Origin: Desulfotomaculum sp.
Lineage (GTDB): Bacteria; Bacillota; Desulfotomaculia; Desulfotomaculales; Nap2-2B
Assembly (NCBI GenBank): GCA_003513005.1
Contig: DOTD01000073.1
Span: forward strand, 22,110-86,109
Reading direction: 5' to 3'
DNA: 64,000 nt
Shown here: piece after piece, positions 1 to 64,000 of the stretch
Numbering within the stretch: position 1 is the stretch's first letter
Layout: the number at the start of each line of letters is the position of its first letter
Program-made: the position numbers and the translations under genes
The notes under the pieces: generated by a model
Databases searched by the model: none
What the model was told of the DNA's origin: nothing
The model's input: only the letters and a program-made list of their open reading frames with translations

Positions 1-567
1 CACACATTTCCCTGCAAAATATGCATCTCCTGCCCCCAATACCTCATCAATAATTAAAATCTCCGGTTCAATAGCTGTTGCGGTAGAGAAAGCCAAACGC
101 GCATACATCCCGGCTGAGTACGTTTTTATTGGCTGATCTATGAATTCCTCCAATTCAGCAAAATCTATGATTTCCTCTTCTTTCTCGAATATTTGTTTTT
201 CTGTAAATCCTTGATACGATAGAGAAACATGAATGTTTTGCCTTCCTGTAAATTCAGGATGAAAGCCTGTCCCCAATTCCATTAAAGCCTGTATGTAACC
301 ATGTACTTTAATGTTTCCTTCAGTAGGCATAATATTACCAGTGATAATTTTCAATAAGGTACTTTTACCCGCGCCATTACGTCCAATAATTCCAAGACGT
401 TCGCCTTTGTTTACTTCCAGATTCAGATCTCTCAATGCCCAGAATTCCTGATAATAGTTCTTTTTCCAAAATTTAACGCCAAAAGCGTCTAATATTTTAT
501 CAGTACGGCGTTTATACAGACGATACATTTTACCCAAATCATCAATTTTAATTGCCTGATTAGACAT
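1..567 (-). CDS. ABC transporter ATP-binding protein of the polysaccharide/teichoic-acid export type (Wzt/TagH-like); the C-terminus lies beyond the window start
   Basis: My own minus-strand translation reads MSNQAIKIDDLGKMYRLYKRRTDKILDAFGVKFWKK...GERLGIIGRNGAGKST (Walker A). It continues through YSAGMYARLAFS (signature) to AIEPEILIIDEVLGAGDAYF (Walker B). The ATG at 567-565 overlaps the stop of the upstream permease gene. Confidence 0.8.
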   Translation of the reverse strand, partial: MSNQAIKIDDLGKMYRLYKRRTDKILDAFGVKFWKKNYYQEFWALRDLNLEVNKGERLGIIGRNGAGKSTLLKIITGNIMPTEGNIKVHGYIQALMELGTGFHPEFTGRQNIHVSLSYQGFTEKQIFEKEEEIIDFAELEEFIDQPIKTYSAGMYARLAFSTATAIEPEILIIDEVLGAGDAYFAGKCV

Positions 568-1354
568 TATCTGCAAACACCCGCTTCATCTTCATAAAAA
601 ACCAGTGTCCAAAAATAAATATGAATAACGAAAAGACCAACAGTATCCAGAAAATGTAGCCCCTCGGGAAATGGCCCAACATTAACACGTCTTGGTAAGA
701 AACAATTAGATAGTATATAGGATTAGCAGCCAAAAACGGTCTCATGTTTGGAGGAATCATATCTTCTGTATAAGCTATAGGGCTAACAAGCATAAGAATC
801 AGAATTATCACTGCAACAATATTTTGAAGGTCTCTGACATAGACATTTATACTTGACATAATCCAGATTAGTCCTATCGAAAATAAAATTTGCAGCCCCC
901 AAACAATTAAAAAAAATGGCAGCCAGATTGACCACTTGCCGAGAAATCCCAGAACTACAAGTAATATTAATAAACCGGCTATTTGAGTACATTGTGAAGC
1001 AAGCACGGATTTTACAGGAACCAGTTCAATTGGGAAAAGAGTATTTTTAATAAGGTTAGCATTAGAAACTACCGAACCGACACCCATACCAAGTGCATCT
1101 GCAAATCCAAGAAATGGTATTAATCCGCAAAATATAAGAGCAACATATTCATTTGAATTAAATAATTGAAACTTAACTTTAAAAATAAATATATAAACTG
1201 CCGCGTAAGCCCCCAACAGCAATAACGGATAAAAAAACAACCACAGCAAACCAAACACAGAACCGGCAAAGCGGGCTCTTACATCATTGACAGTGGTTTG
1301 CCAAAGCAATTTTCTATATTTATAAAGCAAAGCAAACGGCGCTAATATTTTCAT
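560..1354 (-). CDS. ABC-2 type polysaccharide export permease (Wzm/TagG-like)
   Basis: 264-aa ORF with about six hydrophobic helices. It is translationally coupled to the ATPase gene and overlaps wecB by 4 nt. Confidence 0.8.
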   Translation of the reverse strand: MKILAPFALLYKYRKLLWQTTVNDVRARFAGSVFGLLWLFFYPLLLLGAYAAVYIFIFKVKFQLFNSNEYVALIFCGLIPFLGFADALGMGVGSVVSNANLIKNTLFPIELVPVKSVLASQCTQIAGLLILLVVLGFLGKWSIWLPFFLIVWGLQILFSIGLIWIMSSINVYVRDLQNIVAVIILILMLVSPIAYTEDMIPPNMRPFLAANPIYYLIVSYQDVLMLGHFPRGYIFWILLVFSLFIFIFGHWFFMKMKRVFADNV

Positions 1355-2463
1355 AATTCCCGAGCACCAACTAATCTATCGACTATCTTTTCTGAGGCAT
1401 CGCCGTTTCCGTATATACCCGTGCCGCAGATAATTTCATGTCTGCTTTTCCCAAGGTCCGTAAAGGCATCTATAATCCTCTTTTTTGACGCTCCGCAGAT
1501 AACATTTGCTCCGCATTCTACAGTTTCCACCCACTCGGTCTCTTCCCGGAGCGTTATGCAGGGTGTGCCTACAAAAAAAGCTTCTTTCTGAACGCCGCCG
1601 CTGTCTGTCAGGATCACCCCGGCGTTGCATTCCAGTTCAATCATTTGCAAATAAGGCGCCGGTTCAAGCAATTTGACACCTTCAGCCACCCTTATTCCGT
1701 AGCTGTCGAGATACCTGCGCGTCCTGGGATGCAGCGCCACTAAAACTGGTGACTGTCGTGCAATTTCACCGAAAGCCCCGAATATTTCCCGAAGGGCATC
1801 AGGAGAGTCGGTATTCTCAGCGCGGTGTACAGTGGCCAGAACAAAGCCCTTTGTGTCCAGCCCCAAAGCGGTTAAAGCGGGGCAACCGCTTCCTATTTTC
1901 GACCGGTAATACAGCATACAGTCAAACATAACATCACCGACCTGGTATACCCCTTCCAAAATACCCTCGCGTTGGAGGTTCTCCACTGCTGTTACCGTGG
2001 GGCAGAAGAGCATTTTTGAAACATGATCCGTCAGTACCCGGTTAATCTCCTCCGGCATCCTTCGGTTGAAACTCCTTAAGCCCGCTTCAACATGGGCCAC
2101 AGGTATATGCATTTTTACCGCCGCCAGAGCCCCCGCCAGGGTAGAGTTGGTGTCTCCGTATACCAGCGCCCAATCCGGCTTTTCATCTTCGAGAACATCC
2201 TCAATAGCTTCAAGCATCCTGCCTGTTTGCCGGCCGTGGGAATCCGACCCGATTTCCAAATTGTAGTTTGGCGCGGGAATGTCCAACTCTTCAAAAAACA
2301 CCTGGCTCATGTTGTGATCATAATGCTGTCCGGTATGGACAATTATTTCTTCTATTTGATTTGCCCGGTTCCCAGAGTTGTGCTTCCTAATTGCCCGGGA
2401 AACCGCCGCTGCTTTAATAAACTGCGGGCGGGCGCCTACTATTGTTACTAATTTCATATGCAA
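1351..2463 (-). CDS. wecB: UDP-N-acetylglucosamine 2-epimerase family (non-hydrolysing; WbpI-like role in this context)
   Basis: Motifs MKLVTIVGARPQFIK, HVEAGLRSF and DSGGVQKEA are typical of WecB/MnaA epimerases. Confidence 0.85.
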   Translation of the reverse strand: MHMKLVTIVGARPQFIKAAAVSRAIRKHNSGNRANQIEEIIVHTGQHYDHNMSQVFFEELDIPAPNYNLEIGSDSHGRQTGRMLEAIEDVLEDEKPDWALVYGDTNSTLAGALAAVKMHIPVAHVEAGLRSFNRRMPEEINRVLTDHVSKMLFCPTVTAVENLQREGILEGVYQVGDVMFDCMLYYRSKIGSGCPALTALGLDTKGFVLATVHRAENTDSPDALREIFGAFGEIARQSPVLVALHPRTRRYLDSYGIRVAEGVKLLEPAPYLQMIELECNAGVILTDSGGVQKEAFFVGTPCITLREETEWVETVECGANVICGASKKRIIDAFTDLGKSRHEIICGTGIYGNGDASEKIVDRLVGAREL

Positions 2464-2469
2464 ATCCTG

Positions 2470-3594
2470 TTAAAATCCTTTTTCACGGTAAAATTGTTTC
2501 ATCGTCTCGACAACATACTCTTGCTGTTCGGAAGCAAGTTCAGGGAATACCGGCAGGGATATGACCTCGCCGCAGGCTTTCTCGGCCTGGGGGAAATCAC
2601 CGATTCTATAGTTTAAGGAGGAGAATGACGGCTGCAGGTGAAGCGGCAGCGGGTAGTATATAGCTGTCCCTACTCCTCTTTCATTTAAAAAGGCCTGAAG
2701 TTTATCCCTGTCGGGAACTCTAATTGTATACTGGTTGTAAGTATGGTACGCGTTATCAATTGTACGCGGCAACTTCACTATCTCATCCAGTCCGTGTTGT
2801 TTGAACAGCTTCATGTAATTTGCAGCCAGACTGTTTCTGGCTGCTATCCACTGATCAAGGTATTTCATTTTAACAGCCAGCACTGCCGCCTGAATCTCGT
2901 CAAGGCGGCTGTTTATCCCTACAACCTCGTGAAAATACTTCTTCCTGCTTCCATGAACCCTGAGCATTTTTACTTTTTCAGCCACTTCCGGATTGCCGGT
3001 TACAACCATTCCCCCGTCGCCGAATCCGCCGAGATTTTTTGTGGGGAAGAAACTCAAGCATCCGGCGTCGCCGAAAGAGCAGGATTTTTTCCCGCCGTAC
3101 AAAGAACCCATAGCCTGGGCAGTATCCTCGACAACTTTTAAGTTGTGTTTAACGGCGATTTCCATTAAGGGCGCCATATCCGCAGCCTGTCCATACAGAT
3201 GCACAGGCATTATCGCCCTCGTTTTTTCAGTAATTTTTTCCTCAAGCAGATTTACATCAAGGTTGAACGTATCCGGGTCGATATCCACAAAGACCGGAAC
3301 CGCCCCTGCCCTTATTATCGATCCTGCAGTAGCAAAAAACGTGAACGGTGTGGTGATCACTTCATCCTCAAAACCCACACCGCAGGCAAGTAAAGCCAGA
3401 TAAAGCGCGTCGCTCCCGCTGCCGACGCCAATACCGTACTCTACATCCAGGTACCGGGCGGCTTCACGTTCCAGCTTCTGAACATTTTCCCCGAGAATGA
3501 ACGAGCCTTTTGTAACAACCTGCCCGATAACTTCCTCCAATTCTTCTTTTATTCTCGTAGTCTGACTGGCCAAACTAAACTGAGGAACCTTCAT
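2470..3594 (-). CDS. DegT/DnrJ/EryC1/StrS-family PLP-dependent sugar aminotransferase (WbpE-like)
   Basis: 374 aa. Contains GSGSDALYLAL and the PLP-lysine context SFFPTKNLGGFGDGG. Confidence 0.85.
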   Translation of the reverse strand: MKVPQFSLASQTTRIKEELEEVIGQVVTKGSFILGENVQKLEREAARYLDVEYGIGVGSGSDALYLALLACGVGFEDEVITTPFTFFATAGSIIRAGAVPVFVDIDPDTFNLDVNLLEEKITEKTRAIMPVHLYGQAADMAPLMEIAVKHNLKVVEDTAQAMGSLYGGKKSCSFGDAGCLSFFPTKNLGGFGDGGMVVTGNPEVAEKVKMLRVHGSRKKYFHEVVGINSRLDEIQAAVLAVKMKYLDQWIAARNSLAANYMKLFKQHGLDEIVKLPRTIDNAYHTYNQYTIRVPDRDKLQAFLNERGVGTAIYYPLPLHLQPSFSSLNYRIGDFPQAEKACGEVISLPVFPELASEQQEYVVETMKQFYREKGF

Positions 3595-3630
3595 GGTCTG
3601 ACTCCTTTACTCTTATTGATGGAAAGAATA

Positions 3631-5166
3631 TCAAATATCCAGCTTAAACCCGCAGCTGCGGCATTGCTCTCCGGGTTCCAGTCTCTCGCCGCAAACACAA
3701 ACCCAGCCAACCTGGCGCGCGGGATTGCCCATAACCAGCGCATGATCCTGTATATCTTTAGTTACGACTGCGCCTGCGCCAATCATGGCGTATTTTCCAA
3801 TTTCAATTCCGCAGACTATGGTAGCGTTAGCGCCAATAGAAGCGCCCCGGTGAATAATTGTCTTAATGTACTGATCACGGCGTGAAACATGACTTCTGGG
3901 AATTTTAACATTTGTAAACACCATGGACGGCCCTAAAAAAACGTCGTCCTCACAGGTAACCCCCGTATATACTGAAACATTGTTCTGTATTTTAACATTG
4001 CTGCCGAGCGCAACGCCGGGCGCCACAACCACATTCTGCCCTATGTTGCAGCGTGGGCCAATCACAGCGCCAGCCATGACGTGGCTGAAATGCCATATCT
4101 TGACCCCTGCGCCGATGCTGCAGCCTTCGTCTATAACTGCTGTGGGATGGGCGAAATAGGAGACCTCTTCCTTTGGCCCGCCGACTTTTACCCAGTTTCC
4201 CTTATCCAGAAGCGATTTCTGCCCGGCAGACAGTATTTCCAGCACACGCAAGCCCTCCCACCCGTCTGTTTCCGGCGCCTGGCGGCTGTTTACCGCTTCT
4301 ATAAAAGCAAGACATTCCTGTCTCAACGGTTCATCGCCGGCGACTTCCAGCATTTCGGGATTATTGCGGACCGGCTCCGGAATCCCGTTTTTCCACTGAA
4401 CAGGCTCCTTGAAATATAACAGTTTTTGTTCCCTGGCGGCGGTGTCGTCAAAAACGAGCATGCCTTCACTTCCCACCACCACAACCTTCTGTTCTTTTAT
4501 AGGATACAGCCAGCTGGCCAGTACGCTGGCGCGCAGATTATTATCAAATTCAAGCTGCAGGCATACCGTATCATAAATTTCCGGCCTTAAGCCGGCTGTT
4601 CCCGCAGCGGATATTTTAGACGGCATGTCCCCGGCTAAAGATAAGATCAGCGAAATATCGTGGGGGGCAAAACTCCACATTACATTTTCTTCACTCCGGA
4701 ACTTTCCCAGGTTCAAGCGGTATGAATAAATATGGTGGATTGAGCCTGCCAGACCCGATGCCACAGCCTGTTTTAGGACGATACCCGCAGGATGGTAGTG
4801 AAGTATATGTCCCACCATAAGGATCCGCTTTTTTTCACCGGCAAGCAGGCACAATTCTTTTCCCTCCTGCACGGAAAGACAAAGCGGCTTTTCAACAAAG
4901 ACATCCTTGTTTTCACGCAAGGCACGAAGGGCCAGCGCATAGTGATTCGCCGCCGGCGCGGCGATGACTACCGCGTTAATATCCGGATCCTTAAAAACCA
5001 GATCAACATCCGGGGTTGTTTCCACGTTATTATACTGCTGTTTTAATTCCCCAAGTGTCTTTTCCGACGTGTCGCAGATTACTTTTAACACACCCAGGTT
5101 ATAAAAATTGCGTACGAGATTTTTTCCCCAATAACCAGCGCCTATTACAGCCGCCTTAAAAGTCAC
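3631..5166 (-). CDS. Fusion protein: N-terminal Gfo/Idh/MocA oxidoreductase (WbpB-like), C-terminal left-handed beta-helix N-acetyltransferase (WbpD-like), and a Cys4 tail
   Basis: The N-terminus has the Rossmann motif AVIGAGYWGKN. From about residue 330 there are hexapeptide repeats (IGAGVKIWHFSHV..IGPRCNIGQNV..). The last 25 aa read VCVCGERLEPGEQCRSCG. Confidence 0.75.
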   Translation of the reverse strand: MTFKAAVIGAGYWGKNLVRNFYNLGVLKVICDTSEKTLGELKQQYNNVETTPDVDLVFKDPDINAVVIAAPAANHYALALRALRENKDVFVEKPLCLSVQEGKELCLLAGEKKRILMVGHILHYHPAGIVLKQAVASGLAGSIHHIYSYRLNLGKFRSEENVMWSFAPHDISLILSLAGDMPSKISAAGTAGLRPEIYDTVCLQLEFDNNLRASVLASWLYPIKEQKVVVVGSEGMLVFDDTAAREQKLLYFKEPVQWKNGIPEPVRNNPEMLEVAGDEPLRQECLAFIEAVNSRQAPETDGWEGLRVLEILSAGQKSLLDKGNWVKVGGPKEEVSYFAHPTAVIDEGCSIGAGVKIWHFSHVMAGAVIGPRCNIGQNVVVAPGVALGSNVKIQNNVSVYTGVTCEDDVFLGPSMVFTNVKIPRSHVSRRDQYIKTIIHRGASIGANATIVCGIEIGKYAMIGAGAVVTKDIQDHALVMGNPARQVGWVCVCGERLEPGEQCRSCGFKLDI

Positions 5167-5189
5167 CTAGTTTTCCTCCCGGGCACAGG

Positions 5190-6596
5190 TTAGATTTTGT
5201 AATACTCTCCGTTTACCGGCAACATGTCCATCCGGAAAATGATATTGCGCGTATCCAGTATCCTTTTCGCTCGTTCACAAATGACTTTGTAATCAATATT
5301 ACTGTGGTCTGTAGTAATAAGAATGAGATCAGCCTGCTCAACGCGCTCCGGCGTCAGCTCCAGCGATTTATGGGAAATACTTTTTATTTTGATTGAAGGG
5401 ATGTACGGATCGTGATAATCCACAATTGCTCCCAGGTTGATCAGCCTTTCCATGATTTCCAGGGCTGGCGACTCCCGCCAGTCGTCAATGTCCGCTTTGT
5501 AGGCGATCCCTGTTAAAAGCACCCTGGCGCCTTTGACGGCTATTTGTGAAAAGTTTAAAATATGCATGCACTGGTCGACAACATATTTCGGCATCTGCCG
5601 GTTTATCTCCCCGGCAACCTCAATAAGCCTGGTCTCCAGGCCAAATTCTTTTGCTTTATAAGTTAAATAAAAAGGATCGATAGGAATACAGTGCCCCCCC
5701 AAACCGGGTCCGGGATAAAAAGGCATGAAGCCATATGGTTTTGTTTTCGCAGCCTCGATTACTTCCCAAATATCTATATTCATCTTTTTGCAAAGGATAG
5801 CCATCTCGTTAACCAGTCCTATATTTACCAGGCGGAAGATGTTTTCCATGAGCTTTTCCATCTCCGCCACCCTGGGTGAAGTAACTCTCCATACGGCAGC
5901 TTTTAAGACAGCCAGATAAAATTGCGCAGCAAGCCTGGCGCAATCTTCAGTTATGCCGCCCACCACCTTGGGAGTATTTTCAGTTTTAAACTCCCGGTTG
6001 CCGGGATCAACTCTTTCCGGTGAATAAGCAAGAAAAAAATCCCTGCCGCAACTCATTTCTCTGGGCAAGGGCCCTGTTTCCTGAAACTCCCGCAGCAGCT
6101 CCGGCACATCCTGCCAGCGCCCCTCCAGGATAGGCAGCAGAACTTCCTCAGTGGTACCCGGATAGGTTGTGCTTTCCAATATAACAAGTGTACCTTCGGC
6201 TATATTATTGGCGGCCTGCTTTGTAGAATTGATTATGTAGCGTAAATCCGGCTGCAGGTGCTTATCTAACGGGGTCGGCACACAAATGACAATTATTTCT
6301 ACATTCCGGAGTTCGCCGAGATCGCTCGTGGCTTGTAAGAATCCTCCGGCAACCAGTTTTTTCATTTTACTGCCGACAACATCTCCTATGTAGTTAATCC
6401 CTTGGTTGACAAGCTCGACGCGGTTTCTTTGAACATCAAACCCCTGCACATGAAAACCGGCTTCGGCTATTGTCGCCGCCAGCGGTAAACCCACATAGCC
6501 AAGTCCAATTATACCCACCCTGGCCGATCTGTCTTCTATCTTTTTATTAAGCTTAGCTGCACCTGGAGTTTCCATTTCATCCCTCACTACTTTCAT
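5190..6596 (-). CDS. UDP-N-acetyl-hexosamine 6-dehydrogenase (WbpA/WecC/TviB family nucleotide-sugar dehydrogenase)
   Basis: Contains VGIIGLGYVGLPLA (NAD fold) and the catalytic-Cys context GPGLGGHCIPIDP. An alternative start at Met8 (6575) has a better SD. Confidence 0.85.
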   Translation of the reverse strand: MKVVRDEMETPGAAKLNKKIEDRSARVGIIGLGYVGLPLAATIAEAGFHVQGFDVQRNRVELVNQGINYIGDVVGSKMKKLVAGGFLQATSDLGELRNVEIIVICVPTPLDKHLQPDLRYIINSTKQAANNIAEGTLVILESTTYPGTTEEVLLPILEGRWQDVPELLREFQETGPLPREMSCGRDFFLAYSPERVDPGNREFKTENTPKVVGGITEDCARLAAQFYLAVLKAAVWRVTSPRVAEMEKLMENIFRLVNIGLVNEMAILCKKMNIDIWEVIEAAKTKPYGFMPFYPGPGLGGHCIPIDPFYLTYKAKEFGLETRLIEVAGEINRQMPKYVVDQCMHILNFSQIAVKGARVLLTGIAYKADIDDWRESPALEIMERLINLGAIVDYHDPYIPSIKIKSISHKSLELTPERVEQADLILITTDHSNIDYKVICERAKRILDTRNIIFRMDMLPVNGEYYKI

Positions 6597-6602
6597 GTTA
6601 AT

Positions 6603-7400
6603 TTAGTCCCGGTTCCCAAACGCTGCGAGAAAAGAGTCACAGTAGATTTCCTTATTTAAAATGACCTTGGAGGCGGCAACTGCCTTGAGCAGTTCATCAT
6701 CGTCAAGATTAACGATAGCCGCATCCAGCCCCGCCGCCATACACATAACCATAAATGTGCGGTTGAGCAGGCCTCGTTCGGCGCATCTCTGGGATACATT
6801 GCTCAAACCCAATGCCGTACGCGGCGGCGGATCAGCAAGCGTTTTGATCCAGCGGATTGCCTCGATTACCTCGGGACAGTGTTCCTGCCCGACATTGCAG
6901 GGCAGGACAAGCGGATCGAGATACAGGTCTTCCATGGGGAAACCGCTGGCATCGGCGTTGACGATTATTTCCATGGCCAGGGCAGCCCTGTCTCCGGCGC
7001 TTTTTGGAACGCCTTTCTCGTTCATGGCCAGACCGATTAGCGCCGCTTTATACTTTAAAGCCATGGGTAAAAAGATATCTATCTTCCACTGGTCGGCTGT
7101 CGTAGAGTTGATCAGCGCTTTCCCCCTGTGAGCCTCTAGCCCTGCCTCAATCGCTTCCGGGTTGGTGGAATCGAGGCAGCAGGGAAGATCGGCAGTATCC
7201 TGAGCAGTCCTGACCAGCCATGCCATTGCCTCAGGCTGATCCTTGGCTTCCAGTAAAGGGCCCGTGCTGATATCAAGGTAATCAGCCCGCCGCCGGTACT
7301 GGCGCAAGGCCCAATGTCTAACCGGCTCCGGGTCTCTGCTTAGAACAGCCTCCCGAATATCTCCAAACATACCGTTAATGCGCTCGCCAATTAAAATCAA
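6603..7400 (-). CDS. acsE: Methyltetrahydrofolate:corrinoid/iron-sulfur protein methyltransferase
   Basis: The ORF-track frame 6603..7565 overlaps acsD. A TTG at 7400-7398, preceded by GGGAAGGGGG, gives (M)ILIGERINGMFGDI. That is the canonical AcsE N-terminus and yields about 265 aa. Confidence 0.85.
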   Translation of the reverse strand: MILIGERINGMFGDIREAVLSRDPEPVRHWALRQYRRRADYLDISTGPLLEAKDQPEAMAWLVRTAQDTADLPCCLDSTNPEAIEAGLEAHRGKALINSTTADQWKIDIFLPMALKYKAALIGLAMNEKGVPKSAGDRAALAMEIIVNADASGFPMEDLYLDPLVLPCNVGQEHCPEVIEAIRWIKTLADPPPRTALGLSNVSQRCAERGLLNRTFMVMCMAAGLDAAIVNLDDDELLKAVAASKVILNKEIYCDSFLAAFGNRD

Positions 7401-7447
7401 GAACGCAGCCCCCTTCCCTATGCTTATCAGATTATCACAGCCATAAT

Positions 7448-8395
7448 CTATTCTTCCATCAGGTTTTTCATGTGAACAAGAAACTGTTTTAAAGACCCGG
7501 GGTGCCTCATGACCATAATAGAACCCCCTGCCTGAGCCATCGTTGCCGCCGTGACAACTTCCCACATGACCGCACGCCTGGCTTGATCACCCCATTCAGG
7601 CGTTTCTTCAAACGGACTGTTGGCCTCTTTGGTCTTCCAGACTTCCTGCCCGATCTGGCAGAACATGGGCATGGCCAGCATTTTATCCCCGGACAACCCG
7701 CTGATCCTGATTCTTTCCATGATTGAGTAGGCGTACTCCAGCCCGTAGCCCAATGATCCCACAAGAGGGTCTATGACAATACGGTTTGAAGGCAGGCCCA
7801 TCTCGGTAACCAGGATATTAAGCTGTTTAGCGATGTTTATATCCAGGGGGTTTGAAGCAATCAGGCTATGTCCGTGAACTATACAGGAGGCGGTTATTGT
7901 TTTGTAATTATCCTGCTTGGCGCACCCGACCAGGCAGTTTCTTCCCTCCAAAACCTTGCAGACTTCGCCAATAACCTGAACATCCTTTTCTTCCACTCCG
8001 CAGCCCATGATAATCAGCGGAACTTTCACAGCATCGGCAACGGCCCTGGCCGTTTCAGCGCATTGGGCAGGACTGCTGTCCAGGTTATCGGGGTGAGAGC
8101 CAGCCAGAGTAAGGCAGATTAAATCCGCGCCGTGTTCCTCGCACTTCCCTGCCCAGGCCGCCGGATCGTTCATAACACCCTCAAATTCAGAAGTCAGTAT
8201 TTCAGGCCATTGTTTTGGCTCAATGTCCCAAACCTCCAGGGCAGCCAGCGGCCTGTTCGGCATCTCACCTTCAAAAAGAAGGAAAGGCAGCGTATAGTCA
8301 CCGCCAGCTTTTACCGCGTTCAGGCCTGTGCCGATAACCACTTCGTTGATCCTGTTACTGTATTTTTCTTTTATAATATTTACAGCCACATTCAT
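7448..8395 (-). CDS. acsD: Corrinoid iron-sulfur protein small subunit
   Basis: 315 aa of TIM-barrel type, in the conserved position between cooC and acsE. Confidence 0.8.
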   Translation of the reverse strand: MNVAVNIIKEKYSNRINEVVIGTGLNAVKAGGDYTLPFLLFEGEMPNRPLAALEVWDIEPKQWPEILTSEFEGVMNDPAAWAGKCEEHGADLICLTLAGSHPDNLDSSPAQCAETARAVADAVKVPLIIMGCGVEEKDVQVIGEVCKVLEGRNCLVGCAKQDNYKTITASCIVHGHSLIASNPLDINIAKQLNILVTEMGLPSNRIVIDPLVGSLGYGLEYAYSIMERIRISGLSGDKMLAMPMFCQIGQEVWKTKEANSPFEETPEWGDQARRAVMWEVVTAATMAQAGGSIMVMRHPGSLKQFLVHMKNLMEE

Positions 8396-8414
8396 TCTCC
8401 TGTTTTACAAATTA

Positions 8415-9185
8415 TCAGGGTTCTTCAATAATTTTAGTTTTGGACATAATCTCTGATACAGCCCTGACGACAGGCGATTCGTCAGGCAGCTCAAAGATCG
8501 GTCTGCCTACAAGATCAAAATCAATAACCTGTTCATCTTCGGGAATCGTTCCGATCAGCTTCAGGCCGGTTTTGGCAATCTCTTCTTTCAGCAGTTCCCC
8601 AAAATCCCCGGCGACTCTGTTGATTATAAGGTACATATTCCTGACGGCGAGGTTCAAGTTCACCACAAGCTCTTTGATCCTTTTCGCCGACCGGATGCCC
8701 CTGACTGTCGCATCGCTTGTAATGAACAGAATATCCACATTGTCCGTGGTCTGCCTGCTTAAATGCTCCATACCGGCCTCGTTATCCATAACTATATAAG
8801 GATAATTTGAGCTTAGCTGCTGTATAAAGTTCCGCAGGAGGTTATTGACATAGCAGTAGCATCCCTGTCCCTGTGGCCCGCCCATAACCAGCAGGTCAAA
8901 GTCATCCCCCTCGGCCAGGGATTGGTGGACACAGTAGGCAAGATAACGCTCCCTGGTCATGCCTGCCGGCAGCGGTTCGAGACTGCTGTTGATCCTGGGT
9001 ATTTTCGAAGAAATTGTCTGATCGCTAACCTTGATGCCTAGAGCCTCATTCAGATTTGCATTGGCGTCAGCATCCGCCGCCAGGACAGGTTTCCTGCCGG
9101 ATTTGATTAATTGCCTGATCAAGAGCGCGGCAAGCGTTGTTTTGCCCGTTCCTCCCTTTCCTGCGACAGCTATCGTAAATGACAT
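8415..9185 (-). CDS. cooC: CODH/ACS nickel-insertion accessory ATPase (CooC/AcsF family)
   Basis: P-loop AVAGKGGTGKTT, a CYC motif in QGCYCYVN, and a length of 256 aa. Confidence 0.85.
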   Translation of the reverse strand: MSFTIAVAGKGGTGKTTLAALLIRQLIKSGRKPVLAADADANANLNEALGIKVSDQTISSKIPRINSSLEPLPAGMTRERYLAYCVHQSLAEGDDFDLLVMGGPQGQGCYCYVNNLLRNFIQQLSSNYPYIVMDNEAGMEHLSRQTTDNVDILFITSDATVRGIRSAKRIKELVVNLNLAVRNMYLIINRVAGDFGELLKEEIAKTGLKLIGTIPEDEQVIDFDLVGRPIFELPDESPVVRAVSEIMSKTKIIEEP

Positions 9186-9200
9186 ATCCTTGCTCCTATC

Positions 9201-9248
9201 CCGAAAATTAACTTACATTAGAAGGTCAGCTGCTGAGCGTGCTCATGT
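9201..9248. repeat. Copy A of a ~48-nt intergenic repeat family (copies at 9201, 18104, 37159, 55681)
   Basis: Sequence ccgaaaattaacttacattagaaggtcagctgctgagcgtgctcatgt. It aligns to 55681-55728 at roughly four-fifths identity by hand. Its right end supplies the last codons and stop of acsV. Confidence 0.7.
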
Positions 9249-11141
9249 TCGCCTCTTATCCTTGAAATTTACAGACGGAAACAAGTTTAAATCCGTGTGC
9301 GGAAGAAAAAGGGCTGAAATAAACTCATCATAAAAAGTTTTTTCCGCGGCCAGTTCCAAATATGTTATTTTTCCCGAGAGTTCCTCAAGCTTCCTCCGGG
9401 CTGATTTTGAAAGCAATACCTGGACAGCCCCTTTAAGGGAACTGTTGCCAAGGTAGGCATATCTGTCTTCCGGCAGGTCGGGCAGCATTCCTATTGCAAC
9501 CGCCTGCCTGATATTTAAGAATCGCCCGAAGCCTCCGGCAAGGTAGATCCTTTCGATTGCTTCAACCGGCAGGCCGACTGTTTTCAGCATTGACCGTATT
9601 CCGGCAAATATTGCCGCTTTTGACCTGATCAGGTTTTTGACTTCTGTTTCTGAAATAGTTATTTCCCGGTTATTCAACCCGCTGGCTAAAATAAACTCCA
9701 GGCCTTCGTCCCCTTCCCTGAACCGGTGGTTTTCAGTTTTTAAAATAAATTTGCCTGCCCGGTCAATAACGCCTTCCCTGTAAAAACAGGCCAGGCAGTC
9801 AATCAGGCCGGAACCGCAAATCCCCGCGGGCGGCGCATTGCCGACTGTCCGGCACTCCGCCCGGGAACCTTTTTCTGATATAAAAACACGCTCAATAGCG
9901 CCTTCGGCAGCCGGCATGCCGTATCTTATTCCGTTGCCCTCAAAAGCCGGCCCTGCGGAACAGGAGCAGGCAACCAGCCACTCCCTGTTTCCCAAAACCA
10001 TCTCCCCATTAGTTCCCACATCTATAAAAAGAGCGGTCTCCTCCGCCTCGGCCATGCCCGTAACAAGCACACCCGCCGTGATGTCGCCCCCGATGTAGCT
10101 GGAAACCCCGGGAAGACAATGCACCCGCGCGTTGGGGTTTATTTTAAGGCCGATTTCCCCGGCCCGGCCCGGAGGCGGATTATTGGCAGCCGGCACATAC
10201 GGCTCCAGGCGGATATATGCTGGATCAAGGCCCAGAAACAGGTGGGTCATGGTGGTATTGCCGGCGCAAACCGCTGCCCTGACGTCACCGGGGTCGATCT
10301 TATAATCATTTAGCATGCCGGAAACCAACCCGTTGATAGTCCCCGTCACGGCGCCCTGAAGTTCTCCCAGGCCGTCTTTATGCTCTCCGGCATAAATTAT
10401 CCTTGAAATAACATCTTCGCCATAAACAGATTGCTTATTATAAGCGCCTCTTGCGGCCACCTGCCGGCCGTTTTCGAGATCTGCCAGGCAGGCTGCGATA
10501 GTAGTCGTGCCTATATCAACGGCCAGGCCGTAATATTTTGAATCAGACACTGGTTCAACCTGTTCTATATATATTTCCCCGCCGGCCTCGGCCAGGGAAA
10601 CGTTTACAATCCAACCTGATTCCCGCAATATGCCCGGCAAAGTACGAACAACGCCCAGGCCTGCGTTTATCCGGCTATCTCCCAGATGAAAACGCAATTC
10701 ATCAAGCAGCCTCCCCAGGTCGTCTTTGGGATCATCCAGCGACGGCTGCCGAAGTTTTAATTTTATTTTCCTGTAGAGCGGCCCGGAGGGATCGATGCCC
10801 CGGCCGGGCTCCGACAAAACGATCCGGCGCAGGTCCACCAGAGAACTTTCCGGTATTTCGATGACCACGTCTTCTACCGGAACGCTCTGACAGGCCAGAA
10901 CAAACCCACAGGCTAACTCTTCCCCGGTAAGTCCGCCCGGCAATCCCGGCCTGACCCTTCCTTCCCTAAGTAAAACCTTGCACCTTCCGCAGGCGCCTTC
11001 TCCCCCGCAGGCGGCGCGTACAGGTATTTCCGCTTCCGCTATCGCCTGAAGAAGGTTCTCGCCGTTAGGTATGGCCACTGTCTTTCCCCAGGGGATGATT
11101 TTTACATTTCTAACCAAAGGATCTCCCAATTCACAGGTCAC
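9243..11141 (-). CDS. acsV: Corrinoid activation/regeneration protein (RACo-type; N-terminal 2Fe-2S ferredoxin domain plus ASKHA ATPase)
   Basis: Contains ACGGEGACGRCKV (plant-type 2Fe-2S) and the ASKHA phosphate motifs DIGTTTIA and DVGTNGEMV. It sits between acsC and cooC, as in Moorella-type acs operons. Confidence 0.8.
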   Translation of the reverse strand: MTCELGDPLVRNVKIIPWGKTVAIPNGENLLQAIAEAEIPVRAACGGEGACGRCKVLLREGRVRPGLPGGLTGEELACGFVLACQSVPVEDVVIEIPESSLVDLRRIVLSEPGRGIDPSGPLYRKIKLKLRQPSLDDPKDDLGRLLDELRFHLGDSRINAGLGVVRTLPGILRESGWIVNVSLAEAGGEIYIEQVEPVSDSKYYGLAVDIGTTTIAACLADLENGRQVAARGAYNKQSVYGEDVISRIIYAGEHKDGLGELQGAVTGTINGLVSGMLNDYKIDPGDVRAAVCAGNTTMTHLFLGLDPAYIRLEPYVPAANNPPPGRAGEIGLKINPNARVHCLPGVSSYIGGDITAGVLVTGMAEAEETALFIDVGTNGEMVLGNREWLVACSCSAGPAFEGNGIRYGMPAAEGAIERVFISEKGSRAECRTVGNAPPAGICGSGLIDCLACFYREGVIDRAGKFILKTENHRFREGDEGLEFILASGLNNREITISETEVKNLIRSKAAIFAGIRSMLKTVGLPVEAIERIYLAGGFGRFLNIRQAVAIGMLPDLPEDRYAYLGNSSLKGAVQVLLSKSARRKLEELSGKITYLELAAEKTFYDEFISALFLPHTDLNLFPSVNFKDKRRT

Positions 11142-11160
11142 CTTTTTCGCCTACGCCTTT

Positions 11161-12489
11161 TTAAGCTATCCAGCGCCGTTTTAGAAAAGCCGGTATGCCG
11201 GACGACTCTACAGGACCAACTATCACTTCCCAGCCGGAAAGATCCTGTAATTTACCGCTTAAAACGGCGACACCGCCGGGTATAATCACCCTGCGGTGGG
11301 TAACTTTATCCTCAATTCCTGATTCCTTAAGCATTGCAGTAATTTTCTCGGGTGTAAACTTGCCTGCGGCCCAGCCCGTAAGAACGGAAACGCCGTCGGT
11401 ATCAACAGGCAGGATATACGCAGGCACGCGGGACGCCTCCACATCCGAGGCGACGCAGAAATAGGTAAGTGAAAAATTTGATGTTACCAGAACCGGCGCC
11501 GAATTTCCCGGGGAACCGATTTCATAAATCCTGGAGTCAACAGCGGCAGGTTTTTGCGGGTCGGCAAATATGTTCAAGCGAAGGGTAACCAGGGGAAGAA
11601 CAACCTCCGGATCAGCGCTGGGAAGAACAACTATTCCCGCGTATTTCGCTATGTAAACACCCGCTTCAACAACTGCCTGCAAAGGGTCCCGGCTGTTGAC
11701 GGCAAAGGCAATGGTGGGGTATCCGAAAGGCCGGAACCTCCTCAAAGCCTGGCGCCTGATTTGTGTCTGATCGGCGAGAACCTGCCTGACGCTTCGAGCC
11801 CCCGAATCAAGAACCAGCTGCCTGTGCCCAAGCGCAGCCACCTTTTCGGCCAAACCGGCCAAATGATCCAAACTTCTTCCTTTCACGGCCAGGGGGACGT
11901 TATATTTCCCGGCCAGTTCTGTCATAGCCGGATAGTTTTCCTCTGTCGCCGCATAGACAAGCGGTTTTTTTGCGCCGGTTATCTCAAGCGCTTTTTCTAT
12001 CGCCAAAGGATCCTCGCTGATCAGAATTAAAGGAAAATTGGTTCCTTGCGATATAATCTTTACTGCCCAGGAAAAGACCTCAGGATCCCCGGAATCATTT
12101 TGGACCGCCACCATGTTTATTCCGTGCATCTGTCCAAGACGATCGAAAACCAGTTTATTTGCCTTCAAAGTTTCGATAGCCGGATCTTCGCTCTTGTCTG
12201 AAACCACAACAGCAAGAGGCGCGGGATTGACAAAACACTTATCATGACGGAAAAGGACGGTTTCATTACCGGCCTGGACCTCACCATTCCCAACTCCGAT
12301 TTTGACAAGGGCTATTTGCGGCGCCGAGGCCGCTTCCAGTGTCTCCCTTGCCCTATCGCTTAAGTCCGGGCACTGCCCGAGATCAGCCTTGGCGTTGGCC
12401 AGCGCCATGGCAAAGGCAAGGCACGTCGCCTGGCCGCATTTTTTACAGTTTGTCTTGGGCAGCAGTTTAAAAATATCCAAACCAGTCAA
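11161..12489 (-). CDS. acsC: Corrinoid iron-sulfur protein large subunit
   Basis: The N-terminus reads LPKTNCKKCGQATCLAFAMALA....CP (4Fe-4S motif). Length is 442 aa. Confidence 0.85.
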   Translation of the reverse strand: MTGLDIFKLLPKTNCKKCGQATCLAFAMALANAKADLGQCPDLSDRARETLEAASAPQIALVKIGVGNGEVQAGNETVLFRHDKCFVNPAPLAVVVSDKSEDPAIETLKANKLVFDRLGQMHGINMVAVQNDSGDPEVFSWAVKIISQGTNFPLILISEDPLAIEKALEITGAKKPLVYAATEENYPAMTELAGKYNVPLAVKGRSLDHLAGLAEKVAALGHRQLVLDSGARSVRQVLADQTQIRRQALRRFRPFGYPTIAFAVNSRDPLQAVVEAGVYIAKYAGIVVLPSADPEVVLPLVTLRLNIFADPQKPAAVDSRIYEIGSPGNSAPVLVTSNFSLTYFCVASDVEASRVPAYILPVDTDGVSVLTGWAAGKFTPEKITAMLKESGIEDKVTHRRVIIPGGVAVLSGKLQDLSGWEVIVGPVESSGIPAFLKRRWIA

Positions 12490-12516
12490 GGGTATGTCTC
12501 CTTTAAAGATGTTAAA

Positions 12517-14718
12517 TCAGATTAAAGATTCCATGTTCAGGGCGGGGTGTTTTTTTTCTTCCATGAATTTTAGAATTTCCATGCTCTCTGTGCTGATCGT
12601 CTCGTCCGCTATTTGATCAAGAAACCCTTCTGAAAGTCCGGCGTTCAGGGCAGCCTCCGTTAGAGCCGGCAGCAGCTGTTCTTTTAGAGCCAGGGGCATC
12701 CAGACCAGCCTGGCCAACCCGCCGTCGCCGGATACGAACTTTCTTGAGAACAGGTACGACTTGCTGATCCCCATAAAACCCGGCGCCTGAACTCCGCCGC
12801 CGATCAAGCCGGCTAAAGTGGAAAAGCTCATTCCTGTCGGTGTCGGGCCGGTATGCTCCCGGTTGACAACCATCAGACCGTTGCATTCCGGAACAATACC
12901 TAAAATGCATTCAAAACAGCCGCAGGAAGTGTGCGGGTACTCCATAACTGTATAGAGGTTTACATTTTTAATGGTGTGCTGGGAGTTTTTATAGACAAAA
13001 TCATTAAATGATTCCCATTGCCCCTTCTTTTCGTCAATTAAACCATCTTTCCGGACAGGCTGGTTGACTCCGAAAGGATTGATCTCACAAGCCGCCCTGG
13101 CGTCCAGCCAGCTAACAGCCCCGCACAGCCCCGCCCGTTCGGGCGAGATAATGCAAACATGGGTCGGGGCGAATGACTGGCAGAGCAGGCACGAAAAAAA
13201 TGTGTCGACTGTATCGTCACTGAGTATCCTCAGGCGCTCGTCCCTCTTTTTATAATAATCCCGTGCGGTTTCACGCAGTTCAAGGACTTTTTTCTCTTCG
13301 GTATAGATAGACACTTTAACGCGGTCAACTATGGCGGGAAATTCGGCCTTCAGCCTGGCGATCAGGATATTGCCCAGGTGTTTTAAGCGAAATCCTTTTT
13401 TATAAGCATCAGAGCTGATGCGGACCCAGTTCAGGTCGCGCTGAGCTACATGCCATAAACCTTCGCCGTAATTAATGTAGTAGTGAATACGCCGTTCCAG
13501 GACAGGCTCGAAGTCCTCCTGCATTTTTCTGCCGAATACATCAACCACAATGCCAAGAGGCAGCGCGCTTCCCGGTTTTATACCGTCAATATCCGGCCCG
13601 GTAAGCTCAACCCGGCCGTCAATAAAACCTCCTGCTTCCCCAACCATCCTGACCAGCTCAAAACCAGGTGTCCTGCCTCCGCCGAACTCTACCTGAGCGT
13701 CTTTACGGCGGATACTTTCACCCTCGAAGGTGTGCCCGACCAAAATCGGGGCATCCACACCAACCGTAGCGATTTTAATGCCGCGCAGTTCCAGGCAGGT
13801 TTGTAACATTTTATCATAATCGGGCGCCGAAATAAACCATTCCGGTATCTGCCCGTCCTCCGGCAAAGCCTGATCTGTAACAACCGGAATGCCTATGTTG
13901 ATTGCGCCCATGGCTGCGGCGGTTTTTACCGGGTCATGCGCGCCCAGGTATAGTGCGAAAGCCCTGATCCTCCTGCGCTGATAATCACGCTGGGCGTCTT
14001 TTTGCCCGGCCGGGACCCTGCCGAACATCATCCCCGCCCGAAGAGCAAAGTTAGCCGCGTGTACAAGCTGCGTAAAACTGCCCAGCGGGTAAGCCATGAA
14101 TTCCGCGCCCAGCTTGACTCCCTCAGAAAGAAGCTGATCGCACACTTCGTCGCACAAAAAAATCATTAAACCGGCTTCCCTCAGCTTCCGGACAACCCCG
14201 GCGACCGCCCGGCTGTCCCTGGCCCGGCCGAAGATTATGGCCTCACCGGGAATGGTCCAGTCAACCATTTTAACTCCGCAGGCGCGAACCACTGGGTCGC
14301 CTATAAAGCCCGTCCATGGAGGGGTATGCAGCGGGGTTTCCGGTATTTGTCTCAGATACCTTACCGCCTCAATAATCTCCGCGGCATACCAGGTTGTCTC
14401 TCCCCACCGCCTTGCGTTGACAAAAGTCAGATCACCGCGCAGGACAAGCCGCTCACGGCCGAGCAGGGGCAGACAGCCGCCAAGTGTGCCGATATTCTCG
14501 CCGCTTAAGCTGTGGATAACAGGCAGGAAATAGGCGGTATCGGGAAAACCTACCGGATGATCAATGCCATATTCGCCAATGGCCTGCCCAAGAACTTCTT
14601 CAGCCAGATCCAGGGCGGCAACTGCCCCTTGACGGGCCTCCAGAAATAACTTTTCAGGAAACCTGCCCGCGCTGACAGCTCCGTTATAAATCTGATCAAA
14701 GCCAGAAATATCAGGCAT
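12517..14718 (-). CDS. acsB: Acetyl-CoA synthase (CO-methylating) catalytic subunit
   Basis: A-cluster motifs CLLCQSFAPTHVCIISPERAGLCGA and SCGCFEC are present. The start is chosen at Met7 (14718), which has the SD AGGGGTG 7 nt upstream. Confidence 0.9.
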   Translation of the reverse strand: MPDISGFDQIYNGAVSAGRFPEKLFLEARQGAVAALDLAEEVLGQAIGEYGIDHPVGFPDTAYFLPVIHSLSGENIGTLGGCLPLLGRERLVLRGDLTFVNARRWGETTWYAAEIIEAVRYLRQIPETPLHTPPWTGFIGDPVVRACGVKMVDWTIPGEAIIFGRARDSRAVAGVVRKLREAGLMIFLCDEVCDQLLSEGVKLGAEFMAYPLGSFTQLVHAANFALRAGMMFGRVPAGQKDAQRDYQRRRIRAFALYLGAHDPVKTAAAMGAINIGIPVVTDQALPEDGQIPEWFISAPDYDKMLQTCLELRGIKIATVGVDAPILVGHTFEGESIRRKDAQVEFGGGRTPGFELVRMVGEAGGFIDGRVELTGPDIDGIKPGSALPLGIVVDVFGRKMQEDFEPVLERRIHYYINYGEGLWHVAQRDLNWVRISSDAYKKGFRLKHLGNILIARLKAEFPAIVDRVKVSIYTEEKKVLELRETARDYYKKRDERLRILSDDTVDTFFSCLLCQSFAPTHVCIISPERAGLCGAVSWLDARAACEINPFGVNQPVRKDGLIDEKKGQWESFNDFVYKNSQHTIKNVNLYTVMEYPHTSCGCFECILGIVPECNGLMVVNREHTGPTPTGMSFSTLAGLIGGGVQAPGFMGISKSYLFSRKFVSGDGGLARLVWMPLALKEQLLPALTEAALNAGLSEGFLDQIADETISTESMEILKFMEEKKHPALNMESLI

Positions 14719-14751
14719 TTTTTCACCCCTTGCCATTAAAAAATTCTTTTA

Positions 14752-14780
14752 TATGAAAAAGCCGGTCACTTGACACCGGC
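14752..14780 (-). terminator. Intrinsic-terminator-like hairpin inside the acsB leader
   Basis: The minus strand reads GCCGGT-gtcaagtg-ACCGGC followed by TTTTT. It lies 33 nt upstream of the acsB SD. No minus-strand gene ends upstream of it for about 1.4 kb. Confidence 0.55.
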
Positions 14781-14830
14781 CTTTGATTTCTTCACCGTCG
14801 CCCTTTCTCCACAACCAAAAGCCTGTGTGG

Positions 14831-14858
14831 ATTATAGCTTCCGCTATTTTTGCATTAA
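14831..14858 (-). promoter_or_regulatory. Candidate sigma-A promoter for the acs operon
   Basis: The minus strand has TTAATG, a 16-nt spacer, then TATAAT (the -10 is at 14836-14831). It lies upstream of the leader hairpin. Confidence 0.3.
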
Positions 14859-14922
14859 TGAAATTTTATTATACCCCCCTTAAGTTGTCAATGTTTCTTG
14901 AAGTACAACCCGTTCTTAAAGC

Positions 14923-14951
14923 AGGAAGCAAAAAGAACGTCCCCTTGCTTC
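14923..14951 (+). repeat. 29-nt hairpin repeat, left copy (aggaagcaaaaagaacgtccccttgcttc)
   Basis: Matches 18225-18253 at 28 of 29 positions in the same orientation. The stem is GAAGCAA/TTGCTTC around a conserved 13-nt loop. Confidence 0.8.
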
Positions 14952-14972
14952 TCTTCGGAAGCAGAAGTCATG

Positions 14973-15092
14973 GAGGAATACCGCCGTGAGGGGCAGATCT
15001 TTCAGCTCGCAGAACGCTGCCAGGGACGGGTAATGGCGCAGCCAGCCCTTTTCCCGGGCTTAACCCTGGATTTAGGAGAAGTATGGGCGTAA
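14973..15092 (+). pseudogene. C-terminal fragment of a third Uma2-family endonuclease gene
   Basis: The tail ...EGQIFQLAERCQGRVMAQPALFPGLTLDLGEVWA matches the C-terminal pattern of the two intact Uma2 genes (S..LPGF......IF). No N-terminal catalytic part is present. Confidence 0.45.
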
Positions 15093-15185
15093 ATAACTAA
15101 CGGCCGAATTGCAATTTTTTCTTGGGGCATTTATAATAAACATAGTCAAGACAAATGGTAAATTTTAAAGAAAGGGTGATTTGCG

Positions 15186-15776
15186 GTGCTGGAAACGGCA
15201 GTTACCCGCGAACCGTCCGCCCGGAAGAATTTAACTTACGCTGATTATTTAAAAATCGACGACGGGCAGCGTTACGAACTGCTGGAGGGAGAACTGGCCT
15301 TGACGCCTTCGCCGGGATTTTCGCATCAGTACATGGCGGCCAATATCGAAGCGCTTTTGCGCGCTTACGTGGAAAAGAACGACCTGGGTCTCGTATTATT
15401 TGCGCCTTTTGACGTTGTGCCGGCCGACGACGTAGTTTTGCAGCCGGACGTGCTCTACCTTTCGCGGGAGCGTTTTCCCCTGCTTACGGAAAACTGCTTA
15501 AAAGGGATGCCGGACCTGGTGGCGGAAGTGCTCTCGCCCACCTCGGGGCGACGCGACCGGCTGCGGAAAAGCAGGCTGTACCTGCGCTACGGGGTCAGGG
15601 AGTACTGGGTGGCGGATCCCGTAGCCGAAACGGTGGAGGTGTTCAGCGCCGGCGAAAAAGGCTGGCTGCTGGCCGGGGTATACGGGCCGGAGGATTCCCT
15701 CGCCTCGCCCCTGCTGCCCGGATTCAACGCTCCGGGAACAGAAATTTTCCGCCGGCCGCAGGGGCTATCGCTGTAA
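15186..15776 (+). CDS. Uma2-family (DUF820) putative restriction-type endonuclease
   Basis: Contains YELLEGELALTPSPGFSHQ and PDLVAEVLSPTSGRRDRLRKSRLYLRYGVREYWVADP (D..E.K nuclease core). It has a GTG start after AAAGGGTGA. The gene is visibly more GC-rich than its surroundings. Confidence 0.8.
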   Translation: MLETAVTREPSARKNLTYADYLKIDDGQRYELLEGELALTPSPGFSHQYMAANIEALLRAYVEKNDLGLVLFAPFDVVPADDVVLQPDVLYLSRERFPLLTENCLKGMPDLVAEVLSPTSGRRDRLRKSRLYLRYGVREYWVADPVAETVEVFSAGEKGWLLAGVYGPEDSLASPLLPGFNAPGTEIFRRPQGLSL

Positions 15777-16200
15777 AGGTAAAATCCGGCATAACCAGCG
15801 GCCGCGCCCTTATAGGAAGGCGTTGGCCTGCGAAAAATAAATTTACGAAAAAAAGGAGACGGTTCCCTTTACGCCACCGGAGGCCGGCCTTACGGGAAAA
15901 AGCTCTGCCGGTGCGAGGGAACTTGCGGCTGCCAGCGCCGTTTTTCCGATCCTAAAAGCCAATTGGGGCTTAAGACAGCTACCGGGAGAGATGGGTTTTC
16001 GGGTATACCGCCTACGAAATCACAGCGGCGGATAGCTTTCACGATCTCCCGATTTATATTTGAAACATCTACCTCCAATCGTTTCCCTTGTCGCCATGAC
16101 TTTACTGAAAACTACACATCACCATAAAAACAAATTAATTTTGTAAAAATATGATGGCTTCCCTTAATTCGCTCATTAAAACCAAAATCTAAAATGAGTT

Positions 16201-16776
16201 TTATACCGGAGCAAAAATATCCCTTATTTCTACCTCCAGCCCGTCCAGAACAAGCGATTTAACCTTGCCCTTTTCCTCAACCCGCTGGTCGAGTACGAAT
16301 TTTTCCTCCTGACCCTTGTATACTTCGATGCTCTTGTCTTCCGGATCTGCAACCCAGTATTCTTTCACCCCGTGCCTGGCGTAGGTCCTGGCCTTTTTCT
16401 TCAAATCGTAATAGCCGGTGGAGGGAGATAAAATCTCAACTACCAGATCAGGAGCGCCATTTATCCTGGCCGGCTCTATGATATGGAACCTGTCTCGAGC
16501 AATAAAAATAATATCCGGCTGGTAGGTTTCTTTTTCTCCAAAGTATACATCTACAGGAGCATCAAGGACCAAGCCTAAATTCTTCTCGTTCACAAAGTTA
16601 GCAAACTTTAATTCTAAGCGCATCGAAATGATTTGATGGTAAGTGGTTGGAGCAGGGGTCATTACCAGTTTACCTCCGATCAGTTGATAAGGAGCGCCTT
16701 CAGGCAGCAGGGCATAATCCGCATAGGTATAAACTTCTTTGGGAGGAATTTCAATTTCTCTTACCGGCAGGCTCAT
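16201..16776 (-). CDS. Uma2-family (DUF820) putative restriction-type endonuclease, second diverged copy
   Basis: Contains YQLIGGKLVMTPAPTTYHQ and PDLVVEILSPSTGYYDLKKKARTYARHGVKEYWVADP. Confidence 0.8.
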   Translation of the reverse strand: MSLPVREIEIPPKEVYTYADYALLPEGAPYQLIGGKLVMTPAPTTYHQIISMRLELKFANFVNEKNLGLVLDAPVDVYFGEKETYQPDIIFIARDRFHIIEPARINGAPDLVVEILSPSTGYYDLKKKARTYARHGVKEYWVADPEDKSIEVYKGQEEKFVLDQRVEEKGKVKSLVLDGLEVEIRDIFAPV

Positions 16777-17100
16777 CAGTACCGCCTCCTGTTTTTGTGT
16801 TGGTGCTCATATTTTAACAGGTTGTTTGCTTTAAGGCAAGGTTTTTGCCTCCATGTCTTCGATTCATGCGTCAGCACTGCCTCTTCCGGCGTCCCCTCAT
16901 AAGCTGTAGTCCTCAAATCCAGGGGGAACATCTGTTTTTGTTAATCTGCCCTGGTTTGCCGGGGTTGAGCGAAACAACGGCACAGGCGGGCGCTTCAAAG
17001 GCAGCGGCGGGGGCAACCTCAAAGAGACATCCGGGCTCTCCCCAGCCAGCGCCTGTCTTACTATTCTTCCCCCGCAGCCTTCCTGATCGTAGTTCCACCT

Positions 17101-17151
17101 TAAAAAGGCCAGGTCGTCTATGTCAATTACGCCGTCCGCATTAAAGTCCGC
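17101..17151 (-). pseudogene. Orphan dockerin-type Ca-binding repeat remnant
   Basis: The minus-strand frame reads ADFNADGVIDIDDLAFL (D.N.DG.I...D loop plus helix). It is bounded upstream by in-frame stops and followed by low-complexity sequence. Confidence 0.4.
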
Positions 17152-17169
17152 CCGCCTGTCAAAACGGGG

Positions 17170-17529
17170 GACTGAGCCCGGCCTGGTTCACATCTTCTCG
17201 GCAATGGAGAAATGCACGAGCTACAAACCCTGGCACGATAAGACCACCGGCAAGACATCCCTCAAATATGATGGGCAAGGTCTCCATCAAGATGTACGAC
17301 AAATTCGGAATCGTGCTCCGGATCGAAACAACCACCAATGATGTCTCCGGTGTTCAGGCGTATGCGTAAAGTTCAACATCTTGACGTGAGCAGGGATAAC
17401 AAGGTCGCACCGATGAAAAAGAACATTTACAGTCTCTATGTCCTGGCCAGGGGAGAGTTTAACATCCGGGGTTTTCAGAACAAGATGATCCGTAAATTCA
17501 TCGCAAGGCTGTTATCACTACCGGCTTAA
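17170..17529 (+). pseudogene. Frameshifted fragments of a transposase-like/mobile-element-associated gene
   Basis: Three frames together read GLVHIFSAMEKCTSYKPW.., ..SIKMYDKFGIVLRIETTTNDVS and ..RKVQHLDVSRDNKVAPMKKNIYSL..GEFNIRGFQNKMIRKF. The segments are colinear but interrupted by a frameshift, a stop and internal deletions. The family assignment is from memory only. Confidence 0.35.
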
Positions 17530-18037
17530 AAACAAGAGCCCTCTTTATCATCCCGAATTTGGCCGGTTTAGGGGTTTCTGCTGTGTAATGATGGGTGTAC
17601 CAGCCCTCTGTGCAACCTATGCCTACCCTGTATCTCTGGGTTGGCAAACCTCTAATGATATAGCTGCCGTTCTCATCCGTCCTCGTCCCGACACCACCGC
17701 CGCCGGCCCCGTATTCTGCCCGGACGTAGGCGTTGGCTAGGGGGTTGCCGTTTTCGTCAGTCACTGTGCCGGAATTATTATCCGTGCCGAAGTATAATTG
17801 TTTTATCGATTCGTACAGCGGCTTAAAATCTGCCGGCAATTCCTCCTCGGGAGTACCTTGTGTAACTATTTCATCTTTAAGCTGGTTAAAAAACAACACA
17901 TATGAATTTTTCAAGCCCGGGTACGCGTCAGCAAACGTACCGTACTCAGCTCTTATTGGAAAACAGGTTAGTAAAACTAATGTCAGGCACAAAAATACCC
18001 TGATCGGCAAACTGCTGCTTATCTTTCTGTAAAACAA
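17498..18037 (-). CDS. Secreted protein with a CarboxypepD_reg-like beta-sandwich; probably 3'-truncated by the adjacent mobile-element remnant
   Basis: Has a signal peptide (..LLTCFPIRA/EYG) and GTVTDENGNPLANAYVRA...TRTDENGSYIIRGLP. The C-terminal tail overlaps the end of the transposase-like fragment, and no anchor module remains. Confidence 0.5.
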   Translation of the reverse strand: MFYRKISSSLPIRVFLCLTLVLLTCFPIRAEYGTFADAYPGLKNSYVLFFNQLKDEIVTQGTPEEELPADFKPLYESIKQLYFGTDNNSGTVTDENGNPLANAYVRAEYGAGGGGVGTRTDENGSYIIRGLPTQRYRVGIGCTEGWYTHHYTAETPKPAKFGMIKRALVFKPVVITALR

Positions 18038-18103
18038 GTTTTTTCCTCTGTTTGTTATAAAAATGTTTAGTACAATACAATAATTAACTTAATGATTAAC
18101 TAT

Positions 18104-18147
18104 CCTGAAATTAATCTTGCTTTAGGGAGGTCAACTGCCTACGTGCT
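18104..18147. repeat. Copy C of the ~48-nt intergenic repeat family
   Basis: Sequence cctgaaattaatcttgctttagggaggtcaactgcctacgtgct. Confidence 0.6.
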
Positions 18148-18224
18148 TAATAATCGCCTTCTATAAATACAGGGGAACGAATCTTGTGTATTTTTTTCCT
18201 ATCCCATAGTCAGCTTCGCTAACG

Positions 18225-18253
18225 AGGAAGCAAAAAGTACGTCCCCTTGCTTC
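18225..18253 (+). repeat. 29-nt hairpin repeat, right copy (aggaagcaaaaagtacgtccccttgcttc)
   Basis: Matches 14923-14951 at 28 of 29 positions. It is followed by a second ccccttgcttc unit. It lies just downstream of the metalloprotease stop codon. Confidence 0.8.
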
Positions 18254-18266
18254 CCCCTTGCTTCCC

Positions 18267-20468
18267 CTATTGCTGTACACCAATGTTGGAGGCCACCCGG
18301 AGCAGATCCAGAATGTTAACAACCCCGTCATAATTTACATCTGCAATTTGGGATTGAGGAGTCACCGGACCCATCACACTTGCCATCCATAAAAGGTCCA
18401 AAATATTTATAGAACCGTCCTGGTTCATATCCCCGACCAGTCCATAAAGATATCTTATCCCGGCAATATCGTCAGGTTCCAATGTTCTTGCTCTTGACTC
18501 GCCGGTGGCGCAATATCCGTACATTGTTTTTTCTCTGTCTTCAGTTCCGTAAAGGTCAAGCAATCCAAAAGCATGACCAAACTCATGTGTGGTGATTTCC
18601 TGTGTGTCATACTGCCCGGGTGGGTTAACAGCTGTGCTCCAGTTGTAATAATCGCTTAATTCCGTATCACTCTCCAGAATATTATTCGGATGGGCGGTAT
18701 TAAAGTGAGTCCAGGTTTGGGCCAGCCAATCTGTATATCCTATATTTACCCATATAACAGAATTTTCCGAATCTATGCCTGTAGTTGTTTTATTCGTAGC
18801 TCCGCCGTACTTGAATAGAAATTTCGACCCTGCGCTATTCCAGGTGTTTGCGGCTGCCTTAATCGAATTTTCTTCTCCCGCGCAGTCCGCCGTGTTTGCG
18901 TTAACTTTATAGGTCAGTTTATTCCCGGGCACTGTTCCTCCCATGCAGGAGAATGTAACCCTGAACAAAGACGGGTTACTTACGAGATTGTCACTTGTAA
19001 TAACATAGAGATTTCCTGCTCCATCATCTGCATTATAGCTGCTTGCCCCTCCGGGCACAAGGCAGCTAATCTGGTCATCGCTCCACGATTTTATAGTGGC
19101 ATAAGTAAATATAATGTTTCCCTGGCCGGCCCAGAACGCCACATCTCCCTGGGAGGAACCGAAGCTGCTGCCGCTGATGGTTACCTCTGTGCTGTCTTCG
19201 GCAGCTTCATAAGTAGTTAAGTCTTTAGCCACGGCCCGCCCGGAATCAGGTGAAACACCGGTTATTTCCGGAAGCGGCCCACTATATTTTTCAACTAATA
19301 CATTATCAACGAAAGTACCTTTGTCATTATTAGTTTCGTCACTGTAAAAACAGAAACCAACCCATACCTGGGACTGCCCGCATACTTCGTCCAGGGGTAA
19401 ATATTCCTGGCGCCAGGGAGTCCAGTCTCCAGGACGGTAATAACCGTAAAAATCTACATTGTCTACTGAGTAGCCATAATAAAAACTTTCGTAAGGATTT
19501 CCGTCTTGATCGTAGCCTTCTTCTGCAGATTTTGTCCAGTTATCAAAGGTCATCCTGGCGCTGGTGGCGTCGCTTAAATCAAACGGCCCGTAAACCATCC
19601 AGGCATCCATATTATTCTGGTAATTGTCAACGGCCGGGTTAAGGTCACCGCAAACGTCCTGGCATGTTCCTGCGCACCAGGCGCTGTAGCTGCCGGTATA
19701 TGGTTGATAGCTTTCTTTACCCCAGGTATAAGAGCAATCAGGCGCCCCATAAAGATCCCATTTCGGATCCGCAGGCCAGTCTGATTCAAAGCCTTCATCC
19801 AGTATTGTTGTCCAGTAGGGCTGGCTGGCGCTGCTGCTTCCGGACAAGGCAGAATCCTGCTTTTCAGGCTGAACATTGTTTGAAATAAAAGACCTCCCGT
19901 TTTGAGATAGAGGAAAAGATTGCCGCGTAGTATATACCTGTTCCGTTACTGTTTCTTCTTTTTTAACCTTCTGTTTTTCCTCTATTTTGTCTGAGATCAA
20001 AGCAGAAATGTCTTTGACTGTCACATTTAAACCCACTATTTTATCTTTTTGTACTGTGTATTTCCCTTGTCTGGCGCCGGCAAGCTCGTAATATTTACCA
20101 CTGGCTTTTAAAAAGGCTAATATTTCTTCTCCTTTTTGAAATACAGGCGTATCAGATACCCGGCAGGTTATTTCCCCTACTGTTCCCCCTGGAACTTTTA
20201 TAATAACTTTCTCATCCCCTGCCCCTTTAAATAGTTCCTCTTTTGAAACAGTGACATAAGTATAAATTTTCTTGTCTTCCCATCCGGATTGAATAGCTGT
20301 AACTTCACCGGTCATAATAATCTGTGCTTCCGCGGCCAAAGTCCCCAGGTCTTTTTTTATGATCGTGGCCTGCGCCTTTTCCGAGCTGAATAAAACAAAA
20401 AAAGACATAAAGAAAAACACCAGCAAAACGAAAATATTGTAGTTGTTTAGTTTTATTTTGCGTGTCAT
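18267..20468 (-). CDS. Secreted metzincin-type zinc metalloprotease with a jelly-roll (MAM/choice-of-anchor-J-like) domain, an IPT/TIG-like domain and a C-terminal dockerin
   Basis: The N-terminus has a signal or anchor helix. The zinc motif is THEFGHAFGLLD, followed by the Met-turn KTMYGY. The C-terminus reads GDMNQDGSINILDLLWMASVMGP..ADVNYDGVVNILDLLRVASNIG (two EF-hand-like dockerin repeats). Confidence 0.75.
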   Translation of the reverse strand: MTRKIKLNNYNIFVLLVFFFMSFFVLFSSEKAQATIIKKDLGTLAAEAQIIMTGEVTAIQSGWEDKKIYTYVTVSKEELFKGAGDEKVIIKVPGGTVGEITCRVSDTPVFQKGEEILAFLKASGKYYELAGARQGKYTVQKDKIVGLNVTVKDISALISDKIEEKQKVKKEETVTEQVYTTRQSFPLSQNGRSFISNNVQPEKQDSALSGSSSASQPYWTTILDEGFESDWPADPKWDLYGAPDCSYTWGKESYQPYTGSYSAWCAGTCQDVCGDLNPAVDNYQNNMDAWMVYGPFDLSDATSARMTFDNWTKSAEEGYDQDGNPYESFYYGYSVDNVDFYGYYRPGDWTPWRQEYLPLDEVCGQSQVWVGFCFYSDETNNDKGTFVDNVLVEKYSGPLPEITGVSPDSGRAVAKDLTTYEAAEDSTEVTISGSSFGSSQGDVAFWAGQGNIIFTYATIKSWSDDQISCLVPGGASSYNADDGAGNLYVITSDNLVSNPSLFRVTFSCMGGTVPGNKLTYKVNANTADCAGEENSIKAAANTWNSAGSKFLFKYGGATNKTTTGIDSENSVIWVNIGYTDWLAQTWTHFNTAHPNNILESDTELSDYYNWSTAVNPPGQYDTQEITTHEFGHAFGLLDLYGTEDREKTMYGYCATGESRARTLEPDDIAGIRYLYGLVGDMNQDGSINILDLLWMASVMGPVTPQSQIADVNYDGVVNILDLLRVASNIGVQQ

Positions 20469-20528
20469 TTTTTACACCCCGCTTTTTTAAAATAGGACAC
20501 CTGCCTTAACAATTAAAAGTTGGCCTAT

Positions 20529-20553
20529 TATAAAAGAGGCGCCCCGCCTTTTA
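20529..20553 (-). terminator. Weak intrinsic terminator after the 1062-aa SLH protein gene
   Basis: The minus strand reads AAAAGGCG-ggg-CGCCTCTTTTAT. Confidence 0.4.
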
Positions 20554-20622
20554 AGACGGGACACCTTTCCAACTTTCAAATTGCCTGGTTATCAGACATT
20601 TTACCTGCTAACTTTCGTTAGA

Positions 20623-23600
20623 CTAGAGCTTTGCCAGCATACGGGAGACCATGGCGCATACTTCAGCCCTGATAGCGTTTTTCCCGGGGCCGAAAGTACC
20701 GTTGGGATAACCTTTGATAATCCCTTCTTTAACGGCCACAGCAACCGAACCTCTCGCCCAGGCAGAAATGTTATGATCGTCTTTAAAGGCTGTTACTGCA
20801 CTGGCGTTTGCAGCGGCTTCGTCTGCCTTGCCCAAAGCCCTTATTAAAATGGCCGCAATTTCTTCTCTGGTGATTTTCGCGTTTGGTTTGAATAGTCCCT
20901 TTCCATAGCCTTTCACCAGATTTGCCTTGGCTGCCGCTTCAATCACGCCATAGTACCAATCGTTCGGAGATACGTCTTTGAATGTTGGCGTGGCAGGATT
21001 CTCTTCGGCAAGTCCGAGCGCAACAGCGATTATCTTGGTGAACTCAGCTCTCGTGATATCATTTCTAGGCCTGAACGTGCCGTCCGGATATCCGTTAAGA
21101 ATGCCTTTTTCGCACAGTTCCTTGATTACTCCTGATGCCCAGTAGCTTTCCGGAACATCGGTATATGCACAGCCTTTCTTTTCTTCTGCCGCAGTTGTAA
21201 AGCTCCAGTTGAGGCTGGCGTTTTGAGCTGAGCAGTCTGCCCGTTTTACAGTTCCATACGGAATGCTAATGGTATATTTGGTATTAAAGTTAAAGTTGTC
21301 GTGAGCAATGGTTAAGACCTTTCCATCAACAGTTGCCTTTACTCCGCTCACAACATTGTTCTGAGCATCTTTAACGCTTAACTTGGTCAGATCTACGGCC
21401 GCGATATTTTGTTTGAAGGTAACCTTCACAACAGCGTCGATGGCAACGTTTTCAGCGTTTGCCGCAGGCACGTATGTATCGACATTCAGTTCGCACGAGC
21501 TTCCGCCGCCGCCACCACCACCACCACCGCCTGATTTGGTAGTGGTAAAGGCTACGACCTGTCCTTCGCCCCAGCCGGCGGAGTTATGTGCCATTGCCTT
21601 GTATTCATAAGGAGTGTTTGACGTAAGACCGGTGAGAGCGAAACTGAAAGCGCCAGATCCGTATGGACCTGGTGTCTCAACACCCGCGTCCGTCCACTCT
21701 GTTACGCCTTGCTTGCGGTAAACGAACTTGCGCTGGTCGCAATCGGCGCCGCCGACATTGGTGATATTACCGTTTAATGTCGCGCCGCCAGTGGTGATAT
21801 TGGTGGCGCTGCTGGTTGTTACAGTCGGCGGTATCACCTGACAGGTTGCCAGAGTGGTAAAGTATGTTTTTGTTACTACACTCCAGCCTGCAGAGTTGTG
21901 AGCCATTGCACTATATTCATAAGAAGTGTTTAAATCAAGCCCCGTCAGGTTAAAGCTGAATGCGCCTATCCCGAATGTACCTGTCTCAACGCCTGCGTCC
22001 GTCCACTCTGTTACGCCTTGCCTGCGGTAAACAAACTTGCGCTGGTCGCAATCGGCGCCGCCGTTGCTGGTGATGTTCCCTTTTAAGGTTGCGCCGCTGC
22101 AGGTGATATCGGCAGCGTTCTCAGTTGTCACGGTAGGAGCGGTTATTTCTCCGCCGGGTATGGTAAAGCTTCCCTGTGCTTGGACCGCATTTGCAGTGAC
22201 CATCACAGTATATGTTCCCGCCCCGAAGCCGGCTGTGGAGAAAACGAATTCATATTCTCCATTCTGGTTTGTTAACATCTGCCCCAGGGCAAAGATATCT
22301 CCGCCTTTTTCTATCACTATTGCAACAGACACATCTCTTTCCGGAACATCGCCGTATCTTCTTGTCAGGGTTCCGGATGCAGTTACTGTGTCGTTGCCAT
22401 CATTATATTGAAGATCCAGGGTCAAACAATAGACATCAGATGACTGCTTGGTTGTGAAACTCCACTCATGCTCATCGTTGCCCACACCGCCGGACTGTAC
22501 ACAATTATCAGGAATTGTCACCGTGTAAGTAGTCTCGAACTGGAGGGCAGGATGGCTGATATTCAGGGTCCGGCCGTTCAGAGCCGCTGTCACACCCTGC
22601 AGGATGTCGCTCCCGTCACGAATCACTACGCCGCCGCCGTTTAGTGTAACATCCCTGTCAAAAGTAGCGCTTATCTCAGTGTCTGCGTCTACATCAACAC
22701 CCGTTGCGCCGTCAGCAGGCTGGTTACTTTCCACCAGGGGGGGTTCCGGTTCTATACAGAGTGGAGTAGTGAAGTCTACTACTTGACTTTCTCCCCAGCC
22801 GGCGGAGTTGTGCGCCATAGCCTTGTATTCATAAGTAGTATCTGGATCAAGCCCGGTCAGTCCGAAGCTGAAAGCTCCCGTCCCGAATGTACCTGTCTCA
22901 TCACCCGCGTCAATCCAATCCGGGTCGCCTTGCTGGCGGTACTGGAACTTGCGCTCGTTGCAATCTGCCCCGTTGATGATATTTCCGTTTAAGGTAGCGC
23001 TGTTGCAGGTGATATCGGTAGCTCCATTATCAGTTCCTACTTCGGGTTCTGTTTGTTGCTGGACAATCAGCCCCATGGTGTTCAGAATAGCTTCCAGCTG
23101 ATCCTTTTGATCCTGAGTTAACTGGTCGTACATTGCGGAAAGGCAATCCACCGTCAGCCCGCAGGCTGTCAGGTCATCCCGTGTTAAGTTGCCGTCACTT
23201 ACACTAACGAGCCAATCCAAAATGGTATCAAACTGATCTCTTACACCGTCTGTAACTACCAGTCCGGGTCCGAACTGGATCTGAGACAGCTTAACCATAA
23301 ACATCACAAACTCATCAAAGGAGATCCCCTTTGAATTGAGCTGGGCTAAGGTTTCCGGGTTTATTGAATTATCGTGAAGCCAATTGATAAGCCCGTTCAA
23401 ATATTCCTCGTCGGATACCTCGTCGGGGCTGACTGGATCAATGGCGTTTAGGAAACCTTGATACCCAGTAGCGCCGCCGCTGGGATTATTGGGTAGATAG
23501 CCCGATACATCGTCAACCAAACCGATTTTAATATTTAAATAAGTATTTTCATCTATATCCAAGGTGTCTTTTAACGCTGCTTCTTCTTCATCACTCAAGC

Positions 23601-23811
23601 AATTAAAGAAATTCTGCGCCATTGCATCGCTGATTTCTACCGCCTGTTCCAACTGTTCCGGGGTTAGATTATGCAATTGCCCGAAGAAGGGGCCGAGATC
23701 ACTTATTAATTGCCCATAATCATCACTCGCCAGAGACATACCAGCGCCGGTAATCAGCAAAATTGCCGCAAGGCATAGTGCCAAGATTATTTTTTTGAAG
23801 GATCCTCTCAT
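20623..23811 (-). CDS. Large S-layer-homology-anchored multidomain surface protein
   Basis: Start chosen at ATG 23811 (SD GAGGTGA), giving the signal peptide MRGSFKKIILALCLAAILLITGAGMSLA. The domain order is an unrecognised ~230-aa helical module, an FN3-like domain, Big_5, an Ig-like domain, two FN3-like domains, a Gly10 linker, Big_5, then three SLH repeats. The FN3-like domains read ATLNGNI...YEYKAMAHNSAGWG. The Big_5 (SbsA-type Ig) domains read ..TYTVTIP..WSFTT. The SLH repeats read YTDVPESYWASGVI.., FKDVSPNDWYYGVI.. and FKDDHNISAWARGSV... Confidence 0.8.
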   Translation of the reverse strand: MRGSFKKIILALCLAAILLITGAGMSLASDDYGQLISDLGPFFGQLHNLTPEQLEQAVEISDAMAQNFFNCLSDEEEAALKDTLDIDENTYLNIKIGLVDDVSGYLPNNPSGGATGYQGFLNAIDPVSPDEVSDEEYLNGLINWLHDNSINPETLAQLNSKGISFDEFVMFMVKLSQIQFGPGLVVTDGVRDQFDTILDWLVSVSDGNLTRDDLTACGLTVDCLSAMYDQLTQDQKDQLEAILNTMGLIVQQQTEPEVGTDNGATDITCNSATLNGNIINGADCNERKFQYRQQGDPDWIDAGDETGTFGTGAFSFGLTGLDPDTTYEYKAMAHNSAGWGESQVVDFTTPLCIEPEPPLVESNQPADGATGVDVDADTEISATFDRDVTLNGGGVVIRDGSDILQGVTAALNGRTLNISHPALQFETTYTVTIPDNCVQSGGVGNDEHEWSFTTKQSSDVYCLTLDLQYNDGNDTVTASGTLTRRYGDVPERDVSVAIVIEKGGDIFALGQMLTNQNGEYEFVFSTAGFGAGTYTVMVTANAVQAQGSFTIPGGEITAPTVTTENAADITCSGATLKGNITSNGGADCDQRKFVYRRQGVTEWTDAGVETGTFGIGAFSFNLTGLDLNTSYEYSAMAHNSAGWSVVTKTYFTTLATCQVIPPTVTTSSATNITTGGATLNGNITNVGGADCDQRKFVYRKQGVTEWTDAGVETPGPYGSGAFSFALTGLTSNTPYEYKAMAHNSAGWGEGQVVAFTTTKSGGGGGGGGGGSSCELNVDTYVPAANAENVAIDAVVKVTFKQNIAAVDLTKLSVKDAQNNVVSGVKATVDGKVLTIAHDNFNFNTKYTISIPYGTVKRADCSAQNASLNWSFTTAAEEKKGCAYTDVPESYWASGVIKELCEKGILNGYPDGTFRPRNDITRAEFTKIIAVALGLAEENPATPTFKDVSPNDWYYGVIEAAAKANLVKGYGKGLFKPNAKITREEIAAILIRALGKADEAAANASAVTAFKDDHNISAWARGSVAVAVKEGIIKGYPNGTFGPGKNAIRAEVCAMVSRMLAKL
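21502..21531 (-). repeat. (GGN)10 triplet tract encoding a Gly10 linker
   Basis: The plus strand reads tccgccgccgccaccaccaccaccaccgcc. Confidence 0.9.
21540..22160 (-). repeat. Tandem in-frame duplication (period 309 bp) of an FN3-like domain
   Basis: The landmark gcgtccgtccactctgttacgcc occurs at 21686 and 21995. The flanking DNA is nearly identical by eye. Confidence 0.8.
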
Positions 23812-23836
23812 CGTTTTTATGCTCACCTCACTTTTT

Positions 23837-25612
23837 TTAAATTACCAGGTCCGCTACAACCTGCTCAGCAAATGTTGAATACGTGGCATTAGGATCTTGT
23901 TTTAAGACAAATAGCTCAACCTTATAGGTTCCTGTCTCCGTGGGAGCATTAATATCAAAACTGATATTCGCAACCCCGCCTGCAGCAATATTCTCTGTTT
24001 TGCTAGTAAAGCTCTTTACTTCGATAACCCCATCTGGTCTTGTTTTTGTGACCTGACAGCCTACCACCATCGAGTCGTAATTGATGTTTGTGAGGTTGGT
24101 TAGTATTGCCGTCACCGTCCTAGTGCTACCGCTGCCGGTAATCTGAGGGGCGGAAAATTTTAACGGGAAATTATAGATATGGAAAGTTCCTTCCACTATT
24201 ACCGGATCTCCTACACCGGGCGTAGCTGTTACCTGCACAGTGTAATCAGCCACTACCGGCAGGTCAATCGCAGGTGTGTATAACTGAATAAAGCTGGAGT
24301 CGCTTTCAGGAGTATATGTGGCTACAGTATTGCCTCCTGAATTTTTGATGACTACCGACCAGTTGACGGCTTCTGGTGTTCCTCCCCTGTCGGCTGATCC
24401 GTCAATCATCAGGGGCCGGTCCGGGCTGATATAGGCGCCGGTCAGGTTGACTGTTACATTCAGCTGCTGCGGCGGAGGCGCCGCTAAGGTGGTAAAAGAC
24501 CAGGTGGTCTGATCATTTGTCTGGCCGCCATTAATGACCGCTCCGGCAGGAATGGTGACAGTATATGTCGTGCTATAGGCAAACGCGTTATGCGCAATGG
24601 TCAGTGTCCTGCTGTCTCCCCCAAGGGTGGCGTTCACGCCTGCCACCGGGTTGCTACCCGCATCCTTGATTGTGACTCCGTCAAGATTGCCGACTGTTAC
24701 ATCCATATTAGAAGTTGCCTGCACTGGAGCGTTAAGAGCTACGTTCGTCGCTCCATTAAGGGGCTGAACCGGCGTGAGAACAGGCTTTTCCGGCGGAGGC
24801 GCCGCTAAGGTGGTAAAAGACCAGGTGGTCTGATCATTTGTCTGGCCGCCATTAATGACCGCTCCGGCAGGAATGGTTACAGTATATGTCGTGCTGTAAT
24901 TAAACGCGTTATGAGCAATGGTCAGAGTCTTGTTGTCCACACCCAGGGTGGCGCTCACGCCTGCCACCGGGTTGTTACCCGCGTCCTTGATTGTGACTCC
25001 GGCAAGGTTGACTACTGTTACATCCATATTAGAAATTGCCTGCACTGGAGCGTTAAGAGCTACGTTCGTCGCTCCATTTAAGGGCTGAACCGGCGTGATA
25101 ACAGGCTTTGGCACTACCGCGCCGTTTATAGTGATTGTGTCCTCTGTCGTCGTATGACTAATGCTGGCTCCGCCTTCTCCTCCCAGGAGAGTTGAACCAG
25201 GCACAAAAGAAAGGTTTGCCGTGCCGGCGGCTAATGCTGTAAATGTAATTACTGCCGCCGTGCCGCCACTTCCCGTATATGCATTTGCAGGTACCAGCGC
25301 TATCGAAGCATAGTTAATATTGCCGGTTGTATTATTAATTTCATTTTGAACAGGAAAAGGACTTGTAAAAATATTTCCATCGGTCACCTGATCAGCCCGC
25401 AGCAATGATGGGTTAAACTGCAGGTTGAACTGCGTGCCCATTACAGCGGTCGCATTATTCAAGACTATGTCTACGGTGAACTGGTCACCCACATTCACCG
25501 CAGCAGGCGCCTGAGGGCCGATGGAAGGGACAGCAGCCCAGGCAGGAATTGCAACACAAAGCATTCCCAGCAACAGGGCGATAAACAAAATGGAGATCTT
25601 CCTGTTAAGCAT
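23837..25612 (-). CDS. Secreted cohesin-domain protein (cohesin, two Big_5 domains, C-terminal Ig-like domains); no SLH or membrane anchor
   Basis: Signal peptide ..CVAIPAWA/AVP. Residues ~35-170 fit the cohesin jelly-roll pattern: VNVGDQFTVDIVLNNATAVMGTQFNLQFNPSLLRADQVTDGNIF...GTAAVITFTALAAGTANLSF. Two 107-aa Big_5 repeats follow. Confidence 0.7.
   Translation of the reverse strand: MLNRKISILFIALLLGMLCVAIPAWAAVPSIGPQAPAAVNVGDQFTVDIVLNNATAVMGTQFNLQFNPSLLRADQVTDGNIFTSPFPVQNEINNTTGNINYASIALVPANAYTGSGGTAAVITFTALAAGTANLSFVPGSTLLGGEGGASISHTTTEDTITINGAVVPKPVITPVQPLNGATNVALNAPVQAISNMDVTVVNLAGVTIKDAGNNPVAGVSATLGVDNKTLTIAHNAFNYSTTYTVTIPAGAVINGGQTNDQTTWSFTTLAAPPPEKPVLTPVQPLNGATNVALNAPVQATSNMDVTVGNLDGVTIKDAGSNPVAGVNATLGGDSRTLTIAHNAFAYSTTYTVTIPAGAVINGGQTNDQTTWSFTTLAAPPPQQLNVTVNLTGAYISPDRPLMIDGSADRGGTPEAVNWSVVIKNSGGNTVATYTPESDSSFIQLYTPAIDLPVVADYTVQVTATPGVGDPVIVEGTFHIYNFPLKFSAPQITGSGSTRTVTAILTNLTNINYDSMVVGCQVTKTRPDGVIEVKSFTSKTENIAAGGVANISFDINAPTETGTYKVELFVLKQDPNATYSTFAEQVVADLVI
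24471..25112 (-). repeat. Tandem in-frame duplication (period 321 bp = 107 aa) of a Big_5 domain
   Basis: The string ggcggaggcgccgctaaggtggtaaaagaccaggtggtctgatcatttgtctggccgccattaatgaccgctccggcaggaatggt occurs at 24471 and again at 24792. Confidence 0.9.
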
Positions 25613-25760
25613 GTTATCCTCCTTTACAAAGTTTATTTCCTTCTAAAAAAACTAAGATAATTTCCTTCCAAAACCTTTTATTAGTAAACCGCCAGTTAAG
25701 TTTTTTTCTGCACTCCCCCAGTCATAAAATTTTTAGTAATCTATTTTTTAAAACTTATTG

Positions 25761-26957
25761 TCACATTCCAATATTCTGGGCTACCCTCAACAGGTCGAGA
25801 ATATTTACCTGGCTGTCTTTATTCACGTCGGCCCATAGTGATTCGCCGCTGACAGGACCCATTTTTGAAGCCATCCAGAGCAGATCCAGGATATTAATTG
25901 CCTTGTCTGAGTTCATGTCTCCCAGTCTCAGAGTGACCGGCGCCATTTGTTTGACCTCATCCTGGCCAAGGCTGACCGGCGTATCTACTTCTTTCCAACT
26001 CCAGTCGGCTTTGTCAAAGGATATCTGGCATGCGCCTGCAGGCAGCCCGCTCAGGGTGTAGTAGCCGTTGCTTGCTGATATGGCGGAAGCAACCACCTGG
26101 TTATTGATTTCCGCTTTTATCTCCGAACCGGCGTGGTTTGGTTCCGGATCGGCCTGAGAAACCTTCTCCAGATAAACATAGCCATAAATGCCTGCGCCTT
26201 CTACCGTGCCCAGCTTTTTGAGAATTTCAATCAGGTCATTCCGCTGTTGATCAGTTAACTGGCCGATGGCCGCCTGAAACATGGCGCAGCTAAAACCCAC
26301 TTCTTCCAGATCCTGCCTTGTTATCTTGCTGACCGCTATAATATACTGATCAACCAGCGCATCAAAATTAGCGCATATTATGTTGCCGGCGGCATCTATT
26401 TTTAGCTGCTTAAACATCTGTATAAAAAATTCCAACTGTTCTATTTCTCCCCACCGCCAGGTGTCATTCATCTCAACCCGGTAGTCGTTGGGAAGAGTCA
26501 ACCTCAGTTGCTCGTATAAACCGGCCAAATAATCCAGGTCACGGTTTACCGGCTGAACACTGTTGACAAAACCATCGTACCCGGCTTGGCCGCCGCTCTG
26601 GTGGCTATTGACGTATTCTTCAATAGTCCAGGGCCATCTCGTACCGCCAAAATCCAGGTGAAACTTGTTCATCAGGGCTTGCTGCCGCTGCGCCGTCAGG
26701 ACGGGCTGGTTCCCGTTGATACCGTAAAAAACCGCCTCGTTGAGCTTCTTGCCGATATTCACCAGCTCTTCCATTTCACTGGCGTTTAAAAGAGCCAGCC
26801 CGTCCCAGACATCGCTCATTGCTTCCACACAGTCAGTGCTGTCTAATTCATTTATACCTCCGGCACCGCCGGCCATGGCCTTCTGCTGACTTGAAGCCAT
26901 CAGAAGCACGATTAATAAAACAGCGCTTAAAATGACTGTCCCTGCTTTTTTTACCAT
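25761..26957 (-). CDS. Secreted dockerin protein: the same unrecognised helical module as in the 1062-aa SLH protein, a CarboxypepD_reg-like domain, then a dockerin
   Basis: A signal peptide is present. GGQAGYDGFVNSVQPV and ITRQDLEEVGFSCAMFQAAIGQLTDQQRNDLIEILKKLG parallel GGATGYQGFLNAIDPV and LTRDDLTACGLTVDCLSAMYDQLTQDQKDQLEAILNTMG. The C-terminus reads GDMNSDKAINILDLLWMASKMGP..ADVNKDSQVNILDLLRVAQNIG. Confidence 0.7.
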   Translation of the reverse strand: MVKKAGTVILSAVLLIVLLMASSQQKAMAGGAGGINELDSTDCVEAMSDVWDGLALLNASEMEELVNIGKKLNEAVFYGINGNQPVLTAQRQQALMNKFHLDFGGTRWPWTIEEYVNSHQSGGQAGYDGFVNSVQPVNRDLDYLAGLYEQLRLTLPNDYRVEMNDTWRWGEIEQLEFFIQMFKQLKIDAAGNIICANFDALVDQYIIAVSKITRQDLEEVGFSCAMFQAAIGQLTDQQRNDLIEILKKLGTVEGAGIYGYVYLEKVSQADPEPNHAGSEIKAEINNQVVASAISASNGYYTLSGLPAGACQISFDKADWSWKEVDTPVSLGQDEVKQMAPVTLRLGDMNSDKAINILDLLWMASKMGPVSGESLWADVNKDSQVNILDLLRVAQNIGM

Positions 26958-27008
26958 AAATGTACCTCCTTCCTCTCAAACCTTTTATAACGACTTAACT
27001 TGCAATTA

Positions 27009-27857
27009 TCATTTTCCTATGTTCGCTGCTACCTTGAGCAAGTCGAGAATATTTACCTGACCGTCACCGTTTACATCCGCTTTTGCCGCATCTCCAGACG
27101 CAGGTCCCATTACCGAGGCCATCCAGAGCAGGTCCAGGATATTTATACCGCTGTCGCCGTTCATATCACCCAGATACAAGGTTACTGTCCCGGCGCCGGT
27201 AGACCCGCTTTCTTCCACTGTTACAGTCTTGGTGGTCGTTTTCCAGCTCCCGCCTGTGTGGCTGAATTCCAGCGTGCAACTACCGGCTGACACACCTGTA
27301 ACCGTATATGACCCGTCGGCGGCCGTGACAAATGTGCCGACAACCGATCCTCCCTGTGTAGCCTTCACTTGCGTACCCGAGTCGTCCGCCGGCACTGACG
27401 TACTGATTCTTTGTAAAACGGCAAAGCCGTTTATTGAGATGTTGGGGATAGTCAGGTTTGCCTGCCTTATAGTGAACATTGAGCCCTGGTAAAGTACTGT
27501 TGTTACTGGGCTGGTCTGCGCTGTATAGATAACGGCGCCGATTTTCACTTTGAACTGGATCTGCTTACCGATGTCATTGGCTGTACCATTGACTATCAGC
27601 TTTTCTACAAAAGGATCGCCTACCGGAATGCCGTACTGCCCGTTTTGGAAGGCTAACTCCCCTCTTTTTTCGCCGTCTATATAGGCCTCTATAGTCCCGC
27701 TTGGAACTGGATTATTCAGATCGTCTTTAACTTGCCCATAGAAGCGATCAAAAGTACCGACTAGCTCATCCGCATAGACGGCGCCGGCAAAACCCAGTAT
27801 GAAAACTAATAACAAATAAACAAAAAGAACTTTTTTCACCCAAACCGATCCCATCAT
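27009..27857 (-). CDS. Secreted dockerin protein: shared N-terminal beta module, a CarboxypepD_reg-like domain, then a dockerin
   Basis: Start chosen at ATG 27857 (SD GGGTGGTGG). The C-terminus reads GDMNGDSGINILDLLWMASVMGP..ADVNGDGQVNILDLLKVAANIG. Confidence 0.7.
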   Translation of the reverse strand: MMGSVWVKKVLFVYLLLVFILGFAGAVYADELVGTFDRFYGQVKDDLNNPVPSGTIEAYIDGEKRGELAFQNGQYGIPVGDPFVEKLIVNGTANDIGKQIQFKVKIGAVIYTAQTSPVTTVLYQGSMFTIRQANLTIPNISINGFAVLQRISTSVPADDSGTQVKATQGGSVVGTFVTAADGSYTVTGVSAGSCTLEFSHTGGSWKTTTKTVTVEESGSTGAGTVTLYLGDMNGDSGINILDLLWMASVMGPASGDAAKADVNGDGQVNILDLLKVAANIGK

Positions 27858-27867
27858 TTCCACCACC

Positions 27868-29157
27868 CTACTTAATTGAGCCAAGGAGCCTGTCGATCAT
27901 TGCCGCAGCTTCGGCGCGGGTCACATTTTTCCCAGGCTTGAAGGAACCATCCGGATAACCTGTGATAACCCCTTTCTGCACCGTTTGATCAACTGCTTCG
28001 GCAGCCCATCCGGGAATATCGCCGCTGTCGTTAAACTGCGCTTTCTGCACTGTTTGCTGGGCTGATTTTTCGTTTAAAACACGCGCCATGATTGTGGCCA
28101 GCTCAACACGGGTGATTTGCTTCTGCGGCATAAAAACGGTTTTTCCTTCTTTTCCAGGATACCCTTTAAGCAAACCGGCGTGAACCACGGCAGCCACAGG
28201 ATAACCTGCCCATTCCGGGATGCCGGCGGCGTCACTGAATCCGGATATATCCTGGTTGCTTCCGTTTTCCAGGTCCAGAGCCCTGTCGATAATGGCGGCG
28301 CATTCCGCCCGGCTGATTGGGTTATTCGGCCGGAAGGTCTTATCTTCATAACCGGAGATTACACCCTGTCCGGCCATTTTTTGAATTACCGCCGCTGCCC
28401 AGTGCCCCTGGATATCGGATAAGACAACTGTTTGTTGTTCCGGATGACTAATCTTATAATCAAATACAGAAACTGCGCTGAAGAGATTGTCTTTTAACGA
28501 AACTGCCTTAATTACAGTGTCTTGACTAATGCTGATGGGCTCTTTGTATTCTTTTCTGGCGCTGCTGGTCTTAGGATCGGTACTGTCGGAAGTGAAGTAG
28601 ATTACTGTCTGGGCAGTGGAACAGGACAGCTCAATTTTGACGTTTTCTGCGTATGTTCCCGCTGCCGGACTGGCAGCCGGAGAGGCGGGCGCCTGCGTTG
28701 AGCCCTGTCCTCCGGAACCTCCGCCCTGCTGACCTGAACCGCTTGAGGTATAATTTACAGTGATCAGCAGCCGCGAATCCAACCCTTCGAAGCCGCCATC
28801 CTTAAAAGTGATTTCCTTTTCTGCGCCGGCATTATATTCTTTGCCGTCAATTACAGCTTTAAAACTGATTGCTTTACCAATGTCGCTGCTGTCAATAGGG
28901 GTTATGTTCGCCTTATTTGCCTGATCCAGCGAAATATCAACCTGCCCGCCGGCAACAGCCGCATCGGTTACATATTTGTCTCCAATAAATACTTCCAGGC
29001 TTCCCGTGTTTACGGCGCTTCCTTTCTGGTCAACCACTTTGCCCAAGATCACCATTGGCATCAAGGGCATTTCCGCCGCCAGCGCCGTATAAGCAATACC
29101 GAACAAGAGCAGGAAGCACAGCAATACAGCAGTCAGTTTGTTTGTTGCTTTTTTCAG
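27868..29157 (-). CDS. SLH-anchored surface protein: shared N-terminal beta module, a Gly/Ser/Gln linker, a chitobiase-C-terminal-like (Fn3-associated) domain, then three SLH repeats
   Basis: The track start (TTG at 29124) gives no charged n-region and has no SD. An in-frame CTG at 29157, 6 nt after AAAGGAGGAG, gives (M)KKATNKLTAVLLCFLLLFGIAYTALA/AE, a textbook signal peptide. Confidence 0.7.
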   Translation of the reverse strand: MKKATNKLTAVLLCFLLLFGIAYTALAAEMPLMPMVILGKVVDQKGSAVNTGSLEVFIGDKYVTDAAVAGGQVDISLDQANKANITPIDSSDIGKAISFKAVIDGKEYNAGAEKEITFKDGGFEGLDSRLLITVNYTSSGSGQQGGGSGGQGSTQAPASPAASPAAGTYAENVKIELSCSTAQTVIYFTSDSTDPKTSSARKEYKEPISISQDTVIKAVSLKDNLFSAVSVFDYKISHPEQQTVVLSDIQGHWAAAVIQKMAGQGVISGYEDKTFRPNNPISRAECAAIIDRALDLENGSNQDISGFSDAAGIPEWAGYPVAAVVHAGLLKGYPGKEGKTVFMPQKQITRVELATIMARVLNEKSAQQTVQKAQFNDSGDIPGWAAEAVDQTVQKGVITGYPDGSFKPGKNVTRAEAAAMIDRLLGSIK

Positions 29158-29240
29158 TTTTAACTCCTCCTTTTAAGTTGTTTGCGGATGCTTTTTTAAT
29201 CTGGTCACGGATCTACAACTGGTAACCATGACGTGTCGCT

Positions 29241-30263
29241 TTACAGGCTGTCCAGCAAGCGGTCAATCATTGCTGCGGCCTCCGACCGGGTCACTTCTTT
29301 TTGCGGACTGAAGGTACCGTCTGAATATCCTTTTACCAACCCGTACTCAGCGGCGGAGCGAACTTCCTCCCGGGCCCATTCCGGAATCTTGTCCTGGTCC
29401 GAAAAGTTTGCCAGATCGCTGTTTTTCTGCAATCCCTTTTGCGAAGCAGCCCGGCTTAAAATAACCGCCAGTTCCGTCCTTGTAACTTTCTTGTCCGGCC
29501 CAAAGTCCTTGCTTCCGTCGGACACCGGATAACCGGAGAACAGCCCGGCAGCTACCGCCTGGGCGACAGCTCCCTGCGCCCACTCGGGAATTGCGCCTTT
29601 GTCCCCGAACACAGAAAGCGCCTCCGGACCGGCTGCAGGCAAGTCCAGGGCGCGGGACAGGATTAGTGCGCATTCCGCCCGGCTAACCGGCTTGTCCGGA
29701 CAAAAAGTCCCGTCCGGATAACCGCTAATCAGCCCCCGGTTAACCATCCGGCTAATTGAGCCTTCCGACCAGTGACCGGTAAGATCTGAAAAGGGGGTTA
29801 GCTTGCTGACCGACGGATCTTGTCCACCCGGACAACTTTCGTCAACGATCAGGGTGATTGCCTGCTTTGCTTTTGATTCCCAGACAATTTTTGGCGGATC
29901 TGTTTTGGCCGGGCATTCCCGGCCGGCAGATTCCACTTTGAAAGTAACTTCCCTGCCAGTTAGATCCTCGTTTGCTTTGTAAACCAGTAATCTGGCTATG
30001 TAGGGATCTTCGGCGGGCAAACCAAATTTTCCTTCCTGAAAAGGCAACTGCCCGCATATCTCACCGTCGACATAAGCCTTCACCGTTCCTGAAGCCACCG
30101 GCTGCCCCGTCTCCGTCTTCACCATACCGTAATACATAGCAGGATACTGCATCTGCTGCTGGTTCTGACCTTCTTCCGCCAGGGCTGCCGTGCCGATAAA
30201 AAAAACCACCGCAACAAGAGCCAAAGATGTTAAAAACCACTGCTGCTTTAACTTGAGAGTCAT
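29241..30263 (-). CDS. SLH-anchored surface protein: shared N-terminal beta module plus three SLH repeats
   Basis: Signal peptide ..FFIGTAALA/EE. YYGMVKTETGQPVASGTVKAYVDGEICGQLPFQEGKFGLP parallels FYGQVKDDLNNPVPSGTIEAYIDGEKRGELAFQNGQYGIP in the 27009 gene. The SLH repeats read FSDLTGHWSEGSI.., FGDKGAIPEWAQGAV.. and FSDQDKIPEWAREEV... Confidence 0.8.
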   Translation of the reverse strand: MTLKLKQQWFLTSLALVAVVFFIGTAALAEEGQNQQQMQYPAMYYGMVKTETGQPVASGTVKAYVDGEICGQLPFQEGKFGLPAEDPYIARLLVYKANEDLTGREVTFKVESAGRECPAKTDPPKIVWESKAKQAITLIVDESCPGGQDPSVSKLTPFSDLTGHWSEGSISRMVNRGLISGYPDGTFCPDKPVSRAECALILSRALDLPAAGPEALSVFGDKGAIPEWAQGAVAQAVAAGLFSGYPVSDGSKDFGPDKKVTRTELAVILSRAASQKGLQKNSDLANFSDQDKIPEWAREEVRSAAEYGLVKGYSDGTFSPQKEVTRSEAAAMIDRLLDSL

Positions 30264-30294
30264 TGCTTTTTTTACTCCCTGCCTTTTAGAATCG

Positions 30295-30372
30295 GTACCT
30301 TACTCGCGGGAGACAAGCTCCCGCAAGTAAGGTACTGGAAACGATCTTTTTAAAAACAGATGTGCTGTTTTT
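30295..30372 (-). terminator. Double stem-loop terminator region after the 1015-aa gene
   Basis: The minus strand reads AAAAACAG-cacat-CTGTTTTT immediately after the stop. A near-perfect ~18-bp stem follows: GTACCTTACTTGCGGGAG-cttgt-CTCCCGCGAGTAAGGTAC. Confidence 0.6.
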
Positions 30373-33300
30373 TTAAGGCTGGACATCCGCCGATTTCAGA
30401 ATTGTGTTTGAAGTCAGGGTCTGCGGCGAAGTTATATACAGCCAGTATGCGTCACCGTTGAACCCGTATAGCGAGGAGTCTACATAATAGCCGCCATATG
30501 TGTTGCCGTTGACGCTTGCTGCTTCGAAGGCCCCCAGGTTGCCCATTGAATTCGGGGCGCCTTGTAATGTAATAGCCACAGGACCGTACGGACCGGGCGA
30601 GGTAAAGCTGTTCAGACCTTTGCCGCCCCAGTTGACCAGAGTCTTGCAGTCGGCGCAGGCTGATCCCAGCATCCGGGAAAGTGTATCTCCCTGGGTCAGC
30701 GCGTCACCACAGACGCATTCAGTATTCGGCGGGCAGGGGTATGTTACCGTGCCATATGCGGTTGTAAGCTGCTCGCCAGCCCGATAATGAATGTCCTCAC
30801 TAAAGGACGGTCCCACCAAGTTCCAGCCAAGGTTCAGCGGACGCGAACCGGGCATTTCCACACCTGTGGAGCGGGCGAAGACATATCTTGCCTGAACACA
30901 ACTTTCGGAACCGCAATCATTGGATGTGCAGTAACCGCCATTGGTCCAGTCCTGAGTCATATTAAGCACGTAGCCGTACTGCGGCCTCAACTGGTAAGCC
31001 GGGTCAGTAATCTGCGCCCACGGCCCGCCAGGTAAGTTCTTGTCGTAAATCAGCATGTCGGAGAAGTATGATCCGCCCAGCAGGGCGCTCATAGTGCCGG
31101 CGCCGGCCAGTTCCTTCGGTGTGGAAATAAGCTGCCAGGTATTCGGCCTTAATACACGCACCAGTTCAACGGGGCTGTTGTAAGTAATTAGTTTGGTGCC
31201 CCAAACGTGCTTTTCGGGGTCGACAACCTTCACTGCTAACGGACCGCAGTAACTCCACGGCACGTAGACAAAGAAGTCGGACTTGGTCTCATTTATATTG
31301 GGATGGAGGTAGGTGTCATTATTTCCTTTGCTGCCGGCCATGTTAAAGGCCAGCCTGTTGCCATCCGTAAAGGCCTCAAGATCCCAGGAAGCTTCGCTAA
31401 TAACAGTTTGCAGAGACGAATCTAACAGCTCAACACGCAGGGTGGCGGAAGTGCGGTTAGGATCTGCCAGAATCGTTCCGAGTAACCTCGGATCGTAATG
31501 TACAGATATCTTTACCGGCCAACCGGCCTTGGCGGGTTCTTCGTAATTGGGGTCATTGAGGTACTGACTTGGAATCTGATCGCAGGGAACCAGCGGTGTA
31601 ACCTCAAGAATGCATATCAGGCAGTTTACTTCCAGGCAGCAGATTGCATCAAGCTGGTTCACACCGTTGATAATGGCGCCGGCTATAATTCTTACATTAC
31701 CGCCCTCGTCGGCCTTGAAATAGACTGTAACTTCAGATGCGCCGGGCGCGATCTGCGTGTAGTCAATTTCATGCGCTCCCGAGTCATTGCCGTCAAGAAT
31801 TGTGCCGAATGGCGCCTCGGGGTTAATTGTGCCGGTTGGGTCATCGGGGTCACATACTATGCTCTTTAAATCAATCTTCAGAGCGGCTAAATTATCCCCG
31901 CAGGGTACTTTATTCGGCGTTGCGTTGCCAAATTTATCACGCAGGATAATACGCACGGGTACATATGCGCTGCAGTCCACCTGAGTACCTACCTGGGTGA
32001 CGGTGATGTACTTGGGATCGCCGGCCACAGGTAAAATAGTTTCCGGATCGGAATAGACCCAGGCATGTTCAAGAGCTTCTAAATCCTCGTTGAAAAAGCC
32101 GCGGAGGAAATGGTTGTCGTCTGTTTCTCTTACATAGGCCATATCCTCCAGAGACTCCACCGGCACCAGATAGTCGGCGGTGTCAAAGTAGTATTGGACG
32201 CTTGCATCCTGTGGGGTATCTTTAACTTCGATGGTCCTGGCCACGATGCTATGACTTACGCCAGCGACACCCGGGACCACGATCGAAGCTTCGAAGAAAC
32301 CCCTGTCAATAATTAGATGCGTAATGGGATCGGTTACATTGACCGTGTGTGTGATCACAGGCGCAATGCAATCGCCTGAACTGGGATCTTGATGCGTATA
32401 CGGTTCACCAAGGCAGCCATTGTCTACAATATCGCCCAGGTTGGGATCGCTTACACATGCCGGTACAAAGTACGGTGTGCCAGCCGGGCAAAGAGCGCAC
32501 GGCGGGTATACAGGATTGGTAGTTTGCACGACATATTCAATAATAACCGGCCATGTGGTAAGCGGCCACGGGTAATCAAGCCATGTTTCCGTTTGCTGCC
32601 CAAATTCATCCAGGAGGTAACCACCCTCCGTCCTGAATACATGACCTGTGACGTTTACTCTGGCGCCCGCTACTTTACAATCATCAATGGTATCAATAGA
32701 TATCCTGCCAACTGTCAGAACCACATCCAGGTTCAGGCATTTAGGCGTAAAGCAGCTCTTGCTGTGTTTGATATTAACGCAATAATCCTCTTTCGGGGCT
32801 TTCGTGTTGTGAACAACCAGCCTTTCAATCCTAAAGTCGGTTACCTTGCCGATTGCCGGGATTAACTGTCTCTCAACAGTCAGGTATACACGGTCGATTA
32901 CCGAACCGTCACTCAGGGTTATGTTCTCACGAAGGTCCGGTATTACCTTTGTCAGATATTCAACGCCGTTCACTGTAACCCAGACATCTACGGACTTGCC
33001 CTGAAGGCCGTCCAGGTTGTGATCCTCCGGGTCGATTGTCGTGGGAGTGTAAGCCGGGTCAATAGCCTCATTAGCGTCATTTACCGCCGGATCTGCTGCA
33101 GTGCTGTAACGCATCGGGCCAAATGGAAAATCAAGAACTATGCTGTTGAGAGTCGAGCCGTCCGGTGCAGTTGCCAGTTTACCAAGGAGATTGCCCTCGG
33201 CAAAGAGATTCACATCAATATCCATATTTGTGCCCGTGACGGTGTAAGCATAGGTATGGTCAGCCTTAACCACATAGCTCGGGCCGCCGGTTATCGGGTT

Positions 33301-33420
33301 GTCGCCAGCTACCATATTGATGCTCTCGGCAAGGGCTATGCCGGCAAAAATAAAACAGGATAAGGCAATTATTGCCAGGATAACGGCTATTCTGCCCCAC
33401 TTGGTTACCCTTTTTGTCAC
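30373..33420 (-). CDS. Orphan ~1015-aa cysteine-rich secreted protein (one Big_1-like Ig segment; otherwise no recognisable domain or anchor)
   Basis: Start chosen at GTG 33420 (8 nt after AAGGAGGG), giving (M)TKRVTKWGRIAVILAIIALSCFIFAGIALA/ES. I count 26 Cys after the signal peptide, including CXXC-like pairs PPCALCP, ECVCG and SACADC. There is no SLH, dockerin, cohesin or TM anchor. Confidence 0.75.
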   Translation of the reverse strand: MTKRVTKWGRIAVILAIIALSCFIFAGIALAESINMVAGDNPITGGPSYVVKADHTYAYTVTGTNMDIDVNLFAEGNLLGKLATAPDGSTLNSIVLDFPFGPMRYSTAADPAVNDANEAIDPAYTPTTIDPEDHNLDGLQGKSVDVWVTVNGVEYLTKVIPDLRENITLSDGSVIDRVYLTVERQLIPAIGKVTDFRIERLVVHNTKAPKEDYCVNIKHSKSCFTPKCLNLDVVLTVGRISIDTIDDCKVAGARVNVTGHVFRTEGGYLLDEFGQQTETWLDYPWPLTTWPVIIEYVVQTTNPVYPPCALCPAGTPYFVPACVSDPNLGDIVDNGCLGEPYTHQDPSSGDCIAPVITHTVNVTDPITHLIIDRGFFEASIVVPGVAGVSHSIVARTIEVKDTPQDASVQYYFDTADYLVPVESLEDMAYVRETDDNHFLRGFFNEDLEALEHAWVYSDPETILPVAGDPKYITVTQVGTQVDCSAYVPVRIILRDKFGNATPNKVPCGDNLAALKIDLKSIVCDPDDPTGTINPEAPFGTILDGNDSGAHEIDYTQIAPGASEVTVYFKADEGGNVRIIAGAIINGVNQLDAICCLEVNCLICILEVTPLVPCDQIPSQYLNDPNYEEPAKAGWPVKISVHYDPRLLGTILADPNRTSATLRVELLDSSLQTVISEASWDLEAFTDGNRLAFNMAGSKGNNDTYLHPNINETKSDFFVYVPWSYCGPLAVKVVDPEKHVWGTKLITYNSPVELVRVLRPNTWQLISTPKELAGAGTMSALLGGSYFSDMLIYDKNLPGGPWAQITDPAYQLRPQYGYVLNMTQDWTNGGYCTSNDCGSESCVQARYVFARSTGVEMPGSRPLNLGWNLVGPSFSEDIHYRAGEQLTTAYGTVTYPCPPNTECVCGDALTQGDTLSRMLGSACADCKTLVNWGGKGLNSFTSPGPYGPVAITLQGAPNSMGNLGAFEAASVNGNTYGGYYVDSSLYGFNGDAYWLYITSPQTLTSNTILKSADVQP

Positions 33421-33536
33421 TAAGATATCCCTCCTTATAAGAAATAGTAACATCACGCGTGGTAACTTTTCTTTAAAAAACTACTGCTAAACTACTGCCG
33501 CTCTTTCTTCAAACTCCATTCCCTGCCTCTGAGTAA

Positions 33537-33590
33537 CCACCTCCTTCAAAAACTATGATAAACCTTTGCTTAATTACACTTAAGCAAAGG
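33537..33590 (-). promoter_or_regulatory. 5'-leader elements of the 1015-aa gene: a perfect 11-bp hairpin followed by an orphan Shine-Dalgarno-like GAAGGAGGTGG
   Basis: The minus strand reads CCTTTGCTTAA-gtgtaa-TTAAGCAAAGG, then TTTATCATAGTTTTT, then GAAGGAGGTGG. No correctly spaced start codon follows; the nearest ATG is 17 nt away and opens a 10-codon frame. Confidence 0.5.
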
Positions 33591-33614
33591 CAATCAGCAA
33601 GATCTCCGGATCCT

Positions 33615-33644
33615 AAAATACTTATGCTCTTTCTTATAGGTCAA
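33615..33644 (-). promoter_or_regulatory. Candidate promoter for the 1015-aa gene
   Basis: The minus strand has TTGACC, an 18-nt spacer, then TATTTT. This would give a ~190-nt leader. Confidence 0.3.
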
Positions 33645-34128
33645 GAACACCTATATCTGGAAAACATTACCCCAAATAATTCTTCTTATGGCTGCCTGCT
33701 GGGCAAGATCCCTTAATTTACATATCTATCATAACTTCGAGAAATAAATTGGAAATCCTTCTGGAAAAATGATTATTTTGCAGGTAATTTCAACCAGCCC
33801 CCACCCGGAGGAAATCAATGGCGCCGCTCGCTGATAATCGATATCTTTTTCAATCAATCTCCCACACTTTTTATATTGTTTGGACCGGAGGAAATATCAC
33901 CTGAAAAGTTATGAGATACTTTCCTCCTTTACCATTGATCTACTAATCCATACTTATTTAGACACCGACAGTCAGAAAAAAGTTCCAGTTCTTTTAAAAA
34001 ATTTATTGCTGTTTTTACTTTAAAAAGAATTGCTAATTAATTAAACAATTAAACAATCCTGCTTTCAGTTTATTCAGCTCATTTTTTTATATAGCGCCGC
34101 CGCTCACATTTAATTTATTTATAAAAAA

Positions 34129-34554
34129 TTAACCTCCGCCAAGCTGGCGGCCTGGTCTATGGTTTATTAAATCTACGTACAGAATAACCAGGGTAAGGAA
34201 GAAAAGACCGGAAGAAATCAGGCAAAAAACACAGAAACTCTTTAATATCTGTGACTGATAAATGATCAGGGCGGAGCAGATGAATGCGCTAAAAAGGGCT
34301 AAAAGAAGGGCGAAAACCTGACACCACCTGCTTTGCCGGGCAAAGAAGCTGAAAATAACCAGCAAGGCGGCGGCAGATGCGCCCGCAAGGGCGAAAGAAA
34401 CTTTTCTTGCAACAAGCAGAACCGGCTCGCTGCAGCTTCTTGTGTAGCAAAACAACTGTGACAAAGGAGTGAAAAAACCATTGAAATACAGATAAAGCAA
34501 AAGAGCGGCATTCAAAAGAGAAAGCAGCGCAGCCCACATGGTCAAGGGAAGCAA
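34129..34554 (-). CDS. Small polytopic membrane protein, VKOR/DsbB-like thiol oxidoreductase candidate
   Basis: 141 aa with about four TM helices. A loop Cys pair (FCYTRSC) follows TM1, and CVFC sits at the start of the last TM helix, as in vitamin K epoxide reductase homologues. Confidence 0.45.
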   Translation of the reverse strand: MLPLTMWAALLSLLNAALLLYLYFNGFFTPLSQLFCYTRSCSEPVLLVARKVSFALAGASAAALLVIFSFFARQSRWCQVFALLLALFSAFICSALIIYQSQILKSFCVFCLISSGLFFLTLVILYVDLINHRPGRQLGGG

Positions 34555-34607
34555 TAATTTTTTTTCTGAAATCTCAAGTACCCCCTATAATTTTTGAATT
34601 AGCGTGT

Positions 34608-35069
34608 TTATTTTTTTAAAGAAACGCAGACCGGACAATAACCGTTGTCGACCAGGACTGTTGACCTTGCTTCATCCCAGACTACTTTGGCGCCCAAAGA
34701 CTCCGCGAGCGCTTTCAGGGGCACGTAAAGCCGTCCTCCGATGATTATTGCGCTGACATCCAAATTGATTTTCGCGCCGTTCTTAAATGCCGTCGCGCTG
34801 CCGGGGGTTAAGCGGATAATATCCTGCTTTCTTGTTATAGTTACGGTTCTGGTAACGGCGTTCCATTTTACTTCAGCCCCCAGTTGTTCTGAAAACACCC
34901 TGCAGGAAACCAATGTATGTCCATTCTCGATGAGAATATCGGAGCTGTTAAGAATCTGACCATTGACATTCACATGAATCTGGCGGGCCATTCCAGGCGC
35001 CGGAAAGAAAACGCTTTGGAAAAAAACCATGACTGCTGCAAAAACCAGGAATATCTTTAAACGATACAT
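34608..35069 (-). CDS. Secreted copper-amine-oxidase N-terminal ('stalk') domain protein with a C-terminal CPVC
   Basis: A signal peptide is present. VNGQILNSSDILIENGHTLVSCRVFSEQLGAEVKW.....IIGGRLYVPLKALAESLGAKVVWD fits the Cu_amine_oxidN1 repeat pattern. The protein ends ..DNGYCPVCVSLKK. Confidence 0.65.
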   Translation of the reverse strand: MYRLKIFLVFAAVMVFFQSVFFPAPGMARQIHVNVNGQILNSSDILIENGHTLVSCRVFSEQLGAEVKWNAVTRTVTITRKQDIIRLTPGSATAFKNGAKINLDVSAIIIGGRLYVPLKALAESLGAKVVWDEARSTVLVDNGYCPVCVSLKK

Positions 35070-35226
35070 AGTTATATAACTCCTTTTTTTCTTTTGATTG
35101 TCCCCTTCATCGGTTTTTTATTATTTGTGCGGCAATTGCTTTACATCACTGTCATCTCCCCCGGAACTGGTTTTTATCTTTTAGCGAAAGGCCTGATCTG
35201 CAGGGATCGCTCTCTGGTCCCTGCCT

Positions 35227-35259
35227 AAAAAACCGCTTCTTTAATAATCAGGCAGCGGT
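35227..35259 (-). terminator. Intrinsic terminator after ftsH
   Basis: The minus strand reads ACCGCT-(16-nt loop)-AGCGGT followed by TTTTTT. Confidence 0.5.
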
Positions 35260-35267
35260 CTTTTAAT

Positions 35268-37091
35268 TTAAGCCTTGTTTTCTTCCTCCCCGGCCTGTTT
35301 CATCAGGGCGTCAAACTCTTCGGCTTCCAGCGTCTCTTTTTCCATTAAAGTATTGGCTGTCAAATGCAGGGCATTGATATGCTTCTTCAAAATTTCCTTA
35401 GCCAGGTTATAGTTAATTTCCACAACCCTGTGCACTTCCTTGTCGATTGCGGCCGCAACTTCTTCTCCGTAGTTGCGGTCCCGCGCCAGGTCACGGCCCA
35501 GGAATATTGTTTCCTGCTTGCGGCCCAGAGTCAGAGGGCCAAGGTTTTCACTCATTCCGTATTCCATAATCATTCGCCGGACAATCTCGGTAGAACGCTC
35601 CAAATCATTCTGTGCGCCGGTGCTGATCTCCCCCAGAACAAGATCCTCGGCGACCCTGCCGGCAAGAAGCATAGTCACCTGATCAAGCAGCATGGATTTT
35701 GTCATATAATAACGGTCTTCCTTGGGCAGAAGCAGCGTGTAGCCTCCTGCGCGGCCTCTCGGTATGATGGAAACTTTGTGTACCGGATCAGTATTTGGCA
35801 GCAGGTATCCGACCACGGCATGCCCGGCCTCGTGATAGGAGACAAGCTTTTTCTCCTTCTCGCTGATGACTTTGGACTTTTTTTCGGGACCTGCAATCAC
35901 ACGCTCAATAGAGCTTTCCAACTCCCGCATGCCGATTTCTTTTTTACCGACGCGGGCAGCTAATAAAGCAGCTTCATTGACCAGGTTGGCCAGATCCGCT
36001 CCTGTAAAGCCGGGTGTGCGCCTGGCCAGAATATCCAGGTCTACATCGTCACTTAGGGGTTTGCCCTTGACATGGACCTTTAAAATTTCTTTGCGTCCGG
36101 TAATGTCCGGTATGTCGACGGTTACCTCCCGGTCAAACCTGCCGGGACGCAGCAGAGCCGGATCCAGGATATCAGGCCTGTTGGTAGCCGCGATAACAAT
36201 AATCCCCTCATTGGGGCTGAAACCATCCATTTCCACGAGAAGCTGGTTCAAGGTCTGCTCCCTCTCGTCATGCCCTCCTCCCAGGCCTGCCCCTCTCTGA
36301 CGGCCCACCGCGTCAATTTCATCAATAAAGACGATACAGGGAGCATTTTTCTTGGCCTGTTCAAACAGATCCCGTACCCGTGAAGCTCCGACGCCGACGA
36401 ACATCTCTACAAAATCGGAACCGCTGATGCTGAAAAAAGGCACTCCCGCCTCCCCGGCAACAGCTTTGGCAAGAAGGGTTTTTCCTGTTCCGGGAGCGCC
36501 GAAGAGCAGCACCCCCCTGGGGATACGAGCTCCGAGCTCGGTAAATTTTTTAGGGCTCTTCAGAAATTCAACCAGTTCGATAAGCTCTTCTTTTGCCTCA
36601 TCGGCGCCGGCAACATCTGCAAAAGTAACTTTTTTTCTTTCGTCAGTGTGCAGCTTAGCCCTGCTCTTCCCAAACGACATCACCCTGTTGCCGCCGCCCT
36701 GTGTCTGCTGCATCATAAAAAAGAAGAGCAGGACAAAGATGAGGATCGGTAAAATACCTGTCAGGATATTTGTCCATAAACCCGGCGGAGGCGCTTCTTG
36801 CGTGGTAAACTTGACCTTTTTCTCCGAGAGGAGCGTGATTAGATCGGCATCGTTCTTTAAGCCGGTTGTTTTAAACTTCACGCCGTCCTTTTTTGTGCCG
36901 GTAATTAAATTGGTTGTATCCTTGGCCTGGATAGTAACCTCCTGTACCTGCCCCTGATTTACGAAATCAAGAAACTGATCATAACGCCAGGTCTTTACGT
37001 CAACGTTTTGAGGCTGCGCGTATTTAAGCAGAGCTATGATTACCAACAGGATTAGCAAATAAATACTGAGGTTCTTGAGAATCCTGTTCAA
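35268..37091 (-). CDS. ftsH: ATP-dependent zinc metalloprotease FtsH
   Basis: Contains Walker A GAPGTGKT, the SRH motif and the zinc site HEAGHA. The start is moved to TTG 37091 (AAGGAG plus 8 nt), giving (M)[15 protein letters not shown] like other FtsH N-termini. Confidence 0.95.
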
Positions 37092-37122
37092 TAAAGCCAC
37101 TCCTTCTTAGTTTATACTATCC

Positions 37123-37153
37123 TTAGCAAGTAGGGACGGTTCTTGCTTGCTAG
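37123..37153. repeat. Diverged, inverted relative of the 29-nt hairpin repeat
   Basis: The sequence ttagcaagtagggacggttcttgcttgctag has a loop, GGGACGGTTC, that resembles the reverse complement of the conserved loop in the 14923 and 18225 copies. Confidence 0.4.
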
Positions 37154-37158
37154 CTACT

Positions 37159-37187
37159 CTGAAAATACTTTACATTAGGGAGGTCAA
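37159..37187. repeat. Copy D (partial) of the ~48-nt intergenic repeat family
   Basis: Sequence ctgaaaatactttacattagggaggtcaa, in the tilS-ftsH spacer. Confidence 0.55.
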
Positions 37188-37225
37188 TTAATAAAAATTG
37201 TAACACATCCCGTACTTTGTTTCAA

Positions 37226-38647
37226 TTATGCCATTGTTGCGGAGCTTCCCAGAATCTGAAGATAAAGACAGCTGACAGTCCCGCCGGAAACTTTCCAGTC
37301 CCGGGATAAACGCAGGCCGCCAACCCAGACAATATCGTCCCCGCTGACCACCAATGGAATCCTGTCCCGTTTATAACGGGCTATCTTGCTGTCAATTAAA
37401 AACTTTTTAAGCTTCAGCGTCCCGCCCAGCCCAAAAGGAGAAAAAACATCCCCTTCCAAACGTCTGCGCACATAGAGGGGGTATTTAATAAGGTTATAAT
37501 CGAGCAGGGCTTCATTGGGAGATATTTCGGAAAACGGCGGGGCATCCTTGATGTCGATTATTTCCGCTTGAATACAAAGATCTATTTCGGGAACATAAGT
37601 CACACCGGGTACAATTAAAGGGCGCCTGTAGGGAAGTACGGGAACCGGTTCCGCTTCCCGGAAAAACTGCAGAACATTGTTAGTCTTCAGCGCACGGATT
37701 CCCCTTGGAAGAATCATAACCCGCCCGCCGGCTTTTTTGTGCAATAATTCCATCAGTTTTTCGACATGGTGGTAAGAAAGTTCCTTCGTCTTTCCGGTTA
37801 CCTCATTCCAGGCCAGACGCAACACGCGCCGGCAGAGCGGGGCAGATAAGGCTCGCAGCATATTATTATCTAAAACAACCGTACCGTTCTTCCCGTTTAC
37901 TTTTATTTTTCCCAGATTAATCAGGGCCAGTTCCTCAAGGTAAGAATCCTCTTCGCTGCAAAGATTGCCCAACTGCACCAGCGTCTGGATTATTTGAGGG
38001 TTATATTCGCGTTCCAGCAAAGGCAGCAAATTCAAGCGAATACGATTCCGGGTATAAACAGGTTTCAGATTCGAGCTGTCCTGCCTGACAGGCAACTGTT
38101 GCTGAAGGCAATATTCTTCTATTTCCTTGCGGCGTATTTCCAGGAGCGGGCGGATAAACAGGCCGCGTACATAAGAAATGCCTTTTAAGCCGCTTATGCC
38201 GGCGCCGCGCAGAAAGTTGAGAAGGATCGTTTCCGCCTGATCGTCCGCGTGATGTCCCAGGGCTACCCTGCCGGCGCCCAACTTGCCGGCAAGCTGTCCG
38301 AAGAAAGAAAAACGAATTTCCCTGCACGCCTCCTGAAGAGATAAACCCGAGTTTTTATGATAGCTTTTCACATCAGCTTCTTCTATATAACAGGGCAGCT
38401 CCAATTTTTTTGAAAACTCCCTGACCGAACGGGCGTCCTCTTCCGCCTCCTCGCCCCGGAGCTGATGGTTCAGGTGGGCGACGACCGGGACTATCTGCAA
38501 GTCATCCTTCAAAACCCACAAAACGTGCAGCAAGGCGATTGAATCAGGCCCCCCGGAGACACCGATTAAAACCTTGTCTCCGGGTTTTAGCATTCCCATT
38601 TTCTCGATCAGCAATCTAACCCGTTTAACCAAGTCAATTCCAGCCAA
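37226..38647 (-). CDS. tilS: tRNA(Ile)-lysidine synthetase
   Basis: Contains the PP-loop VLIGVSGGPDS. The start is probably TTG 38647 (SD AAGGTG); the maximal ORF reaches 38665. Confidence 0.9.
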   Translation of the reverse strand: MAGIDLVKRVRLLIEKMGMLKPGDKVLIGVSGGPDSIALLHVLWVLKDDLQIVPVVAHLNHQLRGEEAEEDARSVREFSKKLELPCYIEEADVKSYHKNSGLSLQEACREIRFSFFGQLAGKLGAGRVALGHHADDQAETILLNFLRGAGISGLKGISYVRGLFIRPLLEIRRKEIEEYCLQQQLPVRQDSSNLKPVYTRNRIRLNLLPLLEREYNPQIIQTLVQLGNLCSEEDSYLEELALINLGKIKVNGKNGTVVLDNNMLRALSAPLCRRVLRLAWNEVTGKTKELSYHHVEKLMELLHKKAGGRVMILPRGIRALKTNNVLQFFREAEPVPVLPYRRPLIVPGVTYVPEIDLCIQAEIIDIKDAPPFSEISPNEALLDYNLIKYPLYVRRRLEGDVFSPFGLGGTLKLKKFLIDSKIARYKRDRIPLVVSGDDIVWVGGLRLSRDWKVSGGTVSCLYLQILGSSATMA

Positions 38648-38685
38648 AAATCGACACCTTAACACAAAATTTTATACATTTTATA

Positions 38686-41193
38686 CTATATATTTCCACA
38701 CTGATACGCTTTTCCCTCCATTTTTTTATCAAAGCTTCTTTTTTCAAAACATACCGTCAATATAGATATGTCGTCGGGAATCCTATCCGCCCCTCCAACG
38801 CTGGTAACGGCTAAATTCAGGAGCAGGTCCGCAAGATCCTGCGGTTCAATTTCACCCGCCCCTTGAATTACATCCCTCAGCCAATTTTCCTTGCCGGCAG
38901 GCCCGCTGTAGATGTCCAGCATCCCATCGCTTACCATAACCACAAGATCACCCGGTGTAAGCCTTCTTGAAACGGTTACAACATCAATATCTTTTATAAT
39001 CCCCACTGGAAGCGAATTAGCCCTGACTGAATTAACTCTTTTACCCTGCTTCAGGAAACTCGGCGGAGCGCCAATTTTTGTAAACTCAGCCTGCCCGGTA
39101 TACAAATCAAGAATTATTAAATCAACCGTAGCGAAACTGTCCCCGGGGAACCTTAACATCATCAGAGAGTTTACAGTTTTAACAGCCAGTTCCCGGCCCA
39201 AGCCCGATTCCAGAAGATTCTTCAGCAAAGCCAGGGCGGCGCCGCTTTCAAGCGCCGCGCTCTCTCCGGCGCCCATCCCGTCGCTCAACATGAAGGCAAA
39301 CTCTCCCCCTTTTAAATGAACAAAAGCGTGACTGTCGCCACAGACAACGTTTCCTCCCTTGCCTATTTTGGCGATGCCTACTTTGGCCTGGTATTTGAGT
39401 CCGGGATATAACCTTAAAAAACAAAGGTCTTCCCCCAGGGGGCCTGCGCAATTAACCGACGGCGCCGATAAAGGTCCTTTAAAGAAACGTGAAATAGCCG
39501 GGATCAGCCTTGCAGAGCAATCAAGGTTATCTGCGCAGGGCAGTCTGCTTATACCCACCTCAATACCATAATCATCATTACGGGACATTTTGACATCGGT
39601 AACCGGAATGCCCGAACGCTTCAGCTTGTCCTTCAGATATACTTCCCTGCCGGCAAACTCCCGGACTTCCAACTGCAGTTCTGAAGACATATCTTCAACT
39701 ATTTCAGACATACCCTTGAGCTGCTCGGAAACTATTTCCTTGCTTTCCAGAACACGCTTGGTCCAGTAGAGGTTTAATTTGTATGTATCATACAGACACG
39801 ATATTGTTATGGCCAGTTCCCTGGCCCGCGTACAGCGCCTTTTTAAAAACTCCGGCAAATCTGAAACCGTTACCTGTCCGTACAGTTCAACCTGGGCGAA
39901 GGCATCCAACAGGCTCTGATAGGTAAGATAAAATTTCCGCTCCCAGCAGATTTGATATATGCCGCAGCCGTTGCATACCTTTTGACCTATTTCCCTGAAA
40001 AGAGCCTGAAGCGCAGGCTCGCGGCGTTCTTCCGGGGCAGCCGCGCAAGTTTGAGCATACCCCAGTGAAAGATCTTTCAAAACACACGACCATTTACTCA
40101 GCCTTTTTCTAATCAACCCCTCCAACCTGCCGCCGGTTGAAAGAGGAGCTGTATTCCCGGATATAATCAGGGAAAAAGACTCCGCAAGCTGCTCAATTTT
40201 TCGGGATGGAAATAAAAAAAATAAAACAATGGCCAAACAGCTTTCAATGACTGCGGCGATCAGATTCCCGAAGTTTTTAATGTAAATAAGCAAAATAAGA
40301 TTGCCGGCTAAAAAACCCGCCGCAACTCCCTGTTTCCCCAGACCCCTGCAGAATCCCGCCACAAAGCCCGCAAAGGAATATACTCCTGTTAAAACAGGAA
40401 CAGTCACATAGGCCAAACCCGGGATAATTCCCATCAGGGCTCCGGCAACAGCGCCCTGGCCCATACCTCCTCCACAGGCAAGGACAAGAATGATCAACCG
40501 GCTCAGCAGTCCCTGGAGAGAAACTCCCCTGAACTCAAGCCCGCTTGTGCCCGCCAGGATACCTGCCAAAAGGATCAAAGCAGACAGCAGTTCTTCGGCC
40601 TCCGGGCCTTGCGGACTGCTTATTCTTGATAAGTAAGGAAGAGCTTTTAAAAATATAAAAGTAAATAAGCCGGCAAAAACCGCTTCAAAAGTAATGCTGA
40701 TATAATCATAAGCAGAAAAATCAATAAAGATGAGACAGCCAATCTTTAGAATCAGGCTGAGCGCAAAAACCACGGCTGGGATCACAATTGAGGGGTTTTT
40801 AACATTATCCTGCGAATAGAGAAGGAATATCCAGACCAGCATTACCGCCGCGCAGTCCACCATCAGGGAGAGTCCCTGAAAAACCGTTGCCAGTCCCAGG
40901 ATAAGTCCAACGACAGCCAGCAAAGATGAAGCGGGCATAATAATGGCGACGGCTCCGGCAAAGGCAGCTGCAAAAGGGACAAGTTCACCGAATAAAACTG
41001 ATCTGCCCAGAAAAAAGCCCGCCGCCAGGAGAAAAAACTGCTTTCCGGAAACAGAGGTTCCAACTTTGGCGGGCAGGCTGTTCTTGTTGTTTTTGGCAGT
41101 ATGCTTGACAGGCTTTTTCTTTCTAATCCCCTGTTTTTTCCCCGACCGGCGAAATGGATAAACTTCAGACTTGTTTGACACCTTAAGCCCCAC
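38686..41193 (-). CDS. spoIIE: Stage II sporulation protein E (membrane PP2C phosphatase)
   Basis: 835 aa with about ten N-terminal TM helices and a C-terminal PP2C/SpoIIE domain (..GDSHAF..LSDGMGAGE..VSDGMLD..). Confidence 0.9.
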   Translation of the reverse strand: MGLKVSNKSEVYPFRRSGKKQGIRKKKPVKHTAKNNKNSLPAKVGTSVSGKQFFLLAAGFFLGRSVLFGELVPFAAAFAGAVAIIMPASSLLAVVGLILGLATVFQGLSLMVDCAAVMLVWIFLLYSQDNVKNPSIVIPAVVFALSLILKIGCLIFIDFSAYDYISITFEAVFAGLFTFIFLKALPYLSRISSPQGPEAEELLSALILLAGILAGTSGLEFRGVSLQGLLSRLIILVLACGGGMGQGAVAGALMGIIPGLAYVTVPVLTGVYSFAGFVAGFCRGLGKQGVAAGFLAGNLILLIYIKNFGNLIAAVIESCLAIVLFFLFPSRKIEQLAESFSLIISGNTAPLSTGGRLEGLIRKRLSKWSCVLKDLSLGYAQTCAAAPEERREPALQALFREIGQKVCNGCGIYQICWERKFYLTYQSLLDAFAQVELYGQVTVSDLPEFLKRRCTRARELAITISCLYDTYKLNLYWTKRVLESKEIVSEQLKGMSEIVEDMSSELQLEVREFAGREVYLKDKLKRSGIPVTDVKMSRNDDYGIEVGISRLPCADNLDCSARLIPAISRFFKGPLSAPSVNCAGPLGEDLCFLRLYPGLKYQAKVGIAKIGKGGNVVCGDSHAFVHLKGGEFAFMLSDGMGAGESAALESGAALALLKNLLESGLGRELAVKTVNSLMMLRFPGDSFATVDLIILDLYTGQAEFTKIGAPPSFLKQGKRVNSVRANSLPVGIIKDIDVVTVSRRLTPGDLVVMVSDGMLDIYSGPAGKENWLRDVIQGAGEIEPQDLADLLLNLAVTSVGGADRIPDDISILTVCFEKRSFDKKMEGKAYQCGNI

Positions 41194-41302
41194 CTCTTAT
41201 ACACTCAATTAAGGGTTGGCATCCCTTAACTTTAGATTATAGTATAAGAGACAGGCATATATTGTCATTACTGGTAATACGCGTTATTTTTCTACCGACA
41301 AA

Positions 41303-42193
41303 TTACAACCCGCCGCTTGCCTCCCGAATAGCAATGCCGTACAGGAGATCCGCTTCACTGACTTTCAGCCGGAGCAGATCCAAATATAAAAGGATCTGCT
41401 TAACGATCCGCACTCCCGCTATTATTATATCCGCCCGTTCCGGCTGAAGTCCCGGTAAATAGCGGCGTTCTTCAAGCGAAAGAGAGGATAATAAGGATAG
41501 CGTTTTTTCGACTTGTCCCGCTGATAAGTCGAAACCGTGCACCAGCGAAGGGTTATAAACTCGAAGGGAAAGGGATATGGCCGCGATGGTGGTTACTGTC
41601 CCGCCAACCCCGATAAGTTCTACAGGAGAAATATTTCGTATTTCCTCTAGAGGGGAAACCAGCAGGGAAAGAATCTCCGCGTCAGTAAAACTGCCTTCTG
41701 TGACGCGTACCGCGCCAACCTCCACACTCCGGCAGCGCAACCCGTTCCGCTCTTTCCAGGTAAACTCGGTACTTCCGCCGCCAAGGTCCATAACGACCGT
41801 GTTTGGACTGTCAATACTCATACGTAATCCGCTCAGCGCTCCCTGGTAACTCAAGAGAGCTTCCTCGGGGCCGGGCAGCACTTTAACTTCAAAGCCGGTC
41901 CTCTCGAAAACAGCGCTCAGAAAATCCTCACGGTTAACCGCGTTTCGGACTGCGCTTGTTGCTGCGATAACAACCTTTTCAACCTGCCAATCGGGGATCC
42001 TTTTTAAATAATCCTCAATTACGGCCACAGTGTTGCTGATTGCCGGGGGTATAAGTATGGCGGTTCCAATTCCCTTACCCAATCTGGCAGTAACGAGATC
42101 GGTGTGCAGAGGTTTTACTTCTTTCAGACTGCTTACTTCCGCGATCAGCAGGCGGGTTGAGTTTGTGCCGATATCAATTACTGCGACTCTCAT
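41303..42193 (-). CDS. Ppx/GppA-family phosphatase
   Basis: MRVAVIDIGTNSTRLLIAE and DLGGGSTEF are ASKHA motifs of the Ppx/GppA family. Confidence 0.8.
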   Translation of the reverse strand: MRVAVIDIGTNSTRLLIAEVSSLKEVKPLHTDLVTARLGKGIGTAILIPPAISNTVAVIEDYLKRIPDWQVEKVVIAATSAVRNAVNREDFLSAVFERTGFEVKVLPGPEEALLSYQGALSGLRMSIDSPNTVVMDLGGGSTEFTWKERNGLRCRSVEVGAVRVTEGSFTDAEILSLLVSPLEEIRNISPVELIGVGGTVTTIAAISLSLRVYNPSLVHGFDLSAGQVEKTLSLLSSLSLEERRYLPGLQPERADIIIAGVRIVKQILLYLDLLRLKVSEADLLYGIAIREASGGL

Positions 42194-42252
42194 AAATCTT
42201 CCTTAATAGTATAATACTTAAGGGGCATTCGAGAACGCCCCTGGTTTTATCT

Positions 42253-42645
42253 CTACTCTTCACGCCTTGCCGAACCCCGGCCGCCACGCTTAGCTTCTGT
42301 GCTGCGCCTGAGGTGAGTCTGCTTTTCATCACTTTCTTTAAGAAACTTATTTAATTTTTCTTCAAAAGAAGCAGCCAGCCTGCCCCTTTGAAAACTATTT
42401 TCCCCTTTTATAATTTCAACCTGCTTGATGGACAAGCCTATCTTACCGCGGGGATCAATCGAGATTACTTTAACTGCCACACGATCATTTTCTTTTAAAA
42501 AGTCATTAATGTCCCTTACATAAATTCTGGCAACTTCCGATATATGAACTAAACCCGTTTCGCCATCCGGGAGTTGAATAAAAGCGCCAAAATTAGTGAT
42601 CCCCTTGACAACCCCTTCTATAACACTCCCTATTTTAGCCGGCAT
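42253..42645 (-). CDS. yabR: S1 RNA-binding domain protein (YabR-like)
   Basis: GSVIEGVVKGITNFGAFIQLPDGETGLVHISEV is an S1 fold, and the gene occupies the yabR position. Confidence 0.8.
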   Translation of the reverse strand: MPAKIGSVIEGVVKGITNFGAFIQLPDGETGLVHISEVARIYVRDINDFLKENDRVAVKVISIDPRGKIGLSIKQVEIIKGENSFQRGRLAASFEEKLNKFLKESDEKQTHLRRSTEAKRGGRGSARREE

Positions 42646-42731
42646 AACCCTTTTTAGTTATCCTCCTTGAAGCCAGAAAAGACCTATGTAAATTATATGC
42701 AGGAGGATAAAAAGGTGTCAAGAGATCTTCT

Positions 42732-43094
42732 TTATTGTTTTTTATCTGGTTGAGTGGTTATAATCCGGGATTCGCCGGACTTAACCAACCCTAATTTCTC
42801 TCTTGCCATTTGTTCAATATATTGATCTGACTGAACAAGTTTTAACTGCTCGCGCATTTGAAGATTTTTTCCCTGCAGCTCGACCACCTTTTGTTGAACT
42901 TCCTTCATTTCGTTCTGCATCGCATAGAGCTTTTTAAACTGCAGTGTAATGGAAACAACCAGGTAAATCAGCAGTATAATAAGTATAATAGACGAGATTT
43001 TGCTAACAGAAAAACGGAAGTTTTTCTTATATCCGGAAAGGATTCTAAGTGAGCTGTTTCTTTCTCTTTTCTGCCGGCGGATTGACAAGATCAA
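42732..43094 (-). CDS. divIC: Septum formation initiator (DivIC/FtsB family)
   Basis: A single TM helix followed by a coiled coil (..EVQQKVVELQGKNLQMREQLKLVQSD..), in the conserved locus position. Confidence 0.8.
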   Translation of the reverse strand: MILSIRRQKRERNSSLRILSGYKKNFRFSVSKISSIILIILLIYLVVSITLQFKKLYAMQNEMKEVQQKVVELQGKNLQMREQLKLVQSDQYIEQMAREKLGLVKSGESRIITTQPDKKQ

Positions 43095-43348
43095 GATTCC
43101 CTTTCCTCCTCTTCGTCTACGCCAAAAATCCCCAGGCCCCCGCTGATTACTATAACTACCTCATATCCTTTATTGCGGGCACGGTTAAACAATGTTGCCA
43201 CCGTACTGGCGCTCAGGCGAAGCTTTTGGGCAATCTGCTCGCTAGAATGCCCCATTTCTTTCAATACAACCACCTGGCGCTCGCGAAAACTCAGTTTCTC
43301 AACGCCTCGAATTTCTATTTGCAAGGATATTACCCCGATTGTCCACAA
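43091..43348 (-). CDS. Small LuxR/sigma-70-region-4-type HTH protein
   Basis: LSFRERQVVVLKEMGHSSEQIAQKLRLSASTVATLFNRARNKG is an HTH. The stop overlaps the divIC start (ATGA). Confidence 0.55.
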   Translation of the reverse strand: MWTIGVISLQIEIRGVEKLSFRERQVVVLKEMGHSSEQIAQKLRLSASTVATLFNRARNKGYEVVIVISGGLGIFGVDEEEERES

Positions 43349-43408
43349 TACTTGTACAATTTGTTGACATATTTATTTTAATATTCTTTATTCCATAATA
43401 AAATCCTT

Positions 43409-43780
43409 CTACACAAAGAAAAAAATCTTACAAATCCTTTTTAATGTCTTAATAAAATGCCGATAGCCGGAAACAGGCAGGCTAAAAATTCTGCAAAAAA
43501 ACAAATGAAAGACCCGGCTTAAAAGCTTTGAATAAAACAAAACTCCAAGGACCAATCCCAGAAGAACATAAAAACGTACTTCACCCTGGTTAACCAAAAG
43601 AAGAAGAACAATTACTCCTGCGGTTAACAACAACCAAAAAAGGAGGTCGCCTATAAAAACGGCTCTTTTTTTAATATACAGAATCCGTCCGCAAGCCCTG
43701 TATAAATCGTATAGCGCTCCGGCTATAAAACCGATTCCAACAATACAGGCGAAGGCAAACAAGCTCTCACTAAAGGCCAT
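43409..43780 (-). CDS. yabQ: Spore cortex biosynthesis protein YabQ
   Basis: YDLYRA...IGDLLFWLL...NQGEVRFYVLLGLVLGVLFY fits the YabQ pattern. Confidence 0.8.
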   Translation of the reverse strand: MAFSESLFAFACIVGIGFIAGALYDLYRACGRILYIKKRAVFIGDLLFWLLLTAGVIVLLLLVNQGEVRFYVLLGLVLGVLFYSKLLSRVFHLFFCRIFSLPVSGYRHFIKTLKRICKIFFFV

Positions 43781-43792
43781 TTATCACCACCA

Positions 43793-44077
43793 TCACTTGC
43801 GCAAACGGCCGAATATCTTATTCTTTTCCCGGGTCCTCCGGATAGCTTTGGATTTCTCCTTGAACTGGATTAGTGCAAAAAATCCCTGTGCGATAAGCGT
43901 GCCTTTTTCAAGATCGAGTTGAGTTATTCTTAAACCTTCTCCTTTGAGAGATAAAATACCCATATTGGTGTCCAGCATAATCTCATCATCGTTGAATTTT
44001 TCTACATGTTTAACACCGGCAAGCGCCAGATCCTTCCGGTCGGTGAGGATCACTTTATTTCCGGCCTGTTCCTCCAT
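43793..44077 (-). CDS. yabP: Sporulation protein YabP
   Basis: 94 aa with LTDRKDLALAGVKHVEKFNDDEIMLDTNMGILSLKGEGLRI. Confidence 0.85.
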   Translation of the reverse strand: MEEQAGNKVILTDRKDLALAGVKHVEKFNDDEIMLDTNMGILSLKGEGLRITQLDLEKGTLIAQGFFALIQFKEKSKAIRRTREKNKIFGRLRK

Positions 44078-44169
44078 TTTAACCTTCTCCTTACCGAGAT
44101 TTATATATTCTTATGCCTTGGAGAAGGGGGAATATGCGCAAAAAAAAACGGCCCTTAAGGGCCGCTATG

Positions 44170-45111
44170 TTATTCCCAGAGTTTGCTAATCTGTATATTC
44201 TTATAATAGAAACTTATAATATCTTCCGGTGATGAACCTTTCTCAGCCAGCTTTTTAGCTCCCCATTGACACATCCCTACCCCATGTCCGAACCCTCTTC
44301 CACTAAGCACCAACGAACCTTCTTTAACCGCCGCGCCGGTAAGTAAAGTGGAACGCATCAGCTCGCTGCCTATGGCAAGCCGCAGAGCAGGCGCGCTTAC
44401 CGTAACGTTTCCGAGTTGCAGCTGCTCAACTCTTCCGGAAGGGCCTCGTTTTACGACTCTTGCGGATTCAATAGCCCCGGCATCCTTTCCGGTTACTTTT
44501 TTAACCGCCCGGCGAACCTGTTCGATCGGTATCCGCTTTTCCCACAGGCGATTCTCAGGTTTTGTGATGGACAGGCAGTTATCTTTTACTCCCGCTTTTA
44601 CGTAGGGAGTTGGCGTTTTAGTATAACCGAGCCCCTCGGCCGCGGAGGCTGTAATCCCTCCATCGCAGGCATTAAACCAGGCTTTAATGTACTGACCATT
44701 ATAAGTGACCACTTTACCGCGGGTAAGTTTCACAGCCTGGCGCACGCGATTGTTTATTCTTGAAGAATTATAGGCCTGAGATTCCTGTACATCAGTGGAT
44801 ACATCGGTACCGTGCAGTTGACGCACCCGGCCGCTTTGGATGTTTTCCATCGTAAAGGTTCTAGCCAGGATTGCCTGGGCCGCAAGAGAATTTACCGGCC
44901 AGGCGGGTTCCATTTCCGCCGCCACCACGCCGGCTACGTAGTCCTCAAGCTTAATCTGCTTCTTTTGTCCGGTCTCGCTCACGTAAATCGAGATAGTTGG
45001 TTCTTTATTCGGGGCGCCAGGAACCGGCTTGCGGGAAACCTGGCGGGCGCACGCCGTCACCAGAAGGCAGAGTATAAAACTAACGATCAGCATCCCGGTG
45101 AACCGTTTCAA
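44170..45111 (-). CDS. spoIID: SpoIID/LytB-domain protein (stage II sporulation protein D-like lytic transglycosylase)
   Basis: Contains GFGHGVGMCQWGAKKLAEKG and ACDGGITASAAE. It has a TTG start after AAGGAGGAA. Confidence 0.75.
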   Translation of the reverse strand: MKRFTGMLIVSFILCLLVTACARQVSRKPVPGAPNKEPTISIYVSETGQKKQIKLEDYVAGVVAAEMEPAWPVNSLAAQAILARTFTMENIQSGRVRQLHGTDVSTDVQESQAYNSSRINNRVRQAVKLTRGKVVTYNGQYIKAWFNACDGGITASAAEGLGYTKTPTPYVKAGVKDNCLSITKPENRLWEKRIPIEQVRRAVKKVTGKDAGAIESARVVKRGPSGRVEQLQLGNVTVSAPALRLAIGSELMRSTLLTGAAVKEGSLVLSGRGFGHGVGMCQWGAKKLAEKGSSPEDIISFYYKNIQISKLWE

Positions 45112-45382
45112 TTTCTTTTCCTCCTTGTACTAACTAAGTGTTTTTATTCTTAACCCGGAGGAAAAAAAATATGTGTTCACCAAAAGGTACCTTAACACCT
45201 CCTGCCAACTTTTTCCTCTTTAAAAAGATAACCTTGCTGCTATACTTGTCCTTTATGTTAAGGACGTTATTTTGGGCAAGGCGCCCTCACTTAAGGTATC
45301 TTTTTTAAGACAGTTCTCAGGGGGCTAAACAAGCACACCGTCCCTCATAACACACCACCTCCAATACTGGTATATTATGTTA

Positions 45383-45411
45383 ATTATAGCATTATCAAGC
45401 AAATGCCGCAA
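45383..45411 (-). promoter_or_regulatory. Strong sigma-A-type promoter with an extended -10 in the yabO-spoIID spacer
   Basis: The minus strand has TTGCGG, a 17-nt spacer ending in TGc, then TATAAT. Confidence 0.45.
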
Positions 45412-45502
45412 TATACCATAATAGGTATTTTATGGCATTCTGCGAACAAAAAAAGATGGGATCAACAGATCCCTCGCAAAAACTCTTGATTACTGTGAAG
45501 AG

Positions 45503-45527
45503 CAATAAAAGAGGGCCTTTTAGGCCC
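45503..45527 (-). terminator. Intrinsic terminator after yabO
   Basis: The minus strand reads GGGGCC-taaaa-GGCCCT followed by CTTTTATT. Confidence 0.6.
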
Positions 45528-45806
45528 CTACAGGTAGTCTTCTTGCTCGTTTCCTATTCTCCTGTCTTCAAGGACTTTGTACATTTGGGAAACCAGCTTT
45601 GCGGGCATACTCTCCGCCAACATGCAAACTTCCACCTTGAGCCGGCGGCGCCCCAAGCTAATTTCAACAATATCGCCAGGTTTGACACCGGCGCCTGCTT
45701 TTGCCGCACGCCCGTTTACACTGACCAGTCCCCGATCACACACTTCTTTAGCTATTGTTCTTCTTTTGATCAACCGGGAAACTTTCAAGTATTTATCTAC
45801 CCGCAC
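45528..45806 (-). CDS. yabO: S4-domain RNA-binding protein (YabO/Hsp15-like)
   Basis: MRVDKYLKVSRLIKRRTIAKEVCDRGLVSVNGRAAK is an S4 domain. Confidence 0.85.
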   Translation of the reverse strand: MRVDKYLKVSRLIKRRTIAKEVCDRGLVSVNGRAAKAGAGVKPGDIVEISLGRRRLKVEVCMLAESMPAKLVSQMYKVLEDRRIGNEQEDYL

Positions 45807-45850
45807 AAAATCACCAAAAAAATGAAAATGTTTTTAAAAGATGTTCCAAC

Positions 45851-46123
45851 TTAGGAAATTACTTCTCTTAATGATTTTCCGGCCTTAAACACAGGTACAC
45901 GGGTAGCGGCGATATCAATTTCCTGCCCCGTCTGGGGATTGCGGCCCTTACGGGCAGCACGCTCTCTGATCTCAAACGTCCCGAATCCTACCAACTGAAC
46001 CCTGTCGCCCCTTACCAGGGCTTCTTCGACAGCTTCAATCAGGGCTGAAACCGCCCTTTCTGCATCTTTTTTAGTAAGATCCGATTTTTCGGCTACCTGT
46101 GCAATTAGTTCTGCCTTGTTCAT
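45851..46123 (-). CDS. hup: HU-family nucleoid DNA-binding protein
   Basis: [25 protein letters not shown]...[10 protein letters not shown]. The start is at ATG 46123 after GAGGGGGG. Confidence 0.9.
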
Positions 46124-46174
46124 AAATACCCCCCTCATTGGATTTTGGTATGTTTTTATTATTCGCTATAATAA

Positions 46175-47722
46175 TTACAAGTTCCTTCCGCCAAGAAAAT
46201 ATTTCCTACTTTTTTTATTCTTTTCTACCTTTTTTGCTTCTTCCCACCAAACGTCCAACTCATCCAGGGAAAATTCGGAAATCTCCTTGTTGCTGATCCG
46301 TGCTTTTTCTTCAATATAATGGAAGCGGTTGATAAATCTGTTTACCGTTCCGGAAAGGGCCACCTCCGCATCAACCCCAAGAAGGCGGGAGAGGTTTGTC
46401 AGGGCAAAAAACAAGTCTCCGGCTTCCGCTTCCATCTCATCAGGAGAGTTTTCCGCAATGGCCAAGGTCAGTTCTTTCAGTTCCTCCTTAACCTTTTCCA
46501 TTGCCCCGCGGTAATCGGTCCAGTCAAATCCGGCTTTGGACGCCTTGGCTTGTACATCACCTGCCCGTAAGATGGCCGGGAGGTATTTGGGGACACCGTC
46601 TAAAATTGAATCCCTGGGGATTATTCTTCTTTCCCTGTTTTTAATCATTTCCCAGTTAGATTCTACTTCAGCGCTGTCCGTCACTATAACATTGCCAAAT
46701 ACATGGGGATGTCTTTCAATCATTTTCTTAATGATCCCGGTAATTACGTCATTAAGATCGAAAGCGCCTTCTTCCCTGGCAAGTTGGGAATGAAAAACAA
46801 TTTGCAGTAATAAGTCTCCCAGTTCCTCACATATTTTATACACATCTTCCTGCTCTATAGCGTCAACAACCTCATATGACTCCTCCAGGACGTATTTTCG
46901 CAAAGTCTTATGTGTCTGCTCCCTGTCCCAGGGGCAGCCTTTCTCGGAACGCAGGATCTCCATTATCTCAACAAGCTGGTCCATGGGGTAACAGGCTTTT
47001 GCGATTTCGGGACCGGGCGGCAGATAAATACTGGTCAGGTGGTCTATCCAGTCAAGGCGGTCTATCCTGTACAGAGGATGCTCTTCAATCCTTTGAAGAT
47101 CATGAACTCCTGCGGCCCTGACAATAACAACCTTGTAATCAGGCGGATAGCTTTCCATCAAAAGCAGCTTGATATCCGAGGCGACAAGACGGTTGTATAC
47201 CTGAAGTATTATGCCTCCTATATTTGGCCGGGGAATTTTTCCTTTAAGAAAGGAGCCGTCCAGGATAAGAAGCCCTTTTAAAGGATCAATGCCCAGTGCT
47301 GCTGTTATAGCGTCGAGAGCGCTCATTGCCGGCAGAACATCAACGTCCAGGTTTAATGAGGCCGCTTGCTGAACAATAAGCTCCACTGTTTCTTCCGCAA
47401 CAAACGGGCTGCCCGGCACCGCATAAATAACAGGCCCCCGGCCGGCCTGCTCAAGCACACTGGAAGCTATTTTCCTATAAACATCCTGAAAGTTCATTCC
47501 ATCTTCGTACAAGTTATCAAAAGCGGTGAAATGTATCCCCTGCTGCTTTAACCACGGCACAACAGGATGCTCCTCTGTACGAAGGAGTATCCGCTCACCC
47601 TGCTTCAAGGCCTCCCACACCATCAGGGGAATTTGCCCCGGATCTCCGGGACCCAACCCTACAATTGTTATTCGGGAATTTCGTTTGTGCGGTGTTTGGC
47701 CCTCCCAAGAAGCCGAAAACAT
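46175..47722 (-). CDS. yabN: YabN-type fusion: tetrapyrrole-methylase-like domain plus MazG nucleoside triphosphate pyrophosphohydrolase
   Basis: The N-terminus reads ITIVGLGPGDPGQIP. The C-terminus has two MazG repeats (EESYEVVDAIE.. and EEAGDLFFAL..). Confidence 0.85.
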   Translation of the reverse strand: MFSASWEGQTPHKRNSRITIVGLGPGDPGQIPLMVWEALKQGERILLRTEEHPVVPWLKQQGIHFTAFDNLYEDGMNFQDVYRKIASSVLEQAGRGPVIYAVPGSPFVAEETVELIVQQAASLNLDVDVLPAMSALDAITAALGIDPLKGLLILDGSFLKGKIPRPNIGGIILQVYNRLVASDIKLLLMESYPPDYKVVIVRAAGVHDLQRIEEHPLYRIDRLDWIDHLTSIYLPPGPEIAKACYPMDQLVEIMEILRSEKGCPWDREQTHKTLRKYVLEESYEVVDAIEQEDVYKICEELGDLLLQIVFHSQLAREEGAFDLNDVITGIIKKMIERHPHVFGNVIVTDSAEVESNWEMIKNRERRIIPRDSILDGVPKYLPAILRAGDVQAKASKAGFDWTDYRGAMEKVKEELKELTLAIAENSPDEMEAEAGDLFFALTNLSRLLGVDAEVALSGTVNRFINRFHYIEEKARISNKEISEFSLDELDVWWEEAKKVEKNKKSRKYFLGGRNL

Positions 47723-47841
47723 TTTTTATTTTATCTCTCCTTTGTTCTTAAGAAAGAAGGTTTTCGGTAATATGCCTTCTTAAAGTATGAATATACAAAT
47801 TCCTGACGTTAAGCAACTATTTGGTCGCTTAAAATCCTATT

Positions 47842-47863
47842 AAAAAAAGTGGCCTCCGGCCAC
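47842..47863 (-). terminator. Intrinsic (bidirectional-looking) terminator after spoVT
   Basis: GTGGCC-tcc-GGCCAC is flanked by A7 on one side and T7 on the other. Confidence 0.7.
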
Positions 47864-47869
47864 CTTTTT

Positions 47870-48430
47870 TTATTGTTCCATTTGTTTGGCTAAAAACCCG
47901 GCTGCCGTTTCGGCCAGTTTCAGCTCCAGTTCACCCATTCTTTTTTCCGGCTCCTTTGAAGCCAGAATCACAGCCCCGATAGGATCCCCCCCGCAAATAA
48001 TCGGCGCGATTACTTCGGAAGAATACTTGCATTCACCATTATCTATAATCATGCATTCTTTACAAAACGGATCCTCACCGGGATTGTTGATCACCACCGT
48101 TCTGCGTTCTTCCATGGCTTTTTCAAGAGCAGGGCCAATTGGCTTGTTGAGATATTCCTTCTTAGGAGCGCCGGCAGCGGCAATTATCATATCCCGGTCA
48201 GCAATGCAGGCAATATGCCCTAAAGCTTCATAAAGCGAGTCGGCATATTCTTTGGCAAAATCCCCTAATTCTCCAATGGGTGAATATTTTTTTAGGATTA
48301 CTTCGCCTTCTCTGTCAACAAAAATCTCCAAAGGATCGCCCTCACGGATACGTAAGGTTCTGCGGATCTCTTTCGGGATTACCACTCGCCCCAAATCATC
48401 AATACGACGAACAATACCAGTTGCTTTCAC
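47870..48430 (-). CDS. spoVT: Stage V sporulation protein T (AbrB-family regulator with GAF-like domain)
   Basis: MKATGIVRRIDDLGRVVIPKEIRRTLRIREGDPLEIF (GTG start), 186 aa. Confidence 0.9.
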   Translation of the reverse strand: MKATGIVRRIDDLGRVVIPKEIRRTLRIREGDPLEIFVDREGEVILKKYSPIGELGDFAKEYADSLYEALGHIACIADRDMIIAAAGAPKKEYLNKPIGPALEKAMEERRTVVINNPGEDPFCKECMIIDNGECKYSSEVIAPIICGGDPIGAVILASKEPEKRMGELELKLAETAAGFLAKQMEQ

Positions 48431-48647
48431 GGATCAGCCTCCCTCCTTGTTTTTAAAAACTGAGCAATAGATCCTTTATTGATAGTATATAACAAGGGAA
48501 AGAAGGTTATTCATTTTTTACCAGTACCTGCGAAATAAATTTCAGATTTCGAAAAAATCCAATGTTATTCGCTTTTTCAGCTGCCACTTATATTCTAAAT
48601 TATTCCTTAAGGTCAGGCAAGCTTTTATTTAGCAGGCTTTTTAAGGT

Positions 48648-51600
48648 TTACAAAAGGCGGCGCAGAAAGTCTTCGATAAAGGCCAAGTAACTGACAGGGT
48701 TCAAAGGAGAAATCCTCGTTTTCAGCCTGATCTCAAATTCATCGGAGTTGTTGAATTTGACCTGATTTTGATAATGACGGACAATAGCGACCAGTTTTTC
48801 ACCGCTTAAGGAATGCTGACTGTGAAACTGCATCCGGTAGCCGCCTGCATATCCGGTGAGGTTTTTTACCCCGGCCTGACTGGCCAGCGCTTTGCACCTT
48901 GTGATCATTAAAAGGTTGCGTACCGGCTCCGGCTGATCACCATAACGGTCAACCAACTCTTCCTCCAGGTCCAGTATTTCATCCTCCCTGCGAAAGGAGG
49001 CCAAACGGCGGTAAAGATCAATTTTTTGATCGGGGTCAGGAACATAGCTGCTTGGGATATAAGCCTCAACAGGCATTTCTACGGAAGTATCAACCGCACG
49101 CTGGACAGTTTCACCTTTGGCCTCCATGACCGCCTCTTCCAACAAACGGCAGTAAAGATCAAATCCGACCGCAGCAATATGGCCGTGCTGTTCAGGCCCC
49201 AGTAAATTTCCGGCGCCGCGGATTTCCAAATCCTTCATGGCTATTTTATATCCGGAACCGAATTCGGTAAATTCACGGATTGCCGCCAGCCTTTTTTCCG
49301 CCACTTCAGAAATAATCCGGTTTCCAGGAAAAGTAAAGTAAGCATAAGCCAGTTTGTTTGACCTGCCAACTCTTCCGCGAAGCTGGTATAACTGGGCAAG
49401 GCCGAGATTCTGCGCATCCTTGACAATCAGTGTATTTACATTCGGTATATCCATCCCGTTTTCAATAATCGTTGTACAGACTAAAACATCATATTCGTAA
49501 TTAACGAAATCAAACATAACCTGCTCCAGTTCGTCTTCACGCATCTGACCATGGGCAACGACTATCCTCGCGCCGGGAACAAGGCCCTGCAGCCAACAGG
49601 CGGAGCTGTCAAGGCCGGCAACCCTGTTGTGGACAAAATAAACCTGGCCCCGGCGTCCAATTTCCCTGCGGATCGCCTCCCTGATCAGCACGGTGTCTTC
49701 TTCAAGGACATAGGTCTGGACAGGAAAACGGTTCTCCGGGGGGGTCTGGATCAGACTTGTGTCACGAACACCGGCCATTGACATATGAAGCGTGCGTGGA
49801 ATTGGGGTGGCGGTCAGTGTAAGCACATCAACATTTTCTTTTATTTTTTTAAGTTTTTCTTTATGAGCGACCCCAAAACGCTGCTCTTCATCAACTACAA
49901 CCAGGCCTAAATCTTTAAAGACAATGTCTTCCTGAACCAGACGGTGGGTCCCGATTACTACATCAACTTTGCCGGCGCTCAAGTTTGAGACTACCTGTCT
50001 TTGCTCCTGGGCGGATCGAAACCTGCTGAGCATTTCAACCGAAACCGGAAAACCATTGAAACGTTCCGTAAAGGTATTGTAGTGCTGTTGGGCGAGAATA
50101 GTTGTAGGAACCAGTACGGCAACCTGCTTTCCCTCCGTTACAGCTTTGAAAGCTGCCCTTAAGGCAACTTCCGTTTTACCATAACCGACATCGCCGCATA
50201 ACAATCTGTCCATCGGCCTTACTTTTTCCATATCATCCTTAACTTCCTCAACGGTCCTCAGCTGATCGGGGGTTTCCTCGTACGGGAAAGAAGCCTCAAA
50301 TTCCCGCTGCCAGACAGTATCCGGATTAAAAGCATAACCGGGCAGCTTTTGACGGGCGGCATATAAAGCCAGCAGTTCACCCGCCATTTCACGAACGGCT
50401 TCTTTTACCCTCCCCTTGACACGGGACCACTCGCTTCCGCCCAAACGCGACAACCTGGGAGTCTCCGCCTCTGCGCCAAGGTATTTTTGAACGAGGCCGA
50501 CTTGATCCGTAGGCACATACAACCTGTCTTCCCCGGTGTACTGAACAAGCAGGTACTCCTTTTGAATATCTTCTATTTCAAGAGAAACTATCCCTTGGAA
50601 ACGGCCGATTCCATGATTTTGATGGACTACAAAATCGCCGGCCTTTAAATCGGCAAACGATTCCAGCTGTCTTGAACGCCGGGGCCGCTCCCTTTGAGTT
50701 TTCACCGGGCGGCTGAAAATTTCTTTTTCCGTAATTACCACCAGGTTGCCGGAAACAAATTCAAATCCCTCGTTTAAGGCGCCTGTTGTTATAACAACCT
50801 GTCCCGGTTTTAATTCCTGATTCAGATCTTCCGTTGTAAGCGGGTTAATTCCGGCGTCAATTAAGGATTCCTGCAAATGGAGGGCGCGCTTTCTGCTTCC
50901 AATTACCAGGACAATTAGGCAGCCCATTTTAATGAAATATTTTATTTCCTCAAAAAGAGTATCCAAATGCCCGTAAAAAGCTCTTCTGCTCTTTGTGGTA
51001 AAAGACACACTGTTTTGAGAAATTACGTCCTGTGATTGCCTTTGCAGCAAAGACAGATAGATAACCCGGAAACGGCTTAAAGCTTCCTCAACATACCGCC
51101 AGTCAACATAACCGCCGGACTGCATGGGAAGAACCTTTCCGTTAATCATCAGTTCCGTATAAATCTGTTCCCGTTCCCTGCCGATGCTTTCAACAATTTC
51201 TTTTATTCTTACGGGATCATCCACGAAGACTGAACAGTCTGCGGGCAAATAGTCAAACAATGTTACAGGCCGGGGATAAAAATAAGGCAGCAGCTGCTCC
51301 CATCCCAGTGAATAAAATCCCTCCTGCAGCTGCAGGATTACTGCTTCGGCAAATTCAACGAGTTTACCGCCCGCTTCGCCGGAACCGGCCCGCTTAGGTT
51401 TGTTCAACTGGTTATGATAATCAGCTTCTATCCTTTCTAACGCCGCTGCCCTGATTTCCTCATTAGATACCAGTTCCCTGGCGGCAAAGAAGGTTATTTC
51501 CTGAACGTTCTCTTCCGACCTCTGGGATTCCTCATCGAAAAACCTGATTGAATCCACTTCTTCGTCAAAAAATTCTATTCGGAAAGGGCGCCTAAAATTT

Positions 51601-52157
51601 AAAGGAAATATATCAATAATGCCGCCCCTGCTGCTGAACTGACCCTTCCCCTCAACTAAATCAACATATTCATAGCCAAAGTTTAAAAGTCTGAGTTTGA
51701 GTTCCCTAAGATCAACTCTTTCCCCCACTTTTACACAGATTTTAGTATTCAAAAAAACATCCGGCGGAGATAACCTTCTAAGAAGGGCTTCGATTGGTGA
51801 AACAACTATCAGGCTTTCTCCGCTGACCAACGCTTCCAGTACCTCCAGCCTCCGGGAAGGCGCCTCCTGGTCGTGGGCCAGAACCTGAAAAGGCAGCAGC
51901 TGCCAGGTAGGGAAATAACAAATCCTGCTTTCCGGTAAAAAAGCAACGAGTTCATCAACCAAAGCAATCGCTTCGGCGTCCCCGGACGTTACAACCAGTA
52001 TCGGAACATTTTGCCGGCGGGCAACTCCCCCAATTAGAAAACTGCGCTGGGAACCTGCCAGGCCAATAACAGCCTGACGTTTAAGTTGCTTGTCCAGACC
52101 CAGGCTCAGACTTTTAAATTGATTTGTTTGAAATAAAGGTTGGAATAATCCCTGCAT
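48648..52157 (-). CDS. mfd: Transcription-repair coupling factor
   Basis: 1169 aa with the helicase motifs CGDVGYGKTEVA and DEEQRFGV and a TRG-type C-terminus. Confidence 0.95.
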   Translation of the reverse strand: MQGLFQPLFQTNQFKSLSLGLDKQLKRQAVIGLAGSQRSFLIGGVARRQNVPILVVTSGDAEAIALVDELVAFLPESRICYFPTWQLLPFQVLAHDQEAPSRRLEVLEALVSGESLIVVSPIEALLRRLSPPDVFLNTKICVKVGERVDLRELKLRLLNFGYEYVDLVEGKGQFSSRGGIIDIFPLNFRRPFRIEFFDEEVDSIRFFDEESQRSEENVQEITFFAARELVSNEEIRAAALERIEADYHNQLNKPKRAGSGEAGGKLVEFAEAVILQLQEGFYSLGWEQLLPYFYPRPVTLFDYLPADCSVFVDDPVRIKEIVESIGREREQIYTELMINGKVLPMQSGGYVDWRYVEEALSRFRVIYLSLLQRQSQDVISQNSVSFTTKSRRAFYGHLDTLFEEIKYFIKMGCLIVLVIGSRKRALHLQESLIDAGINPLTTEDLNQELKPGQVVITTGALNEGFEFVSGNLVVITEKEIFSRPVKTQRERPRRSRQLESFADLKAGDFVVHQNHGIGRFQGIVSLEIEDIQKEYLLVQYTGEDRLYVPTDQVGLVQKYLGAEAETPRLSRLGGSEWSRVKGRVKEAVREMAGELLALYAARQKLPGYAFNPDTVWQREFEASFPYEETPDQLRTVEEVKDDMEKVRPMDRLLCGDVGYGKTEVALRAAFKAVTEGKQVAVLVPTTILAQQHYNTFTERFNGFPVSVEMLSRFRSAQEQRQVVSNLSAGKVDVVIGTHRLVQEDIVFKDLGLVVVDEEQRFGVAHKEKLKKIKENVDVLTLTATPIPRTLHMSMAGVRDTSLIQTPPENRFPVQTYVLEEDTVLIREAIRREIGRRGQVYFVHNRVAGLDSSACWLQGLVPGARIVVAHGQMREDELEQVMFDFVNYEYDVLVCTTIIENGMDIPNVNTLIVKDAQNLGLAQLYQLRGRVGRSNKLAYAYFTFPGNRIISEVAEKRLAAIREFTEFGSGYKIAMKDLEIRGAGNLLGPEQHGHIAAVGFDLYCRLLEEAVMEAKGETVQRAVDTSVEMPVEAYIPSSYVPDPDQKIDLYRRLASFRREDEILDLEEELVDRYGDQPEPVRNLLMITRCKALASQAGVKNLTGYAGGYRMQFHSQHSLSGEKLVAIVRHYQNQVKFNNSDEFEIRLKTRISPLNPVSYLAFIEDFLRRLL

Positions 52158-52387
52158 TTGATTACCTTCCAGTGTAAAAAGGCATTACAAAAGGAGCTTT
52201 AGCAGCGCGCGCTAAAACAGGGACAAAGAAATATTTATCCCTTATCTATATTATAAATTATTATAAATTATATTATCGGTAAAATCTACCTGCTTTATAC
52301 CGTGTTGCGCCTTACGGAATTGTTTGACTTAAATAAACGCTTCTGATACCATCAGGTAATAAACTTTTCTTTAACGAGGTGTGAATT

Positions 52388-53410
52388 TTGGGCAGTGTAA
52401 AGGATCTAACAGTTTGTACGCCGGCTGTTAAAGACCGCAGCGGAATTGGCATTTTTTCATTTTCAGACCGTTACTCTGTTTTTGACTGGGGGGAAATGCC
52501 TGATCAAATCGAAAACAAAGGCGCTTCCCTTTGCCTTGTAAGCGCATATTTTTTTGAACGGCTTCAGGAAAAAGGAATTAAAACACACTATCTTGGAATC
52601 ATTGAAAATGGAAAGGCAAAAAGACTTTCTGAACTGTCCGGTCCATCTAATTCCATGAAAGTAAGCCTGCTCAGGGTCATCGAACCCCCGGTAAAAAATA
52701 ACGAATACGATTATTCGGCTTATCGTCTGGAAGGAGCGAATTTTCTCATTCCTCTGGAAATAATCTACCGGCGTTCGCTGCCGGAAGGTTCCAGTGTGTT
52801 TAAAAGACTGGAAGAAGGCGGCTTAAAGCCTGAAGACCTGGGATTTAAAGATATGCCCGTGCCTGGTATGGTCCTCGACAAACCCTTTCTTGACGTTTCG
52901 ACCAAACTGGAGGCAAGCGACCGCTATATCGATTGGAATACGGCAATGAAGATTGCCGGTCTGGACAATCAAGAAATTGAAGATATAAAGAGAATAACCG
53001 TTTACATTAGTGAACTGATCACTCAAGAAGCAGGCAGGCTGGGACTAATTAACGAAGACGGGAAAATCGAAATCGGATTTGACGAAAATAGAAAATTAAC
53101 TGTTGCCGATGTATTGGGCACACTGGACGAATGCCGCTTTACATTTCAGGGAGTCCCCGTCAGCAAAGAAATAGCAAGAATTTATTACAGAAATACGGAC
53201 TGGTACCGCAGCATTGAAAAAGCCAAGAAAAGAAATAACATAAACTGGAAAGAAGATTTTCAGGTTGTACCCCCAAAACTCCCGGCAAGACTGAAAGTTC
53301 TCATCGGGCTGCTTTACAGCGCCTGCGCTAATGAGATAACCGGCAGGGAATGGTTCGCAAACGTTCCTCCTTTAAAGGAAATCGTCCGCGAAGCAAGCGA
53401 ATATATTTAA
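52388..53410 (+). CDS. SAICAR synthetase-family protein (long PurC-like form)
   Basis: Contains FSFSDRYSVFDW and LINEDGKIEIGFD. It has a TTG start after GAGGTG. At 340 aa it is longer than a typical PurC and is not in a pur operon. Confidence 0.6.
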   Translation: MGSVKDLTVCTPAVKDRSGIGIFSFSDRYSVFDWGEMPDQIENKGASLCLVSAYFFERLQEKGIKTHYLGIIENGKAKRLSELSGPSNSMKVSLLRVIEPPVKNNEYDYSAYRLEGANFLIPLEIIYRRSLPEGSSVFKRLEEGGLKPEDLGFKDMPVPGMVLDKPFLDVSTKLEASDRYIDWNTAMKIAGLDNQEIEDIKRITVYISELITQEAGRLGLINEDGKIEIGFDENRKLTVADVLGTLDECRFTFQGVPVSKEIARIYYRNTDWYRSIEKAKKRNNINWKEDFQVVPPKLPARLKVLIGLLYSACANEITGREWFANVPPLKEIVREASEYI

Positions 53411-53477
53411 AAAATATTTTCCGTACAGGCACTCTTTTAAAGCCATCTCCATATTATTAAATACATTTTAATATTAT

Positions 53478-54200
53478 ATGGGAGGTGGCATAGTGCTACC
53501 AGGCTTATGGACCTTGGCAGTTTTGTCGTTATTAAATGGTCTTTTGCTGCTGGTATCGTACATTGCCAATAACACTTTTCCTCAGCCTCTTTCCGAAGAG
53601 GAGGAAAAGAAATGCCTGGTTCAACTCACCAAAGGAAGCGAGGAGGCAAGAAACAAGCTCACTGAACATAACTTAAGGCTCGTAGCCCATATCGTAAAAA
53701 AATACGACAATACCGGTGAAGATTTAGACGATTTGATCTCGATCGGCACAATAGGATTAATCAAGGCTATCAAAACATTCAACCCTTCAAAGGGAACCCG
53801 TCTGGCAACCTATGCGGCGCGCTGCATCGACAATGAAATATTAATGCATCTGAGATTTATCAAGAAAGTTCGCTCGGAAGTTTCGCTTTATGACCCTATA
53901 GGGCTGGATAAGGAAGGCAACGAAATTACTTTAATCGACGTACTTGGCACCCACTCGGAAATCGTTGCTGAGACAGTAGAAAGCCTTTTCGAGAAAAAAA
54001 GACTGCTGGAAAAAATATGCAAGCTGAGCAAAAGGGAAAAAAGAGTGCTGGAACTCCGCTTCGGCCTGGGAACCGACAGGTATGACACACAACGCGAGAT
54101 AGCCAAGAAACTTGGAATATCACGATCGTATGTTTCACGAATTGAGAAACGTGCGCTGAATAAGCTGACAAAGGAATTTAACGCCGAGGGCTGCCAGTAA
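53478..54200 (+). CDS. sigK: Sporulation sigma factor K (pro-sigma-K), uninterrupted
   Basis: [25 protein letters not shown]....[35 protein letters not shown] closely parallels the pro-sigma-K leader and region 2. The start may be GTG 53493. Confidence 0.85.
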
Positions 54201-54228
54201 GGCGGCCCTCTGATTTATAAAAGCTTTT

Positions 54229-55602
54229 TTATGGAGCCTGATGGCTGATCTTCTCATTGCTTTTTCCGTTTAAGCCGTTTGCCGTCTCTCCGCCAATAGC
54301 CACGGGGATAGTCTGCAGAATAATCTTTAAATCCAGTAAAGGAGAGTAATGCCGTATATAGTAAAGGTCGAACCTTAATTTATCCTCGGCTGAAGTGGTA
54401 TACTTTCCAAAAACCTGAGCCATTCCGGTAAGACCGGGTTTTACAAGATAACGGTAATGGTAATCAGGCAATTCGCTGACAAACTGTTCAACGAAAAAGG
54501 ACCTTTCCGGCCTTGGCCCGACGATACTCATATCTCCTTTAATAACATTGAATAATTGAGGCAGTTCATCCAGCCGGGTAGACCTTAAAAATTTACCCGC
54601 ACGGGTTATCCGGGGATCCTTTTCAGCCGATAAAACGGGCCCGGTGTGTTTCTCTGCATCGTGAACCATAGTGCGAAACTTATACAGTAAAAATGGTTTC
54701 CCTTTTAAGCCTATTCGCTCCTGTATATAGAACACCGGCCCCGGAGAACTCACCGCAACAATAACAACGCAGGCGACCAGAACCGGCGCCGTGATAATAA
54801 AGCATAATAACGCGAAAAACAAGTCAGTCCCTCTTTTTGCCGCCTTCTGCAATATTGATAACCGAATGTCCCGAACCTCGACAACAGGCAGGTCATTAAG
54901 CTGGAGCATGCTGCCGCGGCTAAGCATTATATCATACAGGTCCGGCACTAGAAAAGCTTCCCGGCGCGCTTCCAGGCAGGCTGTCAAAACTTTGGCCTTG
55001 AGCTCCCGGGAAAGCAAGGGTGAAAGTAAAACTGCGTTAGCCTTCTTTAACAAAACTGGAAGTTGATCAATATCTTCCGGTGAAATTACCTGCTGAATTC
55101 CAAACCAGGACCCTGGCGGGCAGACCAACTTTTCAAGCATCCCCGGAACTTCCAGGCCGCGTCCGATAACCAGCAGCTCCTGCCGCCCGTATAACCAGCG
55201 TTCGAAATACCAAAAGAAATACCTCCAGACACAGATTAGCTGCGCCTGGATGAACATAGCCAGGATTAATACACTGCGCGGAAAGGCAAAACCACGAAAC
55301 CAGAAAGTAAGCGCCATGGTTATTATCATAACACCTGCTATACCGGTAACGACCCCCCCGATCGTGGATAAGGGTCCGTTCCGACGCCCCCGGTATAGGC
55401 CCAGCCCGCCGAACAAAACCAGGGTTGCTGTTCCAATCCAGGGGAAAACGCTGATGAACGGCTGCCAGTTAAATACCGGCACTTCAACAGGGAAGCGAAT
55501 GGCAAAAGCAAGAAAGTACCCCAGGAAAACCAGCAGTAAATCTCCGGCGGCCAGCAGATAAGGCAGAAAAGGTTTTAGTATTCGCATTTTAAACATATTC
55601 AT
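54229..55602 (-). CDS. Polyprenyl-phosphate glycosyl-1-phosphate transferase (WbaP/WcaJ-type initiating sugar transferase)
   Basis: The C-terminus reads KRGTDLFFALL....PVFYIQERIGLKGKPFLLYKFRTM....DELPQLFNVIKGDMSIVGPRP. Confidence 0.85.
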   Translation of the reverse strand: MNMFKMRILKPFLPYLLAAGDLLLVFLGYFLAFAIRFPVEVPVFNWQPFISVFPWIGTATLVLFGGLGLYRGRRNGPLSTIGGVVTGIAGVMIITMALTFWFRGFAFPRSVLILAMFIQAQLICVWRYFFWYFERWLYGRQELLVIGRGLEVPGMLEKLVCPPGSWFGIQQVISPEDIDQLPVLLKKANAVLLSPLLSRELKAKVLTACLEARREAFLVPDLYDIMLSRGSMLQLNDLPVVEVRDIRLSILQKAAKRGTDLFFALLCFIITAPVLVACVVIVAVSSPGPVFYIQERIGLKGKPFLLYKFRTMVHDAEKHTGPVLSAEKDPRITRAGKFLRSTRLDELPQLFNVIKGDMSIVGPRPERSFFVEQFVSELPDYHYRYLVKPGLTGMAQVFGKYTTSAEDKLRFDLYYIRHYSPLLDLKIILQTIPVAIGGETANGLNGKSNEKISHQAP

Positions 55603-55680
55603 AACCAGAGTTATTTTTTACTTGTGCAGGCGGGATCTAATAACAATTCTTCATAATATAGTGGCGCCGCTTGAAGCGGC

Positions 55681-55728
55681 CTGAAAATTAACTTGCATTA
55701 GGGAGGTCGGCTGTCTACATGCTCATGT
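55681..55728. repeat. Copy B of the ~48-nt intergenic repeat family
   Basis: Sequence ctgaaaattaacttgcattagggaggtcggctgtctacatgctcatgt. Its right end supplies the last codons (..HMSM) and stop of the DUF1285-like gene. Confidence 0.7.
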
Positions 55729-56176
55729 GCGGATCTTGTTTCTCGATAAGGTCCTTTTTTCTAATGATCGGCCATATCTTCTGCCCGTAGATCACCTTTT
55801 CCGGTTCATCAGCTTCCTCCAAGTAATTCGTCAGGGACCACCACGCTGATCTGGAAACACGTGTGTCTTCAGGCCATTTCAGGGTAATATAAGGCACATC
55901 TCCAATTAGAATTACCGGCCCGTCCGGGAGTTCAATATCCCTTCCATCGGCTAACAGGATTCTTAATGTCCCGTCCTCCGGAATAACCTCAGCTACGACA
56001 AAAGGCGTCTCTTCAACCTCAACCGGCATGGATTCGTTGCCCAGGCAGACCAGAAAACCGCCATTTTCATCTTTTTGCAGATTCTCCGCGAAAAGCTTAG
56101 ATATCTTGCGGTGTATTATAGGATTATAGTCAGCATACCAGGTTCCTTCTTTATCAATACGCAGTATGGATACCAA
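55715..56176 (-). CDS. DUF1285-like protein
   Basis: DKEGTWYADYNPIIHRKISKLFAENLQKDENGGFLVCLGNESMPVEVEETPFVV fits the DUF1285 pattern. The start is placed at TTG 56176 to avoid overlap with the glycosyltransferase gene. Confidence 0.5.
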   Translation of the reverse strand: MVSILRIDKEGTWYADYNPIIHRKISKLFAENLQKDENGGFLVCLGNESMPVEVEETPFVVAEVIPEDGTLRILLADGRDIELPDGPVILIGDVPYITLKWPEDTRVSRSAWWSLTNYLEEADEPEKVIYGQKIWPIIRKKDLIEKQDPHMSM

Positions 56177-56198
56177 TTTATCACCCGGTCTTTTTATA

Positions 56199-57326
56199 TT
56201 AAGAATTGTAAAGCAATTTGTAATCCTGTACCATGCGGGCAAGTGAAAAATTACTTTTTGCTTTATTGTGCCCTGAAATGCCCAGTTGTTTACGCAATTC
56301 AGGATCTTCCAACAGCCTGATCAGCTTTTTTAAGGCCTGTTTTTTATCTCCGGGGTCAACTAAAAATCCTGTTTCTCCGTCCGCAACCAACTCCGGAATA
56401 CCCCCGATAATGTTGGCCAGAACCGGCAGTTTGTTTAACATGGCCTCGATTATAGTCAGCGGCAAACCTTCCCAAAGTGAAAACAAACAGAATACATCAA
56501 AATCTCCCATCAAAGAGGCGGCGTTTTCCCTGCTTCCCAAAAGAAAAATATGTTTTTGCAAACAGTTTAGGTTTATGTAGTCCTCGCATTGATTTCTCAA
56601 GGGTCCGTCTCCGATCAGGACAAAGAATATTTTCAGGCTGCTGTTAAGGGATAACAGGTCAGACGCCAATTCCAGGAAATAAAGGGGGTTTTTTTGCGCG
56701 CTCAACCTGCAAACAGTCCCCACCAGAAGATCATCGGCGCCCAGGCCCAGTTCAGCCCTTAAAATACCCGTCTTCAAACAGCCGTGAAGGGGAACTCCAT
56801 TGTATATAACAGCCAGCTTGGAAGGCGCTATACGTTTCTTTACGCCCCAATTATAATCTGCCTTTGATACACAGACCAGATTCGTGCTTATAACTGCGGC
56901 TGCCTTTTCCGCCGCCGTATAAAAAAATTGCCTTAGCCTGCTTTGTTCCGGAGTAATCCCCCAACCGTGAACAGTAAAAATTTTTTTCTTTATCCCGGCC
57001 AAAAAGGCTGCTGCCCTGCCAAGTATTCCCGCCTTCGAACTGTGGCAGTGGACTATGTCAAAACCACTCCCGGCCATCAACCGGCTGAGTTTCCACAATG
57101 CGATTAGATCATGCAATAAAGAAACACTGCGGCGCAGTTGGGGAAGCTCGACAATTTTTACAGTGTCAAGCTCTTTTAACCATTTAACCAGTTCCCCACC
57201 AGGACTGCAAGCCACTGTAACTTCAAAGTTATCCTTAGGAAGACCGCTGGCCAGATAAAAAAGTATTTTTTGCGCCCCGCCAAGTTCTGAAAGAGTGATC
57301 ACATAAAGTATTCTGATCTTTTTCAA
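56199..57326 (-). CDS. GT4-family glycosyltransferase
   Basis: The start TTG 57326 (GGAGG plus 8 nt) gives (M)KKIRILYVITLSELGGAQK. The C-terminal EGLPLTIIEAM motif is present. Confidence 0.8.
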   Translation of the reverse strand: MKKIRILYVITLSELGGAQKILFYLASGLPKDNFEVTVACSPGGELVKWLKELDTVKIVELPQLRRSVSLLHDLIALWKLSRLMAGSGFDIVHCHSSKAGILGRAAAFLAGIKKKIFTVHGWGITPEQSRLRQFFYTAAEKAAAVISTNLVCVSKADYNWGVKKRIAPSKLAVIYNGVPLHGCLKTGILRAELGLGADDLLVGTVCRLSAQKNPLYFLELASDLLSLNSSLKIFFVLIGDGPLRNQCEDYINLNCLQKHIFLLGSRENAASLMGDFDVFCLFSLWEGLPLTIIEAMLNKLPVLANIIGGIPELVADGETGFLVDPGDKKQALKKLIRLLEDPELRKQLGISGHNKAKSNFSLARMVQDYKLLYNS

Positions 57327-57387
57327 AAGTCCCGGCCTCCAAGGCGGTTCCAAAATACGTCCGCCGCCCTTAGGTAAATTTTACCTG

Positions 57388-59940
57388 CTACTGAACTTGG
57401 GCTGTTACGGGGATCTCACTCGACGTAATACTTACCTTCGAACCCGGGATCAAGAATCTTAATTGTTGAAATGCCTGGCTGAATGATTGATCTATCGCCG
57501 TTGCCTTTTCCAGGAAATCTTTTGATTCCTGTTCCTTCCCCTGATTATCTTTAAGCAGGGCCAGCCAGAGAAAAGCCTCGCCTTTGTTCTGGTCATCCGC
57601 AGCGGCATTTTGTAAATACTTTTCGGCCTCGGCTGGATTGCCCAGAAGCAAGTATGATTGACCTTCATATAGCTGTATACCAGGAGTGACAGACAACATG
57701 GGACCATCTCTCCACAATTTTTTTTCATCCGCGCTCAGGCCGGACAACCGGTTATTTATAAGCGAAGGCACTTTAAGAGTCTCCTGCAGGTATGACCGGG
57801 CCGATTCTTTCTTGCCCTGGGCAAGTTCAGATCTTCCAATAACAGTACAAGTTCTGGCCAGATTCTCATAACCTGAGATGCTATACGGAGCTAGTTCTAT
57901 CGCCTGTTTGGCATAGCTTAATGACTGGCCGAACTTTCCCGTATACGCAGATAAGGTAGACAGATCCTGTTTGCAGGAAGAGCTGTAACGGCTCAACTGA
58001 GAAGCGCGGCGGGCCTCATCAAAAGCTTTTTGATAATTACCTTCATTGAAATAAAGACCGGCCAGTCTTAATCGGTATTCGGCGTACAATGGGTTCCGGG
58101 CTGCGGCCATTTGCAAATTCTGTAATGCTTTTTGCGTATTTTGGGTTTGTTTTGCTGTATCGGAAGAGTACATATTGGCCGACGCAAGACTCATTCCCAA
58201 CAAAAGAAATATTAAGCAAACAAACGAAGAAACACTCAATATAACCGGGTTTAGGGGTTTTGAATTCCTTGCTGAGACAGCCGGTTGTTTCCCGGATTCG
58301 TTGGCCTTCCGGCGCTTCTTTTTTCTGCTGGCGCTTTCCTTAATTTCTTTGGATTGTCTACCTGATATACCCGGCGCCACTTGCTGCCCTTGATCAAAGA
58401 CCTGATCAGCATTAGGCATGGTTTCCAAAAACCGCATACAGGCAAATAACATCCACAGAGCCATAGTTAAGGCGGATAAGGAAAGGTTAAAATCTATTAA
58501 GGCATGCCCACCGGCCACAACAGCGCCGGCAAACAACGACACAGCCAGTATCCGGCGGTTACTGTCCGGCGGCGCCGTGCGGTAAACGCGGCGCCCCGTC
58601 CGGAGAAACACCGCCCAAATGCCCAGAATAACCAGCAGTCCTATAATCCCTGTCTCAACAGCTACTTGAAAATAGTAACTGTGCACTTCTGTAGAATTAT
58701 ATAAGTAATGCTGGAAGGAACGGTAGGCCTCTTCCCATCCGCCTCCTCCCCAACCGAGGAAGGGGCGGGCCTTAATCATGTCCAGAGCATCCCGGACGAA
58801 AAAGAACCTTTCAAAAGCATTCCGCAGGTAACTGAAAGAAGCTATTTGCTTAATCAATCCCGGATGCATGGCTGTGCCGATTGCCGCAGCCGCTATGATT
58901 ACAATTCCCGTACCCGCCAGGGTCCATTTCGTCTTTAAGCGGGATTTCAACCACGTAAGCATACCCTTGTCCAGCATAAAGTTATATAAATACTGTAAAA
59001 CGGCAACGACAACTATCCCTGCAAAGAACCACAGCCATGCAAGACCCATCCGCTTGGCCTGAGCGAGGATGACAAATTTGTAGATGACCGGGTAGGCGAT
59101 AATACCGGGAACAAGCACATTGATTAATACAGGCAGGCGTTTGGACCAGTCAAGTATCACAAGATAAACAATAAATACAACTGCCGCCGCCAGGAGGCCT
59201 GCGCGTGACTTGGCGCCAAAAAGGACAACCAGAAGGGTAAAATTGATTAAGACGTACAAGTACCCATAGAGTTTTATTTTTTGCAGCCATCCCGGCAGTA
59301 TTTGCTTAAGAAAACGGTCATTGACAGTATCTGCTACGGTTAGAGCGCTATATCTTTGCCAGAAATATAAACCCAGAAATAAAGCTATAGCCAGATAACT
59401 TGAAAGGGCGTTCGGATATTGGAAAGTCGAATAGATCCTGCTGTATAAAAAGCCATCCTTAAAATAGACCAGGCCGGTGGCGATTGCCAATCCTGCAACG
59501 GCCACACCGAAAGCTGCCAGATAAACAGCGTTCAGCATCTGGTGCAGAGATCTTTCATCTTTAATCAACTGCACAACCAGCCAGTAAACAGAAAAGTAAA
59601 GGATATTTTTGATAAATTCATCAAGGGCAAATCCGTAGTTAGCCGCATTGATCGCAGAAAACAGATATACTACGGGAAAGGCTGCAATTAAATAATCAAG
59701 CGGATGTGATAAAAAGGTATATTCTCTTTCTCCATATTTCCAAAGCCAGGCGAACCAGACCAGGATGGATGCCAAGATAAGAAAAACATGCTGGTCCGTG
59801 TTAAAAAACAGTCCTCTGAAAAAAGGCGCCAGAACAAGGATACCCGCCAAACCCCAAAAAGCGGCCTGGTGAGTCCAGGGCTTCGGGATTACGGATACAG
59901 ACTGAGTTCCTTGTCCTGCCTTGAGCGTAGCTTTTGCCAT
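57388..59940 (-). CDS. O-antigen-ligase-like (Wzy_C) polytopic membrane protein fused to C-terminal TPR repeats
   Basis: 850 aa with about 12 TM helices, then a basic linker, a TM helix and TPR-like repeats (..AEYRLRLAGLYFNEGNYQKAFDEARRA..). Confidence 0.7.
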   Translation of the reverse strand: MAKATLKAGQGTQSVSVIPKPWTHQAAFWGLAGILVLAPFFRGLFFNTDQHVFLILASILVWFAWLWKYGEREYTFLSHPLDYLIAAFPVVYLFSAINAANYGFALDEFIKNILYFSVYWLVVQLIKDERSLHQMLNAVYLAAFGVAVAGLAIATGLVYFKDGFLYSRIYSTFQYPNALSSYLAIALFLGLYFWQRYSALTVADTVNDRFLKQILPGWLQKIKLYGYLYVLINFTLLVVLFGAKSRAGLLAAAVVFIVYLVILDWSKRLPVLINVLVPGIIAYPVIYKFVILAQAKRMGLAWLWFFAGIVVVAVLQYLYNFMLDKGMLTWLKSRLKTKWTLAGTGIVIIAAAAIGTAMHPGLIKQIASFSYLRNAFERFFFVRDALDMIKARPFLGWGGGGWEEAYRSFQHYLYNSTEVHSYYFQVAVETGIIGLLVILGIWAVFLRTGRRVYRTAPPDSNRRILAVSLFAGAVVAGGHALIDFNLSLSALTMALWMLFACMRFLETMPNADQVFDQGQQVAPGISGRQSKEIKESASRKKKRRKANESGKQPAVSARNSKPLNPVILSVSSFVCLIFLLLGMSLASANMYSSDTAKQTQNTQKALQNLQMAAARNPLYAEYRLRLAGLYFNEGNYQKAFDEARRASQLSRYSSSCKQDLSTLSAYTGKFGQSLSYAKQAIELAPYSISGYENLARTCTVIGRSELAQGKKESARSYLQETLKVPSLINNRLSGLSADEKKLWRDGPMLSVTPGIQLYEGQSYLLLGNPAEAEKYLQNAAADDQNKGEAFLWLALLKDNQGKEQESKDFLEKATAIDQSFSQAFQQLRFLIPGSKVSITSSEIPVTAQVQ

Positions 59941-60065
59941 CTATTAACAATACCCCTTCAACAAATTATTGATTTATTAAGGATATTTCTCCGGCCTTTG
60001 ACAGTATTCCTGCTCATAAAACATTTTTTTGAATTACTGCAATTAAAAATGTTGCCCGCAGCCGG

Positions 60066-60106
60066 TAAATAAAAAGGGCCGGATATCTTTAAAAAGATAC
60101 GGCCTT
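60066..60106 (-). terminator. Intrinsic terminator after the coiled-coil protein gene
   Basis: The minus strand reads AAAGGCCGTATCTTT-ttaa-AGATATCCGGCCCTTT followed by TTATTT. Confidence 0.55.
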
Positions 60107-60185
60107 TACAAAAACCGGTAAATATACCGAAATCATTTGTATTAAATTAGCAAAACGCCCCCTGTTCGTTTATTAAGAAACTCAG

Positions 60186-61595
60186 TTACATTAAAATGTA
60201 TTTTATGAACCAGTTCTTTGCCGCATATAGTTTCAAGACCAGCTTAATTAACGGAGATCTTAATTCTCTTTGCAATCTCCTGTATTCCTCACGTGAATTG
60301 ATCAAATCCTGCTGGAGAAAACGGAGGGAATGCCCTAAATCTTCTTCATTTCTTAAAGCTTCCTGCAGATTGTTGTTTAAGGTGTCTATCTCCTCCTGCA
60401 GCACAGTTTCTTTCTTGCTGATCATTTCTTTTGAGCGTTCGAGTCTCTGGCGCAATTCAATTATTTCTGTCTGAAGTTCGGCTACTTTTGTAGTATGCCG
60501 CTCTTTCAACTCAGCCAGACGTGTTTTATTCTCCCTGTCCCTCTCCTGGTATTGCTGCAGCCGTGCCTGTAATGCCTCAATATTTCCCTGGGCTTGAACC
60601 AGCGCCTCTTTATGCTGATATTTCTCAGCTTCTTTTTCACGCGCCTTTTTTACCCAAAGCCGGCACTGGTACAGGATGCTGTTCGCTTTCGCCTCAAGCT
60701 TGTTTATGTGCCCCCTGTACCTGAAAATCTCTTTCTTGCGCAGGTTGAGCAGCAGGTCTTTTTCCGCCATTTGGGTAACCATCTGCTCGTGCCGGCCAAT
60801 TTCTTCAGCCCTCAAAGCCAGAGCGGCAGCCGCTTCTTTATGAGCCAGGGCGATTTCGTCCAGCCTCTCTTTTAAGACAGACTCTCTCTTCTGCATTTGA
60901 TCCCTGTATCGTGACCAGGACGCTTTTTGCCTGATTAAGACGTTTAAAAATTTTTTCATCATCTTCTCATAGACCACTCGCAAAGTTGGGTTATAGGACC
61001 AAATTCCATCTGCAACCTTTTGAAAATAGGGGAATTTGTGGAGCATGTCTTCCACGTCTTTTAATCTTGTTTGACGCCAGACAGATACAACTTCGAATAT
61101 CTGCTGGGCTGACAGGCCGGCGGGGTAAAGCTTCAATGACTTGATGACCATGTCTTTTAAAGAATATAAAGCAGCTTCGACTTCCCATTCCGTCAATCCC
61201 CAATGACCGTTCTGCAGTTGAATAAAGCGGCCGTCGGAAATAAGACTGCCCTCCTCGGCAATAATTCTCTTGAAATTTTTATTTTTGCCTTTTGCATTCC
61301 CACCCCGCATAACTTCCTTTAAGTTCAACGGCTGCTGCCTCTTTAAAAGAAGGGCGTAAAAGGCGTCGTTTTCCCGTCTGCCTTCAAGGTTTAAACGCCA
61401 GGAATTTTTTTGATCACGAAAGAAACAGGAATGCTGGCGCAAACACAGGATTATTTTATTTTCAATCTTTGCCGGTTCATAATCCTGTATCATTTTTTGT
61501 TGAACATATGGGGTTAACTCAGCCACATTCAGGGTTTCGAAAAAAAACAGCGTTTTTTTAAGAACATCGTTAAGAGAGTAAAGTTCCCCCGCCAT
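60186..61595 (-). CDS. Protein with two HARE-HTH-like N-terminal domains and a ~250-aa coiled coil
   Basis: The start is ATG 61595 (SD GAAAGGTGG). FFRDQKNSWRLNLE and SDGRFIQLQNGHWGLTEWE resemble the D.RF...g.WgL..W signature of HARE-HTH (RpoE-delta N-terminal type) domains. The C-terminal half is heptad-rich and Glu/Lys/Arg/Leu-rich. Confidence 0.4.
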   Translation of the reverse strand: MAGELYSLNDVLKKTLFFFETLNVAELTPYVQQKMIQDYEPAKIENKIILCLRQHSCFFRDQKNSWRLNLEGRRENDAFYALLLKRQQPLNLKEVMRGGNAKGKNKNFKRIIAEEGSLISDGRFIQLQNGHWGLTEWEVEAALYSLKDMVIKSLKLYPAGLSAQQIFEVVSVWRQTRLKDVEDMLHKFPYFQKVADGIWSYNPTLRVVYEKMMKKFLNVLIRQKASWSRYRDQMQKRESVLKERLDEIALAHKEAAAALALRAEEIGRHEQMVTQMAEKDLLLNLRKKEIFRYRGHINKLEAKANSILYQCRLWVKKAREKEAEKYQHKEALVQAQGNIEALQARLQQYQERDRENKTRLAELKERHTTKVAELQTEIIELRQRLERSKEMISKKETVLQEEIDTLNNNLQEALRNEEDLGHSLRFLQQDLINSREEYRRLQRELRSPLIKLVLKLYAAKNWFIKYILM

Positions 61596-61775
61596 ATATA
61601 AACCACCTTTCCCAAGATCCTCTTCCAAATGAAATAATTTGATATAAGATAATTCAATTGGTAATTACTACTTTCCTTTAAAAATACAGATAAATATTCC
61701 ACTATTTACCTGCACAAACTGTAAAATAACGAACAAAATCTTGCCCATGCCCAAAAATACGTCAATATAGTTCAG

Positions 61776-61829
61776 GTAAATAAAAAATCCAGCAGGATAT
61801 TTCTTTCGAAATAAACCAAACTGGATTTT
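61776..61829 (-). terminator. Terminator after guaB
   Basis: The minus strand reads AAAATCCAG-(28-nt loop)-CTGGATTTT followed by TTATTT. Confidence 0.45.
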
Positions 61830-61851
61830 GCTAACTTAATTTATTATGTTT

Positions 61852-63330
<1,479 letters not shown>

Positions 63331-63407
63331 TTAATCAAATTTGCCTTTTATTATAGCATAAAGGACTGGCCCCGGGCCAGTCCTTTGGTTGACCAAACTT
63401 CTAATAA

Positions 63408-63770
63408 TTAAAAAGCAAGGGCTTCATCTACATTAATTATTATTACATGGTTGATGGTTCCGCGTTCAGCATATTCCTTTTTAAATTTTTCAAAAAGGGC
63501 GCCGGAAGTAACAATTTCAGCCTTGCCCCAGACGCGCCACCCTTTTCTGGTTGCAGGATCAAAAGCCGTAGCAGATATAAAGGGATTCTCCTGCAGGTTT
63601 TTTACAGTGCGCGGCGATCTCAAATTGACAAAAACCACACGTTCGTCATCAAGAAGGCGCAGTGAGCCTTTCAAGGAAACATTCGGCATGCCGTTCTTAT
63701 CAGCGGTTGCCACCAGGGCCGGTTTATACTCTCCAATAGCTTTAATAACTTCCTCTGCCATTTTAGCCAT
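63408..63770 (-). CDS. Pyridoxamine 5'-phosphate oxidase-family (FMN-binding split-barrel) protein
   Basis: 120 aa. ALVATADKNGMPNVSLKGSL......VVFVNLRSPRTVKNLQENP fits the family pattern. Confidence 0.6.
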   Translation of the reverse strand: MAKMAEEVIKAIGEYKPALVATADKNGMPNVSLKGSLRLLDDERVVFVNLRSPRTVKNLQENPFISATAFDPATRKGWRVWGKAEIVTSGALFEKFKKEYAERGTINHVIIINVDEALAF

Positions 63771-63870
63771 CCAAACTATCCCTCCTTAATTATTGCAGAA
63801 AAAAGATTTTCCCCTTTAACCAGTATAAAGTCAGGCAATAAACAGTGTCAACTTATAAATCCTTGAACGT

Positions 63871-64000
63871 TTAGTTCCTGTACCTCCTGCTCAGCCGGCG
63901 TTTCCTGCGTTTGGCAACGCAATAAACCTCACGGGCGGCAAATGTTAACAGCAGGCCGGCGATCAAAATGATTACACTCTTTTCCGGCAAACTTTTTACC
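63871..64000 (-). CDS. 3' end of an unidentified membrane-protein gene (N-terminus outside the window)
   Basis: The minus-strand frame reads ..SVIILIAGLLLTFAAREVYCVAKRRKRRLSRRYRN then a stop. This is a TM helix followed by a basic tail. Confidence 0.3.
   Translation of the reverse strand, partial: VKSLPEKSVIILIAGLLLTFAAREVYCVAKRRKRRLSRRYRN

Follow-up and report, generated by a model that had tools for sequence, protein, structure and literature searches.

In a non-cellulolytic anaerobe of the Bacillota, the nine genes described here appear to encode a minimal cohesin-dockerin system, non-cellulosomal in type, for display on the cell envelope, a reading to which we assign a probability of about 0.6. 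The genes (g1 to g9, Table 1) lie in a row at 17498..33456 on the minus strand of the window, the whole 64-kb stretch of DNA analysed, and all nine products carry a signal peptide. Pfam identifies one cohesin protein, three dockerin proteins and three triple-SLH proteins among these products, and HMMs built in this analysis also found one cohesin and three dockerins in the window. M10-type metzincin, CarboxypepD_reg, FN3 and Big_5 modules are further components of the cluster, and neither Pfam nor NCBIfam detected a glycoside hydrolase or CBM in its proteins. The cargo hung on the cell wall would probably consist of binding proteins and a protease rather than enzymes that degrade sugars. The original prediction, which had read the locus as nine consecutive signal-peptide genes with exactly these parts and modules, one cohesin and no carbohydrate-active enzyme, and hence not as a cellulosome, is borne out on all these points. 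Its setting, a spore-former with the Wood-Ljungdahl pathway, agrees with the neighbouring genes for acetyl-CoA synthase/CO dehydrogenase and the sporulation genes spoIIE and spoIID; ftsH is also near. No csaB-type pyruvyl transferase, which would serve the SLH ligand, occurs within the 64-kb window.

Table 1. Coordinates of the cluster genes and of associated sequence features within the 64-kb window.
Feature	Position	Strand	Description	Basis
g9	30373..33420	-	First gene of cluster; secreted, ~1015 aa, 27 Cys	
g8	29241..30263	-	Signal peptide, N-terminal module, three SLH repeats	Pfam
g7	27868..29157	-	Signal peptide, N-terminal module, CHB_HEX_C_1/Fn3_assoc, three SLH	Pfam
g6	27009..27857	-	Signal peptide, N-terminal module, CarboxypepD_reg, dockerin (27012..27170; calcium loops 27129..27167 and 27039..27077)	Pfam
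g5	25761..26957	-	Signal peptide, helical N-terminal module, CarboxypepD_reg-like, dockerin (25764..25922)	Pfam
g4	23837..25612	-	Signal peptide, cohesin, two Big_5, C-terminal module of ~200 aa	Pfam
g4 cohesin	about 25118..25534		aa 27-165	
g4 Big_5 pair	24470..25109		321-nt tandem duplication	
g3	20623..23811	-	Signal peptide, helical N-terminal module, three FN3-like, two Big_5, three SLH	Pfam
Terminator-like hairpin	20537..20566	-	13-bp stem then T run, between g3 and g2	Consensus scan
Promoter-like site	20527..20554		Overlaps the terminator-like hairpin	Consensus scan
g2	18267..20468	-	Signal peptide, two unassigned modules, TIG, metzincin domain, dockerin (18273..18431)	Pfam
g1	17498..18037	-	Small secreted CarboxypepD_reg protein without anchor	Pfam, E=8.6e-13
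Lone dockerin-like calcium loop	17110..17148	-	DFNADGVIDIDDL; seventh site of the pattern, non-coding, downstream of g1	Pattern search

The cohesin of g4 is the sole one found in the window. Its match to PF00963 covers aa 38-162 (E=8.9e-14; 52.3 bits against a cut-off of 24.1), and a profile search also reaches solved cohesins, the best being 3l8q (E=7e-12). The segment is predicted to fold as a cohesin beta-sandwich (pLDDT 90), and cohesins make up all 50 of the top 50 matches when this model is compared with the PDB (TM up to 0.82); at the sequence level, solved cohesins are only 10-25% identical to this one. The cohesin assignment proposed from the sequence is therefore upheld by both family and fold. 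No family matches the C-terminal module of g4. Pfam and signal scans found no SLH repeat, dockerin, membrane segment or sortase anchor in g4, as had been claimed for SLH and membrane anchors. The whole cluster is similar in this respect: a hydrophobicity scan gives a single strongly hydrophobic segment, at the N-terminus, in the nine proteins with one exception (g9), no protein has a C-terminal hydrophobic segment, and sortase signals are not recognisable in any of them, the loose LPxTG-like pattern occurring at internal sites only.

Each of the three cargo proteins ends in a Dockerin_1 domain (PF00404; E=3.9e-9 in g2, 1.8e-8 in g5 and 9.7e-10 in g6), and the three share 59-68% pairwise identity over 62-70 aa. 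Both calcium loops (DxNxDxxxNxxD) and the helix positions are intact in all three, and the two repeats of each are nearly symmetrical, with NILDLL in both. A six-frame translation of the 64 kb contains seven sites of the strict calcium-loop pattern; six of these belong to the three dockerins, and the lone seventh site is likely to be a dockerin remnant. The dockerin signature is the same within each genome and differs from lineage to lineage: NIL..WMAS/AA in most lineages, DIL in L011, and DIS..WMVH/VY in L012 and L014. From this genome-uniform, lineage-specific signature and from the co-location of the genes, we infer that the three dockerins bind the g4 cohesin; within the 64-kb window, the three cargo proteins would then compete for a single cohesin. 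On the cohesin, the face predicted to bind dockerins is more variable than the other face in most comparisons, including between lineages that share one dockerin type, and no clean covariation signal emerges.

The only recognisable enzyme among the cargo proteins is g2 (Peptidase_M10, E=5e-10; TIG, E=1e-5). Its catalytic motif, HEFGHAFGLLD followed by TMYG, is kept in the orthologues, and its matches in the PDB, to MMP catalytic domains, are weak. The CarboxypepD_reg domain of g6 was found with E=1e-7, the Pfam scan using the ORF 27009..27884. The small protein g1 has an orthologue in only one of the related loci compared (L014), where it is longer and extends into an SLH repeat; g1 is probably a degraded member of the cluster.

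The SLH repeats of g3 (E=5e-45; ORF 20623..23826), g7 (E=4e-39; ORF 27868..29124) and g8 (E=6e-39) each form three stretches in Pfam. The start of g7 at 29157 is a CTG behind a strong AAGGAGGAG Shine-Dalgarno sequence, the next in-frame alternative being a TTG at 29124. An N-terminal module is common to g6, g7 and g8 (g6 aa 39-121 against g8 aa 44-127, 40% identity, E=1e-18; g6 against g7, E=5e-4), and the helical N-terminal modules of g3 and g5 are also paralogous (g3 aa 102-249 against g5 aa 112-252, E=2e-10). As the head of g5 is related to that of g3, and the head of g6 to those of g7 and g8, the same heads would be displayed either fixed by SLH repeats or plugged in through a dockerin. 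Intergenic gaps from g8 to g3 are 10-148 nt, and g9 to g3 look like a single transcription unit, with g2 behind the terminator-like hairpin and promoter-like site; both of these are consensus pattern matches only.

In the proposed mechanism, the SLH triplets would hold g3, g7 and g8 on the wall polymer, and each dockerin would bind the g4 cohesin in a calcium-dependent manner, one at a time. The wall would thus carry an exchangeable mix in which g2 is the metzincin protease and g5 and g6 are non-catalytic. The original prediction held that the locus supplies every part of a display system; this is correct for the cohesin, the dockerins and the SLH repeats, but the link between cohesin and wall is missing in this genome. 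Either g4 and g3 may act together as a split anchoring scaffoldin, or the C-terminal module of g4 may hold it at the surface.

Comparison with relatives bears on this link. At least seven other lineages (L002, L005, L011, L012, L014, L029 and L030), all uncultured Bacillota assemblies, share the order g9-g8-g7-g6-g5-g4-g3(-g2), with g4 identities of 43-67%. IMPDH is more than 90% identical to that of a "Desulfotomaculum sp." MAG. The genes for g4 and g3 are always adjacent; here the g4 stop is 25 nt from the g3 start, as originally reported for the gene of the 1062-aa SLH protein. In a distant locus (L013), the gene of an unanchored Cohesin-Big_5 protein precedes that of a Big_5-SLH protein, and one lineage (L008-L010) has a fused Cohesin-FN3-Big_5-SLH protein. 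In this protein (P0013), a classical anchoring scaffoldin, the cohesin is joined to the counterpart of the C-terminal 400 aa of g3. The fused protein has neither the C-terminal module of g4 nor the N-terminal module of g3, whereas the unfused lineages all keep both. The constant adjacency and the fusion in one lineage fit a split scaffoldin.

Without a recognisable anchor, g4 may just be released, forming soluble one-to-one complexes with g2, g5 or g6 while its Big_5 and C-terminal modules bind a distant target and the SLH proteins remain separate. The unanchored architecture is kept in eight lineages, and the literature describes scaffoldins that lack both a dockerin and a wall-binding module (PMC12484212). 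We nevertheless consider release unlikely, given the strict g4-g3 adjacency and the direct fusion of cohesin to SLH; moreover, one cohesin cannot gather several enzymes, the usual benefit of a free scaffoldin.

The gene g9 invites another interpretation, in which the locus is structural (S-layer, sheath or spore surface), g9 and the SLH/Big_5 proteins form a lattice, and the cohesin-dockerin pair is a minor decoration. This is close to the S-layer decoration idea of the original prediction. The g9 protein is large, secreted and conserved, and in eight lineages it is encoded by the first gene of the cluster. It belongs to no family in Pfam or NCBIfam and has no sequence match in the PDB; its AlphaFold model has a pLDDT of 34.5, and its homologues are rare (41 representatives among 1.84 billion proteins). 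The start originally given, 33456, yields a 1027-aa protein, in which a Cys-rich stretch near residue 600 is the exception to the single hydrophobic segment. A GTG at 33420, with the Shine-Dalgarno sequence AAGGAGGG 8 nt upstream, is the more likely start, at a position equivalent to that used by relatives. SbsA is an S-layer protein, and one source names a related Big_5 protein (P0009) "SbsA Ig-like domain-containing protein". This, like the proximity of ftsH, spoIIE and spoIID, is consistent with a structural locus, but g9 lacks SLH repeats and belongs to no recognisable S-layer family, there is nothing to connect expression with sporulation, and L008 and L013 have the cohesin, dockerin and SLH parts although g9 is absent. 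An envelope structure as the main function is thus improbable.

It is very improbable that the dockerins are not partners of the g4 cohesin (their cohesins lying elsewhere, or the modules serving in calcium-dependent stabilisation or wall binding, with g4 binding something else): the view covers 64 kb of the genome, further cohesins or dockerins may lie outside it, and dockerin-like modules are present in many genomes that have no cohesin to match them (Peer et al. 2009, summarised in PMC9012536), but in every related lineage the cohesin gene is immediately preceded, on its upstream side, by two dockerin genes, and the intact calcium loops and common signature described above point the same way.

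For the display system, the likely role is surface-bound hydrolysis and binding. This role is weakly grounded, because sequence and structure searches assigned no function to five module families and g9. In relatives, the same dockerin subtype is found on a subtilase (an S8 subtilase in L035), a Lactamase_B protein, and CHB_HEX_C or FN3 proteins. The catalytic cargo of the clade is thus of the M10, S8 and metallo-beta-lactamase-fold types, which makes extracellular protein breakdown or surface-protein processing likelier than carbohydrate degradation. Adhesion or partner-cell contact is speculation, and the clade cargo points at least as much to hydrolases.

No paper describing this locus was found. 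The system is real but not unprecedented in kind, and its novelty had been overstated, since there are earlier examples of cohesin-dockerin systems outside cellulosomes, of cell-free scaffoldins and of dockerin-bearing peptidases (PMC12484212, PMC5244752 and PMC9012536). All three domains of life contain non-cellulosomal modules of this kind (Peer et al. 2009, cited in PMC5244752 and PMC9012536). The nearest cohesins from other phyla likewise adjoin dockerin genes. In ANME genomes, dockerins are paired with S-layer and substrate-binding proteins, and a cell-contact role has been proposed (PMC9012536, PMC5244752). Like the present locus, the systems of ANME archaea, Archaeoglobus fulgidus (2xdh, the second-best fold match of the g4 cohesin, TM 0.82) and the cohesin-bearing glycosidases of Clostridium perfringens (2jh2, 2vo8, 2w1n) belong to organisms that are not cellulose degraders, and have few cohesins per protein and non-cellulase cargo. 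Here, in contrast, all parts lie in one conserved operon with SLH proteins, and the catalytic cargo is a metzincin, or in relatives a subtilase or a metallo-beta-lactamase-fold hydrolase. Unlike a cellulosome, the window has no detected primary scaffoldin, CBM or CAZyme. The dockerin-bearing peptidases of cellulosomes, the C. thermocellum S8 protease and the R. flavefaciens cysteine peptidase, resemble g2 in linking a protease to a cohesin (PMC12484212), but they are minor accessories, whereas g2 is the only recognisable enzyme of its system and a metzincin with Asp at the third zinc-ligand position (HExxHxxGxxD). The cell-free scaffoldins of C. thermocellum, C. clariflavum and A. cellulolyticus share with g4 the absence of wall module and dockerin (PMC12484212), but they carry several cohesins and assemble glycoside hydrolases, whereas g4 has one cohesin and an adjacent SLH partner. 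The anchoring scaffoldins OlpA, OlpC and SdbA of C. thermocellum offer dockerin proteins one or a few cohesins and are held on the wall by three SLH repeats. The solved OlpA and OlpC cohesins (3ul4, 4dh2) are among the fold matches of the g4 cohesin, and P0013 has exactly their architecture; in the present genome, cohesin and SLH repeats are instead carried on two polypeptides, g4 and g3.

The locus formed by genes g1 to g9 is real and conserved. The original prediction described nine consecutive minus-strand genes for signal-peptide proteins carrying cohesin, dockerin and SLH modules, and this description holds for the open reading frames and their Pfam domains. CarboxypepD_reg, FN3-like and Big_5 domains were found by Pfam in further proteins of the locus, and an NCBIfam scan of the nine proteins gave nothing substantial, with partial matches only of SLH type and metalloprotease type. 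Across the whole window, our own HMMs detected a single cohesin and three dockerins. The strict calcium-loop pattern occurs seven times in the six-frame translation of the 64 kb, and six of these matches belong to the three dockerins.

Genes of the g1 to g9 locus, in order of window coordinates
Gene	Product	Coordinates	Strand	Source
g1	CarboxypepD_reg, anchorless	17498..18037	-	
g2	Peptidase_M10, TIG and C-terminal Dockerin_1	18267..20468	-	Pfam
g3	Three C-terminal SLH repeats; 1062-aa protein	20623..23826 (ORF scanned)	-	Pfam
g4	Cohesin at aa 38-162 (E=8.9e-14) and two Big_5	23837..25612	-	Pfam
g5	C-terminal Dockerin_1; 398-aa protein	25761..26957	-	Pfam
g6	C-terminal Dockerin_1; 282-aa protein	27009..27884 (ORF scanned)	-	Pfam
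g7	Three C-terminal SLH repeats; 429-aa protein	27868..29124 (ORF scanned)	-	Pfam
g8	Three C-terminal SLH repeats	29241..30263	-	Pfam
g9	Orphan secreted protein	30373..33420	-	no Pfam family

The g4 module is a genuine cohesin, as had been predicted. Its PF00963 score is 52.3 bits (cut-off 24.1), and an AlphaFold2 model of residues 1-170 (pLDDT 90.3) is all-beta past the signal peptide and adopts the cohesin beta-sandwich, which in this family is a flattened jelly roll of nine strands. As a single sequence the g4 cohesin matched no solved structure. A profile built from eight orthologues and two more distant cohesins matches 39 solved cohesins, the best being 3l8q, the type II cohesin dyad of Acetivibrio cellulolyticus (E=7e-12). 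In a Foldseek search of the PDB, the best 50 matches of the model were all cohesins, with a target TM of 0.65-0.82. They span type I and type II cellulosomal cohesins, Clostridium perfringens cohesins and 2xdh, a non-cellulosomal cohesin of Archaeoglobus fulgidus (TM 0.82). Identity was also compared across lineages on the predicted dockerin-binding 8-3-6-5 face and on the opposite face. The binding face is the more variable in most lineage pairs regardless of dockerin type, and for this reason its variability is not counted as evidence. The two Big_5 modules of g4 are a 321-nt tandem duplication (24470..25109, minus strand) with copies 92% identical, and orthologues have one to three copies, which gives stalks of different lengths.

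The dockerins of g2, g5 and g6 score 34.9-38.9 bits against PF00404 (cut-off 22.9) and are mutually 59-68% identical. A type I dockerin is built from a pair of roughly 22-residue segments, in each of which a calcium loop (D1, N/D3, D5, N/D9, D12) precedes a helix. All six loops of the three proteins read DxNxDxxxNxxD and are followed by LL. The motif NILDLL occurs in both helices, which makes the two dockerin halves nearly symmetrical; symmetrical halves in cellulosomal dockerins go with a dual binding mode. All dockerins of one genome carry one signature, and signatures differ between lineages: NIL..WMAS/AA in most, DIL in L011, and DIS..WMVH/VY..RV(I/V) in L012 and L014 (L numbers denote related loci from uncultured Bacillota assemblies). 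This uniformity fits a predicted single cognate cohesin per genome. A metagenome scan with the dockerin alignment found only 8 loci. In relatives, the window subtype is also borne by a metallo-beta-lactamase-fold hydrolase (L005, 18032..19048; L008; L033, 650..1642), an S8 subtilase (L035, 386..2620) and CHB_HEX_C or FN3 proteins; no glycoside hydrolase was found among the relatives' proteins that bear it.

The SLH proteins g3, g7 and g8 each have three stretches matching PF00395 (E 4e-39 to 5e-45), and TRAE-type motifs are readable in g3 (ITRAEF, ITREEI and AIRAEV). SLH anchors are expected to have a pyruvylated wall polymer as their ligand, with CsaB encoded in the genome; a CsaB-type pyruvyl transferase was not found among the window proteins scanned. 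The modules at the other end of these proteins are shared between anchors. The helical N-terminal modules of g3 and g5 are paralogous (E=2e-10), and the N-terminal module of g6 has paralogues in g8 and g7, the smaller SLH proteins (E=1e-18 and 5e-4). The same heads are thus carried on either an SLH anchor or a dockerin. A CarboxypepD_reg-plus-dockerin end is common to g5 and g6, and g4 and g3 share 39-48% identity in their Big_5 domains. No Pfam match, even a relaxed one, was obtained for the heads of the SLH and dockerin proteins, the two N-terminal modules of g2 or the C-terminal module of g4; relaxed scans of six modules returned sub-threshold noise only.

The synteny asked about in the original prediction exists. 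Seven further lineages (L002-L004; L005-L007; L011; L012; L014; L029; L030) have the genes in the order g9-g8-g7-g6-g5-g4-g3, in most cases with the protease gene after them, and the cohesin protein is 43-67% identical across lineages. The window itself comes from a metagenome contig (JGI sample 3300010235), and its IMP dehydrogenase clusters at 90% identity or more with that of the MAG Desulfotomaculum sp. 46_296. One member of L002-L004 comes from a JGI sample with contigs labelled SCADC, L005-L007 include the NCBI MAG GCA_002441385.1, and L014 is Firmicutes bacterium UBA4053. The sources of the conserved locus include a short-chain-alkane-degrading enrichment culture. The L014 cohesin gene is broken not by a frameshift, which was considered and discarded, but by an assembly gap that lies within the Big_5 repeat and is caused by that repeat.

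Two variants depart from this arrangement. L008-L010 have the cohesin and FN3-Big_5-SLH joined in a single protein (P0013), like a classical anchoring scaffoldin. P0013 corresponds to the g4 cohesin joined to the final 400 residues of g3. The L008 locus has transposase genes on both sides (40..1242 and 11744..12367; DDE_Tnp_ISAZ013 and Transposase_mut) and does not have the first two genes of the cluster, which indicates that it is rearranged. The more distant L013 has an anchorless Cohesin-Big_5 protein followed by a Big_5-SLH protein, plus a protein with both cohesin and dockerin. Its three cohesin ORFs lie within 9.6 kb (1147..3084 and 1..807). One ORF combines Big_1, Invasin_D3, a cohesin and a weak dockerin and would be an adaptor-like scaffoldin, and the L013 system is more elaborate than that of the window.

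We favour surface display as the work of the g1 to g9 system, with a probability of about 0.6. The SLH proteins would be fixed to the wall, and the g4 cohesin would take up a single dockerin protein at a time. The g4 protein would be held at the surface jointly with g3, or through its own C-terminal module. Each of the nine proteins has one N-terminal hydrophobic segment; no other membrane segment was seen in them except at a cysteine-rich stretch near residue 600 of g9 (1027-aa form), and none of the nine has a recognisable sortase signal. The main rival is that g4 is released as a cell-free complex, which we regard as improbable. Within surface display, we tentatively propose that g4 and g3 may be a split anchoring scaffoldin joined by a new non-covalent module pair, or that the g4 C-terminal module may be a new anchor binding the wall or S-layer, with heads either fixed (SLH) or exchangeable (dockerin). 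The candidate pair consists of the C-terminal beta-module of g4 (about 200 aa) and the helical N-terminal module of g3 (about 230 aa). Both modules are kept in every unfused lineage, both are missing from P0013 and neither matches a Pfam family.

The cargo includes a putative protease. The Peptidase_M10 match of g2 scores 39.9 bits against a Pfam cut-off of 24, and sequence matches to MMP catalytic domains in the PDB are weak. Its motif HEFGHAFGLLD, followed by TMYG, reads as metzincin-type, with Asp replacing the third His of HExxHxxGxxH; Asp as the third ligand is known in snapalysin-type metzincins. The catalytic motif is kept in L002 and L014, and L005 has the variant HEFGHWLMLLD. By consensus pattern matches only, the stretch between the g3 and g2 genes has a promoter-like site as well as a hairpin (13 bp, with a T run), which suggests a separate g2 transcript. 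The hydrolase cargo favours, on weak grounds, proteolysis outside the cell or the processing of surface proteins; a role in adhesion or in contact with partner cells, as weakly grounded, is still conceivable. As predicted, no carbohydrate-active enzyme was found in the locus: Pfam and NCBIfam show no GH, PL, CE or CBM family in the nine proteins, and the CHB_HEX_C_1 of g7 is a non-catalytic accessory domain. In a cellulosome, carbohydrate-active enzymes that bear dockerins are assembled on a multi-cohesin scaffoldin, as a rule with a CBM. The single cohesin and the absence of a CAZyme in Pfam and NCBIfam scans rule out an ordinary cellulosome here.

The first gene, g9, is tied to the cohesin-dockerin system by synteny only and is absent from L008 and L013. 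Its product has 27 cysteines, of which relatives keep many unchanged, and a reading of the Cys motifs by eye showed no CxxCH haem motif. Among 1.84 billion proteins the very small family has 41 representatives (50% clustering), no informative domain occurs in any of them, and an AlphaFold model from five homologues reached a pLDDT of 34.5. The gene stands as predicted, but its most likely start is not the predicted 33456; it is a GTG at 33420 behind AAGGAGGG. For g7, the predicted CTG (29155..29157, minus strand) appears to be the best-placed start. It lies 6-7 nt after AAGGAGGAG, a strong Shine-Dalgarno sequence, and the next in-frame alternative, TTG 29124, would cut off the charged part of the signal peptide. 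Upstream of g9, about 700 nt of AT-rich non-coding DNA (33421..34128) may be a regulatory region; it has no Rfam match, and an Rfam scan of 15-36 kb returned zero RNA elements.

The flanks bear out the predicted genomic context, with genes for acetyl-CoA synthase/CO dehydrogenase and with ftsH, tilS, spoIIE, spoIID and mfd. The idea of a horizontally acquired island finds no support, since the locus, at a GC content of 0.45-0.52, matches the window and the ftsH-side flank is common to the window and L002-L004. Between ftsH and the locus lies a gene for a small Cu_amine_oxidN1-domain protein (34608..35069, minus strand), kept at the same position in L002-L004 and L011. On the other side, the interval from the acetyl-CoA synthase operon to the locus contains a pair of Uma2-family genes (putative restriction endonuclease-like) that face opposite ways (15186..15776, plus; 16201..16776, minus). 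The anchorless g1 is not kept in most relatives. Its orthologue in L014 (19398..20525) is much longer, with a fuller helical N-terminal module, and reaches an SLH repeat, so that the window g1 appears degraded. About 350 nt downstream of g1 is a lone dockerin-like calcium loop, DFNADGVIDIDDL (17110..17148, minus strand), in a stretch free of long ORFs. It resembles the different dockerin subtype of L008 (12814..13080) and is probably the remnant of a lost dockerin.

The locus is unusually compact and complete: its 16 kb encode a single cohesin, three dockerin modules and three proteins with SLH repeats. This compactness, together with conservation across lineages and a natural fusion variant, makes it a convenient test case. 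A few recombinant modules could reveal the binding partners, how the cohesin protein is retained at the surface and whether the proteases are true cargo. If the split scaffoldin or new anchor is true, the locus would be a self-contained, tractable model for non-cellulosomal cohesin-dockerin pairs in syntrophic or acetogenic anaerobes.

We found no paper on the g1 to g9 locus or on cohesin-dockerin systems of Desulfotomaculum-like bacteria. Cohesin and dockerin modules occur widely in organisms that do not degrade cellulose, where their work is largely unknown (PMC5244752, PMC9012536). According to Peer et al. 2009, as cited in the same two papers, each of the three domains of life has non-cellulosomal ones, most of them of unknown function. 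Scaffoldins that lack an anchor have been described before, as have peptidases that bear a dockerin (PMC12484212). The nearest cohesins outside the clade, in Chloroflexota, Methanophagales, Halobacteriota and Desulfobacterales MAGs, also adjoin dockerin genes. The locus belongs to an already known kind of system and reveals no new principle. Its modules are of established types: a cohesin by profile and fold, type I dockerins by profile and loops, and SLH anchors by their three repeats. A classical anchoring scaffoldin has cohesin and SLH on one polypeptide, as P0013 does, whereas in the window they are split between g4 and g3.

Follow-up and report, generated by a model that had tools for sequence, protein, structure and literature searches.

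What part could a large exported protein, rich in cysteine and lacking any wall anchor, play at the head of a gene cluster that encodes SLH, dockerin and cohesin proteins? The question is raised by the window analysed here, a 64-kb stretch of Desulfotomaculum DNA, in which a first, sequence-only reading had singled out such a gene. The answer we favour, and to which we give slightly less than an even chance, is that the protein forms the outer, structural member of an S-layer-like surface assembly of two components, in which a separate SLH adaptor tethers it. The broader view, of an anchor-less structural protein at the surface that would work with SLH and dockerin proteins, is partly supported: it fits the gene order, the acidic, all-beta, multidomain character of the protein and the elements flanking the gene.

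The open reading frame was confirmed on the minus strand (30373..33456), and its actual start was placed at the GTG at 33420, because a ribosome-binding site, AAGGAGG (33430..33436, minus; conserved in 8 loci), lies 9 nt upstream and this is also the residue at which homologues start. The resulting coding sequence (30373..33420, minus) specifies 1015 amino acids, in keeping with the length of about 1015 first proposed. A clean signal peptide had also been claimed, and sequence inspection and homologue comparison bear this out: residues 1-31 (33328..33420, minus) form a Sec signal peptide in which K/R residues (3-10) precede a hydrophobic core (11-28) and ALA followed by E (29-32). Its motif L(C/S)CFxFAGxALA is conserved branch-wide, and its identity to mid-distance homologues (0.50) is the highest of any region. 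The mature chain (984 aa, 107 kDa, pI 4.4) is acidic and, together with its beta-rich, multidomain character, falls within the 40-200 kDa size class of exported S-layer proteins. Codon bias in the gene (Nc 49.7) is among the window's strongest, like that of the ACS/CODH genes. The gene is not, as first thought, the largest of its cluster, since the SLH protein encoded at 20623..23826 is longer, at 1067 aa.

No means of attachment could be recognized in the chain. Searches of Pfam and NCBIfam at E <= 1 returned zero matches, so SLH repeats (PF00395) are absent, and no PDB sequence match was obtained. There is no Pfam match to cohesin or dockerin (PF00963, PF00404) and no DxDxDG motif; a C-terminal LPXTG sortase signal is missing, the sole occurrence being an internal LPVAG at residue 463 and the C-terminus reading ...KSADVQP; and there is no second transmembrane segment, the only other hydrophobic stretch (587-613) being a confident beta strand in the model. 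The claim that the protein has no SLH, dockerin, cohesin, LPXTG or transmembrane anchor thus agrees with both sequence and model. The gene had also been called an orphan, and this must be revised: an exhaustive profile search recovered a family that, clustered at 50% identity, comprises at least 42 clusters. Among them is a sister branch free of cysteine, whose members are rich in A/T/V/S, as S-layer proteins typically are. The family, from anaerobic Firmicutes, appears to be undescribed. Lineage-specific insertions fall in its N-terminal and middle domains, and conservation is highest in the C-terminal modules and the signal peptide.

A confident AlphaFold2 model, built from a 40-sequence alignment, is almost all beta (pLDDT 84.7, pTM 0.62) and consists of about seven stacked Ig-like beta-sandwich domains, in place of the single Ig stretch originally noticed. 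That stretch, described as Big_1-like, lies within a confidently modelled sandwich at residues 471-612 (31585..32010, minus), whose C483 and C600 co-occur in 9/9 homologues. The window protein has no Pfam match to Big_1 (PF02369); the distant homologue P0040 falls short of the cut-off (32.1 against 34.9 bits), and its Big_1-like stretch maps to window residues ~250-460 and not to 489-585, so that the region first noticed can be called Ig-like solely at the level of the model. A suggested check by remote homology and Foldseek gave no confident family: the matches are generic multi-Ig proteins, namely adhesins, alpha-2-macroglobulins and S-layer proteins, with TM-scores of 0.1-0.2. Heading the list are the Ig domains of the adhesin PrgB and alpha-2-macroglobulins, among them 8beg_A (E = 5.7e-13), 4rtd and 5a42; S-layer proteins (Sap and those of Nitrosopumilus) are also present, and adhesins match at least as well as these.

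Such matches speak for a rival reading, in which the protein is a large adhesin or scaffold that forms no lattice. Its Ig-like domains would project from the wall in a row, tethered by the SLH adaptor, and would bind the cohesin and dockerin proteins, a substrate or a partner cell. The best hits are indeed Ig-like domains of adhesins (PrgB and the Bap BSP domain) along with DUF11/Big-1 proteins. We regard this explanation as somewhat unlikely: a pTM of 0.62 over 1015 residues suggests a defined domain arrangement and not a floppy stalk, and no binding domain is recognizable. Two conserved C-terminal modules (residues 753-857 and 858-1015; 30376..31164, minus) also bear on the matter. Each contains one WxL(I/V) strand and one aromatic strand, both are among the best-conserved parts of the family, and neither resembles the cohesin alignment of the locus (hhalign probability 0.1% each), which argues further against the adhesin. 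The internal duplication that had been proposed for this region is weakly supported. With the full family, hhalign gave a probability of only 1%; insertion-free distant members did yield a collinear match over 69-73 columns (E = 0.0014-0.0033), at a probability of 7-10%. We propose that the modules are a candidate docking or assembly region.

A plausible partner for such a region is encoded immediately downstream. The candidate adaptor (29241..30263, minus) is a 340-aa exported protein comprising an N-terminal domain of about 110 aa, with an invariant C70, and three SLH repeats (E = 6e-39). In all 16 branch loci with enough downstream sequence, a gene for this N-terminal domain lies 197-307 nt downstream of the family gene (16/16); the domain is usually fused to three SLH repeats, which are found in the same or the next gene. 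The pairing holds down to ~30% identity of the large protein, and the adaptor domain is conserved better than the large protein itself. With so constant an SLH partner, the cysteine-rich protein probably makes up the outer, structural part of a surface layer built from two proteins. Beyond the adaptor, domain matches reveal a second SLH protein (27868..29124, minus), with an N-domain, CHB_HEX_C and three SLH repeats, and then the rest of the cluster (18267..27884, minus), which encodes two dockerin proteins, a cohesin and Big_5 protein, a TIG-M10 protease-dockerin and the 1067-aa FN3/Big_5/SLH protein already mentioned. The order, from family gene to adaptor-domain/SLH gene to further SLH, dockerin and cohesin genes, is strict, and that of the cluster is conserved in L001-L005.

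Two of the rivals draw strength from this neighbourhood. Cohesin, dockerin and protease components are typical of display systems, as an adhesin would require. The 1067-aa protein, with its own three SLH repeats and Ig-like domains, follows the usual design of a Firmicute S-layer protein and is a more conventional S-layer candidate than the cysteine-rich protein. It could be the true S-layer, in which case the latter would be an accessory envelope protein that stress or a signal induces by way of an ECF sigma factor. We think this quite improbable, in view of the fact that the family gene and adaptor remain paired in loci where a protein of the 1067-aa type is not seen nearby (L009, L011).

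The cysteines weigh against an S-layer, since proteins of the classical bacterial type contain few or none. The earlier count of 26 in the mature chain (27 in total) was correct, every motif string quoted was found in the sequence, and the content of 2.66% is the highest among the window's exported proteins (the range of those being 0.3 to 1.7%). Conservation in homologues had been put forward as a check, and 17 of the 26 are invariant across the six closest. Set against a sister branch with none, these 26 residues (2.7%) appear to be an addition to a fold that exists there cysteine-free. They include clusters of the form CC-x4-C-x2-C (594-603), C-x5-C-x-C (896-904) and CxxC (922-925). Gain and loss affect two cysteines of one domain at a time (322/351 in 3/3 cases, 483/600 in 9/9 and 922/925 in 25/27), and the cysteines most likely form disulfides that stabilize individual domains and loops. 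Across the family, mature-chain counts are even in 14 members and odd in 18; without an even-number bias, a simple model in which all cysteines pair intramolecularly fails. Some cysteines may also link separate molecules.

Absence of an even bias, together with the close CxxC, CxC and CC spacings, would also suit clusters (594-603, and 896-904 with 922-925) that bind a metal such as Zn or Fe instead of forming disulfides. Metal binding would fit a reducing habitat, given that exported proteins are usually not folded oxidatively in obligate anaerobes (PMC12453122). It is nevertheless unlikely in our estimation, for the paired gain and loss within single domains speaks against it, as does the lack of evident His or Asp partners for the clusters and of a CxxCH haem motif in the protein. 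The CxEQ motif of thioester proteins is absent as well; as to the [YFL]C-hydrophobic-[DNEQ] motif of Gram-positive TED adhesins, the YCVN at 213 sits in an all-beta region without a helical or TED-like domain. A further argument against metal comes from next door, where a VKOR-like membrane protein adjoins the family gene in three loci. In the window this is a 141-aa protein (34129..34554, minus) with four transmembrane segments, a CxxxxC in a loop and a CxxC in TM4. Its match to PF07884 (VKOR) is below threshold (E = 0.01; 16.4 bits against a cut-off of 27.5), although it spans positions 4-132 of the 134 in the profile; the protein has the topology and the two cysteine motifs, in agreement with the CXnC plus CXXC pattern of VKOR (PMC12453122), and three orthologues keep these cysteines without exception. 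It has no match in NCBIfam or the PDB, and a homologue search returned close, unannotated relatives only. Upstream of this gene lies that of an exported protein (34608..35069, minus), identified by its Cu_amine_oxidN1 domain, with a conserved C-terminal GYC(P/S)VC tail.

Several elements flanking the gene are conserved across loci. An ECF-sigma-type promoter-like motif, GGAACTT-N17-TCTAA (GGAAC-N18-GTCTAA), is located ~540 nt before the start codon (33958..33986, minus), occurring once in the 64-kb window against an expectation of 0. In 11 further loci it recurs ahead of the family gene, at a distance of 205-712 nt; across the 12, spacing is identical, the spacer sequence is divergent and the motif is essentially unique per locus. 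ECF promoters are recognized by a GGAAC-type -35 element, a rigid spacer and a conserved -10 (PMC6411747; PMC3397946), all of which the candidate displays, with no sigma gene linked to it. The motif suggests conditional and not constitutive expression, as would fit an adhesin; its agreement with the ECF consensus (-35 GGAACTT, rigid spacer) is likewise the second point in favour of an induced accessory protein beside a 1067-aa S-layer.

Type of promoter also bears on whether the protein belongs to the spore. Cysteine-rich proteins are typical of spore coats, and the host makes spores, as indicated by SpoIIE, SpoIID and a pro-sigma-K gene in the window, so a disulfide cross-linked protein of the exosporium or an appendage might be imagined. 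We hold this to be highly improbable, as the Sec signal peptide and the SLH partner point to the vegetative cell wall and no sigma-E or sigma-K type motif is conserved across the loci, which share an ECF-type motif instead.

Between promoter motif and start codon runs a long untranslated leader, a putative 5' UTR (33421..33957, minus), with conserved sequence blocks, no credible ORF and no Rfam match. The sequence-only reading had described it as structured and as part of the largest upstream non-coding region of the window (672 bp). Neither statement survives: the fold is not significant against shuffled sequence (z = -1.8 and -1.1), and the gap upstream of the true start, 708 nt, is one of the two largest, the other (16777..17497, without a convincing ORF) being 721 nt. 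The leader carries two Shine-Dalgarno-like elements. The first, AAAGGAGGAAAG (33919..33930, minus), follows the -10 motif by ~30 nt and is kept in the window and loci L001-L003; in two of these, L001 and L002, a truncated Cu_amine_oxidN1-like reading frame comes after it. The second, the STAB-SD-like GAAGGAGGTGGT (33536..33547, minus), precedes the start codon by 116 nt, and 13 loci have its pattern GAA[AG]G[AG]GGTG at 99-162 nt before the start, 4 of them with two copies spaced 49 nt apart. By analogy, the elements are probably mRNA stabilizers, although the doubled copies could instead be protein-binding sites.

After the stop codon there are two hairpins, as the proposal of a double-hairpin terminator implied. 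Hairpin 1 (30352..30372, minus), directly after the stop, has a short, weak, A/U-rich stem followed by a U-run; hairpin 2 (30295..30335, minus) is a perfect 18-bp stem with a 5-nt loop and without a U-tail (z = -6.5), kept in 6/6 close loci with compensatory changes. Strong hairpins occur downstream of the gene in nearly all of more than 20 loci, and the stem that follows the stop codon measures 18-20 bp across loci. The Shine-Dalgarno-like leader and conserved 3' hairpin would favour high expression biased towards the first gene. These stabilizer-like elements, the hairpin and the first position in the cluster sit poorly with an adhesin, and since the conserved leader and hairpin belong to the family gene and not to that of the 1067-aa protein, they also weaken the case for the latter as the true S-layer.

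Under the two-component reading, the host would be a spore-forming Firmicute using the Wood-Ljungdahl pathway, and transcription would begin at the ECF-sigma-type promoter and continue across 200 nt or more of leader with Shine-Dalgarno-like elements, the 18-20-bp hairpin leaving more transcript of the first gene than of those downstream. Once exported by Sec and cleaved, the acidic 107-kDa product, with some seven beta-sandwiches and no wall anchor, would form the lattice or platform. The ~110-aa domain of the adaptor would grip the two C-terminal modules and its three SLH repeats would bind the secondary cell-wall polymer, with the cohesin and dockerin proteins displayed on or beside the platform. 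Against an S-layer stand the 26 cysteines, the ECF-type motif, the 1067-aa SLH protein and the low TM-scores of 0.1-0.2. A bolder version, to which we assign only a small probability, is an oxidatively or covalently stabilized S-layer on the Gram-positive wall of a strict anaerobe, in which odd cysteine counts and the invariant C70 of the adaptor suggest that thiol chemistry may lock an anchor-less, adaptor-held lattice to itself or to the adaptor, with the VKOR-like protein as helper and the ECF promoter as switch.

The significance of the locus is that a family with no relative in Pfam or NCBIfam or by structure opens a surface cluster that is strictly conserved in little-studied, spore-forming Firmicutes of acetogenic or syntrophic type, described largely from metagenomes. 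Were the two-component reading true, it would provide a natural cysteine-rich outer layer in a reducing habitat, with implications for the way in which cysteine-rich proteins for export are folded by obligate anaerobes. The ECF-type promoter motif, Shine-Dalgarno-like leader and 3' hairpin may offer a compact example of one operon gene expressed far above its neighbours, and the pair of adaptor domain and C-terminal modules could serve as a new protein-display handle for anaerobes.

Several known systems resemble parts of this one. PrgB, the Bap adhesins and bacterial alpha-2-macroglobulins are long Ig-like or MG chains and the best Foldseek matches, but the present protein has no LPXTG, CxEQ or helical thioester domain, and the matches have an identity of 7-10%. 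Sap and EA1 of Bacillus anthracis and SbsB and SbsC of Geobacillus are, as here, acidic, exported, beads-on-a-string arrays of beta-sandwiches; they differ in carrying the anchor in the same chain and essentially no cysteine, and the TM-scores of Sap (9g93_A, 6qx4_B), ~0.1, place the match at the level of the generic Ig fold. HPI of Deinococcus radiodurans is a protein of ~1000 aa with Ig-like domains that forms a very stable layer, and the SLH protein SlpA is a separate gene product. Chain length, Ig domains and a separately encoded SLH partner are shared with our system; Deinococcus is, however, diderm, no homology was detected, and HPI is not among the top Foldseek matches. For the leader, the likeness is to the STAB-SD mRNA stabilizer that Agaisse and Lereclus reportedly described in 1996 for cry3A of Bacillus thuringiensis, where an GAAAGGAGG-type Shine-Dalgarno-like sequence lies ~100-160 nt before the start in a long leader, as the sequence here does, in a gene for which high expression is expected.

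The closest parallel is SlaA/SlaB of the Sulfolobales, in which a large, multidomain, beta-rich outer protein without an anchor is attached by a smaller, separate one; assembly and anchoring are thus split between two proteins, and beads-on-a-string architecture is common in S-layer proteins (PMC12175726). The two systems have no sequence relation, and ours, a candidate one, belongs to a bacterium, with three SLH repeats on wall polymer in place of a membrane helix. If the adaptor grips the C-terminal modules and its SLH repeats bind the polymer, the same division of labour would apply to two adjacent, co-conserved genes, and the separation of lattice from anchor would extend from the archaeal example to monoderm bacteria.

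The cysteine-rich exported protein encoded at positions 30373..33420 (minus strand) had been described as an orphan, a description that does not survive an exhaustive HMMER profile search. Word-indexed searching retrieved only five relatives, at 49-86% identity, and its repetition with a 40-sequence profile returned the same six proteins and nothing further; a profile of the close relatives, run with HMMER against 1.84 billion representative proteins, found 42 clusters, 19 of them at E < 1e-30. Family members are mostly 700-1000 residues long and have the whole architecture in common, the best-conserved regions being two C-terminal modules and the signal peptide. Two MAGs of unclassified Bacillota, 'Firmicutes bacterium UBA5766' and 'UBA4053', contain relatives. 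Beside the cysteine-rich branch, which includes the window protein, stands a sister branch (P0029, P0040, P0041, P0036 and P0043) with 0-3 cysteines per protein, at most two of them in the mature chain, and a composition rich in Ala, Thr, Val and Ser, as in classical S-layer proteins. Cysteine-free genes of this branch lie at 10001-12118 of locus L008 (GCA_000429345.1, GC 63%) and at 3927-5957 of locus L013, with Xre-type HTH genes upstream, a Big_5/CopC protein downstream, and very strong downstream hairpins (140-nucleotide MFE of -70 and -82 kcal/mol). GCA_000429345.1 may represent a cultured type strain, and the L008 member in this deposited NCBI assembly might serve for experiments.

The open reading frame at 30373..33456 (minus strand) is real. 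The GTG at 33420 is its true start, because AAGGAGG lies 9 nucleotides 5' of this codon and all homologues begin at the equivalent residue, and the product has 1015 amino acids. The clean signal peptide seen in the sequence-only reading was confirmed as residues 1-31 (33328..33420, minus strand), of typical Gram-positive Sec type with Lys/Arg at positions 3-10, a hydrophobic core and an ALA/E junction. Across the cysteine-rich branch this peptide (KW.K..VILAVVAL(C/S)CFxFAGxALA, with the shared motif L(C/S)CFxFAGxALA) is as conserved as any mature domain, a degree of conservation that is uncommon among Sec signals and may point to a particular constraint on targeting or on translation initiation. 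With a pI of 4.4 and a mass of 107 kDa, the mature chain is acidic; as claimed, it lacks a C-terminal LPXTG and a second membrane segment. Pfam and NCBIfam gave zero hits at E <= 1 for the protein, and profile searches likewise produced no match. A motif scan of the protein for haem CxxCH, thioester CxEQ, LPXTG and Ca-binding DxDxDG found none of them, and BLAST detected neither a paralogue in the window nor an internal repeat. Codon usage shows a modestly strong bias (Nc 49.7), close to that of the acetyl-CoA synthase/CODH genes. The latter set (CdhC/ACS beta, CdhD and RACo) occupies 6603..14736 (minus strand); a pro-sigma-K-like sporulation sigma factor is encoded at 53478..54200 (plus strand), and other parts of the window encode SpoIIE and SpoIID. 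These genes mark the host as a spore-forming anaerobe using the Wood-Ljungdahl pathway.

Searches for remote homology gave no confident match to a known family. Sequence searches of the PDB, with the single protein and with family profiles, yielded nothing meaningful. AlphaFold2 supplied with six close homologues produced an unusable model (pLDDT 39), and with the 40-sequence alignment one of pLDDT 84.7 and pTM 0.62, in which, signal helix aside, nearly everything is beta strand, folded into about seven sandwiches; confidence is low in lineage-specific insertions such as residues 100-135. Foldseek comparison of the whole model with the PDB and viral models returned only generic multi-Ig chains (TM 0.1-0.2, identity 7-11%), among them PrgB Ig domains, CD109, alpha-2-macroglobulins, complement proteins and Bap, as well as the Sap and Nitrosopumilus S-layers. 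At the level of a predicted model, these matches fix the class of fold and not the function. Only one Big_1-like Ig stretch had been recognized by eye; its residues 489-505 do sit within a confident Ig-like domain (471-612), but the model holds about seven sandwiches and Pfam makes no Big_1 call. Sub-threshold matches to Big_1, Big_7 and Invasin_D3, obtained with distant relatives, map to a different domain at about residues 240-460.

The count of 26 cysteines in the mature chain (27 in total) was correct, and every quoted motif lies where expected. No other exported protein of the window reaches its 2.66% Cys, a 1067-residue SLH protein having 18 cysteines and an M10 protease 11; mature chains of the cysteine-rich branch carry 11-46. 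The cysteines are conserved within the branch: the six closest homologues share 17 of the 26 without exception, and 25-30 of 40 family members have C223, C336 and C922/C925. They nonetheless supplement a fold which, in the sister branch, does without them. Several are gained or lost jointly within single domains (322/351, 483/600, 922/925 and the group 831/836/896/902/904), a pattern that fits disulfides or shared metal sites. Mature-chain counts are even in 14 cases and odd in 18; this absence of an even excess implies that not every cysteine belongs to an intramolecular pair, and the remainder may be free thiols, intermolecular bonds or metal ligands.

The suggested duplication of the C-terminal region fared less simply. 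When residues 750-856 and 857-1015 are compared profile to profile across the entire family, the match lacks significance (probability 1%), but in distant members lacking the cysteine-rich insertions the two modules are collinear over 69-73 columns (E 0.0014-0.0033, probability 7-10%), and the aligned stretch takes in the motifs R.L..GWN.L, G.GNLA and G.(Y/W)V.M. Secondary-structure elements follow a parallel order in the two modules of the model. An ancient tandem duplication is plausible. Identity of these modules with cohesin or dockerin was rejected; they are unrelated to the cohesin of the same locus.

The non-coding region upstream of the gene, put at 672 bp and called the largest in the window, is a 708-nucleotide gap that ranks among the two largest but is exceeded by the 721 nucleotides at 16777..17497, which separate a Uma2-family gene from the gene of a CarboxypepD_reg protein and contain no convincing ORF. 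The 708-nucleotide gap contains no credible ORF, and neither the leader nor the 3' region matches Rfam. A structured leader was not borne out, the folding scores (z = -1.8 and -1.1 against shuffled sequence) being non-significant. At 33958..33986 (minus strand) lies an ECF-sigma-type promoter-like motif, GGAACTT-N17-TCTAA, the sole copy in the 64-kb window, where none is expected. Eleven further loci (including L001 9292-9320, L002 4270-4298, L003 9295-9323, L004 701-729, L007 409-437, L014-L016, L019 and L022) carry it 205-712 nucleotides before the family gene, and it is found 5' of every family gene with enough upstream sequence, with identical spacing and a divergent spacer. E. coli sigma-E recognizes GGAACTT as its -35 element, spacer rigidity is a requirement of ECF sigma factors, and a Thermoanaerobacter ECF promoter has the -10 element CGTCTA (PMC6411747, PMC3397946). 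No linked sigma gene was found. Inspection ruled out a sigma-54 reading, whose GG/GC spacing does not fit, and sigma-70 sites were dismissed as no more numerous than in shuffled sequence and not conserved.

Two Shine-Dalgarno-like elements, GAAGGAGGTGGT and GAAAGGGGTG, lie at 33536..33547 and 33919..33930 (minus strand), with equivalents in 13 loci, where GAA[AG]G[AG]GGTG precedes the start codon by 99-162 nucleotides; four loci carry two copies 49 nucleotides apart. They resemble the STAB-SD stabilizer of the cry3A leader in position and sequence and, by this analogy, may be mRNA stabilizers of that type or regulator binding sites. Downstream of the stop codon, the two hairpins read as a double terminator are present: the nearer has a weak A/U stem and a U-run, and the second a perfect 18-bp stem without a U-tail (z = -6.5), retained in six loci, where three of its pairs show compensatory changes. 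Strong 3' hairpins accompany the family gene in nearly all loci, the cysteine-free branch included. From the promoter-like motif, the Shine-Dalgarno-like elements and these hairpins we infer a stable, abundant transcript of the first gene with limited downstream read-through.

The gene directly upstream in the window, and otherwise only in its two closest relatives (L001 and L002), encodes a 141-residue protein with four TM segments (34129..34554, minus strand), whose loop CxxxxC is invariant and whose TM4 contains a CxxC. Clostridial VKOR homologues show such a pattern of loop CXnC and CxxC and have been assayed by complementing an E. coli dsbB mutant (PMC12453122). The Pfam VKOR match spans the profile at 16.4 bits, below the threshold of 27.5; further searches brought no confirmation, the homologue search giving close, unannotated relatives only, and a VKOR identity is a lead, not a finding. 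An exported Cu_amine_oxidN1-domain protein with a conserved C-terminal tail GYC(P/S)VC is encoded at 34608..35069 (minus strand). Truncated copies of this type (...IKLLINGxEAEGGSSVLLKDGRIFV) lie inside the family-gene leaders of L001 (about 9400-9560) and L002 (about 4380-4540), and the copy is deleted from the window leader.

Gene order is identical in the window and L001-L005: the family gene is followed by a 340-residue protein with three SLH repeats (29241..30263, minus strand), a CHB_HEX_C and SLH protein, two dockerin proteins, a cohesin and Big_5 protein, a Big_5/FN3/SLH protein of about 1000 residues, and a TIG-M10 protease-dockerin. The order begins likewise around a 34%-identical relative, and SLH-bearing genes still come next in more distant members. 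A tblastn survey of 28 loci identified as the invariant neighbour the N-terminal domain of about 110 residues of the 340-residue protein, hereafter the adaptor. A check of co-occurrence placed this domain 197-307 nucleotides 3' of the family gene in each of the 16 informative loci from the cysteine-rich branch, with SLH repeats in the same protein or an SLH gene following. It has one invariant cysteine and surpasses the large protein in conservation (65% versus 50% identity; 44% versus 34%). Nothing speaks more strongly for joint action of the two products than the tightness and long life of this gene pair. The best-supported reading, which we favour tentatively, is a two-component S-layer-like surface assembly, in which the large protein would form the outward structural subunit and the adaptor would hold it to the wall via its SLH repeats. 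The main rival retains the same SLH-adaptor tether and makes the large protein a non-lattice adhesin or scaffold; we regard it as rather unlikely.

The family gene had been called the first and largest of its cluster. It does head the conserved order, but the 1067-residue FN3/Big_5 protein (20623..23826, minus strand), with three C-terminal SLH repeats, is bigger and, on its domain content, a candidate for a conventional S-layer protein within the same cluster. Were this the true S-layer, the cysteine-rich protein would be an accessory induced through the ECF-type promoter, an explanation that we consider improbable. Surface-glycan genes flank the region (54229..59940 and 560..6596, both minus strand), encoding Bac_transf, a GT4 glycosyltransferase, an 850-residue Wzy_C+TPR protein, UDP-GlcNAc 2-epimerase, a DegT aminotransferase, a UDP-sugar dehydrogenase and an ABC-2 transporter; they may reflect wall-polymer synthesis or protein glycosylation. 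A similar Wzy_C+TPR/Wzz/Bac_transf set, at L011 2220-8346, adjoins the distant family member of that locus.

The general kind of protein is already familiar, namely a Gram-positive wall-associated multi-Ig surface protein. The family itself is undescribed, combining an anchor-less multi-Ig chain with a dedicated SLH adaptor, an unusual wealth of cysteines and a conserved set of regulatory elements of ECF type. A split of roles between two S-layer proteins is documented for SlaA/SlaB (PMC12175726), and the S-layer-like assembly proposed here would resemble that system in dividing assembly and anchoring between the large protein and its SLH adaptor.
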